Shown here: one piece after another, positions 1 to 64,000 of the stretch
Layout: each line of letters begins with the position of its first letter
How positions within the stretch are numbered: the first letter of the stretch is position 1
Assembly: GCF_006345805.1 (NCBI RefSeq)
Contig: NC_043022.1
Location: 24,924,001 to 24,988,000, forward strand
DNA length: 64,000 bases
DNA from: Octopus sinensis
Taxonomy: Eukaryota
Direction of reading: 5' to 3'
Made by a program: the position numbers and the translations under genes
Notes under the pieces: model-generated
The model's database searches: none
Told to the model about the DNA's origin: nothing
What the model saw: the letters and a program-made list of their open reading frames with translations, nothing else

Positions 1-1657
1 TAAATTTTGATCTGAGTGCTTGTAGTTAAAATCTGTTACGAATCTATGCCTAAATACTTTGGTGGCTAGCCTTGGACCTAAAAACTCTAATGACCGTATT
101 TATGAAGATTATAGACCCATTTTTGGACTTAGTTTCACTAGAAATGTTTGACCCAGGGGCAATCATGTAAATGTTTATCAAAGATTTTGAAAAATTTCTG
201 ACAATGCCTGTAACATAAAGCCTTAGGTACAGTCACACTGGAGCTTTTAGGCCCGGGTCAATGATCAAATATCTATATAGACAATTTCAAGAGAGAGTTT
301 AGAATCAATCTTTAGAAACCATCTCACTTGAGATCTGGAATGCAAAGTCAATGATCTAAATCATTAGGTACATTTCCTTTTGTGACATTGTGCCTAAGGA
401 CACTACTTTAGATTTTGAGACATAGTCTAACAATTTGAGGAAATCTAACAACAGATTTTAAGTCCCAGGTCAGTGAACTATGTTTTAAACTTAGTTTGAT
501 GATAAATTTTATATTCAAAACCTGCCATGTGAACATTTAGACTCAGTTTCACTTGTGATTTGAGACCAAAGGTCAGAGAACTAAATCTTTAAGCACAGTC
601 TCACAAGACATTTTAGAGACAGGTTCATTGATATAAATCCTTAGAGACTGTTTTAAAAGTAAAATTAGACCGAAGGCCAGTGATCAAAGTCATAAGGCAA
701 TAATCCTACTAAAAATTATAGACCTGCGATCTGTGACCTGTAATTTTTTATATAAGGTATGGAAATTAAATGTCAAGACACATCTGATTTGAGATTTTAC
801 ATCCAGAGCTGGTGATCTACACATTTACAATACTGTCTTTAGAGTTGGAAGGTCAAGGGCCAGTGATGGAAAATTTTTGGACACAATTTCATGGCAGATT
901 TTTATCACAAAGCCTCTCATGGAAATTCATGGGACTGGTTTCAATAATGACCTGTGATCTCTGTAGAGAATCTATACCCAAGGCCACTTGTCTAAATATT
1001 GACACACAGTCTCTCCAGAAATTTTAAACCCAAAATCAGAGACTGTATTAAATATTCTCAGATTCAAAAAGGATGTTAAGACTGTGGTCAAGGATATAAG
1101 TAAGACTAGTGATTTTAAGCCAAAGAGTAGTGATATAAATTTTTAAACATGGCTTTGCTAGTGACTTTAGACCCAATGCCAGTGATCTAAATCTTTAGAC
1201 ATATTCACGAGAGATTTTAGAGCCAAGGTCAGTAATTTAAATCTTAAGCACAGATTAGCTAGAGATTATAGACTCAATGCTAAGAGTCTAAATCTTAGAT
1301 ACTGTGTCTCTAGAAACCAACTACAAAAGCAGTAAAATTAATATCTAGGCAGTGACTCCTTAGAGACTTTAGACACAAGAACAGTAAGCATTAGACCAAT
1401 GCCTGTGATCTGAGAGTTTTGAAAACAAATCAGGACACATTTTCACTAAAGATTTTAGGTCAAAGGCCAGGGATCTAAAGCTTTACATATAGCTTTCCGA
1501 TAGATTTTCAACCCAAGGTCTGTTGCTGAAATGTTTAGACACAGATTCACTACAGATTTTAGATGAAAAGCCAAAGATTTCACACTGAAGGTCAGATTTG
1601 AGAAGGAATGCCAGTGAGTCAAAATCTTCAGAAATTTTAGACTGAAATTTTAGACAT

Positions 1658-2077
1658 TAAGGCAGTGAGCTGGCAGAAACGTTAGCACACCAGATGAAAT
1701 GCTTAGCGGTATTTCGTCTCTGGTCATGTTTTGAGTTCAAAATTCCGCCGAGGTTGACTTTGCCTTTCATCCTTTCTGGGTCGATAAATTAAGTACCAGT
1801 TACGCACTGGGGTCAATGTAATCGACTTCATCTGTTTGTCTGTCCTTGTTTGTCCCCTCTATGTTTAGCCCCTTGTGCGTAGTAAAGAAATAGGTATTTC
1901 GCCTGTCGCTACGTTCTGAGTTCAAATTCCGCCGAGGTCGACTTTGCCTTTAATCCTTTTGGAGTCCATGAATTAAGTACCAGTTACGCTCTGGGGTCGA
2001 TGTAATCGACTTAATCCCTTTGTCTGTCTTTGTTTGTCCCCTCTATGTTTAGCCCCTTGTGGGCAATAAAGAAATAA
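1658..2077 (+). mobile_element. SINE family A, head-to-tail dimer (full copy plus 5'-truncated copy)
   Basis: GAGCTGGCAGAAACGTTAGC...GAGTTCAAATTCCGCCGAGGTCGACTTTGCCTTTCATCC...GCCCCTTGTG..TAAAGAAATA, then a second unit from ~1892. GAAATTTTAGACTGAA at 1631-1646 and 2078-2093 is a likely TSD. Confidence 0.85.
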
Positions 2078-5000
2078 GAAATTTTAGACTGAAGCCAGTG
2101 ATCTCAGCTTCACTAAAGATTTTCTAAAGTTTTTAGACCAAAGGCCAGTGAGCTAAATCTTTTGACACAGTCTCTAGTCAGATTTTAGACCAACTGAAAG
2201 AGATCTAGATCTTTAGAAACAACTTCACAAAAGATTTGGGAATGATGACCAGCGATCTAAATACTTAGACACAGCTTCACTAGAGATTTTTTATAGAAGT
2301 AAAAGGATCTAAATCTTTAGATGCAACATCACTAATAATTTTAGAACCCAAGATGATTAGACTGAATCTTTATATACAGATTACCAAAAGATTTTATACA
2401 GAATGCCAGTGACCGAAATCTGTAGAAAGCGCTTCAATGAAGATATTTGACAGAAGGACAGTGATAGAGCTTCGCTAGAGATTAAAAACAGAAGGCCAGT
2501 GGGATCCAATATATATGATTGGTGAGTTTAGACAACAGATCTGGATACATTTTAGCAAAAAACATTCAGACCGAATGTCAAAAATGCAACATGTTAGATA
2601 TAAGTAGTCTATAGATGATGGATGCAAGATCAGTGATCAAAATAATTGGAAACTGTTTCCACTAGAGATTTACACCCAGTCCCAGTGATATACATATTTG
2701 GATACTGCTTTGCTAGTGATTTAAGATCCAAGGCCAGTGATATAAATCTTAAGCTATACCCTCACAAGACATTTTGGACCCAAAGTCTATGGTCTAAATC
2801 TTTAGACATTGCTTCACTACAGGTATTAGAACAAATCCAGCGATGTAAATATTTAGATCTAGTTCACTAGAAATTTTACACCCAAAGTGAGTGATCTACA
2901 TCTTTAGCTGAATTTTCTCTAAAGATCTTATACTCACAAGCAATGAGTGAATACTGTAGACACTGCTTCACTAAATATTTTAGACCCAGGGTCAGCAATC
3001 TAAATGTGTAGACATTGATTCACTAGAAATTTTTGAACCAAGGGCAGTAATGTCTGCCTTTAGGGACATTATCTCTAGAGATTTTAGGCTCAAGTTCACT
3101 CACAGAAATATTTAGACACAGCTTCACTAGAGAATTTAGACCCAAGGCCAGCAATCTAAATGTTTAGACATAGCTTCACTAGAGATTTTAGACCCAAGGC
3201 CAGTGGTCGAAATGTTTAGATATTGCTTCACGAGGGATTTTAGACCCAAGGCCAGTGGTCTAAATGTTTAAACTTCGCTTCACTACAGATTTTAGACGCA
3301 GGGGAAGCAACCTATATTGTTTAGACATTGATTCACTAGAGATTTTTGAACAAAGGGCAGTAAACTCTGCCTTTAGAGACATTATCTCTACAGATTTTAG
3401 GCTCAAGTCCACTAGAAGAAATCTTAAGACACTGTTTCACTAGAGATTGTAGACCCAAGGCCAGCAATCTAAATGTTTAGACTTTGCTTCACTACAGATT
3501 TTTGAACCAAGGGCAGTAATCTCTGCCATTAGAGACATTATCTCTAGAGATTTTAGACACAAGTTCCCTGATAGAAATCTTTAGACACTGCTTCACTTGA
3601 GATTTTAGACCCAGCACCAGCATTCTAAATGTTTAGACATTGCTTCACTAGAGATTTTAGACCCAAGGCCAGTGGTCGAAATGTTTAGATATTGCTTCAC
3701 TTGCGATTTTAGACTCAAGGCTGGTGCTCTAAATGTTTAGACATTGCTTCACTAGAGATTTTAGACCCAAGGCCAGTGGTCAAAATGTTTAGATATTGCT
3801 TCAGTGCAGATTTTAGTCCCACGGCCAGCAAATCTCTATGTTTAGACATGCTTCACTAGAGATTTTAGACCCAAGGCCAGTGGTCGAAATATTTAGATAT
3901 TGCTTCACTAGAGATTGTAGACCCAAGGCTAGTGGTCGAAATGTTTAGATATTGCTTCACTAGAGATTTTAGACCCAAGGCCAGTGATCGAAATATTTAC
4001 ATATTGCTTCACTAGTGAATTTATACCCAAGTCCAGTTGTCAAAATGTTTAGACATTGCTTCACTAAAGATTTTGGAAGCAAGGTCAGTAATCTCTGCCT
4101 TTAGAGACATTATCTATAGACATTTTAGACACAATTTCACTGATAGAAATCTTTAGACACTGCTTCACTGGAGATTTTAGATCCAGCACCAGCATTCTAA
4201 ATGTTTAGACATTGCTTCAATAGAGATTTTTGACTGAAGGCCAGTGGTCGAAATATTTAGATATTGCTTTACTAGTGATTTTAGACCCAAGGCCAGTGGT
4301 CGAAATGTTTAGACATTGCTTCAATAGAGATTTTTGACTGAAGGCCAGTGGTCGAAATGTTTAGATTTTGTTTCACCAGAGATTTTAGACCCAACGCCAG
4401 TGCTCGGAATGTTTAGATATTGCTTCAATAGATATTTTAGTCCCAGGGCCAGCAATCTAAATGTTTATACATTGCTTCAATAGAGATTTTAGACCCAAGG
4501 CCAGTGGTCGAAAAGTTTAGATATTGCTTCACCAGAGATTTTCGTCCCAGGGCCAGCAAATCTCTATGTTTAGACATGCTTCACTAGTGATTTTAGACCC
4601 AAGGCCAGTGGGCGAAATGTTTAGATATTGCTTCACGAGGGATTTTAGACCCAAGGCCAGTGGTCTAAATGTTTAGACTTCGCTTCACTACAGATTTTAG
4701 ACGCAGGGGAAGAAACCTAAATGTTTAGACATTGATTCACTAGAGATTTTTGAACAAAGGGCAGTAAACTCTGCCTTTAGAGACATTATCTCTACAGATT
4801 TTAGGCTCAAGTCCACTAGAAGAAATCTTAAGACACTGTTTCACTAGAGATTGTAGACCCAAGGCCAGCAATCTAAATGTTTAGACTTTGCTTCACTACA
4901 GATTTTTGAACCAAGGGCAGTAATCTCTGCCATTAGAGACATTATCTCTAGAGATTTTAGACACAAGTTCACTGATAGAAATCTTTAGACACTGCTTCAC

Positions 5001-8000
5001 TTGAGATTTTAGACCCAGCACCAGCATTCTAAATGTTTAGACATTGCTTCACTAGAGATTTTAGACCCAACGCCAGTGGTCGAAATGTTTAGATATTGCT
5101 TCACTTGCGATTTTAGACTCAAGGCTGGTGCTCTAAATGTTTATACATTGCTTCAATAGAGATTTTAGACCCAAGGCCAGTGGTCGAAAAGTTTAGATAT
5201 TGCTTCACCAGAGATTTTCGTCCCAGGGCCAGCAAATCTCTATGTTTAGACATGCTTCACTAGTGATTTTAGACCCAAGGCCAGTGATCGAAATATTTAC
5301 ATATTGCTTCACTAGTGAATTTATACCCAAGTCCAGTTGTCAAAATGTTTAGACATTGCTTCACTAAAGATTTTGGAAGCAAGGACAGTAATCTCTGCCT
5401 TTAGAGATATTATCTATAGGCATTTTAGACACAATTTCACTGATAGAAATCGTTAGACACTGCTTCACTGGAGATTTTAGATCCAGCACCAGCATTCTAA
5501 ATGTTTAGACATTGCTTCAATAGAGATTTTTGACTGAAGGCCAGTGCTCGGAATGTTTAGATATTGCTTCAATAGAGATTTTAGTCCCAGGGCCAGCAAT
5601 CTAAATGTTTATACATTGCTTCACTAGAGATTTTAGACCCAAGGCCAGTGGTCGAAAAGTTTAGATATTGCTTCACCACAGATTTTCGTCCCAGGGCCAG
5701 CAAATCTCTATGTTTAGACATGCTTCACTAGAGTCTTAGACCTAAGGCCAGTGGTCAAAATGTTTATACATTGCTTCACTAGAGATTTTAGACCCAAGGC
5801 CAGTGGTCAAAATGTTTACATATTGCTTCAGTGCAGATTTTAGTCCCAGGGCCAGCAATCTCTATTTTTATACATTGCTTCACTAGTGATTTTAGACCCA
5901 AGGCCAGTGGTCGAAATATTTAGATATTGCTTCACTAGTGAATTTATACCCAACTCCAGTGGTCAACATATTTATATATTGCTTCACTAGAGATTTCAGA
6001 CCCAGGACAGCAATCTAAATGTTTAGCCATTGCTTCACTAGAGATTTTGGAAGCAAGGCCAGTGATCGAAATATTTACATATTGCTTCACTAGTGAATTT
6101 ATACCCAAGTCCAGTTGTCAAAATGTTTAGACATTGCTTCACTAAAGATTTTGGAAGCAAGGTCAGTAATCTCTGCCTTTAGAGACATTATCTATAGAAA
6201 TTTTAGACACAACTTCACTGATAGAAATCTTTAGACACTGCTTCACTGGAGATTTTAGATCCAGCACCAGCATTCTAAATGTTTAGACATTGCTTCAATA
6301 GAGATTTTTGACTGGAAGGCCAGTGGTCTAAATATTTAGATGTTGCTTAACTAGTGATTTTAGACCCAAGGCCAATGGTCTAAATGTTCAGATTCTAGTT
6401 GCAGCGCCAGCAATCTAAATTGTAAATGTTTAGACATTGCTTCACCAGTGATTTTAGACCTAAGGCCAGTGGTCTAAATATTTATGCATTGCTTCACTAG
6501 AGATTTTAGACCCAAGGCCAGTGGTTGAAATGTTTAGATATTGCTTCACTAGGGATTTTAGACCCAAGGCCAATGGTCTAAATGTTTAGATATTGCTTCA
6601 CTACTGATTGTAGTCCAGGGCCAGCAATCTAAATGTTTAGACATTGTTTCACTAAAGATTTCAGACCCAAGGCCAGTGGTCAAAATGTTTAGATATCGGT
6701 TCACTAGTGATTTTAGACCCAAGGCCAATGGTCTAAATGTTTAGATATTGCTTCACTACAGATTTTAGTCCCAGGGCCAGTAATGTAAATGTTTATACAT
6801 TACTTCACTAGTGATTTTTGACCCAAGGCCAGTGGTCAAAATGTTTAGACATTGCTTCACTAGTGATTTTTGACTGAAGGCTGGTGCTCTAAATATTTAT
6901 ACGTTGCTTCACTAGTGATTTTAGACCTAAGGCCAGCGGTCTAAATGTTTAGATATTGCTTCACCAGAGATTTTAGTCCCAGGGCCAGCAATCTAAATGT
7001 TTATACATTGCTTCACTAGAAATTTTAGACCCAAGGCCAGTGGTTGAAATGATTAGATATTGCTTCACCCGTGATTTTAGACCCAAGGCCAATGGTCTAA
7101 ATGTTTAGATATTGCTTCACTACTGATTGTAGTTCAGGGTCAGCAATCTAAATGTTTAGACATTGTTTCATTAGAGATTTTAGACCCAAGGTCAAAATGT
7201 TTAGATATCGGTTCACTAGTGATTTTAGACCCAAGGCCAGTGGTCAAAATGTTTAGATTTTGCTTCACTAATGATTTTAGACCCAAGGCCAGTGGTCAAA
7301 ATGTTTAGACATTGCTTCACTAGTGATTTTTGAACCAAGGCTGGTGATCTAAATATTTAGATATTGCTTCACTAGAGATTTTTGACTGGAAGGCCAGTGG
7401 TCCAAATATTTAGATGTTGCTTAACTAGTGATTTTAGACCCAAGGCCAATGGTCTAAATGTTCAGATTCTAGTTGCATGGCCAGCAATCTAAATTGTAAA
7501 TGTTTAGACATTGCTTCACCAGTGATTTTTTAACCAAGGCTGGTGGTCTAAATGTTTAGATATTACTTCACTAGAGCTTTTAGACCTAAGGCCAACAGTC
7601 TAAATATTTAGATATTGCTTCACTAGAGATTTTAGACCCAAAGCCAGTGGTCAAAATGTTTAGATATTGCTTCACTAGAGATTTTAGTCGCACACTGCTT
7701 CATTAGTGATTTTAGACCCAAGGCTGGTGGTCTAAATGTTTATACATTGCTTCACCAGAGATTTTAGTCCCAGGGCCAGCAATCTAAATGTTTAGACATT
7801 GCTTCACTAGAGATTTTAGACCCAAAGCCAGTGGTTGAAATGTTTAGATATTGCTTCACTACAGATTTTAGTCGCACATTGCTTCACTAGTGATTTTAGA
7901 CCCAAGGCTAGTGGTCTAAATGTTTAGATATTGCTTCACTAGTGATTTTAGACCCAAGACCAGTGGTCTAAATGTTTAGATATTGCTTCACTAGAGATTT

Positions 8001-9877
8001 TAGACCCAAGGCCAGTGGTCAAAATGTTTAGATATTGCTTCACTACAGATTTTAGTCGCAGGGCCAGCAATCTAAATGTTCATACATTGCTTCACTAGTG
8101 ATTTTAGACCCAAGGCCAGTGGTCTAAATGTTTACATATTGCTTCACTGCAGATTTTAGTCCCAGGGCCAGTAATGTAAATGTTTAGACATTGCTTCACT
8201 AGAGATTTTTGACCCAAGGCCAGTGGTCGAAGTGTTTAGATATTGCTTCACTCGTGATTTTAGGCCCAAGGCCAGTGGTCTAAATGTTTATATATGGATT
8301 CACTAGAGATTGTAGACCCAAGGCCAGCAACCTAAATGTTTAGACTTTGCTTCACTAGAGATTTTTGAACCAAGAGCAGTAATCTCTGCCTTTAGAGGCA
8401 TTATCTCTAGAGATTTTAGACACAAGTTCACTAGAAGAAATCTTTAGACATGGCTTCACTTGAGATTTTAGACCTAAGGCCAATGGTCTAAATTTTTAGA
8501 CATTGCTTCACTAGAGATTTTTTAACCAAGGGCAGTAATCTCTGCCTTTAGACACATTATCTCTAGAAATTTTAGACACAAGTTCACTAATAGAAATCTT
8601 TAGACACTGCTTCACTAGAGATTTTAGACCCAAGGCCAATGGTCTAAATTTTTAGATATTTCTTCACGAGAGATTTTATTCCTAGGACCAGCAATCTAAA
8701 TGTTTAGACATCACTTCACTAGAGTTTTTTTAACCAAGGGCAGTAATCTCTGCCTTTAGAGACATTATCTCTAGAGATTTTAGGCTCAAGTCCACTGATA
8801 GAAATCTTCAGTCACTGCTTCACTAGAGATTTTAGATCCAAGGCCTGTTGTCTAAATCTTAAATACATCTTTGCTAGAGGTTTTTTTCTAAAGCCGATGA
8901 TCTAAATCTTTAGAAACTACTTCTCAAGATATTTTAGAACCGAGGCCAGATATACACATTTTAGACACAGCTTCATGGGATGTTTTGGTTACAAGGCCAG
9001 TGACAAAATTCTCTAGACTCAGCTTCACTGGTGACTTTAGACCTAAGGCCACTGATAGAAATCGTTAGATACATGTTCAATGGACACTTTAGACCCCAGG
9101 CCAGCGATCAAAATTAATAGATACACCTTCACTACAAATTTTAGTCTCAGGACCAATGAGCTGAACCTTTAGGTGCATCTTCACAAGGCCAGTGATATGA
9201 TTTCTTTAGACACTACTTTGCTAGTGATTTTAGACCCAAGGCCAGTGATCTAAATATTTAGATGTGTCTTCATTAGATACTTAACACCCAAAGCCAGTGA
9301 TATAGATCTTTAGATACTGCTTTATATGCGATTTTAAACCCAAGGCCAAGTATAAAAATTTTTAGACACAGCTTCACAAGAGATTTTAGGCACAAAGCCA
9401 GTTATCTAAATCATTAGAGGCTTCTTCAGTACACATTTTGGACACAAGGACAGAGATCTAAATCTTTAGGCACAGCTTCACTTATGATTTTAAACTCAAG
9501 GTCATTGATATAAATCTTTAGATGTACCTTCACAAGAAAGTTTAAACCCAAGATCAGTAATATAAACTTTTAGACACAACTTCAATAAAGATTTTACACC
9601 CAAGGAAAGTGATCTATATTTTTGGTGATAGTTTCACTAAAGACTGTAGTCCCAGAGTCAGTTCTATACATCTTTAGATACATGCTTGCTAGATATTTTA
9701 GACCCAAGGCCAGTGGTCTAAATCATTTGACAATACTGCACTAGAGATTTTAGACCCATGACCAGTAATCTGAATGTTTAGAACCAACTTCACTAGACAT
9801 TTTGGACCAAAGGTCAGTAATCTAAATCTTTACACACTGCTTCTGTAGAGATTTTAGACTGAAGACCAGTTATTTAA

Positions 9878-10098
9878 CCTTTTCATTACCAACCCAGCTG
9901 AAACCAGCTCTGGCTCTGTAGTAGAAATGTCTTGTTTTCATAAGTTTTGAATTAAAGTCTCCCACCAAACCTTAGTCACAATTTATGTTCCTAACACTAG
10001 CTTAATGATAACTAAATTATTATACTAAATTCTTTGTTGTATTTAAAGTAATTGAAAGAAGCACAGAACATCGCGAAATAAATACAGTAATGAAAGGG
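9878..10098. mobile_element. piggyBac-like MITE
   Basis: TTAA on both sides (9874-9877, 10099-10102). Terminal inverted repeats CCTTTTCATTAC / GTAATGAAAGGG match 11/12. Confidence 0.8.
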
Positions 10099-10207
10099 TT
10101 AAATCCATTGACACAACTTCACCAGAGACTTTGGAAACAAAGCCAGTCATTTGAATTTTTAGACACAGTTTACTAGAGGTTTTAGGCCCAAAGTAGATGA
10201 CTTATAC

Positions 10208-10613
10208 CTTTACTCTTTTACTCTTTTACTCTTTTATTTGTTTCAGTCATTTGACTGCAGCCATGCTGGAGCACCGCCTTTAGTTGAACAAATCGACCCA
10301 GAGACTTATTGTTTGTAAGCCTAGTACTTATTCTATCGGTCTCTTTTGCTGAACCGCTAAGTGACGGGGACATAAACACACCAGCATCGGTTGTCAGGCG
10401 ATGTTGGGGGACACACAGACACACAAACATATACACACACATACATATACATATATACGACGGGCTTCTTTCAGTTTCCGTCTACCAAATCTACTCACAA
10501 GGCATTGGTCGGCCTGATGCTATAGTAGAAGACACTTGCTCAAGGTGCCACGCAGTGGGACTGAACCCGGAACCATGTGGTTGGTAAGCAAGCTACTTAC
10601 CACACAGCCACTC
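10208..10613 (-). mobile_element. SINE family B (tRNA-like head, internal CA/TA microsatellite, (AGTAAAAG)n tail), full length
   Basis: Matches the copies at 43151, 45349, 48708 and 51853: GTGGCTGTGTGGTAAG...GGTTCAGTCCCACTGCGTGGCACCTTG...GCTCCAGCATGG..GCAGTCAAATGACTGAAAC. Confidence 0.9.
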
Positions 10614-13600
10614 CAGCGCCTTTAGATTAAATTTTTTCTTGGGAATTTCACACCAAAGCAGTGACATAAATCTTTAGACACTGCTTCACTAAAGGTTTTA
10701 AACACAAGGCCAGTGATCAGAATTTCCACAGGGGATTTTACACCCAAGGCTAGGGATCTTTAGATGCATTTTAGATCCAAGGGCTGTGATCTAAATCTTG
10801 AGACACTGCTTCACTAAAAATTTAGACACAACACTTAGTTACCTTGGAATTTTAGATCCCCTGATTTTTAGAGATTTTAGACCCAAGAATAGTAATCTAA
10901 GTCTTTAAATAGAGATTCAAAAGATAATTAGGACACAAGCCCAGTGATATAAATCTTTAGTTACATCATTAAAAGACACTGGACAAGTTGAGTGATCTAA
11001 ATCTTTGGACATTGCTTTGCTAGAAACTGATGACCCAAGGCCAGTGAATTAAATCTTAGAACATTGCTTCACTAAACATATCACACCCAGTCACGTAAAT
11101 CTTTAGACACAGCTTCAATAGTGATTTTAGACACAAGGCCAGTGATCTGAATTTTAAGACATAGCTTTACAAGAGATTTTAGACCCAAGGTCAGTTGTCT
11201 AAAGCTTTAGACATTGGTTCATTAGACATTTTAGATACAAAGTCAGTGATGTAAACCCTTAGATACTGCTTCAATGGGGATTTTAAACTTAAGACCAGTG
11301 ATATGAACCTTTAAACACATTTTAGACCCAAAATAAATAATTTGAATTTTGAGGTGCATTTTCATAAAAGATTTTAGACCAAAGGCCAGTAATCTAAATG
11401 TTTAGGTACTTGCCTTACTAAAGAGTTTTGAACCAAAGGTAGTAATCCCTACTTTTAGAGACATTATCTCAAGAGATTTTAGACCCAAGTTCAATTATAG
11501 AAATCTTTAAGCATGGCTTCACTAGATATTTTAGACACAAGGTCAGTTATCTGAATTTTTTTTACCCATTTTCACAAGAAATTCTAGCCTCAAGACCAGT
11601 GATCTAAATCTTTAGATGCATCTTTCCTAGGTACTTTAGACCCAAAGCCAGTGATATAAAGCTTTAGACACTGCTTCATTAGAGATTTTAGGCACTGCTT
11701 TGTTACTTTAGACATTGCTTCACCGGGTATTTTAGACTAAATGTCATTACTTCACTAATGAATTTAGAGCCAAGGTCAATGATATAAATTTTTAGACACA
11801 TTTTCACTAGTGATTTTAGATACATCTTCAGTGACGATTTTAGATCCAAGGCCAGCACTCTAAACTTTTAGACACATTTTCTCTAGACATTTAAGTATCA
11901 AAACCGATCTTGTAAGTCTTTAGATACATGTTCATGAAACACTTTGGAGCCCAAGGCCAGTGATCTAAACATTCCAACACTGTTTCACTAGAGATTTCAG
12001 AACCCTTGCAAGTGAACTATATCTTTAAACACATTTTTTCTAAAGATTTCACACCTTAAGTCAGTGATATGAATCTTTAGACACTGCTTCACTAAAGGTT
12101 TTAGACATCAGGCCACTAATGTATAACTTTGGATATGTCTTCACAAGAGATTTTGGACCTAAGGCCAGTGGCATAAAATTTTAGAGACATCTTCACCAGA
12201 GATTGTAGACCCATGACAGTGATCTCTGTCTTTAGATATATTTCTCTAGACTCAAGGCCTGTGATATAAACCTTTAGACACTACTTCACTAAGGATTTTA
12301 GACACAAGGCCAGTAATTGAAATTTTTAGTCACTGCTTCACATGCGATCTTAAGCTCTTGGCGACTGATATAAATTTTCAGATACATCTTCTCTAGTGAT
12401 TTTAGCCTCAAGGCCAGCAATGTAAACGTTTATACATACTTCACAGGGGAATTGAGAACCAAGGTCAGTGATTAAAATATCTAGAAACAAGGCCAGTGGT
12501 CAAAATAATTAGACATTGCTTCACTACAGACTTTAGGCACAAGACTAGTGATCTAAATATTTATACATTGCTTTACTAATAATTCTAGACACAGCACTAG
12601 TGATCAAAATCTTTACATACTGCCTCACTTGATACTTTAATTTACCAGACATTGTGGAGCCGAGATGCATATTCTTTATCTTCAGAAACAGCTTCAGTAG
12701 AGATTTTAGACCCAAAGACAGTTATAAAAATCTTTTGATACATGTGAACTAGACATTGTTAACTGAAAGCTAGTGACATAAATCTTAAGGCATTGCTTCA
12801 TCAGAGATTTTGATCCCAAGGCCAGCGATGTTAATCTTTAGACACAGTTTCCCTAGAAAATTTACACTCAGTTTCTCTAAAGGTTTTAAACAATCTGAAT
12901 TTTTAGGTAGAGTCTTACAATAGATTTAGACCCAAGGCCAGTGATCCAAGGACAATGATGTAAATCTTTAGATACATATTCATTTGACAATTTAGACCCA
13001 AAGCCAGTGATATACATCTTTAGACACTGCTTGACTTGTGGTTTTCAACTTAAGGCCAGTGATCTTAATTTTTAGACATTGCTTCACTGGAGATTTAAGC
13101 CCCAAGGTCATCGATCTAATTCTTCAGATATTAATTTAAGAAAGATTTTAGAGCCTAGTGGGTCTATTTTTTTTAGACATTGCTTCAGTAGAGATTTCAG
13201 ACGAAAGGGGAGTGATGTAAAACTTTAGACATTTCTTCACTGGAGATGTTAGACACTAGGCCTGTGATCTGATATTTTGACACATTTTCTTTTGGGATTT
13301 TCAAACCAAGGCTAGTGATTAATAATTAGATATACTTTCTTGGGGAATTTTAGACTGAAGCCAGAGATATAAATCTCTAGACACTGCTGCACTAGATATT
13401 TTAGACCCAAGGGCAATGGTGTATATGTTTAGACACATTTTCTATAGGGGATATTGGACCCAAGTTCAGTGATACAAATGTTTAGACGACATTGCTACAC
13501 AAAAAATTTTTGATACAAAGTTGTGATCTAAATCTTTAGACATTGCTTCACAACAGATTTTAGATACACGGATAATTATCAAAATCTTTAGACACTGCAT

Positions 13601-13648
13601 TACTTGATATTTTAAACCCAAGGCCAGCAATTTAAGTCTTTACACACC

Positions 13649-13692
13649 AGTGTCTTCTACTATAGCCTCAGGTCGACCAAAGCCTTGTGAGT
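13649..13692 (+). mobile_element. 44-bp internal fragment of SINE B inside the satellite
   Basis: AGTGTCTTCTACTATAGCCTCAGGTCGACCAAAGCCTTGTGAGT matches the SINE B body. Confidence 0.75.
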
Positions 13693-16020
13693 AGTGATAT
13701 AAATTTAAAATTACATCTTCACTTGATATTTTGGACCGATAGCCTGTGATCTAATTCTTTAGACACAAGTTTACTAGACATTTTTGACCCATGGAATGTG
13801 ACCTAAATCTTTAGATAATGCTTCCCTAGAGATTTTTGCCCCAAAGTCAGTGATATTAATCTTTAGATATTGGTTCACTTAAGAGTTCCAACACGGTTTC
13901 AAAAGAGATATTTGAGTGAAGGCCAGTGACGTAAATATTTAGACGTTGCTTCACTCGAAACTTTAGACTGAGGGCTAGTGATCTGAGTCTATTTATATTG
14001 CTTCACCAAATATTGTAGACCTAAGGCCAATGATGTAAATCTGTATACACAGAATCATAAAAGATCTTAGACCTAAGGCCAGTGATCTAAGTCTTTTGAC
14101 TTATGTTCCATGGCCAGTGATGTAAATCTTTAGATTCTGATTTGCTACAGAATTGAAACCAAAGTCCAATGGCCTGAATCATAAAAGATTTTAGCACAAA
14201 GGCCAGTAATTGATATTTTTAGTCACCACTTTGCTAAAGATTTTAGACTCAAAGCCAGTGATCTTAGTTTTCAGTCACAATTTCAAGAAGGATTTTAGGC
14301 ATAAGTCCTATGGTATAAATCTTTAGACACAGCTTCACAAAAATTTTACCTCATGGCAAATGAGGTAAAACTTTAATCACAGCTTCAGTAAAGGTTTTCG
14401 GTTGAGGGCTAGTGATGTAAATTTTTAGATAGTGGATTCACTAGGAAATTTAGATCTATGACCAGGATCTAAATCTGTAAGCAGAATTTCAATAGAGATT
14501 TTAGACTTAAGGCTAGTGATCTAGCAAACCAAATCTTTTGACATATGTCGGAAATTTTGAAGCACAGGCTCATTTGTGTTTCTCCAACAGGGTTAATAGT
14601 CTGACTGCTTAGAAATAATATCACAAGAGTTTCAAGACCCTATGCTTGTGATTTAGGTCTTCAGATCTTTACTAAAAATTTTAGACCCAAGGCCAGTGAT
14701 GTAAATTTTTAGACTGAGCATACAATAGTAATTTTAGTCTGAAACCAAGGATGTTAGACACAGCTTCAAAAGAATTTTTGATTATTGATCTAAATATTAA
14801 GTCACAACTTCCCAAAGCACTAAAATCCCAAGACAGCCATCTAAATGTGTAGACAGTGCTTCACAAAAGGTTTTTGTTTCAAAGCTAGTTTAAAGGTAGA
14901 CTTACCAGAAATTTTAGACTGAAGTGTAGTGATCTAAATTGTAAACAAAGAGATATTAGACCCCAAGGCCAGTAATATAAATCTTTAGACACACTTTTAT
15001 TGGAGATATTAGTGAGAATGCCAGTATTTCTCTGGGAATTTTAATCCCAACTATAGTAAATTTAATGTCTAGACAGATTCTGTTCAGAGATTTTAGCTGC
15101 ACTTTCACAAATCTTTCACAAATGCCACAGAAGATTTTAGTCCTAGGGTCTGTGAACTGACATTTTTGACTCCTAATCAGAGATGCTAAGATACAGGCTT
15201 ATTGCTGTTTTCCTATCTAGGGCTGAGTGTATAAATCTTTACAAATTGATATTCAGGAATGCCAATGATTTATATCCTTTGACAGTAACTAATTCTTTAG
15301 AGATAGTTTCACCAGAAGTTTTAGACTGGAGGCTGGTGTTCTAAATCAATAGGCATAGCTTCATTAAACATTTTAGACTGACGGCCAGTGACATGAATTT
15401 TCACACACAGCTTCACAATAGATTTTAGACCAAAATCCAGTGATCTAAATTTTCAGACACAATTTCACTAGAGATTACAGACTGAATGACATTGGTCTAA
15501 ATTTATACTACAGTTTCTCTAAAATCTTTATCCACAAAAGCATCAAAATACACCTTTAGATACAGTTTCTTCAGGGGCTTTTGTCCCATTAATTTTAATC
15601 TTGAGATCAAGTTTCACTTAAGATGTCAGTCTCCTTGCTTGTCATCTGAAGTAAACACAAGGTCTGGACACAACTTAAACCAAAGTCCAGGAATCGAACA
15701 CTTTTGATGTTGCTTTACTAAAGATGTTAAATTCAGACTAGTGATCTAAATCATTAAATACAGTTTTAGTAGAGATTTTAGAATAAAAGCTAGAATTCTA
15801 AATATCTAGGCAAAACTTTACAAAAAATCTTAGACCTAAGGTATGCAATCCAAATCTTCACACATAGCTTCACAAAAGATTTCAGATCAAAGGACCATGA
15901 TCTAAATCTTTAGAAACAGTTTCATAAAGATTTTAGATCCAACAACTGTGATGTAAATCTTTTTGACCATCTTTATTAGACATTTTAGGCACAAGGCCAT
16001 TGATTCATATCTGTAACAAT

Positions 16021-17200
16021 CCCTGCTGAGATAGTTTCTCACTATTTTGGTCATTGGCCCCGAGTCTCAAATTTCTTTTGAGATAGTGTTTGAACATTTC
16101 TATCTCTGGCCTTAAGTCTCAAATACATAGTTAGATAGTGTCTAAAGATTTTGATCATTAGCCTTAAATCTCAAGTCCTTAAGTTTCTAAAGATTTTAAT
16201 TTCTGCCTTAGGTCTCGAATCTCTAGGAAGTTAGTGTCTTAAAATCTTCTTTACTGGCCTTAAATCTCAACCACCTTTTAAGACAGTGTCTAAAGATATT
16301 GACCTCTGGCTTTAAGTCTCAAATCCGTAATTAGTGTGTAAACATTTTTATCCATAGCTTTCGATAGTTAATCCTTAGTAATCTTGAGTCTAAAGAGTTA
16401 AGGTTCAAATGCTTAGTAAGATAGAGTATGAAGAATTCGATAACGGGTCTTAAGTCTCAAATCCCCAGTCAAAGATAATTCTAGGATTATCTCAAATCCA
16501 CAGCTAGCCAGTGTTAAAAGAGATCACTGGTATAAAGTCTCAGCATCCTAATGAGGTAGTGTCTCAAGGTTTCTATCAGTGGGTTTGAGTCACAAATCTG
16601 TAGAGAAACAATGACAAAATATTTAAATCACTGGCCTTAATTCTCAAGTCTTTATTTTGATAATGCTTATAAATATTGACCTCTAGTCTTAAGTCTCAAA
16701 ACTTCATTGTGATAATATCTTAAGGTTTATGTCACTGGCCCATTCTCAAATACCCAGTGAGACTGCGCCTAATATTTTACATCACTGGCTAAAAATCTGA
16801 AATCCATAGTGAGACAGTGTCTAATGGTTTTGATCATTGACTTTAAGTCTCAAGACTCCCATGAGACAGCGCCAAAACATTTTGATCCCTGGCCTTTTGT
16901 CTTAAATTTATAGTGAGAAGAAGTTTGAACATTTGTATCCCTGGTTTTAAGTCTCAATTCTCCTGTGAGAGTGTCAAAAGTTTTTATCACTGGCCATAAG
17001 TCTCAAGTCCCGAGTGAGATACTGACTTGATCGTTGGCCTTGGTGAGATTGTGTATAAAGGCTTACATCAGTGGCATTATGACCCAATTCCCTGTTGGGT
17101 AAGCTTCTAAACATTTAGCTTGCTGGCTTAAGTCTCATATCGCTAGTTTTCACTCTTAAATCCGAGTGAATAAACCTTTATATCACTAACCTTAAATCTT
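16021..17200 (-). repeat. 52-bp satellite in reverse orientation
   Basis: Recurrent TCACTGGCC / GTCTCAAATC / GTGTCTAAAG are reverse complements of the monomer motifs. Confidence 0.85.
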
Positions 17201-17259
17201 TTATCCAAAGTCACATTCTCTCTAGAGATTTGAATCTATTTGGAATGTTTAAAATCCAA

Positions 17260-18120
17260 GTAAATCTGCATCTAAATTGCTTTTTCGCGGATTCCCATGA
17301 CTCCATGTCACCATCTAATTCATTTATAGATTTGAATTGGGCAGTTTGAGTCATAGTGGAATCTTTCATTAGCTGATTACACAACCATGGATGCCACCCT
17401 TATGGATGCATTGCAATTACTCTCTTGATAGAGATTGGAGTTCCTGACTATTGACTTTCTAGGATTCCTCTGCTCAGCAGTAATGCATGAAATACTGTTG
17501 GCTCAGTTGAGCTCTTCCGCTTCCTCTCCACAAACCACCATGCTGCAGTCTTATGACTTCGCCGTCTCTCTGAGAGGGTGGCTGAATGGATGCTATACCT
17601 TGTCGAAGGGTAGCCCGTAACTATGTAGTGTTTTCAAAATACCTGCTTACTCAGAGACAAACTGACACTGAATCAGCTTCGCTGACTGACAGGTGACGGT
17701 CGTTTAGAGAATGCGCGGGCCAAAACAACGTGCCTTCACTTGTCAGTTAAGGTGAGACAGTGTCATGTGATAACTTTCTGGGGCTACCTGCTGGAGCCTA
17801 GCGGCAGGTATTTAAAGGGAAAATTTGACAAGTCAGTCAGTCACCGGCTGACACTCGCTGACGATATATCGAAGAGGCCAGGGAACAGAAGAAAGAAGAA
17901 GAAAGAAGACATGCACCCAACACCAGAGCTGAGACACCTCTGAAAGTGGGGGGGCCCACCACGTCAAAACAGTAGAGGAGTAGGGGCTGAAACCAGACGT
18001 GGTTCCTCCTGATGATGTCTTGAGCTAACTGGATCCTATAAAGGAGCTGTTGTGGTAGCAGACCATGAAACATGGTTGTAATTCCTACGGGTAATTTTGC
18101 ATCCAAATTAATCGATCCCA
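17260..18120 (-). mobile_element. Possible 5' region (UTR plus start of AP endonuclease) of a decayed RTE-like LINE
   Basis: GC-richer non-satellite insert. Minus-strand translation near 17290-17410 gives IRVASMVV*SANE...VMGIRE, loosely like the APE N-terminus (RIATWNVRSL...VLGISE). Confidence 0.35.
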
Positions 18121-18754
18121 AATCACTTAATTACATCTCAAATTTTTAGACTGTGTGAAAGTATATGGAACTGATTCTCAGTCTCATGTTATTACAAGAG
18201 ATTGTAGCAAATATTCTTAGATTTCAAGCTTTTAATTTAAAACATCCTTCGAGACTGTGTATTAATATTTAGAAAACTGACTTTAGGTTTCAAACCTCTT
18301 GTGAATATATAAGAAAATTATATATATAAATTATGTATATATAAATTAAGTTTTAATCCCTTGTTTAATAATGTCTAAATCCTCTGATCATAGGCGTTCA
18401 AGTTTCAAATCTCTTGGGCGATTGTGTCTAAATATTTGGATTACTGGTTTGATCTATAAAACCCTCGTTAGTTTTTTCATGTTTAGTCAACGAAGGAAAG
18501 ATAGTGAGCATTAATTTTTTTTCTGCGATATGTAGCTTGATCAGAGGAAGGAGGAAATTATATTCAAATCGTAGACGTGACCCGAATGCTTGTAACAGTG
18601 TGAATTCCGCCAAAGGCAACCGTAAATGAGGTGTTGGTGCAAAAGTGGACGATGAATTAAGTTTACAATGCAATAACTCAGACCACTAAGACTGAATAGT
18701 ATTTTGCTAGGTGGTTCCAGCAACTTCGACAATCATACACCTTCGATTTGTATA

Positions 18755-18830
18755 TCTTTTTATCGCACACAAAGGACAAAGGGTAAAGTTGACCGCAACG
18801 CGGTTTGAAATCAGAAGACTGTGAACCAAA
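18755..18830 (-). mobile_element. Decayed SINE A fragment
   Basis: TTTATCGCACACAAAGGACAAAGGGTAAAGTTGACCGCAACGCGGTTTGAAATCAGAA resembles SINE A TTTATCGACCCCGAAAGGATGAAAGGCAAAGTCGACC. Confidence 0.45.
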
Positions 18831-19130
18831 ACTTGCACCAGAAAATAATTGACCTCATGTATCAAGTCTCTAGTTCAACTGAGTTTAAATTTATAGAGCA
18901 TTGCCTTGAGGTTTCAAATCTCTAGTTTAACAAAGTTTAAATCTATACATCACTGACCTGAAGCTTCTAATTCTAACAAACACTGCGTTTAAATCCTTAG
19001 ATCAGGTAACAAGTCGCTAGGATAACAGAGTTTAAAGATTGCTGGATGGTGGTAGAAAACTTCGAAACGAAATCTATCAAGCACCTCAGATCTCTAACAG
19101 TATGGAAACCTTAATTCGACTGCGATATAA

Positions 19131-19520
19131 TCTATATGTATAAAGCTGAAGTTGTCTGTGTTTGGCAGGTTTGGTAGCCTTCAACTAACACTATCTCCTC
19201 CAAGACACTGCGGCGCAAGTTGACCAAAATTGAGAGTATGATAGATGAAGGCTTGCTCTTCATTCTGTAGAAGATAAAATTCAAATCGGACCATATTAAG
19301 ACCAAAAAAAATTTACATCAAAAAAGTGCTTTTTTTCTATGAAAATCTCTATTTTTTACGATTTTTTGACTGCTGTGTCGCCATTTTTCGGTGTATTTCA
19401 ACCAGAAAAATGTTCACTTAAAGAGAATAACAAGCTACATAATGCAAAATTTTTACTTTTCAAAAATTCCAATTCTAAAGGGTCGAAGCAAACCTGAGCA
19501 ACGCCGGGCAATACTGCTAG
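19131..19520 (+). mobile_element. Non-autonomous Helitron, family H1
   Basis: A|TCTATATGTATAAAGCTG ... CCTGAGCAACGCCGGG (hairpin) CAATACTG CTAG|T. Canonical TC/CTAG ends, AT target, no TSD. Near-identical copies at 55519 and 63509. Confidence 0.85.
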
Positions 19521-19870
19521 TCTATAGATAAAGTGGACTGAAATGCGAACTCTCATGTTCATCTGTATGTAAATAATATTACTGGTCAGAGATGTGAAAT
19601 CTAGATTTCAATCCTGCTTAAAGAGGTATCAAATTTCTAGTTCAACTGCATTTAAAACTTTGGATCACAGGCCTTTGATATAAAATTTATTTTTTGAGAG
19701 TATCTTAATTTTTAGATAGCCACAGTGGGGTATAAATCCCTAATTTATTGGTGTTTCAAGTCAAAGGTCAGAGTGTAAGTGTTTAAACAAGCGGATCTTT
19801 TGTGAGAAAAGTTCTGTGATTTTAGATGAAATCTGTAGTAAGACTGTATTTAAATAGATAGCTAACTGGC

Positions 19871-20240
19871 TTGAAGTGTCAAATAGCCTTGCTTGCTTCA
19901 TGCGCTTGTTTGATGGGACTGGGGTCATCCCAGGTCCCGGAGACGTCATCACGCATAAAGCCTATCAGGTCCACCAGTGCTCTCCATCGCTGGCGGTCCC
20001 ATGTCAGTCTCTCTGCATCCTCCAAGGTGTCGCTGATCCTCTGAAGATCTTCCTTAATCACGTCCACTCGTCTGGTGCGGCGCCTGCCACGAGGCCTCTT
20101 CCATCCTGCAGCTGCTATGCTGAAGGAGAGTAAAGCCCTAGTAACATGAACTAGCAGGAAACAGGAGACATGTGCGAACCAGCACATGCGATGGATAGCT
20201 ATGAGGTAGGAGGCAGCAGGCTGATGCATGCATGCACGCA
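19871..20240 (-). mobile_element. 3' fragment of an RTE-clade LINE ORF2
   Basis: Minus ORF contains WKRPRGRRRTRRVDVIKEDL...DRQRWRALVD, the typical RTE ORF2 C-terminal signature. Confidence 0.7.
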
Positions 20241-20257
20241 GTTCTTTAGTTAAATAG

Positions 20258-20415
20258 TGGTCGCTGTGTGGTAAATAGCTTGCTTACCAACCACATGGTT
20301 CCAGGTTCAGTCCCACTGCGTGGCACCTTGGGCAAGTGTCTTCTACTTTAGCCTCGGGCCGACCAAAGCCTTGTGAGTGAATTTGGTAGATGGAAACTGA
20401 AAGAAGCCCGTCGTA

Positions 20416-20416
<1 letters not shown>
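20258..20416 (+). mobile_element. SINE B 5' half, followed by TG/TA microsatellite (to ~20515)
   Basis: GCTGTGTGGTAAATAGCTTGCTTACCAACCACATGGTTCC...GAAACTGAAAGAAGCCCGTCG. Confidence 0.85.
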
Positions 20417-20454
<38 letters not shown>

Positions 20455-20566
20455 GCATGTATATATATATATATATATATGTGTGTAAGTGTATGTGTGT
20501 ATGTATGTATACATTGTGCAAAAATTTTGAAGCCAATATTTATCCCACAGGATCATTTAAGAATCT

Positions 20567-20762
20567 ATGCCCCTGTGCCGGTGGCACGTAAAAAGCACCC
20601 ACTACACTCATGGAGTGGTTGGCGTTAGGAAGGGCATCCAGCCATAGAAACATTGCCAGATCAGACTGGGCCTGGTGCAAACTTCTGGCTTCCCAGATCC
20701 CGGTTGAACCATCCAACCCATGCTAGCATGGACGCTAAACGATGATGATGATGATGATGATG
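20567..20762 (+). mobile_element. 3'-UTR/tail fragment of the RTE LINE, with (GAT)n tail
   Basis: Matches the reverse complement of 21891-22080: GTGCCGGTGGCACGTAAAAAGCACC...CCATGCTAGCATGG..GCTAAACGATGATG. Confidence 0.85.
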
Positions 20763-21058
20763 TTTATAAGTTAAAAAAACAAAACAAAAAAACTGGCCAG
20801 AATTCTCAATGTCCATGTGGGAATCTGTCTAAATGCTTACATCATTGGATCGATGCAAAATCTTATGTGCGGCCACCTGAACAACCATTTTAACTTGATG
20901 TCTCATATCTGCAGTGACATTGTGTTAATACCTACCGAGACTGACTTAAATACTTAGATCATTGACCAGAAGCCCAACGTCACTGGCGAGACTGGGTTTA
21001 AAGCTTTATATCAATAACCAAGAAGTCTAAAATCGATACTGTGGTTATGTTTAAAAAC

Positions 21059-21890
<832 letters not shown>

Positions 21891-23740
21891 CATCATCATC
21901 ATCATCATCATTTAGCGTCCGTTTTCCATGCTAGCATGGTTGGACGGTTCTACTGGGGTCTGTGAAGCCAGAAGGTTCATCAGGCCCAGTCAAATCTGGC
22001 AGTGTTTCTACGGCTGGATGCCCTTCCTAACGCCAACCACTCCGTGAGTGTAGTGGGTGCTTTTTACGTGCCACCCGCACTGGTGCCAGACAGAGCTGGC
22101 AAACGGCCACGAACGGATGGTGCTTTTTATGTGCCACCGGCACGAGGGCCAGGCGAGGCTGGCAACGGACACGAAACGGGGCGGTGCTGGCAACGGTCGC
22201 GAAACGGAAAGTTCTCTTACATGCCACCGGCACTGGTAACACATCTGCAATTTCCATTGATCGATTTCGATTCTGATCCTCACTTGCCTCAATGGGTCTT
22301 CACAAGCAGAGTTTCGACATGCCACCGGCACTGGTAGCACATCCGCAATTTCCATTGATCGATTTCGATTCTGATCCTCACTTGCCTCAACACGTCTTCA
22401 CAAGTAGAGTTTTGTGTCCCAAGAAGGGAAGGTATGCATACGTAGGCTGGCTCCATCCCATGTAGAAGGCCACGGGTTGTGGACTCACTTGTCCTGCCGG
22501 GTCTTCTCGCGCACAGCACACTTCCAGAGGTCTCGGTCTCTAGTCATTTCCTCAGTGAGACCTAAAGTTCGAAGGTCGTGCTTCACCACCTCGTCCCAGG
22601 TTTTCCTGGGTCTGCCTCTTCCACAGGTTCCCTCAACCGCTAGGGTGTGGCACTTTTTCACACAACTATCTTCATCCATTCTCGCCACATGACCATACCA
22701 GCGCAAACGTCTCTCTTGCACACCACAACTGATGCTTCTTAGGTCCAGCTTTTCTCTCAAGGTACTTACACTCTGCCGAGTGTGAGTACCAGCATTACAC
22801 ATCCATCGGAGCATACTGGCTTCATTTCTAGCGAGCTTACGCATATCCTCAGCAGTCACGGCCCATGTTTCACTGCCATGTAGCATGGCTGTTCGTACAC
22901 ACGCATCATACAGTCTGCCTTTCACTCTGTGCGAGAGGCCTTTTGTCACCAGCAGAGGTAAGAGCTCTCTGAACTTTGCCCAAGCTATTCTTACTCTAGC
23001 AGTTACACTTTCAGCACACCCACCCCCGCTGCTGACTTGGTCACCTAGGTAACGGAAACTATCAACTATTTCTAGTTTTTCTCCCTGGAAAGTGACGGAA
23101 GTTGGTCTCAGAGCATTTTCAGTGTTTATGTTCCTGAGCATCTGCCACATACAAAAACCATCTTCCTAGTTAGCCTTCCTTTGACATTGCTGCATCTCTT
23201 ATGTGTCCATAGCTTACACTTGGTGCATCTTATAGAGTTTCTACCTACACCTTTTCTACAGATCGAGCAGGGCCATCTACCTGAAGGTGTTTGTGATTGT
23301 CTACCTTCCTACTGATTACGACTTTGGTTTTAGCTAGATTGACTCTGAGGCCCTTCGATTCTAATCCTTGTTTCCACACCTGAAACTTCTCCTCCAGTTC
23401 TGATAGCGACTCAGCAATTAGAGCAAGGTCATCAGCATAGAGGAGCTCCCAAGGGCATCCTGTCTTGAATTCCTCCGTTATTGCCTGGAGGACTATGATA
23501 AATAGGAGGGGGCTGAGTACTGAGCCTTGGTGGACCCCTACCTCTACCCGGAATTCTTCACTGTACTCATTTCCAACCCTCACCCTACTAGCGGCGTCCC
23601 TATACATGGCCCGCACAGCTCTCACTAACCATTCATCTATCCCTAGTTTTCTCATTGCCCACCAGATAAGGGATCGGGGGACCTGTCGAAGGCTTTCTCC
23701 ATGTCAACAAAAGCCAGGTACAGGGGCTATCTTTGGCTAG
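21891..23740 (-). mobile_element. 5'-truncated RTE-clade LINE: RT domain with embedded PHD-type finger, C-terminal region, ~590-bp 3' UTR and (GAT)n tail; three frameshifts
   Basis: [62 protein letters not shown] in the minus frames. ORF2 stop at ~22485. Tail CATCAT at 21891-21910. Frameshifts near 23681, 23297 and 23129. Confidence 0.95.
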
Positions 23741-23791
23741 GTATATATATATATATATACATACATACATCTATATATATATACATACATC

Positions 23792-23850
<59 letters not shown>

Positions 23851-24182
23851 CATACATACATCTATATATATGTGTATATATATATATATATCAATGCTTT
23901 AAAGTTTGAAATCCTCATGTGATAGTGCATAAATATTTAAATCACTGACCTCAAATCCCTTGTGACAATAAAATTAATCACACACCCACACACCCACACC
24001 CACACACCCACACCCACACACACACAAACACACACACACATACACACACACACACACACACATATATATACATACACACACTCACACACATATATACATA
24101 TATATATATACACAAACATGCATATGTATGTATATAAATGTATATTCATGTGTATATATATTATATGTATGTATGTGGTGTG

Positions 24183-24213
<31 letters not shown>
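23741..24213. repeat. (TA)n and (CA)n microsatellites flanking a short reverse satellite remnant
   Basis: TA tract 23741-23892, CA/TA tract ~23980-24213. Confidence 0.9.
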
Positions 24214-24214
<1 letters not shown>

Positions 24215-24469
24215 ACGCTGTTTTTTTGTTGTTTTTAGAGCAGAGGATTGACATGAAAATGTTGCGATATAATTTTAATATCCCATCTTGAAATAATAGT
24301 TTCAAAAGATCGATCTAAATTTCGACACAACTTCGAAGCGATTTTAAACCTGAGGCCATCAATATAAACATTTAGATACAGTGACATACTCAGATCAGTG
24401 ACCTAAGTCTGCAGACCTAAAATTCACTGGGGATTTTAAACCTCAGAACAATATCTTAATCATTTAGAC

Positions 24470-24667
24470 CAGTGGATTTCAACCAGGGTTCCGCGGAACC
24501 TTAGGGTTCTGCCAGTACAGTCCAGGGGTTCTGCAAGAAGTTACAAAACTGCTAAAATCGGCAGTAAATTTTAATTCTCCTGTGCAGATATGTGTGCATA
24601 AGATTATTAAATTATTGCACAGGGTTTTCTTGGGGTTCCGCTCCAGCAAAAAGTTTGAAAAGCACTG
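24470..24667. mobile_element. hAT-family MITE (198 bp)
   Basis: TIRs CAGTGGATTTCAAC / GTTTGAAAAGCACTG. Perfect 8-bp TSD ATTTAGAC (24462-24469, 24668-24675). Confidence 0.85.
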
Positions 24668-27600
24668 ATTTAGACAATGTTCCAACAAAGATATTGAACT
24701 CAGGCCAGTGATATCGGTTTTCAGATGTGAATTTTTAAACATACATCCACTTAAAAGCGCCAATAATTTTTATCTTCAGACACAGTAAAATTGGGAATTT
24801 TGGATTTCGGGCCAGTAAATGTACATTAATGTAAATTGCTAGATACTGTTTGGTGAGAAATTTTTAACTTTAAACCAGTGATCCTTAATTATAAGAGATA
24901 CCAGAGGTCTATATTTTACAAACAATTGCACTCCAGTTTGTGGGCCTTATGCCAGTGATTTAAATCTTTTGATCACAGGCCTGACCCAAAGGCTGGTTAT
25001 CTAAATCTTTAGACATAGTTAAGTCATTAGACAGAGTTTCACAAGCGATTTGCATCTTAACAAGGCCAGTGATCTAAATCTTTAGACTCAGTTTCACAGC
25101 AGATTTTGTTCCAAAAGCAAGAGGTCTAAATCCTAAGCGATGGATTATTGAATGATTTTAAACTGAAGACCAGTAATTCAAATCTCACTAGAGATATGTG
25201 ACCCTGGGGACCAGTGATGTAAATCTTTTGACATAAATTCACACGATATGTCAGACTCAAGTTCAGTTACTTAAATCTTTGAATTCAGTTTCCTGAGAAA
25301 TTTTTGACTCAGAGACTGTGATCTAGACCTTTCGGCACAGACTCACTTGAGATTTTATACAAGGCATTTTTTGGACACAGTTTTAATTGCACATTTAGAC
25401 AAAGGCTCATTGACAAAAACAAAAACAAACATACATAGTTTCACGAGGATGCTTCGATACATTGACAGTGATTTAAATATTTAGGCTCAGTTTCATTAGT
25501 GATTCTAGATCCAAGGACAGTCTTTAGACGTAGTCTAAGTAACATCATTAGGCGATACGCCAGTGATCTAAATCTTTGAACACAGACACAAGAGATTTTA
25601 TGCCCAAGACCAGACTTCTAAAAGAACACAGTATCATTATTAATTTTAGACATAAGACAAGTGATCTAAATCTTTAGAAACATATTCATTAGAGATTTAA
25701 GAGGGAAGGCATGCGATAAAAGACTTAAAAGACATTCTCTCTAGGGTATTAGACCTAAAGCCGAAGATCTAAATCTGTAGACACTGCCTTACTAGAATAT
25801 CTAGATCAAAGCCAGTTATCTCAACTTTTAGACAATTTCACAAAAGATTGAAGAACAAATGGCAGTGATCTAAATCTTTAGGCACTGCTTCACTAGAAAT
25901 TTAAAATCGAAGGCGAGTGATCTAAATCTTCAGTAGAGATTTTAGTCCAAAGGCCAGTCATATAAATCTTTAGACAAAATTCACAAGAGATTTAAGAATG
26001 AAAGCCATTGATCTAATTATATAGGCTCTGATTCATTAGAGATTTTAAACTGAAGGCCAGTGGTCTAAATCTCTAGACACTGCATCATAAGAGATTTTAA
26101 ACCAAAGGCCAGTGATCGAAATCTCCAGAAATTGCTTCCCTAAAGATTTTAGATCTAATTCTTTAGACACTGCTCCACTAGAGATTTTAGACCAAACGCT
26201 AGTAACATAAATCTTTAGACACAATTTCACATGAAATTTTAAACTGAACGCCAGTGATCTAATTCTCTAGAAACTGTCTCACAACAGATTTGAGACCGAA
26301 GGCCAGTCATCTAAATCATTAGACATAATTTCACCAAAGATTTAAGACCGAAGGCCAGTGTCCTAAATCTCTAGTTTCACGAGATTTTAGAGCAAAGACC
26401 TGTAACCTAAATCATTAGACACAATTTCGTATGACATTTAAGACCGAAGGGCAGTGACCTAAGTCTTTAGACGCTAATTGACTAGAGATTTAAGACCAAA
26501 AGGCATTGATCTGAATATTTAGATGTTGCTCAACTAGAGATTTTTGACCAATAGCCAGTCATCTAAGTCTTTAGACACAATTTCACAAGAGATTTAAAAA
26601 TGAAAGGCAGTAATCTAAACGTTTCGATGCTGATTTAAGACCGAAGACCGGTGATCTTAATTTTTAGACTCTGTTTGACAAGAAATTTAAATCTAAAGGG
26701 CACTGATCCAAATCTGTAGACTTTGCTTAACTAAAGATTTTTTTTATCAAAGGCCAGTTGTGAAAGTCTTTAGACAGAATTTCACAACAGATTTAAAAAA
26801 TTAAGGGCAGTGATCTAAACTTTTAGACGCTGTTTCACGAGAGAGTTAAAACTGAACACCAATGATCTAAGGCCATAAACATTGCTTCCTTGAAGATTTT
26901 AGCCCAAAGATCAGTGTTCTAAATCTTTAAACACCGCATCACTAAACATTTAACAGTGAAGGACAGACAGCAAAATCTCTAAACATTGCTTCACTAGAAA
27001 TATTAGACCAAAAGCCAGTCATCTAAAACTTTAGACACAATTTTACAAAAGATTTAAGACCGAAAGCCACTGATGTAAATCTTTAGACGCTGCTTCACTA
27101 GAGATTTAACACCAAAGGTCAATCATAGAAATCTCTAGAGACTGCTTCAGTATCGATTTTAGTACAAAGGTCTGTCATCTAAATCTTTAGATAGTATTTC
27201 ACTAGAGATTTAAAGCCAAAGGACAGTGATCATATTTTTAGACACTGAATCACTAGAGATTTTAGACCGAAGGCCAGTAATCTAAATCTTTAGACACAAT
27301 TTCACAAGAGATTATAGGCCGAACTCCAGTGATCTAAATCTCTAGATACTGCTTCACGAGAGATTTAAGACAGAAGGCCAGTGCTTTACTAGAGATATAA
27401 GCTCAAAGGCAGGGATCTAATTCTTTAGGCGGTGCTTCGCAAGAGATTTTGGACCAAAGGCCAGTAATCTAAACCTTTAGACACAATTTCAGAAGAGATC
27501 TGAGTCCGAAGGCCAGTGATCTAAGCTTCTAGTCACTGCTTCACAAGAGATAATAGACCGAAGTCCATTGATCTGAATCTTTAGACACAGCTTCAGTAAT

Positions 27601-30600
27601 GATTTTAGACCAAAGGCCAGCGGTCTAAATCTTTAGACACAGTTTCACTAAAGATTTTATACCTAAGACCAGCGACCTAGAGATTTAGACATTGTTTCAA
27701 TTAATATTTTAGACCAAAGGCCAGCTATCCAATTCTTTAGAAACAGCTTTAATAGAGATTTAGACACAAGGCCAGGAAACTAAACCTTTAAACACAGTTT
27801 TGATAAAGATTCTAGACGCAAGCCCAGTGATCTAAATCTTAAGACACAGTTTCAAAAATTTTAGACGAAAGGCAAGAGGTCTAAATCTTTAGACTCAGTA
27901 TCACTAAGGATTTTAGACCCAAGGCCAGCGATCTGAATCTTTAGAGAGTGTCACTAAAGATTTTAGATTTAAGGCTAGTGATCTAATTCTTTAGACACAA
28001 TATCAATAAAGATTTTAGTCCCAAGGCCAGGGATCTAAGTCTCTAGACAACATTTTATTAAAGATTTTAGACGCAAGACCAGAGATTTAAATCGTTAGAC
28101 ATAGACTGAATAAAGAATGTAGGCCGAATGTCAGCGGTCTGAATCTTTTGACTCAATATCAATAGATTTTAGCCCCAGGCCAGCGATCTGAATTTTTAGG
28201 CATAGTGTCATTAAAGATTTTAGATCCATGGCTAGTGAGCTAAACCTTTGGTCATAGATTCGATGAAGATTTTAGCTCCAAGGCTAATGAAGAAAGAGAT
28301 TCGCGAAAGATCTTAAACCGGAGAGCAGTGATCTTTAGAGAGATTCAATAAAAATTTCAGACAAAAGGCCAGTGATCTAAATCTTTAGACAGTTTTAATA
28401 AAAATTTAGACCGATGGCCAGTGATCTAAATCTTTAGTGACATTTTCAACAAAGATTTTAGATCCAAGGCCAGTGAGAGAAATCATTAGACACAATTTCA
28501 ATAAAAAATTTATAGCCAAGGCTAGTGATCAAAATCTTTAGATACAGTTTTCACAGGGCTTTCAAAACCAAGGCAAGGGATCTGAATCTTTAGACACAGT
28601 TTCAATAAAGAGTTTAGACCCAAAGCCAATGATCTAAATCTTTGGACACAGTTTCAATAAGAATTTTAGACTGAAGGTCAGCGACCTAAATCTTTAGACA
28701 CAGCTTCAATAAAGATTTTAGACCTGAGGCCAACTGGCTAAATCTTTAAACACAGTTTCAATCAAGATTTTACAGTGAAGGCCAGCGATCTGAATCTTTG
28801 GACAGTAATTCACTAAGGATTTTAGAACAAATGCCAGTGACCTAATCTTTAGACACTATTTTAATAAATATTTTAGCCAAGACCAGCAATCTAAGTCTTT
28901 AGACACAGACTTAGTAAAGAGTTTAGACTGGAGGTCACCGATTTGAATCGTTGGACAGTTTCACTAAAGATTTTAGATCTAAAACCAATGATCAATATGT
29001 TTAGACAGTTTCAATAAAGATTTTAGATCCAAGGTCAGTGATCTAAATCTTTAGACAGAGTTAAACTATAGACCTTAGATGCAATGTCAGTGATTTAACT
29101 CTTTAGACACAGATTCACTAAGGATTTTAGCCCCAAGGCCAGGCATCTAAATGTTTAGACACAGTTTCAATAAAGATTTTAGAACGAAGGCCAGCGATCT
29201 AAATCTTTGGACACAGTGTCACAAACAATTTTAGACCGAAGGCCAGTAATAGAAATCTTTAGACATGGTTTCAATAATGACTTTATATCAAAAGGCAGCG
29301 ATCAAAATCTTTATGCACAGCTTCAGTTAGGATTTTAGAGCCAGGAAAGTGATTTAAATCCTAAGACACAGTTTCAATAAAGATTTTAGACCAAAAGCCA
29401 GAGATGTAAATCTTCAGACACAGTTTCACTAAGGATTTTTGGTTCAAGGCCAGTGATCTAAGTCTTTAAGCACTGGGTTACTAAAGACATTAGACTTAAG
29501 GCGAGCGATCTAAATCTTTAGACATAGTTTCAATAAAGATTTTAGATCAAAGGCCAGCGATCGAAATCTTTAGACACAGTTTCTATAAAGATTTTAGACC
29601 CAAGGCCAGTGATTGAAATCTTTAGACACAGGGTCACTAAAGATTTTAGACCAAAAGCCAGTGATGTAAGTCCTTAGACAAAGTTTCAATAAAGATTTTA
29701 GATCAAAGGCCAGTGATCAAAATCTTTATCCACAATTTCAATAAAGATTTTAAACCAAGGCCAACGATCTAAAACTTTAGCCACGGTTTCTATAAATCTT
29801 TACACGCAGGGTCACTAATAATTTTAGACCAAAAAGCAATGAAATAAATATTTAGATATAATTTCAATAAAGATTTTCGACTGGAGGTCCGGTGATCTTA
29901 ATATTTAGACAGTTTCTGTAGGGATTTCAGACCCAAGGCCAGAGATGCAGATCTTTACATTAAGTTACAATAAGGATTTTAGACCAAAAGCCAGTGTCTA
30001 AATCTTTAAGCACTGGGTTACTAAAGACATTAGACTTAAGGCGAGTGATCTAAATCTTTAGACATAGTTTCAATAAAGATTTTAGACTCAAGGCCAGCAA
30101 TCGAAATCTTTAGATACAGTTTCTATAAAGATTTTAGACCCAAGGCCAGTGAACAAAATCTTTAGACACAGGGTCACTAAAGATTTTAGACCAAAAGCCA
30201 GTGATGTAAGTCTTTCGACATAGTTTCAGTAAAAATTTTCGACCGAATGCCAAGTGATCTCAATATTTAGACACAGTTACAGTAAGGATTTTAACCCAAG
30301 GCCAGTGATGTAATTCTTTACATAATGCTACAATAAGGATTTCAGAACAAAGCCAGTTATCTAATCATTAAACACAGTTCCAAGTAATATTTTAGACTGA
30401 ATACCAGCGATATGAATGTTGAGACACAGTTTCACCGCATATTTTCGACCATAGGCCCAATAATCTATATCTTTAGAAACAGCCTAAAATTTTAGTCTGA
30501 AGCCCTGTGATCAAAATCTTTAGACACAGATTCAGTGAAGATTTTTAGACTCAAGGCCAGGTATGTAAATCTTGAGAAACAATTTCAATAAAGATTTTCG

Positions 30601-30612
30601 ACCATAGGTCCA

Positions 30613-31460
30613 GTGATCTAAATCTTTAGACACAGGATCTAATAAGATTTTAGATCGAAGGACCGTGATCTAAATCTTTAGACACAGGATCTAATAGGAT
30701 TTTAGATCGAAGGACAGTGATCTAAATCTTTAGACACAGTATCTAATAGGATTTTAGATCGAAGGACAGTGATCTAAATCTTTAGACACAGGATCTAATA
30801 AGATTTTAGATCAAAGGACAGTGATCTAAATCTTTAGACACAGGATCTAATAAGATTTTAGATCGAAGGACAGTGATCTAAATCTTTAGACACAGGATCT
30901 AATAAGATTTTAGATCGAAGGACAGTGATCTAAATCTTTAGACACAGGATCTAATAAGATTTTAGATCGAAGGACAGTGATCTAAATCTTTAGACACAGG
31001 ATCTAATAAGATTTTAGATCGAAAGACAGTGATCTATATCTTTAGACACAGGATCTAATAAGATTTTAGATCGAAGGACAGTGATCTAAATCTTTAGACA
31101 CAGGATCTAATAGGATTTTAGATCGAAGGACAGTGATCTAAATCTTTAGACACAGGATCTAATAAGATTAAAGATCGAAGGACAGTGATCTAAATCTTTA
31201 GACACAGGATCTAATAAGATTTTAGATCGAAGGACAGTGATCTAACTCTTTAGACACAGGATCTAATAGGATTTTAGATCGAAGGACAGTGATCTAAATC
31301 TTTAGACACAGGATCTAATAAGATTTTAGATCAAAGGACAGTGATCTAAATCTTTAGACACAGGATCTAATAAGATTTTAGATCGAAGGACAGTGATCTA
31401 AATCTTTAGACACAGGATCTAATAAGATTTTAGATCGAAAGACAGTGATCTAAATCTTTC
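30613..31460 (+). repeat. ~16 near-identical copies of a 52-bp satellite variant
   Basis: GTGATCTAAATCTTTAGACACAGGATCTAATAAGATTTTAGATCGAAGGACA repeated with 0-2 differences per copy. Confidence 0.95.
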
Positions 31461-31827
31461 GATACATTTTAAATAAAGATTTTAGAACAAGTCTAGTAAA
31501 GAGTTTAGTTTGGAGGTCCCTGATTTGAATCTTTGGACAGTTTCACAAAGCAGTTTAGACCCAAAAGCAGCGAACTAAATGTTTAGACACAGGTTGAATA
31601 TAGATTTTAGACGGAAGGCCAGTGATCTGAATCTTTGGACATAGTTTCGCGAAGCAATTTAGCCTAAAGGCCGGAGGTCTAAATCTTTGGAGATAGTTTC
31701 AATACAGATTTTAAACTGAAGGCCAGTGATCTAAATCTTTAAAGCCATTTTCAATAATGATTTTAGACCGAAGACCAGGGAACAAAATGTTTAGACACAG
31801 TTTCAATAAAGATTTGAGACCCATGAA

Positions 31828-31955
31828 AAGTAGTGTGCATACCAACCACATGGTTCTGGGTTCAGTCCCACTGTGTGACACCTTGAGCAAGTGTCTTCTA
31901 CTATAGCCTCGGGCCGACCAAAGCCTTGTGAGTGGATTTGGTAGACGGAAACTGA
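31828..31955 (+). mobile_element. SINE B internal fragment inside the satellite
   Basis: CCAACCACATGGTTCTGGGTTCAGTCCC...GGATTTGGTAGACGGAAACTGA. Confidence 0.85.
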
Positions 31956-34900
31956 TTCTTTAGATGCAGTTTCACTAAGGATTTAAATCCGCCGTCAGCA
32001 ATCTAAATCTTTAAACAGAGTTACACAATAGACCTTAGGCACAAAGTCATTGATTTAAGTCTTTAGACACTGTTTCACCAAGGATTTTAGACCCAAGGCC
32101 AGTGATCTAAATATTTAGACACGGTATCAAAAAAGATTTTAGAACGAAGGCCAGTGATCTAAATCTTTGGACGCAGTGTCACTAAAGATTTTAGACTGAA
32201 GGTGAGCGATCTAAATCTTTAGTCAGTTTCAACAAAGATTTTAGACCCAAGGCCAGTGATCTAAATCTTTAGACTCAGGGTTACTAAGAATTTTAGGCTG
32301 AAGGCCAGCGATTTAAATCTTTAGATACAGTTCCAATAAAGATTTTAGACCGAACGCCAGTAATATAAATCTTTAGACATTGTTTTAATAATGATTTTAG
32401 ATGAAAAGCTAGTGATCAAAATCTTTAGACAAAGTGTGGATTTTACACCTAAGGCAAGCATTATAAATCGTTAGAAAAAGTTTCACTAACAATTTTAGAG
32501 TGAATGTCAGTGATCTAGCTCTTTAAACACAGATTCAGTAAGGATTTTAGACCCAGGGCCAGTGTTATCTAAATCTTTAGAAACAGTTTCAACAAAAATT
32601 TTACACCCAACGCCAGTGTTCTAAACCTTTATTCAGAGTTTCAATAAAGATTTTAGACCAAAGGCCAGCGATCAAAATCTCTAGATACTGTTTAAATAAA
32701 GATTTTAGACCAAAGGCTGGCGATCTGAAACTTTAGATATAGTTTCAATAAAGATCTTAGACTAAAAGCCAGCGATCTAAATCTTGAGACACATTTTCAC
32801 TAAGAATTTTCGCTCAAGGGCAGTGATCTAACACTTTAGACACTGGGTTATTAAAGATATTAGACTTAAGGTGAGCGATCTAAATCTTTATCCACAATTT
32901 CAATAAAGATTTTAGACACGAGGCCAGTGATCTAAATCTTTAAACACTGTTTCAAAAAAGCTTTTAGACAGAAGGCCAGTAATCCAAATCTTCAGACATA
33001 GTTTCAATAAGTATCTTAGACCAAAAGTCAGTAATCAAGATATTTAGACACAGTGACAGCAAGGATTTTAGACCCAAGAAAGTGATCTAAATCGGAAGAC
33101 ACATTTTCAATAAAGATATTAAGGCAAGTGATATAAATCTTTAGGCACAGTTTCAAATTAGCTTTTAGACCAAAGTTCTGTGGTCTAAATCTTTAGATAA
33201 AGTGTCACTATTGATTCCAGACCCAAGGCAAGCAATCTAAATCTTTAGAAACTGTTTCACTAACGATTTTAGACCAAGGGTCAGTGATCTGAATCATAAG
33301 ACACCGTTTCAATAAAGATTTCAAACTGAAGGCCAGCGATCAAAATCTGTAGACACTGTTTTTTCAAAAAAGATTTTAGACCAAACGCTAGTGGTCTAAA
33401 TCTTTAGACAAAGTGTCACTATTGATTTCAGATCCAAGGCAAGCAATCTAAATCTTTAGAAACTGTTTCACTAACGATTTTAGACCAAGGGTCAGTGATC
33501 TGAATCTTAAGACACCATTTCAATAAAGATTTCAAACTGAAGGCCAGCGATCAAAATCTGTAGTCACTGTTTTTTCAAAAAAGATTTTAGACCAAACGCT
33601 AGTAGTCTAAATCTTTATACACAGTCTCACCAAGGATTTTAGACCCAAGGCAAGTCATCTTAACTTTTAGAAAAATTTTCACTAAAGATTTTAGACCCAA
33701 GGCCAGCGATCTAAATCTTTGGACACAGATTTAATAAAGACTTTCAACCAAAAGCCAGTCATCTGAATATTTAGACACAGTTTCAATAAAGATTTTAGAC
33801 CCAAGGCCAGAGACCTAAATCTTTATCCACAGTTTCAAAGGAGATCTTAGACTGATGGAGAGCAATGTAAATCTTTAGACACAGCTTCACTAAATATTGT
33901 AGACTGGAAGCTAGTGATCAAAATCTGTAGACAAAGTATCACTAAGGATTTTAGACCCAAAGGAAGAAATTTCAATCCTCAGAAATAGTTTCAGTAAAGA
34001 TTTTAGACCCAACACCAGCAACATAAATCTTTAGACACATTTTCAGTAAGGACTTCTGCCCCAAAGCCATTGATCTAAATCTTTAAACACAGTCTCGACA
34101 AAGATTTTACACCGAAAGCCACTGATATAAATCTTTATCCACAGATTCAATAAAGATTTTAAACTGAAGGCCAGTGATCTAAATCTTTAGACACAATTTT
34201 TTAAATAAGACTTTTGACCGAAGGCCAGTGGTCTAAATCTTTAGACAAAGTGTCGCTAAGGATCCTAGAGACAATACATGTCGTCTAAATCTTTAGACAC
34301 ATTTTCAATAAAGACTTACGACAGCGATCCAAATTTTCAGACACAGTTTCGCTCACGATTTTAAACCTAAGGCCAGTGATCTAAATCTTTAGACACAGGG
34401 TTGCAAAAGCTTTTGGACTGAAGGCAAGTGATTTAAATCATAAGACAAGGTTTCACTGAAGATTTTATCCCTAAATCCAGTGATCTAAATCTTCAGACAC
34501 AGTTTCACTCACGATTTTAGACCCTAGGCCAGTGATCTAAATCTTTAGATACAGTTTCAATAAAGATTTTCGTCTCAAGGCCAGCAATCTAAATTGTTAG
34601 ACACAGTTTCAATAAAAATTTTAGAATAATGGCCAGCGATCATAAATCTTTAGACAAAGTTTCAGTAAGGATATTAGATCCCAGAACGTGATCTAAATCT
34701 TTATCCACAGTTTCAATAAAGATTTTAAACTGAAGGCCAGTGATCAAATCATTTACACAAATTTTTTAAAAAAGATTTTAGACCGAAGGCCGGTGGTATA
34801 AATCTTTAGACAAAGTGTCAGTAAGGATTTTAGATCCAGGGTTAGTAATCCAACACTTTAGGCACAGATTCAGTTAGGATTTTAGACTCAAAGCCAGTGA

Positions 34901-37900
34901 CTTAAATGTTTGTGCATAGTTTCAATAAAGATTTTACACCTAGGGCCAGTGATCTAAATCTTTACACATAGTCTCACTAAAGATTTTATGCTTAAAAGGA
35001 AGCAGTCCAAATCTTTACAAACAGTTTCGCTAAAATTTTTTGACCCAAGGCCAGCAACTTAAATCTTTTGACACATTTACAGTAAGGATTTTAACCCGAA
35101 GGCCAGTGATCGAAATCTTCATACAGCTTTGACAGAGGTTTTACACCGAAAGGCAGCGATCTAGATCTTTATCTACAGTTTCAATAAAAGATTTTAGACC
35201 GAAGGCCAGTGATCTAAATCTATAATTGCTGTTTAAATAAAGATTTTAGACCGAAAGCTGTGATCTAATTCTATATGCAGAGATTCAATATAGATTTTAG
35301 ACCAAAGGCCAGCAATCTAAATCATTAAACACAGTTTCAATAAAGATCTCAAACCAAAGGCCAGTAATCTAAATCTTTAGACATAGTTTCTATAATGATT
35401 TTACCCCAAAAGCCAGCTATGTATATCTTTAGACACAGTTTCAGTAAGAAGTTTAGATCCAAGCAAGTGATGTAAATCTTAAGATACAGTTTCAATGAAG
35501 ATTTTAGACCCAAGGCCAGTCAGCTTAATCTTTATCCACAGTTTCAAAAGAGATCTTCGACTGATGGACAGCGATGTAAATCTTTTAGACACAGCTTCAT
35601 TAAATATTTTAGACCGAAGGCCAGTAATCAAAATCTGTAGACAAAGTCTAACTAAGGATTTTAGACCCAAAGGAAGAAAATTCAATCTTCAGAAACAGCT
35701 TCACTAACGATTTTAGACTCAATGCCAGCAACTTAAGTCTTTAGATACATTTTCAGTAAAGACTTTAGCCCCAAGGCCATTGATCTAAATCTTTAAACAC
35801 AGTTTCAACAAAGATTTTACACCGAAACCCAGTGATCTAAATCGTTATCTACAGATTCAATAAAGATTTTGAACTGAAGGCCAGTGATCTAAATCTTTAG
35901 ACACAATTTTAAAAATAAGACTTTTGACCGAAGGCCAGTGGTCTAAATTTTAGACAAAGTGTCACTAAGGATCCTAGAGACAATACACATCATCTAAATC
36001 TTTAAAAAGTGTGCCACTCAAGATTTTGCACCCAGGGTCAGTTATCCAACTCATTAGAGACAGATTCAGTAAGGGTTTTAGACATAAAGCCAGCAACCTA
36101 AATCTTTAGTTACAGATTTAGTAAGGCTTTTAGACCCAAGAAAATGGTCAATCTGTTAAGGCACAGTTTCACATAATATTTTAGACCGAAGGCCAGTGAT
36201 ATAAATCTTTAAACAAAATCTCACTAAGGATTTTAGACCCAAAGGAAGAAATGTAAATCTTTAAACATATTTTCAGTAAGGATTTTGGCCCCTAGGCCAG
36301 TGATCTAAATCTTTAGTTACAGATTTAGTAAGGCTTTTAGACCCAAGAAAATGGTCAATGTGTTAAGGCACAGTTTCACATAAGATTTTAGACCGAAGGC
36401 CAGTGATCTAAATCTTTAAACAAAATCTCACTAAGGATTTTAGACCCAAAGGAAGAAATGTAAATCTTTAAACACATTTTCAGTAAGTATTTTGGCCCCT
36501 AGGCCAGTGATCTAAATCTTTAGACACAGTTTCAATAAAGACTTACGACAGCAATCTAAATTTTCAGACACAGTTTCGCTCACGATTTTAGACCAGTGAT
36601 CTAAATCTTTAGACACAGGGTTGCAAAAGCTTTTGGACTGAAGGCAAGTGATTTAAATCATAAGACAAAGTTTCACTAAAGATTTTAGTCATAAATCCAG
36701 TAATCTAAATCTTCAGACACAGTTTCACTCACGATTTTAGACCCTAGGCCAGCGATCTATATCGTTAGACACAGTTTCAATAAAAATTTTAGAATGATGG
36801 CTAGCAATCATAAATCTTTAGACAAAGTTTCAGTAAGGATGTTAGATCCCAGAATGTGATCTAAATCTTAAGAAAAAGTTTCAATAAAGATTTTAAACTG
36901 AAGGCCAGTGATCAAATCATTTAGACAAATTTTTTTAAAAAAGATTTTAGACCGAAGACCAGTGGTATAAATCTTTAGACAAAGTATCAGTGAGGATTTT
37001 AGACCCAGGGTTAGTAATCCAACACTTTAGGCACAGATTCAGTAAGGATTTTAGACCCAAAGCCAGTGACTTAAATGTTTGTGCATAGTTTCAATAAAGA
37101 TTTTACACCGAGGGCCAGGGATCTAAATTTTTACACAAAGTCTCACTAAAGATTTATAGACTTAAAAGGAAGCAGTCCAAATCTTTACAAACAGTTTCGC
37201 TAAAATTTTTTGACCCAAGGCCAGCAACTTAAATTTTTGATACATTTACAGTAAGGATTTTAACCCGAAGGCTAGTGATCAAAATCTTTATACAGCTTTG
37301 ACAAAGGTTTTACACGAAAAGCAGTGATCTAGATCTTTATCTACAGTTTCAATAAAGATTTTAGACTCAAGGCCAGCGATCTAAATCTATAATTGCCGTT
37401 TAAATAAAGATTTTAGACCGAAAGCCGGTGATCTAAATCTATATGCAGAGATTCAATAAAGCTTTTAGAGCCAAGGCCAGCGATCTAAATCATAGTTTCA
37501 ATGAAGATTTTAACCTGATGGCCGGTGGTTTAAATATTTAGACAAAATTTTATGAAGGACTTTAGACTTTAGAAACAGTGTCACTTAAGATTTTAAACCC
37601 GGGGTCAGTGGTTCAACTCTTTAGACACAGATTCAGTTAGGATTTTAGATCCAAAGCCCATGACATAAATCTTTAGACACAGTTTTAGTAAGGGGTTTAG
37701 GCCCAAGAAAGTGAGTTAAATCTTTAGACACAGTTTCAAGAAAGATTTTAGACTCAAGGCCGGTGATCTAAATCTTTATCCACAATTTCGAATTACATCT
37801 TAGACTGAAGGCCAGTGATCTAAATCGTTAGACACAGCTGCACTAAATATTTTAGACCGAAGGCCAGTGATTTAAATCTTTATTCATAGTTTCAAATGAG

Positions 37901-38979
37901 ATCTTTGACTGATGACTAGCGATCTAAATCTTTAGATACAACTTCACTATAATTTTTAGACCGAAGAGCAACGATCTAAATCTTTAGGACAAAGTATCAC
38001 TCAGAATTTGAGGCACAAAGGAAGCAATCTAGATCTTTAGACACATTTTCAGTAATGATTTTAGACCCTAGGTCAGTGATCTAAATCTTTAGACACAGTT
38101 TCAACAAAAATTTTACACCAAAAGCCAGTGATCTAAATCGTTACCCTCAGATTCAATAAAGATTTTAGACCGAAGGCCACTGCTCTAGATCTTTATACAC
38201 ATTTTCAATAAAGACTTACGACAGCAATCTAAATCTTCAGGCACAGTTTCACTCACGATTTTAGACCCTAGGCCAGTGATCTAAATCTTTAGACACAGGG
38301 TTGCAAAAGCTTTTGGACTGAATGCGAATGATTTATATCATGACAGTTTCACTAAAGATTTTAGCCCTAAATCTAGTGATCTAAATCGTTAGACACAGTT
38401 TCAGTAAAGATTTTAGAATTAAGGCCAGCGATCTAAATCTTTAGATACAGTTTCAATAAAGATTTTCATCTCATGGCCAGCGATCTAAATCGTTAGATAC
38501 AGTTTCAGTAAAAATTTTAGAATGATGCCCAGCGATCTAAATATTTAAAGTGCTTTGGTTGTATTTATTACATGAGGCATGTGATCGAAGCATTTAGACA
38601 CTGTTTCACAAGAGTTGAAGTATTAAGACACTCTCTCAAAGATCGTAAGTTTATTAATCTAAATATTTATAAATAAAGTTTGAATTTGGCTTCCAAAATT
38701 CTTGACTTCCAAGATTCTTCTCGTTCGTTGAAACAAATCTTGTTGTATCTTGGGAGGGTCATTACACCAATAAAAATTTGAGTAAACACAAGCACTGGTT
38801 CAATAGCAGATCTATATTTTACCAACTAACTATTCGATGGCTTGTTTAATGTGTTGAGTGAACAATCAACTGATTGTTAGATTTTCTCTATCAGAGTCCT
38901 TTCATTGCTATTCGCCACCTCATCAATGAGATACCCTCTCATCCTTCAGGGTCTGCTTTGAGTCTCTCTGAGTAATATA

Positions 38980-39203
38980 TTTCTTTACTACCCACAAGGG
39001 GCTAAACACTGAGGAGACAAACAAGGAGAGACAAATGGATTAAGTCGATTACATCGACCCCAGTGGGTAACTGATACTTAATTTATCGACCACGAAAGGA
39101 TGAAAGGCAAAGTCGACATCGGCTGAATTTGAACCCAGAACGTAACAGCAGACAAAATACGGCTACGTATTTTGCCCAGCGTGCTAACGTTTCTGCCAGC
39201 TCG
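38980..39203 (-). mobile_element. SINE family A
   Basis: TTTCTTTACTACCCACAAGGGGCTAAAC...GCTAACGTTTCTGCCAGCTCG. Confidence 0.9.
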
Positions 39204-39204
39204 G

Positions 39205-39720
39205 TGTCTATGTGTGTGTGTGTATGTATGTATGGATGGATGCATGTCTGCCCGTCTGTATGTATGTATGCATTTATGTATGTACGTATGTACCTATGTA
39301 AACGTTTGTTTACTTATGTGTGTGCATTCTATTGTGTGTGCATATGCATGTGTATATGCTGTAATCGGTTGCTTGAATAGTTAAATGTCTGTGTGTGTGT
39401 GTGTCTCTGCATGAGTGCATTCTTGTGTGTGTGTGTGTGCATCTGTATGTGTGCACGCGCATGCTTTCGCATATGTGTGTGCATGTCTGTGATGTAGTCC
39501 ATCGTTTTATGCTTAGGTAAGAGTCTATGTGCATGCGTGTATGCACTTTTGTGTGCGTGTGTGTTCCCACATATGTGTGTATGTACGCGCATGCATGTGT
39601 GTGTGTTTGTGCATGTAAGTGTGTATGTTCACGTGTGCATGTGTGTGTGCGTGCATCTGGTTGTGTGTGTGTTTTCGTATGTGTATGCGTGTGCTTGAAT
39701 GTGTATGGTTGTGTACTGGA
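39205..39720. repeat. Degenerate (TG)n/(ATGT)n low-complexity tract
   Basis: Directly visible; explains the H/T- and C/V-rich ORFs. Confidence 0.85.
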
Positions 39721-39920
39721 ACTGTTCATAATTATATGTATTTATCTTGACGGATTTCCGTGTTTCCTGCTGTCCTTCTAATGCTACCCTATACATACCT
39801 ATAAAGAATCTTACTTTCTATTTGTGTCTTATGGTTCGTGATCTTTATAATTACGCGCATTCTCTCAACGGATTAGTCTTAAGGTTAGTAACATAAGCGA
39901 TACGAAAGCTTTTTGGGATT

Positions 39921-40176
39921 TGTGCCGGTGGCACGTAAAAAGCACCATCTGATTGTGGCTGTTGCTAGCCTCATCTGGCCCCCGTGACGGTGGCACATAA
40001 AAAGCACCCACTACACTCACGGAGTGGTTGGTGTTAGGAAGGGCATCAAGCTGTAGAAACACTGCCAGATCAGACTGGGCCTGGCGCAGCCTTCTGGCTT
40101 CCCAGACCCCAGTTGAACTGTCCAACCCATGCTAGCATGGAAAACGAACGTTAAACGATGATGATGATGATGATGA
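39921..40176 (+). mobile_element. 3'-UTR/tail fragment of the RTE LINE
   Basis: Two GTGCCGGTGGCAC-type motifs, GGAGTGGTTGG..TTAGGAAGGGCATC, CCATGCTAGCATGGAAAAC, (GAT)n tail. Confidence 0.85.
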
Positions 40177-40420
40177 AATCTTCAAGCGCAATCTCACTAA
40201 GGATTTGAAATTTAAAGCCCCTGATTGAAGGATTTAGACATGGTATCACTAGATATTTGAGGCCTCGCGCCTGTGATCTTAATTTCTGAGTTTCACAAGG
40301 GTTTGAGAATTGAAGGCAATGGTCTTTAGACATATTCTGATTAGAGATATGAGGTTTTAGGCTTTTGATCTTAGTACTTAGATGCAGCCTAATTCACTCT
40401 CACGATAGAGATTTGAAGCC
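40177..40420 (+). repeat. Outlying, strongly diverged 52-bp satellite remnant
   Basis: TCTCACTAAGGATTTG, GATTTAGACATGGTATCACTAGA, CCTGTGATCTTAATT motifs. Confidence 0.55.
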
Positions 40421-40427
40421 ATAGAAG

Positions 40428-40726
40428 TATAAGGGTAGGTAATGCCATTTTGTTTTGGACAGGTATAATTACCAACACAGGAACATGTATCATACATCAA
40501 AAGGAAGCTGGTCCTCTGTGGATCACATCCCTACTTTTCAATATAGTCACTGTTTCTCTCAATAGCAATATTCCACCTTCGAATGAGAGCATGTATCCCT
40601 GCCCCGTAAAATTCTGTTGACTGTTCTTTGAGCCACTTCTTCACTATAGTTCTCACTTCTTCGTCACTGGACTATCATCTCTTAGGCCCCATGAAAGAGG
40701 GTTTGAGAGGCAAACATTATTCCAGT
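40428..40726 (-). mobile_element. Mariner transposase 3' fragment with a 49-bp internal inversion
   Basis: Minus: DEEVRTIVKKWLKEQSTEFYGAGIHALIRRWNIAIERNSDYIEK*. The DYHLLGPMKEGLRGKHYSS segment reads on the plus strand. Confidence 0.85.
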
Positions 40727-40819
40727 ATGTATGTATGTATGCAAGTACATACGTACATACTTATGTATGTATGTATGTATGTATGTATGTATGTATGTAT
40801 GTATGTATATGTGTATGCT

Positions 40820-40980
40820 GGCGTGGCTATGTGGTAAGAAGTTTGCTTCCCAACCACATGGTTCGGGTTCAGTCCCGCTGTGTGATACTTAGAGCAAGTG
40901 TCTTCTTATACTGCCTCTAGACTGACCAAATCCTTGTGAGTTGATTTGGTAGACGGAAACTGAAAGAAACCCATCGTATA
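40820..40980 (+). mobile_element. SINE B 5' half (diverged)
   Basis: GGCGTGGCTATGTGGTAAGAAG...GGTAGACGGAAACTGAAAGAAACCC. Confidence 0.8.
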
Positions 40981-41289
40981 TATGTATGTATATATATAAC
41001 ACGAAAATAAGTATATGTATTGATGGAAAACCTCTATAAATGGCTGATGATTGCTCAACATTTTAAAACTGTTGTAATACTTACAATGTTTAATAAAATG
41101 ATGTAGCGTGAAACGATTGTACCAAATTACCGAAGATATTCTTGTGTCTTATTTTGATATATATATATATATATATATATGTACGTACACAGACACAGAC
41201 ATACATATGTGTGTGTATGTGTGTGTGAGTGTGCGCATGCGCATGCATGATTAGCTAAAGACTCAAACAAACAAACGATACAAGAAAAA

Positions 41290-42382
41290 CAAAAGCTATA
41301 TTTGAAGACTTGTCTCTCAATGTTTAACAATTTGCTAATCTCCTCGGGTATGGCTCTCCTCTGAGGGTACATCCACATTCATATTCAACGTGGTGCTGCT
41401 CTTTTTCGACATTTTTCTATAAATTCCATGCACTCCTTCGACAAGAGCATTTTCTATTAAATATTCCTGTCTTTTGTGCCAAACGCTTTGTGTTGTTTCG
41501 CGTACACAGAAATCCATTTTATATGCAAAAACGAGGCAGAAACATTATTGGCGATCGATCTGTAACAACCTTACGCCACTGTCTTTCTTATCCTGCCAGC
41601 CACATAATTATTTTCTCAGCAGTCAGTAACTTCTCTGGTTTCTACAGAGCAAATGGGGCTTTAATTCATTAAAAGCTCCTGGAATTTCATAAAATGGAAG
41701 GAATGTCAACGTAGACAAATGACACATTTTTTTCTTTTTTTCAACTGAAGTTTCCGTTGCTGCCATAACACGTTGCCAATCCTCTCATCTGAATTTTCCG
41801 CCAAATGCATTGGAATAAAAAGAAAAAAAAAAAAGAGAAAGAAACAATGACAGAAAGAAAAAGAAGAAAAGAAAGAAGGAAAAATATTGTTAAGATATTG
41901 AAATTCCCATTTAGAATATTTGATCGCATGCAATTCCAAGTCTGTCATTATGGTTTTGGGATACAGTTGCAATCCTTTTCTTGTGTTAATCCTACAAATC
42001 TTCAAATAAGCATTTATAAAGTACTTCGCTTTGTCCACTTGTTAATACTTAAATGAAAGTAATAAATTCTAAAATGTTCAGATCCAACAGGGACATAAAT
42101 TGTATAAAGTTGATAAAATATAGTGGGAACAGTTTTTAAAGTGCCATCCATTATCGAAAGTAAACCATGCGCTAATTCCTGTATGTTAGATTTTCGGGTT
42201 GATTATAAGACGTCTTCGACATTCAGCCCCTTAGCAATAAATTCACTATTTGATGTGTTACAATAACACTAGAAGAAACACCATAGCAACAAGTGTTTTT
42301 GGTTCAGGGGATGGTTCGGCTTCTTCAGTTCTATTTATACGTAACTCTTTGAAGGTAGGTATGACGCTATGGAGTCATTCAA
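41290..42382 (-). pseudogene. Decayed Mutator-like (MULE) transposase, DDE and C-terminal part
   Basis: Frame-broken pieces: SIASYLPS, KSNIQELAHGLLSIMDGTLKTVPTIFYQLYTIYVPVG, QSEVLYKCLFEDL, PKTIMTDLE, QCIWRKIQMRGLA, KEQHHVEYEC..LRGEP. These are collinear with MULE transposases. Confidence 0.8.
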
Positions 42383-42385
42383 CAT

Positions 42386-42717
42386 GGGCATATGGTGTGT
42401 GGTTAAGATAGCAGGCTACTAACCCTAAGATTCCGAGTTCGATTCCAAGTAGTGACCTGAACAACAACAACAACAACAACAATAATAATAAGGTCATGCA
42501 CTGTTAATGTTGATATGAGATCACCATGTCGTGCACATATAGTTGTGATGCATGTGCCTGGTGTACCCTTATCAGAAGGGTAGTCATGATGGGTATACTG
42601 GGCTTCGTATATTTTACCCCAGTGTCACTTTGATGGCATGTACTGCTCTCTCACTCAACAAGAAGGAAGAAGAAGAAGAAGAAGAAGAAGAAGAAGAAGA
42701 AGAAAATAATAATAATA

Positions 42718-42748
<31 letters not shown>

Positions 42749-42982
42749 TAATAATAATAATAATCATGATGATAATAAATAATAATAATAACATCGAAAA
42801 ATACCTTAGGAATGGGAACCCAGGTTCGAAATTTTCCCAAGCCACCTAAAGAAGGCCGGAGGGTATATCAACTGAAACGTGTTAACAACAAACAAGATGA
42901 GGACAAATATCCGTTGAATGTAAATAATATAAATAATGTAAATAATGCTCATAATTCCTCATCTATTAGATATAGAACTGTA
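42386..42982 (+). mobile_element. tRNA-headed SINE (family E) with internal (AAC/AAT)n and a Penelope-like 3' region; interrupted by a family F fragment
   Basis: A/B boxes GTGGTTAAGA and GAGTTCGATTCC at 42397-42452. The body resumes at ~42790 after the microsatellite. Confidence 0.65.
42490..42657 (+). mobile_element. 3' fragment of repeat family F nested in SINE E
   Basis: Near-identical to 53223-53390 (AAGGTCATGCACTG...CTCTCTCACTCAA). Confidence 0.85.
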
Positions 42983-43150
42983 CTACGTATATGCTTGTTA
43001 TTTTGGAAGGCAGACTTCATGCATTTTTTTTGCCTGTAATTTTGTTTCGTTTACACCTGGGATTCTCAACTGGGGTCCATATGATCATATGACCATATGA
43101 CCCTTTGTCGTTAAAATTTATGTGTAATAACTTGGTTATACTTTTACAAT

Positions 43151-43525
43151 TCTTTTATTCTTTTATTTGTTTCAGTCATTTGACTGCGGCCATGCTGGGG
43201 CACCACCTTTAGTCGAGCAAATCGCCCCCAGGACATATTCTTTGTAAGCCTAGTACTTATTCTATCGGATCTCTTTTGCCAAACTGCTAAGTTGTGAGGA
43301 TGTAAACACACCAACATCGGTTGTGAAGTGATGGGGGACAGACACACATATATATACAGATATACGACAGGTTTATTTCAGTTTCCACCTACCAAATCCA
43401 CTCACAAGGCTTTGCTCGCCCCGAGGCTATAGTAGAAAACACTTGCCCAAGGTGCTACGCAGTGGAACTGAACCCGAGACCATGTGGTTGATAAGCAAGC
43501 TTCTTACTACACATCCACACCTGCG
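43151..43525 (-). mobile_element. SINE family B, full length
   Basis: Same sequence as the other family B copies. Confidence 0.9.
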
Positions 43526-43552
43526 TCTAATATTAAAATTTTTTTTATACAA

Positions 43553-43955
43553 TCTTGTATTATAAAAGAGAAGCTGATCTCCGTCTACCTGTCCGTAACA
43601 GAGAGAGGGAAGGAGAGGAGAAAAGTTGTTGAGAGAGAAATACAGTGAGAGAGAGATTAAGAGAGAAAGAGAGAGAGAGAGAAAAGAGAGGGAGAGAGGG
43701 AGAGAGACAGAGTGTGCGCATGAAAGATGGAGAAATAGGTAGTGTTGTCACCTTAGTAACAAATAAGTTTTAATGCAACTTGTGAGAATTTTAAGTGCAA
43801 GTCTGTCAACACAACGCAACACACACTTAAAAAAAGACTGTATGTATATACATATAGACATCGTAATACAAACTTTAGAAAAGACACAATTTTTTAAAGT
43901 ACGTGCACGATTAACAAATAATTCTACTGGCAGTGTAGCGACAGACAAGACCTAG
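43553..43955 (+). mobile_element. Non-autonomous Helitron-like element, family H3, with internal (GA)n
   Basis: A|TCTTGTATTATAAAAG ... CTGGCAGTGTAGCGACAG ACAAGAC CTAG|T. Removing it rejoins ...TATACAA|TTTCTAAG of the host MITE. Confidence 0.6.
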
Positions 43956-44089
43956 TTTCTAAGAATATCTAATTATAAAAATATAATGGAATGTTTTTCA
44001 ACATGGAGCAGCTATGGGGGTCCAATCGAATAAAATATGAACCAAAGGGGGCCATAGAAAAAAAGTGGCTGAGTACCACTGGTCTGTAC

Positions 44090-44330
44090 TATTTGAAACC
44101 GTCACTGCAGTTAATCTAGAAAGTGGTTGTGGTCTGAAAATTTTTCAAGCTTTTGCTGTCCATTTGATAGCCTGGTTAATATTCAGTCTCCACAATTAAG
44201 CAATTAAGCGATTTCCTGTTTTCGCAGCACCAATAATAATTAGCTTTTAAATTTAGATGTTTCATCATTAAATAGTCTCCTATCTTTAACTTACCGCAGT
44301 CATTTTTTTCTATGAGGGAAAATGTTCGTG
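44090..44330 (-). pseudogene. FLYWCH-type zinc finger, N-terminal part of the MULE relic
   Basis: GKLKIGDYLMMKHLNLKANYYWCCENRKSLNC. After removing an 8-bp duplication (CTTAATTG) it continues GD*ILTRLSNGQQKLEKFSDHNH. Confidence 0.7.
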
Positions 44331-44419
44331 GATTTCTTTCATTGTGTTGTAAGAGTGTGCAGTAAGAAAGATTTCTCAGCATAGTAAGTACATAGCTACC
44401 TACAAACATAATACATACA

Positions 44420-44523
44420 TACTCTTTACACTTTGTTTCAGTCATTTGACAGCGGCCATGCTGGAGCACCGCATTTATAGTCGAGCAAATCGACCCCAGA
44501 GCTTATTCTTTGTAAGCCTAGTA
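44420..44523 (-). mobile_element. SINE B 3' fragment
   Basis: TTTCAGTCATTTGACAGCGGCCATGCTGGAGCACCGC...TTCTTTGTAAGCCTAGT. Confidence 0.8.
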
Positions 44524-44552
44524 AGTAGCTTGCTTACGTATATATGTATATA

Positions 44553-44850
44553 CTAGCAGTATTGCCCAGCGTTGCTCGGGTTTGTAAGGGAAATAACTAT
44601 ATAAGCATTTTTAGAGAGTTACTTCCCTTATATAATAGCAAAAAAATACATTAAAAATGGGAAAAAATTATGGTAAATTTTTTTTAAATTGTAGACTCAT
44701 CGTAGACGCACGCTAATACCCAGAAGGGCTCGATATAAATCATGACTATAAGATACCCGCTTTTGGTTAAACTGCACCGCAAAATGTGGGAGTAGTTAGG
44801 AATCTAAATAGTAAGAGACAGACACACAACTTCACTTTTATATATAAAGA
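44553..44850 (-). mobile_element. Non-autonomous Helitron, family H2 (H1-like termini, different interior)
   Basis: Plus strand A|CTAGCAGTATTGCCCAGCGTTGCTCGGG ... ACAACTTCACTTTTATATATAAAGA|T. Confidence 0.8.
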
Positions 44851-44852
44851 TA

Positions 44853-45079
44853 TGTGTGTGCGTTTGTGTGTCTGTGCTTCTCCCCCTCCCAACATCGCTT
44901 GACAACCGATGCTGATGTGTTTACGTCCCCGTAACTTAGTGGTTCGGCAAAAGGAGATCCGATAGAATAAGTACAAGGCTTACAAAGAATAAGTCCTGGG
45001 GTCGATTTGCTCGACTAAAGGCGGTGCTCCAGCATGGCCACAGTCACGTGACTGAAACAAGTAAAAGAGAAAAAGAGAG
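44853..45079 (+). mobile_element. SINE B 3' half
   Basis: CATCGCTTGACAACCGATGCT...GACTGAAACAAGTAAAAGAG. Confidence 0.85.
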
Positions 45080-45103
45080 TATATATATATATGTATATAC
45101 TTT

Positions 45104-45135
<32 letters not shown>

Positions 45136-45348
45136 GAAAACTCAAGTAAATACTTATTGTAAGGCATACGCAATGAGCTTGTGAAGCATCAGCCGACTCA
45201 GTTTAGTAACCAAATGTCTAAGAACAGCAAAAACGACAATAATAATAATGATAATAATAATAATAATAATAATGATAATAATAATAATAATAATAATTAT
45301 TATTATTATTATCATTATTATTATTATCATCATTATTATTATTATTAT

Positions 45349-45747
45349 TACTCTTTTACTCTTTTACTTGTTTCAGTCATTTGACTGCGGCCATGCTGGA
45401 GCACCACCTTTAGTCGAGCAAATCGACCCCGGGATTTATTCTTTGTAAGCCCAGTACTTATTCTATTGGTCTCTTTTGCCGAACTGCTAAGTGACGGGGA
45501 CGTAAACACACCAGCATCGGTTGTCAAGCAATGCTAGGGGGACACACAAACACACACACACACATATATATATATACATATATACGACAGGCTTCTTTCA
45601 GTTTCCGTCTACCAAATCCACTCACAAGGCATTGGTTGGCCCGGGGCTATAGCAGAGACACTTGCCCAAGATGCCACGCAGTGGGACTGAACCCGGAACC
45701 ATGTGGTTGGTTAGCAAGCTACTTACCACACAGCCACACCTGCGCCT
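45349..45747 (-). mobile_element. SINE family B inserted into an (AAT/ATT)n microsatellite
   Basis: Full-length copy with ATT/ATC repeats on both sides (~45235-45348, ~45748-45890). Confidence 0.9.
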
Positions 45748-45840
45748 ATCATCATTATTATTATTATCATTATTATTATTATCGTTATTATTATTATCAT
45801 TATCATTATTATTATTATTATCATTATTATTATTATAATC

Positions 45841-45890
<50 letters not shown>

Positions 45891-47034
45891 GACAAATAAA
45901 ATAAAATATAATAAAAAAAAAAGTAAAAGTAGCAAAGCTGTGAACAAGTACTACAAGGTGTTATGCTGTAAGGAAGGAACAAAGAAAAGAATTCAGCATT
46001 TGTAGCAGAAAAAAACAGAAAAAGAAATTTACGTGAACAGAATGTTGTTCATCTTATCTGAAATAATATAAACGGTGAGCGGGAATTAACTGGATGGAGC
46101 AGAAGTGTGCACAATGATGCGATGCCATGAAAGAGTGAAGTTTGGGGGACATAAGGTGTGGGTGTGTGTGGTGGGACAGGTTTATGCGTTTGTGAGTGTA
46201 AGTGTGAGTGTGAGCATTATAAGGGAGGGATTCACTGCACACTTTCCAGACTTTAGTGTTTGGTATTAATGATAATGCTGTCTTCGAGATTATGACTGGT
46301 AGTCATTTATACCCGCAACCACATATATGCATACATCCAAACAACCCCACAGACATATATGTGCTTGCATGCATACATACATACATACATACATATATAT
46401 ATAATTATTATTATTTGATGGAATATAAATCCAAACTCACAGGGAAAAAATTCAAGTTAGAAATACTAAATCAAATTTCACACAATATAATATATATATA
46501 AAAAATTAGAAAAAAACCCCACCTTCTATCAATTCAAAATGAACAATTAAATTACACCATCTAGAAAATTACATGTAGTAGAAATATTAAAATTAAAATA
46601 ACAATAAAATATCAATGATTAAGTAAATTGCAAAAAAAGTAATAAAAATGTATATAATTGGTTGAATAACGACACATTTTATATATATATGTATAAGAAT
46701 TTTTTGCGTAATGAGATAAAAAAAACCAAGGCTGTGTAGATATTAGAACATTTATTGATAGAAGGTCTTACAGCTGCTTCCAGGATATTTATTAATTATA
46801 TCCCATCATCGGAGACGGTGTGAGAGGATGGCTAAGTTATAGTTAATTTAGATAGGATACAAAATAGAGAGTGAGGTGGATGAAAGAAAATAGATGTAAA
46901 ATATGTATGGGTATTAAATTTGTAGATCCATTTTTTAGGCAGAATGGTATATATGTAAGATTCCAATACCTTATGAGTAAAATGCATGCATACATACATA
47001 CATACATACATTACATACATACATACATACATAC

Positions 47035-48300
47035 ATGATGGCTGCAAATTCGTGTTCGAGTATTGCCATCGCCTGATCGAAAGTCCAACACATACGAAGG
47101 CTACGACCAGACACTTTCGTGATAAGTCTTACTCCTTTCAAGCGATGCCTGTGCATAATGATTTTTTTATAGTGGCGGAAAAGATTTGCACAAATCCAAT
47201 CGCACTCTGAACATAGACAAAATAAACTTGAAAAGAACTTATCTAAGATGATGAATAAAAAAGTAATGCCATTTTGTTTAGGATAGATATAATTAACAAC
47301 ACAAGAATATGTATCATACATCAAGATGAAGCTGGTCCTCTGTGGAACACATCCCTACTTCTTAACATAGTCACCGTTTCTCTCAATAGCAATGTTCCAC
47401 CTTCGAATGAGAGCATGTATACCTACCCTGTAAAATTCTGTTGACTGTTCTTTGAGTCACTTCTTCACTACAGTTTTCACTTCCTCGTCACTGGAATAAT
47501 GTTTGCTTCTCAAACCCTCTTTCATGGGGCCGAAGAGATGGTAGTCCAGTGACAATGATAGTCCATTTAATTTTAATATATTGAATTGTAATTGTATGAA
47601 CACCAAGAACTCCGTTGGCAATTGTCAAGTCAAAGAATTGGCTAACTCCGTTAATCTTCAGTTCAGGTTTAACAGCTAGCACATTTAATAATAGATTTCA
47701 TCAACATATATACTAGTTTAGAATCAGAATAAGAAAGTCAACGCTATACTCGAATTTGGAAAAGAATAATACATCTGTTATATACAATGGAAAATTCTAT
47801 TCTTTTTCAAAACTTTATAGAAGTATCAAAAGCTTTGTCACATTTGTACCACTGAATCCTATGAAATCGTGTTCTTCAACCGCCAACTGTTTAATTGACA
47901 TCAAAATTAGTTACATCATGTAAAAATAGAATCTTCAAAATATGAAAATACTTTAAACCAATCATGAATCCAAAGAGCTAATGCTTCTCTAAGCACGCCA
48001 CCCGCCTCCTCTATACATATCTATGAAATGTATTCACGTAACTCGTATTATTATCCATGAGTAAATAGATCAACTAAAAAGTATCTGATTTATTAAACAT
48101 AATTACCAACTTTGCAGGTTCTAATAGTATCTGTAGCCGGAAAGGAAAATTTTATTAGCAATTACTATATCATGATATTAAGCATTGTTTCCAAGCACGC
48201 TAATGTTCTACCAGCATTCTGCATTCACAACTTTCATTCTTAGCCTTCAACAATTTTCCGATTAACTGTAATAGCTAATTATATATTACTGTAACTCCAT
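47035..48300 (-). pseudogene. Heavily decayed Helitron PIF1-like helicase relic, interrupted by a mariner fragment
   Basis: Ordered motif remnants across frames: IGKLLK..ECRM (cf. DECTM), GNN, IFLSG..QIL (cf. LSGDFRQIL), ACL..LW..FKVF, FPN, PTEFL, ITKVSGRSLRMC (cf. INKSQGQSLSVC). By-eye match only. Confidence 0.5.
47262..47553 (-). mobile_element. Mariner transposase 3' fragment (same family as 40428)
   Basis: Minus: DYHLFGPMKEGLRSKHYSSDEEVKTVVKK..., collinear with the 40428 copy. Confidence 0.85.
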
Positions 48301-48707
48301 ATTCAGATCTTTAATATCTTCGAGTTAAATGTTCTTCGCATATTCCCTTATACACTGATTGCTTAAGATTTATGCTTCCATGTATAAATATAGGCATAAC
48401 ACGACTTTGGTCGTTTCGATTTACGTACTTTTCGAATTTATGTCATTTTTAAAGAAAAAATAAATTCAACTTCAGTTGATTTATCCGACTTTATATCGGT
48501 TTCAGAGAACATATTTAAAAGCATAAAATTAAAAGAAAACACTTAAAAACCAATACTGAAGTTGGTTAAATAAATGAAAAAATGTGTATAAGACACTTAT
48601 TGAAACATATAAGCCAATAAGATTTAAAACAATGTTTCCAGCATGGCCGCAGTCTAATGATTGAAGCAAGTAACAAAAAAAAAAAGGTTAAAAAGAAAAT
48701 ATACATA

Positions 48708-49102
48708 GGAGTGGCTGTGTGGTAAGTAGCTTGTTTACCAACCACATGGTTCCGGGTTCAGTCCCACTGTGTGGCACCTTGGGCAAGTGTCTTCTGCTAT
48801 AGCCTCGGGCCGACCAATGCCTTGTGAGTGGATTTGGTAGACGGAAACTGAAAGAAGCCCGTCGTATATATGTATATATATATATATATATAGATGTATG
48901 TGTGAGTGTTTGTCCTCCTAGCATTGCTTGACAACCGATGCTGGTGTGTTTATGTCCCCGTCACTTAGCGGTTCGGCAAAAGAGACCGATAGAATAAGTA
49001 CTGGGCTTACAAAGAATAAGTCCCGGGGTCGATTTGCTCGACTAAAGGTGGTGCTCCAGCATGGCTGCAGTCAAATGACTGAAACAAGTAAAAGAGTAAA
49101 AG
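48708..49102 (+). mobile_element. SINE family B, full length
   Basis: GGAGTGGCTGTGTGGTAAGTAGC ... GAAACAAGTAAAAGAGTAAAAGA. Confidence 0.92.
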
Positions 49103-49116
49103 ATATATATATAAAT

Positions 49117-49404
49117 GGAGGCACATGATCTAGTGGTTAGAGCAGCGGACTCGCAGTCGAGGGATCGCGGGTTCGAATCTCAGACCGGCCAATGTGTGAG
49201 CTTATGAGCGAAACACCTCTCCGGCAGAAGGTAATGGTGAACTCCTGCTGACTCTTTTGCCACAACTTTCTCTCACTCTTTCCTCCTGTATCTTGCAGCT
49301 CACCTGCGACGGACCGGCGTCCCGTCCAGGTGGGGAACCTTTGCACCAAGGAAACCGAGAAACCGGCCCTAATGAGCCAGGTGTGACTCGAGAAGGAACA
49401 AACA

Positions 49405-49408
<4 letters not shown>
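49117..49408 (+). mobile_element. tRNA-derived SINE, family D
   Basis: A box TAGTGGTTAGAG, B box GGTTCGAATC. Central CCTGCGACGGACCGGCGTCCCGTCCAGG. (AAAC)n tail running into (TA)n. Confidence 0.75.
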
Positions 49409-49474
<66 letters not shown>

Positions 49475-49600
49475 TACATACATATCTCTACATTGATATA
49501 TACACGGACACGGGTTCACACATGCACACAGACTTACACACACACATATACATATACGCATGCATACACATCTACATATACACACATACATACATACATT

Positions 49601-50250
49601 CATACCAATCAACTAAATGCCTGATGCACAAAAGGGACAGAAATGTTGGAAAAGCAGTAAAATGTGACAACTGATGCAGACTTTGTGGGGTTAAAACCCA
49701 AGATATCAACCACATCATAAGCAGTTGTCCGAAAATGTCATCACGGTTTTTATCTATCCGATGACACTTGATGTTGTAGCTAGGACTCTACATAATAAAA
49801 TCCGTCGGAAGGATAACCCCGAGGACAAAGAATCAATAACCCACAGTATGGCGGAATAAAAAGGAGTACCAGTGGAATGTCCCAGTGAAAACCTCAATAA
49901 AATGTAAGCACAATAGACCAGATATCGTGATTTGGGATGGAAATCAGCTGCCCAGCAGATGTTAACATAAAGCTGAAGACCAGTGAAAAAGAGAATACCT
50001 ACACTGAACTATTGAGAAATCTGCTGTTGCTCTATCCAGATTACAAGTTCAGGTTTATACCTGTAATTATTATGTAATACACTGTCTAAATACCAATCTT
50101 GAGAAATTAGGCTTCTCGAAACCAGAAAGGAGAAAGCTAATTCGAAGACTACAGACCCAATCCATCACTGGAAGTGTAAATATCTGTAAAACCTTCCAGA
50201 AGTTTATCTTTTAAGAATATACGAGCATGTCTAGATATGCAAGTATATGT
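49601..50250 (+). mobile_element. 3' fragment of an RLE-type (R4/Dong-like) non-LTR retrotransposon
   Basis: CCHC knuckle CRLCGVKTQDINHIISSC (49675-49728), KHNRPDIVIWD, SCPADVN, FRFIPVII, end ...ICKTFQKFIF* at 50214. Contains stops and frameshifts. Confidence 0.8.
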
Positions 50251-50326
50251 ATGAGAAGACATATATAAAACAAAACAAAAAAAATGTATGTATATATATA
50301 TTATATTTTACATACATAAATACATG

Positions 50327-50372
<46 letters not shown>

Positions 50373-50419
50373 ATATATCTATATATATATATCTATATAT
50401 ATATATATATATATATATA

Positions 50420-50454
<35 letters not shown>

Positions 50455-50455
<1 letters not shown>

Positions 50456-50700
50456 CAAACCCCTCCCCCCCCCCCCGTCAATGGATGGTGCTGAGTTGTC
50501 AAACATTTAAACCAAATTTTCTGAAAACAACTATCGTTCGCATTCTCACCTGGAATCGATTTTTGTAATTTTTTCAAGACTTTTATACATGCCCTGATAC
50601 CGTCGGTATCTACATATCAAATTTGAGAGCAATCGGATGGAGGATGCCCGAGATCCTAGAAGACACACACACACACAGACAGAACGGATTTTATATAATA
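50455..50700 (-). mobile_element. Possible partial Helitron/DINE-like non-autonomous element
   Basis: Ends in CAAATTTGAGAGCAATCGG...(AC)n AGACAGAACGGATTTTATATAATA, like the 5' ends of H1/H2 read in reverse. The CTAG end was not found. Confidence 0.3.
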
Positions 50701-51245
50701 TACATAAATACATATAATTTTATATATATACATAAATACATATAATTTTATATATATACATAAATACATATAATCGCACACACACACACACACACATATA
50801 GAGAGAAACTAAAAATGTAATATGTATGTGGTATAAGACCTACATACATTCTATTATCATTCTTCCAATTTAAAAAAGGATTCTCTTCTTTTCATCTCAT
50901 AAACCCATAAATAACGTGTAATTCTAAAAATTTACAACAAAGTCTTTTAAATAATTGAAAAATTGAAATAATAGAAAAATTGAAATTTGTAAAGAACATG
51001 GTCAGTAATTGATTAACTTTCATTAACTTAGACCTACCTTCATTCTTTGCTTCTATCTCCAACCCTTAAGGTGGTGCTCTAGCATGGCCGCAGTTAAATC
51101 ACTGAAACAAGTAAAAGAATGCATAAGTATTGGAAATAAACCAAAAAGGGTAAAATGAAAGGGTGGCAGATTAAGAAATAGGGGTCTGAGAGCGCCCCAT
51201 ATAGGGTTTTGCGTGTATGTATTCTATGCACAAATAATATTTATA

Positions 51246-51477
51246 TTTCTTTACTACCCACAAGGGGCTAAACATAGAGGGGACAAACAAGGACAGACAA
51301 AGGGATTAAGTCGATTACATCGACCCCAGTGCAAAACTGGTACTTTATTTATCGACCCCGAGAGGATGGAAGGCAAAGTCGACCTCGGCGGAATTTGAAC
51401 TCAGAATGTAATGACAGACGAAATACCGCTAAGAATTTCGCCCGGCGCGCTAACGTTTCTGCCAGCTCGCAGCCTTA
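51246..51477 (-). mobile_element. SINE family A, full length
   Basis: TTTCTTTACTACCCACAAGG ... GCCAGCTCGCAGCCTTA. Confidence 0.92.
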
Positions 51478-51599
51478 AATGCGCAAATAATATATACATG
51501 CACAAAAACATACACACATGTACACATACATACATACATACATATTGCTCTTTCCCCAAATATACACGCGCACACACACACAGACACAGACACACACAG

Positions 51600-51642
<43 letters not shown>

Positions 51643-51852
51643 TGTAGATTAAAATCAAACTAAGCAACAAGGATATCCAGAGGTAATGCTTGTTGCTTAT
51701 TTTGTTTTTAATTACTTTGAAATTGTATGGATAATAACCGTACCAAATTGTGGTACCTCAACTTAAGTCCCATAATTCATCTGAATCTAATTTTTTGCTG
51801 AACTTTTCTACCATACCAAAAGTATATAGATGTGTGTGTGTATATATATATA

Positions 51853-52250
51853 TGTGGCTGTGTGGTAAGTAGCTTGCTAACCAACCACATGGTTCCGGGT
51901 TCAGTCCCTCTGCGTGGCATCTTGGGCAAGTGTCTTCTGCTTTAGCCCCGGGCCGACCAATGCCTTGTGAGTGGATTTGTTAGACGGAAACTGAAAGAAG
52001 CCTGTCGTATATATGTATATATATATATATGCATGTGTGTGTGTGTTTGTGCATCTGTGTTTGTCCCCCTAGCATTGCTTGACAACCGATGCTGGTGTGT
52101 TTACGTCCCCGTCACTTAGCGGTTCAGCAAAAGAGACCGATAGAATAAATACTGGGCTTACAAAGAATAAGTCCTGGGGTCGATTTGCTCGACTAAAGGC
52201 GGTGCTCCAGCATGGCCGCAGTCAAATGACTGAAACAAGTAAAAGAGTAA
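51853..52250 (+). mobile_element. SINE family B, full length
   Basis: Collinear with the 48708 copy. Confidence 0.92.
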
Positions 52251-52796
52251 ATATATATATATTAGTAAACAGTAAACGATAAGAGTTACATTAAATAAAT
52301 TAATAAATTGTTGAATATGAAATAAACAGCATTCAGAAAACGTAGAAATTATTCTCGGATTCACTTTTCCTCTTCATAATAATGTATATTAAGATTATAA
52401 CGACTATATTTAAAACAGATGTAATAATTATGTGATAATGAATGACAAAGAATGATTTAATATATATCGGGAATACGTATAGGTAGAATATACAGTTAAT
52501 GAATTAAATATGTACAGAATATTAATTATAAAGAACTTTGTAGAACGGGTTGTAAATCAAACGCAAAAATTGTAATTGACAGATAACGCCAGTTTATTAT
52601 CAGATGCTAAGAGGGAGTAACTACTAGGTAATTTAGTTTAAGCGTATAAAACGTGCTTAAAGTGCTTCTTCCGCGATCGTATTTGTAGAATGTATAATAC
52701 ATAAGACGAATATTTAATTAATTACAATGATCTGATGATGTATTGATAGGGGTGAACAGTACTTTAGGTCAATTTATGAAAATAGAAATAATAATA

Positions 52797-52830
<34 letters not shown>

Positions 52831-52831
<1 letters not shown>

Positions 52832-53418
52832 AAATGCCCTGATGCAGTACCAGGCAGTGGCTCTGATGGCTGCTGATCTTAACTGATTGGAAGTGTTATC
52901 ATGTACATTGTTTTGTCTTGGTATAAAAGATGGGCTACAGCAAATATTCTGCTCAATACCACAGATTTGCTTGTCAGTTGTTTGACCCAAACCAGTTGAG
53001 CATGTCCCTTAGTGGCTGATGATATGTGCATCTCTGATCACAAGCAGAAGTAGTGGGGGAGCATCACAGCCGTGTGTTGAAAGGAATTCTTAGAGGTTTG
53101 GATAATTCAATTTTGGAAACAGGGGTGGTTCGTTCAACATCCTTAAACAATCCTTATTCAGGGACCTTTTGAGCGGGATAGGCTACTCGACCAAAAGAAA
53201 ATTCTAACTGGGCCCCACCTGTAAGGTCATGCACTGTTTATTTTGATATGAGATCACTATGTTGCGCACATATGGTTGTGATGCATGTGCCTGGTGTACC
53301 CTTATCAGAAGGGTAGTCATGATGGGTATACTGGGCTTCGTATATTTTACCCCAGTGTCACTTTGATGGCATGCACTGCTCTCTCACTCAATAATAATAA
53401 TAATAATAATAATAATAA
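52831..53418 (+). mobile_element. Repeat family F: ~560-bp non-coding element between a (GAT)n tract and an (AAT)n tail
   Basis: Its 3' 168 bp recur at 42490-42657. The simple-repeat tail suggests a retroposed origin. Confidence 0.6.
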
Positions 53419-53428
53419 TTGCAACAAC

Positions 53429-53482
53429 TACGAGAGTGGGTCAAAAAGTAATGCCATTTTATTTAGGATAGCTATAATTACC
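53429..53482 (+). mobile_element. Mariner terminal fragment (TA + TIR)
   Basis: TA CGAGAGTGGGTCAAAAAGTAATGCCATTTTATTTAGGATAG matches the ends of the 40428 and 47262 fragments. Confidence 0.7.
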
Positions 53483-53532
53483 ACACGCCCCCCCCCCACA
53501 CACACATGCATGTATGTATGTGTGTTTGTCTG

Positions 53533-53970
53533 TTATCCAAGAATTTCAACACTGCTTAATTCCAGATCAGAAATTTTTACCAGGTGCAAACATATAGACA
53601 AGTTTCTTTTGTCGTATTGGAGGACACCACCCGCTCCGGACTGAATTGCTGTCCCGCAGACTTTTACACATTTTCTGCTATTTTGTTCTATACCAGCTGC
53701 ATTAATTGTGATTTCTTCAATCAAAGAGGACGTAGATCTTAGTTTTCTTGCGTTTGGTTCTGTCTTCTCGTTCCATTTTTTGCATCATCCTTCTTCGCAT
53801 TTTTCTTCTCATCTTTTCTCATTTTCCCTCTGTTCAATGACATTGTTTTTATATATAAGAGATATATAACGCATTGACAGAGCCTAAAAGATTGCTTGGA
53901 GATACATGGTGTGTTTTATGAATACGCCGAGTTTAAGTATCATAAAAGCATGAAATTATTAGTCGCTCTT
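53533..53970 (+). mobile_element. Penelope-like element C-terminus and 3' region (decayed)
   Basis: STLLNSRSEIFTRCKHIDKFLL resembles the LNKRSELVSKCRHxNKFLL C-terminal motif of PLE ORFs (from memory). Confidence 0.55.
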
Positions 53971-54299
53971 TCGGTTGTGTATTAAATTCACACACACGTA
54001 TGTATGTATATGTAAGTATGTATATACATAAGTATTGGAAATAAATAAAAAAAAAGCTTGTATCCAGGTAAATGGGTATTTCCAATCTATCACTGCTTGT
54101 CACGTCATGTGTGAACTGGAGTCAAACTGTTTTTTCCGATTTAAATGCCATTTTCGAAATTATTCATCCATTTGTTGAAGTTAAATATTACATTAAACAT
54201 AAAACATCCAATTTCTCTGTTTTCCTTTCTAGAATTCAGCTTTCGGGTGTTTTCAACCGTGACTTCTGGCAAAAAGAAATAGTTTACGTGTGCGCTTGT

Positions 54300-54336
54300 G
54301 AGTATATGTATGCATGTATGTATGTGTGTGTGTGTG

Positions 54337-54368
<32 letters not shown>

Positions 54369-54625
54369 TGTATGTATGTATGTATGTATGTATGTATGTA
54401 TGCATGTATGTATATATGTATGCATGCATGTATATATGTATGTATGCATGCATGTATATATGTATGTATGCATGCATGTATGTATGCATGCATGCATGCA
54501 TGTATGTATGTATGTATGTATTTGCATGTGTGTATGTATGTATGTATGTATGTATGCATGTATGCATGTATGACTGCATGAATGTATGTATGTATGTGTG
54601 TGTGTGTATGTATGTATGTATGAAT
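54300..54625. repeat. (ATGT)n/(ATGC)n microsatellite
   Basis: Directly visible. Confidence 0.95.
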
Positions 54626-54982
54626 ATATGTATGTATTATGTATCGATTCTTCGCTTGTTGTTGATAATCCGCGATTAGTGGATTGAAATACCATTTATC
54701 CATGCTACAGGCTTTGTTCATATCTCCAAAACACAAATATTATTTTCTGTAAATTATTTTATATAATAATTTGATATACATTGTTATAATGACAAACTGT
54801 CTTGTAAATAAATATCAACAGAATATATACTGTTTATATTTTACAGGAAACACACACACGTATGCATGCATAATCCATCCATCCATCCGTACACGCGCAA
54901 CATTTATACATGCATTCATGCATTAATATGACCATTTATTCATACATATATATACATGTATACGCATATAGTGATTGCTCCA

Positions 54983-55165
54983 TCACCACAAATGATTGCC
55001 ATCTCTTTGTGCTTCCTCATTGTCATTGGCATTAATCATTTTCCATCCATGACCTCTTGGATGATTGTTCATTTCTGCTGCAGATATGTCTGGTTTGAAG
55101 CACAGGTGACAGACGAAAGAAGTAGGTTTGCAGCAAATCACCACTCTTCTGTCGGTATAAGGCGT
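54983..55165 (-). pseudogene. Isolated C2H2 zinc-finger remnant, probably a LINE ORF2 3' end
   Basis: ATG-less open frame ...FVCHLCFKPDISAAEMNNHPRGHG...LW* with C-x2-C-x12-H-x3-H spacing, followed by a TA-rich tail. Confidence 0.5.
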
Positions 55166-55221
55166 TCAGTAGATGGAAAGACAAATGAAGTCACCATTTA
55201 GAGACATTTGTACATCAGAGG

Positions 55222-55340
55222 TAAAGCAGCGAGCTGGCAGAAACGTTAGCACGCCGGGCGAAATGCATAGCCGTATTTTGTCTGCCATTACGTTCTCAGT
55301 TCAAATTCCGCTGAGGTTGACGTTGCCTTTCATTTTGGTC
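55222..55340 (+). mobile_element. SINE A 5' fragment
   Basis: GCGAGCTGGCAGAAACGTTAGCACGCCGGGCGAAATGC...GAGGTTGACGTTGCCTTTCAT. Confidence 0.85.
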
Positions 55341-55518
55341 CATCTAAAATTCCTGCATTGTTTTTTTGTTGCAAATTGTGTGTACCTACAAAATTTGGGG
55401 AACCATAGCAGTATGTTGTACCCCAGTTAGAGGATTCTTGCTTTAACCCTTTCTAGCATCTATTACAGGATTCATTTTATAAATGAAACAGAAAGAACTC
55501 CTAAATACTATTTTATTA

Positions 55519-55916
55519 TCTATCTATATAAAGCTGAAGTTGTGTGTGTGTGGCAGTTTTGGTAACCTTCAACTAACACTATCTCCTCCGAGACCCTGCA
55601 GCGCAAGTTGACCAAAATTGAGAGTATGATAGAAGAAGGCTTGCTCTTCCTTCTGTAGAAGATAAAATTCAAATCAGACCATGTTAACACCAAAAATTAT
55701 TTACATCAAAAAGGTACTTTCTTACTATGAAAATCCCTATTTTTTACGATTTTTTTACTGTTGTGTCGCCATTTTTCGGTGTATTTCAACCAGAAAAATA
55801 TTCACTTAAAGAGAATAACAAGCTACATAACGCAAAATTTTTACTTTTTCAAAAAATCCCAATTCTAAAGGGTCGAAAAGAAAACAAACCTGAGCAACGC
55901 TAAGCTATACTGCTAG
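55519..55916 (+). mobile_element. Non-autonomous Helitron, family H1
   Basis: A|TCTATCTATATAAAGCTG ... TACTG CTAG|T, collinear with the 19131 copy. Confidence 0.87.
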
Positions 55917-56084
55917 TTATATTTTAAAATTATTTTAAACTTCTTGACTAAATTATGAGCTTAGTTACTCTCTCTTCATCATAATCAACTGAAGGTTGTT
56001 AATGATCAAAAATTTTTTTAAATATCAACCCTTCATTCAGACACAATTAAATTAGGTTCTTGATTAATGACATTTTGTGTGTGT

Positions 56085-56148
56085 ATGCAATGTATGTATG
56101 TATGTATGTATGTATGTATGTATGTATGTATGTATGTATGTATGTATG

Positions 56149-56195
<47 letters not shown>

Positions 56196-56545
56196 TATTT
56201 ATTAATAATCTAGTTTTCCTGTACACCTTCCGATACGTATTATATCAAGAACATTAATTGTTATCCAATTAGCAATAAACTTGATTTCTTCCCCTCTTTC
56301 CTTTCCTTCCTCCTCACAGTTTATTGATAAACGCTTCCATTCGTTGTCATCACTCGAGCCCCCCCCCTCTCTAGATCTGTAACCATTTTGACTAATTCCA
56401 TCCCCTCCGTCAAAGCATCCTCTTTTATTTATATACTTGTATCTGCTGCTGCTGCTACTACTACTACTACGAATACGACGACAACTACCACCACTACCAT
56501 AACTACAGTTACCCTCTAACACCACCACCACCACTGCCGCCGCCG

Positions 56546-56585
<40 letters not shown>

Positions 56586-56670
56586 CACTACCACCACTAC
56601 CGTAACTAGTTACCCTCTACCACCACCACCACTACCACTAGCACTACTACTACTACTACTACTACTAATA
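56085..56670. repeat. (ATGT)n->(ATCT)n compound microsatellite (56085-56190) and (ACT/ACC/GCC)n tract (56440-56670)
   Basis: Directly visible. Confidence 0.9.
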
Positions 56671-56865
56671 TTTTTCATATCACATTCAGAATAAAGCCAC
56701 CACTGGTGAAAATTCGAAGTTCCTGTCGACTGCGTTACAACTCACATACAGACGCGTGTGGCGTACAGAATATTTGGGTTAAAAAATCATCTGGACAGGA
56801 AAATAAGTCTTGCAGCCTTCAACCCTTTTTCCATTCAGCAGGAATTTTATCACAGTATTCTATGT

Positions 56866-57671
56866 TTTTATTTTTTATTTGTTTTGTCACTGGGCTGCGG
56901 TCATGCTGGGGCACCGTCTTGGAGGGTTTTAGTCAAACAAAATCCTTTCTGGTATTTACTTTTTAAGATCTGGTACTTATCCTATCGGATCCTTTTACTG
57001 AACAGCTAAGTTACGGGGACAACACCTGTTATCAAGCGATGGTTGTCAAGGACAAACACAAAGATACCTGTTGTCAAGGACAAGCACAAAGATACCTGTT
57101 GTCAAGGATAAACACAAAGATACCTGTTGTCAAGGATAAACACAAAGATACCTGTTGTCAAGGACAAACACAAAGATACCTGTTGTCAAGGACAAACACA
57201 AAGATACCTGTTGTCAAGGATAAACACAAAGATACCTGTTGTCAAGGACAAACACAAAGATACCTGTTGTCAAGGACAAACACAAAGATACCTGTTGTCA
57301 AGGACAAACACAAAGATACCTGTTGTCAAGGACAAACACAAAGATACCTGTTGTCAAGGACAAACACAAAGATACCTGTTGTCAAGGACAAACACAAAGA
57401 TACCTGTTGTCAAGGACAAACACAAAGATACCTGTTGTCAAGGATAAACACAAAGATACCTGTTGTCAAGGATAAACACAAAGATACCTGTTGTCAAGGA
57501 CAAACACAAAGATACCTGTTGTCAAGGACAAACACAAAGACACACATATAGATATAAGCATACATGATGGTCGCTTCCTCATTCTCGAGGCGATGTCAGT
57601 GCGACGAGCGATGACTGTGCATGAACCGAAGACCACAAGGTTTGGAAGCAAGTTCCTTATCACATAGCCAC
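56866..57671 (-). mobile_element. Old diverged SINE B carrying an internal 28-bp minisatellite
   Basis: SINE B 3' part at 56866-57041 and 5' part at ~57600-57671 (GGAAGCAAGTTCCTTATCACATAGCCAC). Confidence 0.7.
57042..57540 (+). repeat. 28-bp minisatellite, ~18 copies (CTGTTGTCAAGGACAAACACAAAGATAC)
   Basis: GATACCTG at 57063, 57091 and onward. Only C/T variation at one site plus one A/G change. Confidence 0.97.
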
Positions 57672-58159
57672 AATATACGCTATGATTTATAACTTTATCT
57701 GCTTCGAGTTCCGAAATAAAAAAAAAAAAAATTAAATCTTTGTAGACTATTTGAATATATATGCAAGAATAGGGAGTTAAGCAAAAAAAAAATAAAAAAG
57801 TGAAATAACGAAATAAATATTTCTTGTTAAATTTCAGATGAGTTTCGATGTGACCTTTAAACACCCACCACAGAAGCTGGTCGGGGTTTTTGATTTATGC
57901 TTCAATCCAAATACAGACTTAACCTCACTCTCACTCCAGTCTAAACGACATGCTTGAATGATTCCAGATAACAGCAATAAAAGAAAACTATCTTTTATTT
58001 CTTACACCAAATATAAACCAATTCTATTAATAAACCAAAAAAAAAAAACCAGAAGAAAAAGAAAAATGAAGACTGACATCAAATTCAGGCATTCACCTAA
58101 CTTGGACCTTGGTGTTTTTCCTGCCATCTTCATCTTTTCTTCACCCCACCCTCCATAAA

Positions 58160-58600
58160 TCATGATCATCACAGTTATCCCCCCATCCCCATCACAACCA
58201 CCGCAACCATCGTCATCTTCATCCTCCTCCTCCTCACCATCATCATCACCACAACCATCATCATCACCACAACCATCACCATCTCTACCGTCATCATCAT
58301 CACCACCGTCACCATCATCATCATCATCATCACCACTACCATCACCATCTCTACCGTCATCATCATCACCACCGTCACCATCATCATCATCATCATCATC
58401 ACCACTGCCATCACCATCTCTACCGGCATTATCATCACCACTGTCACTATCATCATCACCACCGTCACCATCATCATCATCATCATCATCACCACTACCA
58501 TCACAATCTCTACCGTCATCATCATCACCACCGTCACCACCATCATCATCATTACCACCACTACCATCACCATTACCGTCATCATCACCACCGCCACCAT
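58160..58600. repeat. (CAT/CAC)n tract with a ~66-90-bp higher-order unit
   Basis: Anchor ATCTCTACCG at 58281, 58347, 58416 and 58506. Confidence 0.85.
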
Positions 58601-58989
58601 TAAGTAACACCTACATTGCAACTACTAAACCTCCATCCACAAGCTGATCCTCCAAATATATAAAAGCTTGAAAAACCCAAAGAAAGAAAAGATGCTTTCA
58701 TGTTTGACAAAGTCAATGGCCAGCAAATTTTCGAAGTCACTTTTTTCCTAACCAAATCTTCCTCACTTTAACAAATGGACTTGAACTCCTAGAATCTCAC
58801 ACCATATAGCTTGAAGCAAAATTGAAATGTAAATCTCGTGAAGCACCTTATGTCATCTGAAGAGGCTCTTTTGCACTGTGCGTTGCATCAGGTGCTACTA
58901 CATCATTCCATGCCCACTAGGGAAGAGTGGAAAATGAAGCCGAAACGATTGTTGTCCTAATAAAGGCTTCTTGTTAGATTCCCGCCATG

Positions 58990-59170
58990 ATAGATCGTTA
59001 GCCACTACACACATTTTTTTCTCTCCTTGTTTTCTGTGTCCCTTTCTGTAGAAGAGCATAGGCTCGAAACGTAAAAGACTTTTTCTATTCCTGAGCGTTA
59101 TACTAATACATCTGTTTGTTTTGTACACCACCTATCTTCGTCTTTTGTTTTTTTTCGTAAACTCTCCTAT
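58990..59170 (+). mobile_element. Penelope pLTR-like repeat containing a hammerhead-like motif
   Basis: CTTT CTGTAGA A GAGC ATAG GCTC GAAA CGTA AAAG at 59042-59077. Family assignment from memory. Confidence 0.45.
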
Positions 59171-59329
59171 ACACACACTATATATGCATGTATATGTTAT
59201 ATATACATTGTATGTATATATATATGTGTGTATCTGTATACGACTAGATGTGTATGTGCGTACAACAACAAAGAAAGACGAGGAAATACGAGAAAAATTT
59301 TAACTGTGACATGGACCACACCAATAACT

Positions 59330-60662
59330 GGAAATAAAACTGACCAACAATGACAACAACAACAACAGGAAGGGCAACGACAACGTTCTACCACCATCAT
59401 GAACAACAACAACACCGTCACCATCACCACCAGCGCTGAAGCCACTACCCCAACAGTCACCACTACCACCACCTACACTAGCACCACCACTATCACCGCT
59501 ACCGCCACCACCAGTGCCACCACTACTACTACCACAACCTATTTCTTTATTACCCACAAGGGGCTAAACACAGAGGGGACAAACAAGGACAGACAAATGG
59601 ATTAAGTCGATTATATCGACCCCAGTGCGTAACTGGTACTTAATTTATCGACCCCGAAAGGATGAAAGACAAAGTCGACCTCGGCGGAATTTGAACTCAC
59701 AACGTAACGCAGACGAAATACCGCTAAGCATTTCGCCCGGCGTGCTAACGTTTCAGCCAGCTCGCTATACCACTACCACCATCACCACCACCATACTACT
59801 ACAACCATCACCAGCAGCATAACCACTACCACCACCACCACCATTTTCACTACCACTATACCACTACGGCCATCACATGCAGCAGCAGTAGCAGCACCAC
59901 CACCACTACTACTACCACAACCACCATCACCACCACCATACCACAACCACCATCACCACCACCATACTACTACCACCATCACCAGCAGCAACACCACCAC
60001 CACTACCACTATACCACTACGGCCATCACCTGCAGCAGCAGCACCACCACCACTACTAGTACCACAACCATACCACAACCACCATCACCACCATACTACT
60101 ACCACCACCACTACCACAACCATTTTCACTACCACTATGGCCATCACCTGCAGCAGCAGCACCACCACCACTATCACCACCATCACCACCACCACCACCA
60201 CCATACTACTACCACCATCACCAGCAGCAACACCACCACTACCACCACCACCATTTTCCCTACCACTATACCACTACGGCCATCACCTGCAGCAGCACCA
60301 CCACCACCACCACCACCACCACCACCACCACCACACCACCACCACCACCAATACCACCACCACCACCACCACACCACCACCACCACCACCACCACCACCA
60401 CCACCACCACCACCCCCACCACCACCACCCCCACCACCACCACCACCACCACCATACCACCACCACCACCACCACCAATACCACCACCACACCACCACCA
60501 TCACCACCACCACCACCACCACCACCACCACCACCAATACCACCACCACCACCACCACCACCACCACCACCACCACCACCACCACCACCACCACCCCACC
60601 ACCAATACCACCACCACCACCACCACCACCATCACCACACCACCACCACCACCACCACCACC
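59330..60662. repeat. ~1.3-kb (ACC/CAC)n-rich low-complexity tract, interrupted by a SINE A
   Basis: Directly visible; source of the poly-T/P/H and poly-V/G/W ORFs. Confidence 0.95.
59541..59765 (-). mobile_element. SINE family A
   Basis: ATTTCTTTATTACCCACAAGG ... CAGCCAGCTCGC. Confidence 0.92.
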
Positions 60663-61058
60663 AAGTACTAGTGAAATACTATCTGTTGGTTTTGATTTCT
60701 TCTGTTGAAACATTCGCCATTTTGAATATGTAATTCTTTCGTTGTTTCTATTCATCGTCTGTTCATCCTTTTGAGTGTGGTTCGGTCTGTTTTCGAGTCT
60801 GGGTATGTTGTGTTTGTTTGTCTGTTTGTTTGTTCTTTTGGCTTTTAATTTTGTTTTCCAGTGTCTATTGCGTTTGTGTATGCATGTGTTACACGTGTCT
60901 ACATGTGTTTGTCCCTTTGTGAATATATGCATCTCTCTTTGCATATGTTGCGTACGACGGAAAAATAAATTTCTCATAACCGAGGCGCCATTTTAAATAT
61001 ATGCGCATAAAAATTTGTGTCTTTGTGTCTTTATGTATGTTTCTGCGTATGTGAGAGC

Positions 61059-61760
61059 GTGTGTGTGTGTGAAAGAGAGAGTGTGTGTGTGTGAAAGAGA
61101 GAGTGTGTGTGTGTGAAAGAGAGAGTGTGTGTGTGTGAAAGAGAGAGTGTGTGTGTGTGAAAGAGAGAGTGTGTGTGTGTGAAAGAGAGAGTGTGTGTGT
61201 GAAAGAGAGAGTGTGTGTGCGTGTGTGTGTATGAGTGCAAGTGTATGTATGAGAGGGGGTATGTGTGTGTGTGTGTGTGTGTGTGTTCATATACATGTTT
61301 CGTTGTGTACGAACGTGTGTGTGTGTGAAAGAGAGAGAGAGTGTGTGCGTGTGTGTGTATGAGTGCAGGTGTACGTATGTGTGAAAGGGGAGATGTGTGT
61401 GTCTCTCTGTTTTGTGTCTTTTATATCTGTACATGAATGTGTGTGTGTGTGTGTGCGTATGTGTGAAAGAGAGAGAGACTGTGTGTGCGTGTGTGTGTGT
61501 ATGAGTGCAGGTGTACGTATGTGTGAAAGGGGAGATGTGTGTGTCTCTCTGTTTTGTGTCTTTTATATCTGTACATGAATGTGTGTGTGTGTGTGTGTGC
61601 GTATGTGTGAAAGAGAGAGAGACTGTGTGTGCGTGTGTGTGTATGAGTGCAGGTGTACGTATGTGTGAGAGGGGGGATGTGTGTGTGTGTGTGTGTTCAT
61701 ATACGTGTTTCGTTGTGTACGAAAGTTCCTGCGTTTCTCTGTTTTGTGTCTTTTAATATC
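61059..61760. repeat. 22-bp minisatellite (~7x GTGTGTGTGTGTGAAAGAGAGA) followed by a ~142-bp tandem duplication (~2.5-3x)
   Basis: GAAAG at 61071, 61093, 61115, 61137 and onward. ATGAGTGCAGG at 61359, 61501, 61643. Confidence 0.9.
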
Positions 61761-62072
61761 TGTACATGAATATATGTGTGTGTGTGTGTTGTGTGTGTGT
61801 ATGTGTGTGTGTGTATCGATATGAGTGTATGTGCATGTGTTTCTATGTCTGTGTCAACTCGTGGGTGTTCATCTTCGTTTGCTTGCTGTGAGGACAGGCG
61901 TTTTGATAGAACAGCGAAAGAGTGACGCCATCTCTAATTGTGTCTACCAGCATTTCTGTGGCTTCTTGGCTTTGCCGAGTTTCTAGGAGTTTATGCGAGC
62001 GAGTGCGTGAGTGTGTGCATATAAGTGAGTGCATCTGTGTGAGTAATGTGTGTGTGTGTCTGTGTGTGTGTG

Positions 62073-62110
<38 letters not shown>

Positions 62111-62250
62111 TCTCCTCCACGCATGCGTTTTTGCATGTCTGTCTCTGTTAACGTGTAAATGTTTCGCGAGATGGTCCTTTATTTCAATGATTCCCTAATC
62201 AGCAGAAAGAGTACAGTTTCCTTGACATTTCCAGGCCCCCTCCCCACTAC

Positions 62251-62258
62251 CAGTAGGA

Positions 62259-62294
<36 letters not shown>

Positions 62295-62523
62295 GGTGGT
62301 AGGAGAAGGGGAGGAGGAGGAGGAATAGGAGGAGAAGAGGAAGGGGAGAAGGAGGAGAAGGAGGAGGAAGAGGAAGAGGAAGAGGAAGAAGATGAAGAGG
62401 AGGAAGAGGAAGAGAAGGAAGACGAAGATGAAGAGGAGGAAGAGAAGGAAGAGGAAGAGAAGGAAGAGGAGGTAGAGAAGGAAGAGGAAGAGAAGGAAGA
62501 CGAAGAGGAAGTGGAGGAGGGAA
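62251..62523. repeat. (AGT)n-(GGT)n-(GAG/GAA)n polypurine tract
   Basis: Directly visible. Confidence 0.9.
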
Positions 62524-62679
62524 ACATGTTTTAAGGGCGTGCCAATGTTGGGGTGACATGCGTATTGTTAGTTCGAAGGAGTAGAAACCATTATAGTAAA
62601 GGTATTGAAAACAGGGAGAAGGAACAGCCGCGCTGAGAGTCAGGGGTTTGTCGTGAGTCAGTGATGCAGTTTCATATGT

Positions 62680-62892
62680 CTTTACTACCCACAAGGGGCT
62701 AAACACAGAAGGGACAAACAAGGACAGACACACGGAGGAAGTCGATTATATCGACCCCAGTGCATAACTGGTACTTATTTAATCGACCCCGAAAGGATGA
62801 AAAGCAAAGTCGACCTCGACAGAATTCGAACTCAGAACGTAACGGCAGACGAAATACGGCTGCGCATTTCGCCCGGCGTGCTAACGTTTCTG
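62680..62892 (-). mobile_element. SINE family A (5' end slightly truncated)
   Basis: CTTTACTACCCACAAGGGGCTAAAC ... GCTAACGTTTCTG. Confidence 0.9.
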
Positions 62893-63189
62893 TATGGGAG
62901 TTGTTGAGAAATGAAGAGAGGGCTGGAATAAGATTTTGATCGAGAGGTAAAATGGTACGGAACAGCAACACACGTAGTTACACACGCACACACACGCACA
63001 GCCACACACTCACACAGATACAAACACACAGACAGACAGACAGAGAGAGAGAGGCACAAAGATAGACACACATACATGAGAGACAGAATGGGAATAATAA
63101 ATAATGAATAAATGGGGAGTCAGTGAGAAGAATGAAATAGGGAGTTTGAGTGAAAGCGTAAGAGCTAATAAAGAGACAACTTTTCAAAT

Positions 63190-63410
63190 ATACATCAGGT
63201 CGAAAGAAGACGAAGAGTTTTACAAAAATAAGTCAGTTAGAGGGACAACTAGAAGCACAAAAAGAAACAGAAACTAGACTTACAGTATAATGGATAACTG
63301 AGAGAAGACAGTATGAAATATAGGAAGAAAATGGAGCAAGATTAAAGAGGAAAAACATCAAGAATTACTGAAAGGTGACTGGAATAAACTCCATCAGTTT
63401 CAGTGGGTAC
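63190..63410 (+). mobile_element. Possible decayed LINE AP-endonuclease fragment
   Basis: EDEEFY, IMDN, ENGARL remnants in order; weak by-eye match. Confidence 0.3.
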
Positions 63411-63508
63411 TATGATAGCATTACTTGTAGTTGTGACAGTTACTTTATTAGTCACAAGGGCTCATACTAGCATACATAATAATGTATAAATAAATACAGA
63501 TACAGATA

Positions 63509-63898
63509 CTAGCAGTATCGACCGGCGTTGCTCAGGTTTGTTTCGACCCTTTAGAATTGGAATTTTTGAAAAGTAAAAATTGAGCATTATGTAGCTTGTT
63601 ATTCTCTTTAAGTGAACATTTTCCTGGTTGAAATACACCGGAAAATGGTGACACAGCAGTCAAAAAATCGTAAAAAATAGGGATTTTCATAGTAAAAAAG
63701 AACCTTTTTGATGTAAATAATTTTTGGTGTTAACATGGTCCGATTTGAATTTTATCTCCTACGGAATGAAGAACAAGCCTTCTTCTACCATACTCTCAAT
63801 TTTGGTCAACTTGCGCCGCAGGGTCTCGGAGGAGATAGTGTTAGTTGAAGGATACAAAACCTGCCACACACAGACAACTTCAGCTTTATATATATAGA
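63509..63898 (-). mobile_element. Non-autonomous Helitron, family H1
   Basis: Plus strand A|CTAGCAGTATCGACCGGCGTTGCTCAGG ... CAGCTTTATATATATAGA|T, the reverse complement of the 19131 copy. Confidence 0.88.
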
Positions 63899-64000
63899 TT
63901 AAAATATGGGTGTTAAGAAGACGATGTGGCTAAGGACAAGACAATGTTATAGAAAATGTAGCAGAAGCGGATTGACGATATACAGAGCACATATATGGAA

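What the first reader, a model, noticed from the sequence alone, without database searches (positions are those of the whole stretch)
1..38545. Large 52-bp satellite built from paired dyads, with a five-helical-turn period
Seen: roughly 550-600 monomers (estimated as length/52). Each has TTTAGAC twice (spacings 28 and 24) and two imperfect palindromes, TCTAAA-TC-TTTAGA and CTAAA-GAT-TTTAG, which are near reverse complements of each other. These motifs persist while the spacers diverge. Established: 52 bp is ~5 turns at 10.4 bp per turn, and three monomers (156 bp) equal the monomer size of maize CentC and are close to rice CentO. Inference: a phased array of dimeric-protein binding or cruciform sites, a candidate centromeric/pericentromeric satellite that may be undescribed.
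Basis: partly seen in the sequence, partly recalled or inferred. Interest (0 to 1): 0.7.

Follow-up and report, generated by a model that had tools for sequence, protein, structure and literature searches.

The report
Old decaying 52-bp octopus satellite array

Summary
The 52-bp satellite is real. TRF finds arrays of up to 119 copies. A profile search finds 514 plus-strand and 18 inverted monomer hits. They cover 24.3 kb, or 63%, of 1-38545.

The array is not one uniform block:
- It has two cleaner cores, A (2957-9877) and B (27404-38547).
- Degenerate monomers flank both cores.
- A segment at 16044-19884 is inverted.
- A 4.4-kb transposon and microsatellite cluster, plus several SINE-like insertions, interrupt it.

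Monomers are only 72-77% identical to each other. Identity does not depend on distance, so there is no higher-order repeat and no 156-bp unit.

The motifs belong to the consensus, not to each monomer:
- Only 37 of 337 monomers carry TTTAGAC twice.
- The two dyads are perfect in 69 and 13 of 337 monomers. Independent columns predict 72 and 17.
- No monomer has both dyads intact.
- The apparent persistence of the motifs comes from GC-to-AT mutation bias. A/T columns inside the dyads are no better conserved than A/T columns outside.
- The monomer has no 10.4-bp harmonic.

Best reading: an old burst-amplified satellite in an Octopus-lineage genome that is now decaying neutrally. I found no description of it in the searched literature. 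A centromeric role could not be tested here. Interest is low.

The parts
1..1656 (+). Degenerate 52-bp monomers. The array is cut by the left edge of the window.
   Evidence: nhmmer hits. Mean pairwise identity is about 0.65.
1657..2076 (+). SINE-like element (family A) inserted in the array, with a partial 184-bp tandem duplication
   Evidence: TRF period 184 at 1728-2076. Other copies at 38976-39203, 51242-51478, 59537-59766 and 62674-62892 are 85-91% identical.
2077..2956 (+). Degenerate 52-bp monomers
2957..9877 (+). Core block A. Subfamily consensus: TTGCTTCACTAGAGATTTTAGACCCAAGGCCAGTGATCTAAATGTTTAGACA. Contains a local 184-bp unit (3 monomers plus a 28-bp half unit) x3 at 7508-8060, 89% identical.
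   Evidence: TRF 2957-9114 at 118.9 copies and 9184-9877. Consensus. Within-block identity 0.76.
9873..10104 (.). Dispersed-repeat fragment interrupting the array
   Evidence: 91.8% identical to O. vulgaris L001:4327-4558. Gap in satellite hits at 9878-10109.
10215..10640 (.). Dispersed element of about 400 bp (family B) inserted in the array
   Evidence: Copies at 43141-43546, 45348-45747, 48708-49103 and 51854-52251 are 80-92% identical. Also present in O. vulgaris L001.
10674..16004 (+). Degenerate plus-strand monomers (block C1)
   Evidence: nhmmer. Pairwise identity about 0.65.
16044..19884 (-). Inverted segment. About 22 contiguous minus-strand monomers lie at 16044-17200. Scattered minus-strand monomers continue to 19884. 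Interruptions are about 1 kb of unclassified sequence (17.2-18.2 kb) and dispersed element D (19126-19526).
   Evidence: nhmmer minus-strand hits. Junction sequence read. Element D copies at 55514-55921 and 63508-63901.
19879..24322 (.). Non-satellite cluster: LINE C-terminal-like ORF 19879-20229(-); family B fragment 20260-20448; SINE-like family C at 20569-20768 and 21887-22143; (TA)n 21068-21890; LINE reverse-transcriptase fragment 22326-23744(-); (TA)n/(CA)n 23742-24214
   Evidence: (Pfam RVT_1, E = 3.6e-16)
24323..27403 (+). Degenerate plus-strand monomers (block B0)
   Evidence: identity about 0.67
27404..38547 (+). Core block B. Subfamily consensus: CAGTTTCAATAAAGATTTTAGACCGAAGGCCAGTGATCTAAATCTTTAGACA. 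Contains a family B transposon fragment at 31828-31955 and a 207-bp x2.1 local duplication (97%) at 36098-36523.
   Evidence: TRF. Consensus. Identity 0.72-0.73. Transposon fragment.
38548..38615 (+). Decayed terminal monomers at the right edge of the array
38976..40179 (.). SINE-like A (38976-39203, minus), microsatellites and SINE-like C (39922-40179). These separate the array from its last remnants.
40188..40400 (+). Last decayed satellite monomers beyond the transposon insertions
   Evidence: nhmmer hits at 40189-40282. Sequence read.

Best explanation
This is a non-coding satellite DNA array with a 52-bp monomer in the genome of an octopus (Octopodidae, Octopus-like; species not determined).

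Inferred history: the array grew by the usual tandem-repeat mechanisms of unequal exchange, slippage and segmental amplification. Two variant monomers were each amplified in a burst, giving blocks A and B inside an older and more degenerate array. Since then the copies have diverged independently under a GC-to-AT-biased mutation process.

Shown directly: the array has been broken up by at least nine insertions of dispersed elements (SINE-like families and a LINE fragment) and by one orientation switch of about 3.8 kb.

The TTTAGAC direct repeats and the two 5-6-bp palindromes were features of the founder monomer. They look persistent because they are almost entirely A/T. They are not maintained by selection. 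The sequence shows no evidence of a motif-specific function. Any role would be a bulk one, such as heterochromatin. Chromosomal position is unknown.
For: - Tandem 52-bp structure.
- Octopus origin: the LINE ORF has its best named matches in Octopus vulgaris (92%) and O. bimaculoides (86%). A 21-kb O. vulgaris locus shares at least five dispersed-repeat families with the window at 75-94% identity.
- Non-coding: no Rfam or tRNA matches. Only short ORFs lie in the array. Satellite-derived ORFs have no relatives among 5.8 billion proteins.
- Age and absence of homogenisation: monomers are about 80% identical to the consensus. Pairwise identity is 0.72-0.77 in the cores and 0.65 in the flanks. Identity is flat with distance: lag 1 is 0.752 against 0.751 for pairs more than 1.5 kb apart in block A, and 0.737 against 0.717 in block B2.
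- Subfamily structure: identity between blocks A and B is 0.68, with diagnostic consensus differences.
- Transposon insertions: the families also occur in the flank, and their copies are 85-93% identical. They are therefore less diverged than the monomers. At 31.8 kb the monomer is interrupted at model position 36 and resumes near position 40.
- No selection on the motifs: perfect dyads 69 and 13 of 337 against 72.4+-4.7 and 16.7+-2.8 expected; pairing fraction 0.754 against 0.757 and 0.594 against 0.595.
- A/T columns are better conserved than G/C columns (p = 0.004 to 2e-6). C>T and G>A are the commonest changes. A/T columns in the dyads are no better conserved than A/T columns elsewhere.
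- No conserved box after correcting for base composition.
Against: - The window shows only one locus, and the array is cut at the left edge. A homogeneous, functional core of the same family could lie just outside.
- Per-column conservation is correlated between blocks (Spearman 0.46-0.66). This fits a shared mutational bias but would also fit a weak shared constraint.
- Short dyads are 2.4-4 times more frequent than in dinucleotide shuffles. The consensus dimer folds far better than shuffles (z = -6.2). The founder sequence was therefore genuinely dyad-rich.
- The age estimate assumes neutral rates that have not been measured for octopus.
Confidence: 0.8

Rival explanations
1. The monomer is a phased pair of binding sites for a dimeric protein, or a pair of cruciform-forming sites, spaced five helical turns apart. 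The array is a functional centromeric satellite.
For: The consensus carries two palindromes and two TTTAGAC copies. Dyads with 5-6-bp arms are 2.4-4 times enriched over shuffles. The consensus dimer folds with z = -6.2. GATTTTAGA and TTTAGA are the best conserved words in raw terms, at 0.82-0.95.
Against: Intact dyads are a minority, 20% and 4%, and never both in one monomer. Their frequency matches the independent-column expectation. Conservation is explained by A/T content. There is no 10.4-bp harmonic. Real sequence folds with z of only -1.7 to -2.0. Arms of 8 bp or more are almost absent. There is no higher-order repeat and monomer identity is about 75%. The array holds many transposon insertions.
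Confidence: 0.06
2. It is the old, diverged outer layer of a pericentromeric or other heterochromatic satellite domain. The young homogeneous core lies outside the window. Any function comes from bulk heterochromatin rather than from the motifs.
For: The layered structure, with cleaner cores flanked by degenerate monomers, transposon accumulation and an orientation switch, resembles the flanks of satellite-based centromeres in other animals (established knowledge). The array continues past the left edge of the window. The right flank (40.5-64 kb) has no recognisable genes and is full of microsatellites and SINE-like elements.
Against: Nothing in the window shows chromosomal position. The same structure is expected for any old interstitial array. 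No homogeneous core was seen.
Confidence: 0.25
3. The array derives from a transposable element, by expansion of the internal or subterminal tandem repeats of a mobile element. This is common for mollusc satellites.
For: Each half unit begins with TTTAG and ends with CTAAA, which resembles short terminal inverted repeats (read from the consensus). Oyster satellites are frequently associated with transposons (PMC8268682, listed; abstract only read).
Against: No monomer-like sequence was found in any dispersed element of the window or in the O. vulgaris sample locus. Outside the array and its immediate remnants there are no isolated copies in 23.5 kb of flank. Apart from TTTAGAC and CTAA, the two half units are not significantly similar (p = 0.59).
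Confidence: 0.08

Closest known systems
Diverged monomeric satellite layers flanking homogenised centromere cores (for example human monomeric alpha satellite)
   Same: Head-to-tail array. Monomers about 70-80% identical with no higher-order repeat. Subfamily blocks, transposon insertions and orientation switches.
   Different: The monomer is 52 bp, not 171 bp. The sequence is unrelated and the organism is a cephalopod. No adjacent homogeneous core was seen. Location is unknown.
Maize CentC (156 bp) and rice CentO (155 bp)
   Same: Only the arithmetic 3 x 52 = 156.
   Different: There is no 156-bp unit here. Ungapped identity falls steadily from 52 to 104 to 156 bp, and identity by monomer lag is flat. 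The host is an octopus, not a grass. Sequence similarity was not tested.
Dyad-rich (non-B DNA) centromeric satellites, as proposed by Kasinathan and Henikoff 2018 (cited from memory, not read here)
   Same: The consensus carries short dyad symmetries, enriched 2.4-4 times over shuffles.
   Different: The dyads are intact in only 20% and 4% of monomers. Pairing is not maintained. Real sequence folds only marginally better than shuffles. Centromere association is unknown.
Scattered, transposon-associated satellites of the Pacific oyster (PMC8268682)
   Same: Mollusc satellite DNA in a transposon-rich genome.
   Different: This is one long array of more than 38 kb. It was invaded by transposons after it formed, rather than being short arrays carried inside mobile elements. 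No monomer was found inside a transposon.
CENP-B-box type satellites, where a conserved protein-binding box sits in otherwise diverging monomers
   Different: No window of 7-11 columns is conserved beyond expectation after correcting for base composition (p = 0.17-0.57).

Membership tests
Satellite DNA (long non-coding tandem array) | Head-to-tail copies of one monomer over kilobases | tested here: met
   TRF arrays of up to 119 copies. 532 profile hits, with 337 of 515 spacings exactly 52 bp.
Satellite DNA (long non-coding tandem array) | Non-coding | tested here: met
   No Rfam or tRNA hits. Only short ORFs lie in the array, and they have no protein relatives.
Satellite DNA (long non-coding tandem array) | High copy number across the genome | not testable with these tools
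   No octopus genome can be searched by DNA here. There are no copies in 21 kb of O. vulgaris, in 23.5 kb of flank, or in JGI metagenomes apart from one chance match.
Functional centromeric satellite | Bound by CenH3/CENP-A at the primary constriction | not testable with these tools
   Needs ChIP or CUT&Tag and FISH.
Functional centromeric satellite | Recently homogenised array, often with higher-order repeats, and few transposons in the core | tested here: not met
   Pairwise identity is 0.72-0.77 and flat with distance. At least nine dispersed-element insertions lie in the interval. This applies only to the part of the array inside the window.
Dyad-symmetric, cruciform-prone satellite | Short dyads more frequent than in composition-matched sequence | tested here: met
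   2.4-4 times enrichment for 5-6-bp arms in blocks A and B.
Dyad-symmetric, cruciform-prone satellite | Dyads maintained across copies (pairing preserved, compensating changes) | tested here: not met
   Perfect dyads 69 and 13 of 337 against 72.4 and 16.7 expected. Pairing fraction equals the null. Only 9 and 20 double-change cells.
Dyad-symmetric, cruciform-prone satellite | Actual sequence folds clearly better than shuffles | tested here: inconclusive
   z = -1.7 and -2.0 for two 312-nt segments, with 6 and 4 of 100 shuffles as good. The consensus alone gives z = -6.2.
CentC/CentO-like unit of 155-156 bp | A repeat unit of about 156 bp | tested here: not met
   No peak at a lag of three monomers beyond the 52-bp series.
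Helically phased (curved DNA) satellite | A/T tracts in phase with about 10.4 bp | tested here: not met
   The power of harmonic 5 is no higher than in shuffled monomers; 45-72% of shuffles reach it. The dominant harmonic is 26 bp.
Transposon-derived satellite | Monomer present inside a mobile element | tested here: inconclusive
   None was found in the dispersed elements of the window or in L001, but the sample is small.

The most novel reading that the evidence does not exclude
The 52-mer is a lineage-specific octopod centromere-associated or pericentromeric satellite. Its TTTAGAC-containing core would be recognised by a sequence-specific protein, for example one of the greatly expanded octopus C2H2 zinc-finger proteins. 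The window would then show only the decayed outer layer of a much larger homogeneous domain. It would be the first cephalopod centromere repeat to be described.
Probability: 0.06. Interest if true: 0.6.

Novelty: new member of a known kind. Interest (0 to 1): 0.2.

Why it matters
I found no satellite DNA described for cephalopods in the searched literature. A catalogued 52-bp family would therefore be a modest and useful addition for annotating repeats in octopus genomes, and a possible marker for heterochromatin or centromere mapping. The wider lesson is methodological. In an AT-rich genome with GC-to-AT mutation bias, A/T-rich consensus motifs in an old satellite will look conserved without any selection. 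Conservation claims need to be corrected for base composition.

Tried and rejected
1. I searched 5.8 billion proteins with a concatenation of satellite-derived ORFs, hoping to find other arrays through spurious gene calls. No hit reached E<=1.
2. Two exact 20-mer scans of JGI metagenome contigs gave zero matches and one single non-tandem chance match.
3. Literature searches by sequence strings and by octopus/cephalopod satellite terms found no relevant paper.
4. I fetched an O. vulgaris locus through a LINE protein. It confirmed shared transposon families but contained no satellite. A short ENA contig was uninformative.
5. I tested whether the monomer is a dimer of an ancestral unit of about 26 bp. 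Beyond TTTAGAC and CTAA the halves are not similar (p = 0.59), so I rejected this as unsupported.
6. I tested for a 156-bp or other higher-order repeat and rejected it. Only two small local duplications exist: 184 bp x3 at 89% and 207 bp x2.1 at 97%.
7. A self-BLAST for long high-identity duplications within the array found nothing beyond the SINE duplication.
8. I looked for genes in the right flank to place the locus on a chromosome. Only low-complexity ORFs are present.
9. The Rfam and tRNA scans were empty.
10. CpG observed/expected was computed. It is not informative because the consensus itself has almost no CpG.


Full report
**What is there**

Tandem Repeats Finder reports a 52-bp repeat over most of 1-38547. 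The main arrays are 2957-9114 (118.9 copies, 71% matches), 27404-29790 (46.7 copies), 29793-31486 (32.7 copies, 81%) and 32001-37491 (106.2 copies, 68%). I built a profile from the consensus and searched it with nhmmer. It finds 514 plus-strand hits and 18 non-overlapping minus-strand hits at E<=0.01 inside the interval. These cover 24.3 kb, or 63%. Of 515 neighbouring start-to-start distances, 337 are exactly 52 bp. The existence, period and right boundary of the satellite are therefore confirmed.

**Architecture**

The interval is not one uniform array.
- Plus-strand monomers run from the left edge of the window to 16004. The array is cut by the window.
- Block A (2957-9877) is a relatively clean core. 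Degenerate stretches lie at 1-2956 and 10674-16004.
- At 16005-16044 the orientation switches. About 22 contiguous minus-strand monomers follow, to about 17200. Scattered minus-strand monomers continue to 19884.
- 19.9-24.3 kb holds no satellite. It contains LINE fragments, one with a Pfam RVT_1 match at E = 3.6e-16. It also contains two copies of a SINE-like element, a fragment of another dispersed element, an 823-bp (TA)n tract and further microsatellites.
- Plus-strand monomers resume at 24323. They are degenerate to 27403 and then form core block B at 27404-38547.
- After two SINE-like insertions and microsatellites, a few decayed monomers remain at 40188-40400.
- Further dispersed elements interrupt the array at 1657-2076, 9873-10104, 10215-10640 and 31828-31955. 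Each has other copies in the right flank at 80-93% identity.
- At 31.8 kb the interrupted monomer stops at model position 36 and resumes near position 40. This fits insertion into an existing array.

**Organism**

The window is eukaryotic, with abundant microsatellites and no tRNA or Rfam matches. The LINE ORF at 22485-23150(-) has its best named matches in Octopus vulgaris (92% over a third of the query) and O. bimaculoides (86%). A 21-kb O. vulgaris locus fetched through that protein shares at least five dispersed-repeat families with the window at 75-94% identity. That is the same range as copies within the window show to each other. The source is therefore an Octopus-lineage genome. The species was not determined.

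**Divergence and lack of homogenisation**

- Monomers are about 80% identical to the consensus.
- Pairwise identity is 0.76 within block A, 0.72-0.73 within block B, about 0.65 in the degenerate parts and 0.68 between blocks A and B.
- Identity does not depend on distance. In block A, neighbours give 0.752 and pairs more than 1.5 kb apart give 0.751. In block B2 the values are 0.737 and 0.717.
- This star-like pattern indicates burst amplification of two variant monomers followed by independent decay, with no ongoing homogenisation. This is inference.
- There is no higher-order repeat. Ungapped identity falls steadily from 52 to 104 to 156 bp. Identity by monomer lag shows no consistent three-monomer signal.
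- Only two small recent duplications exist: 184 bp x3 at 89% (7508-8060) and 207 bp x2.1 at 97% (36098-36523).
- The inserted dispersed elements are less diverged from their relatives than the monomers are from each other. The amplification therefore predates them (inference).

**The motifs**

TTTAGAC occurs twice at spacings 28 and 24. TCTAAA-TC-TTTAGA and CTAAA-GAT-TTTAG are present, and they are near reverse complements of each other.

In the actual monomers I used 337 ungapped copies.
- 37 carry TTTAGAC twice, 170 once and 130 not at all.
- Dyad 1 is perfect in 69 and dyad 2 in 13. None has both.
- Shuffling the right arms among monomers, which keeps column composition, predicts 72.4+-4.7 and 16.7+-2.8 perfect dyads.
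- Pairing fractions are 0.754 observed against 0.757 expected for dyad 1, and 0.594 against 0.595 for dyad 2. Nothing holds the arms complementary.
- The left arm of dyad 2 is the least conserved block of the monomer (0.65). It differs between the subfamilies: CTAGA in block A and ATAAA in block B.

**Why the motifs look conserved**

Dyad arms have a mean major-base frequency of 0.824 against 0.762 for the rest, but 9 of 52 circular shifts do as well. Consensus A/T columns are better conserved than G/C columns in every block: 0.865 against 0.785, 0.848 against 0.771, and 0.829 against 0.660 (p = 0.004, 0.005 and 2e-6). C>T and G>A are the most frequent changes.

Within A/T columns, those in dyad arms are no better conserved than those outside (p = 0.22-0.35), and in block B they are lower. 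After removing the base-class effect, no window of 7, 9 or 11 columns is conserved beyond permutation (p = 0.17-0.57). The impression that the motifs persist while the spacers diverge comes from an AT-rich motif sitting next to a GC-rich spacer (CCCAAGGCCAGTG) under GC-to-AT-biased decay.

**Structure-forming potential and helical phasing**

- The idealised consensus dimer folds far better than shuffles (-19.1 kcal/mol, z = -6.2).
- Real 312-nt segments of blocks B and A give z = -1.7 and -2.0, with 6 and 4 of 100 shuffles as good.
- Dyads with 5-6-bp arms are 2.4-4 times enriched over dinucleotide shuffles in the cores. Arms of 8 bp or more are essentially absent.
- The 10.4-bp harmonic of A/T, WW or AA/TT content in the monomer is no higher than in shuffled monomers. 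The strongest harmonic is 26 bp, which reflects the two TTTAGA copies.
- Beyond TTTAGAC and CTAA the two half units are not significantly similar (p = 0.59).
- The equality 52 = 5 x 10.4 and the match 3 x 52 = 156 with CentC have no counterpart in the sequence.

**What it most likely is**

It is an old, burst-amplified satellite array that is now decaying neutrally in an octopus genome. It has been invaded by dispersed elements and partly inverted. Its motifs are a legacy of the founder monomer.

Shown here: tandem structure, subfamilies, divergence, insertions, the orientation switch, and the lack of motif maintenance.

Inferred: the order of events, the age (large, given about 0.15 substitutions per site per copy, but the octopus neutral rate is unknown), and the absence of sequence-specific function.

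Not testable here: genome-wide distribution, chromosomal position and chromatin state. An old pericentromeric or other heterochromatic location remains possible. An active homogenised centromere core is not what this window shows.

**Comparison with known satellites and novelty**

It behaves like the diverged monomeric layers of satellite domains known from many animals. It is not related to CentC or CentO in any way that was tested. It fails the maintenance test for a dyad-based or box-based functional satellite. I found no description of this sequence, or of any octopus satellite, in the searched literature. It is best filed as a new member of a known kind. Interest is low.

No step in this work touched anything that needed referral.

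Noticed in passing
window 57042-57540: A very homogeneous 28-bp minisatellite (GTTGTCAAGGACAAACACAAAGATACCT), 17.8 copies at 98% identity. It is much younger than the 52-bp array and unrelated to it.
   Followed up: no
window 21068-21890, 59769-60663, 58199-58600, 54305-54644: Unusually long microsatellites: (TA)n of 823 bp, (ACC)n of about 900 bp, (CAT)n-rich tracts of about 400 bp and (TATG)n of 340 bp. The whole right flank (40.5-64 kb) is microsatellite-rich and has no recognisable gene.
   Followed up: partly
window 1657-2076; 38976-39203; 51242-51478; 59537-59766; 62674-62892: A SINE-like element of about 230 bp (begins GGCAGTGAGCTGGCAGAAACGTTAGCAC...) in at least five copies at 85-91% identity. 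It is also present in O. vulgaris L001. The copy at 1657-2076 carries a 184-bp internal tandem duplication.
   Followed up: partly
window 10215-10640; 43141-43546; 45348-45747; 48708-49103; 51854-52251 (fragments at 20260-20448, 31828-31955, 40817-40998): A dispersed element of about 400 bp in at least five full and several partial copies (80-92%). It is often followed by AT-rich microsatellites and is shared with O. vulgaris. It was not classified.
   Followed up: partly
window 16005-16044: A head-to-head junction where the satellite switches from plus to minus orientation. The inverted part belongs to a more diverged variant. I could not tell whether this is a true inversion or an assembly join.
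   Followed up: partly
window 27404-38547 (block B), consensus column CCGAAGG: The block B consensus has a CpG where block A has CCCAAGG. It is the least conserved column of block B, with a major-base frequency of about 0.35. Variant consensus units in TRF read CCAAAGG and CTGAAGG. This would fit CpG decay and possibly methylation of the array.
   Followed up: no
window 17200-18216: About 1 kb inside the inverted satellite segment with no satellite hits, no Pfam match and no other copy in the window or in L001. It remains unclassified.
   Followed up: partly
L002 (ENA ERZ22665968 contig k127_13032110): A short metagenome-assembly contig encodes a LINE fragment 88% identical to the window's copy. 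This suggests octopus host DNA in that ENA sample.
   Followed up: no
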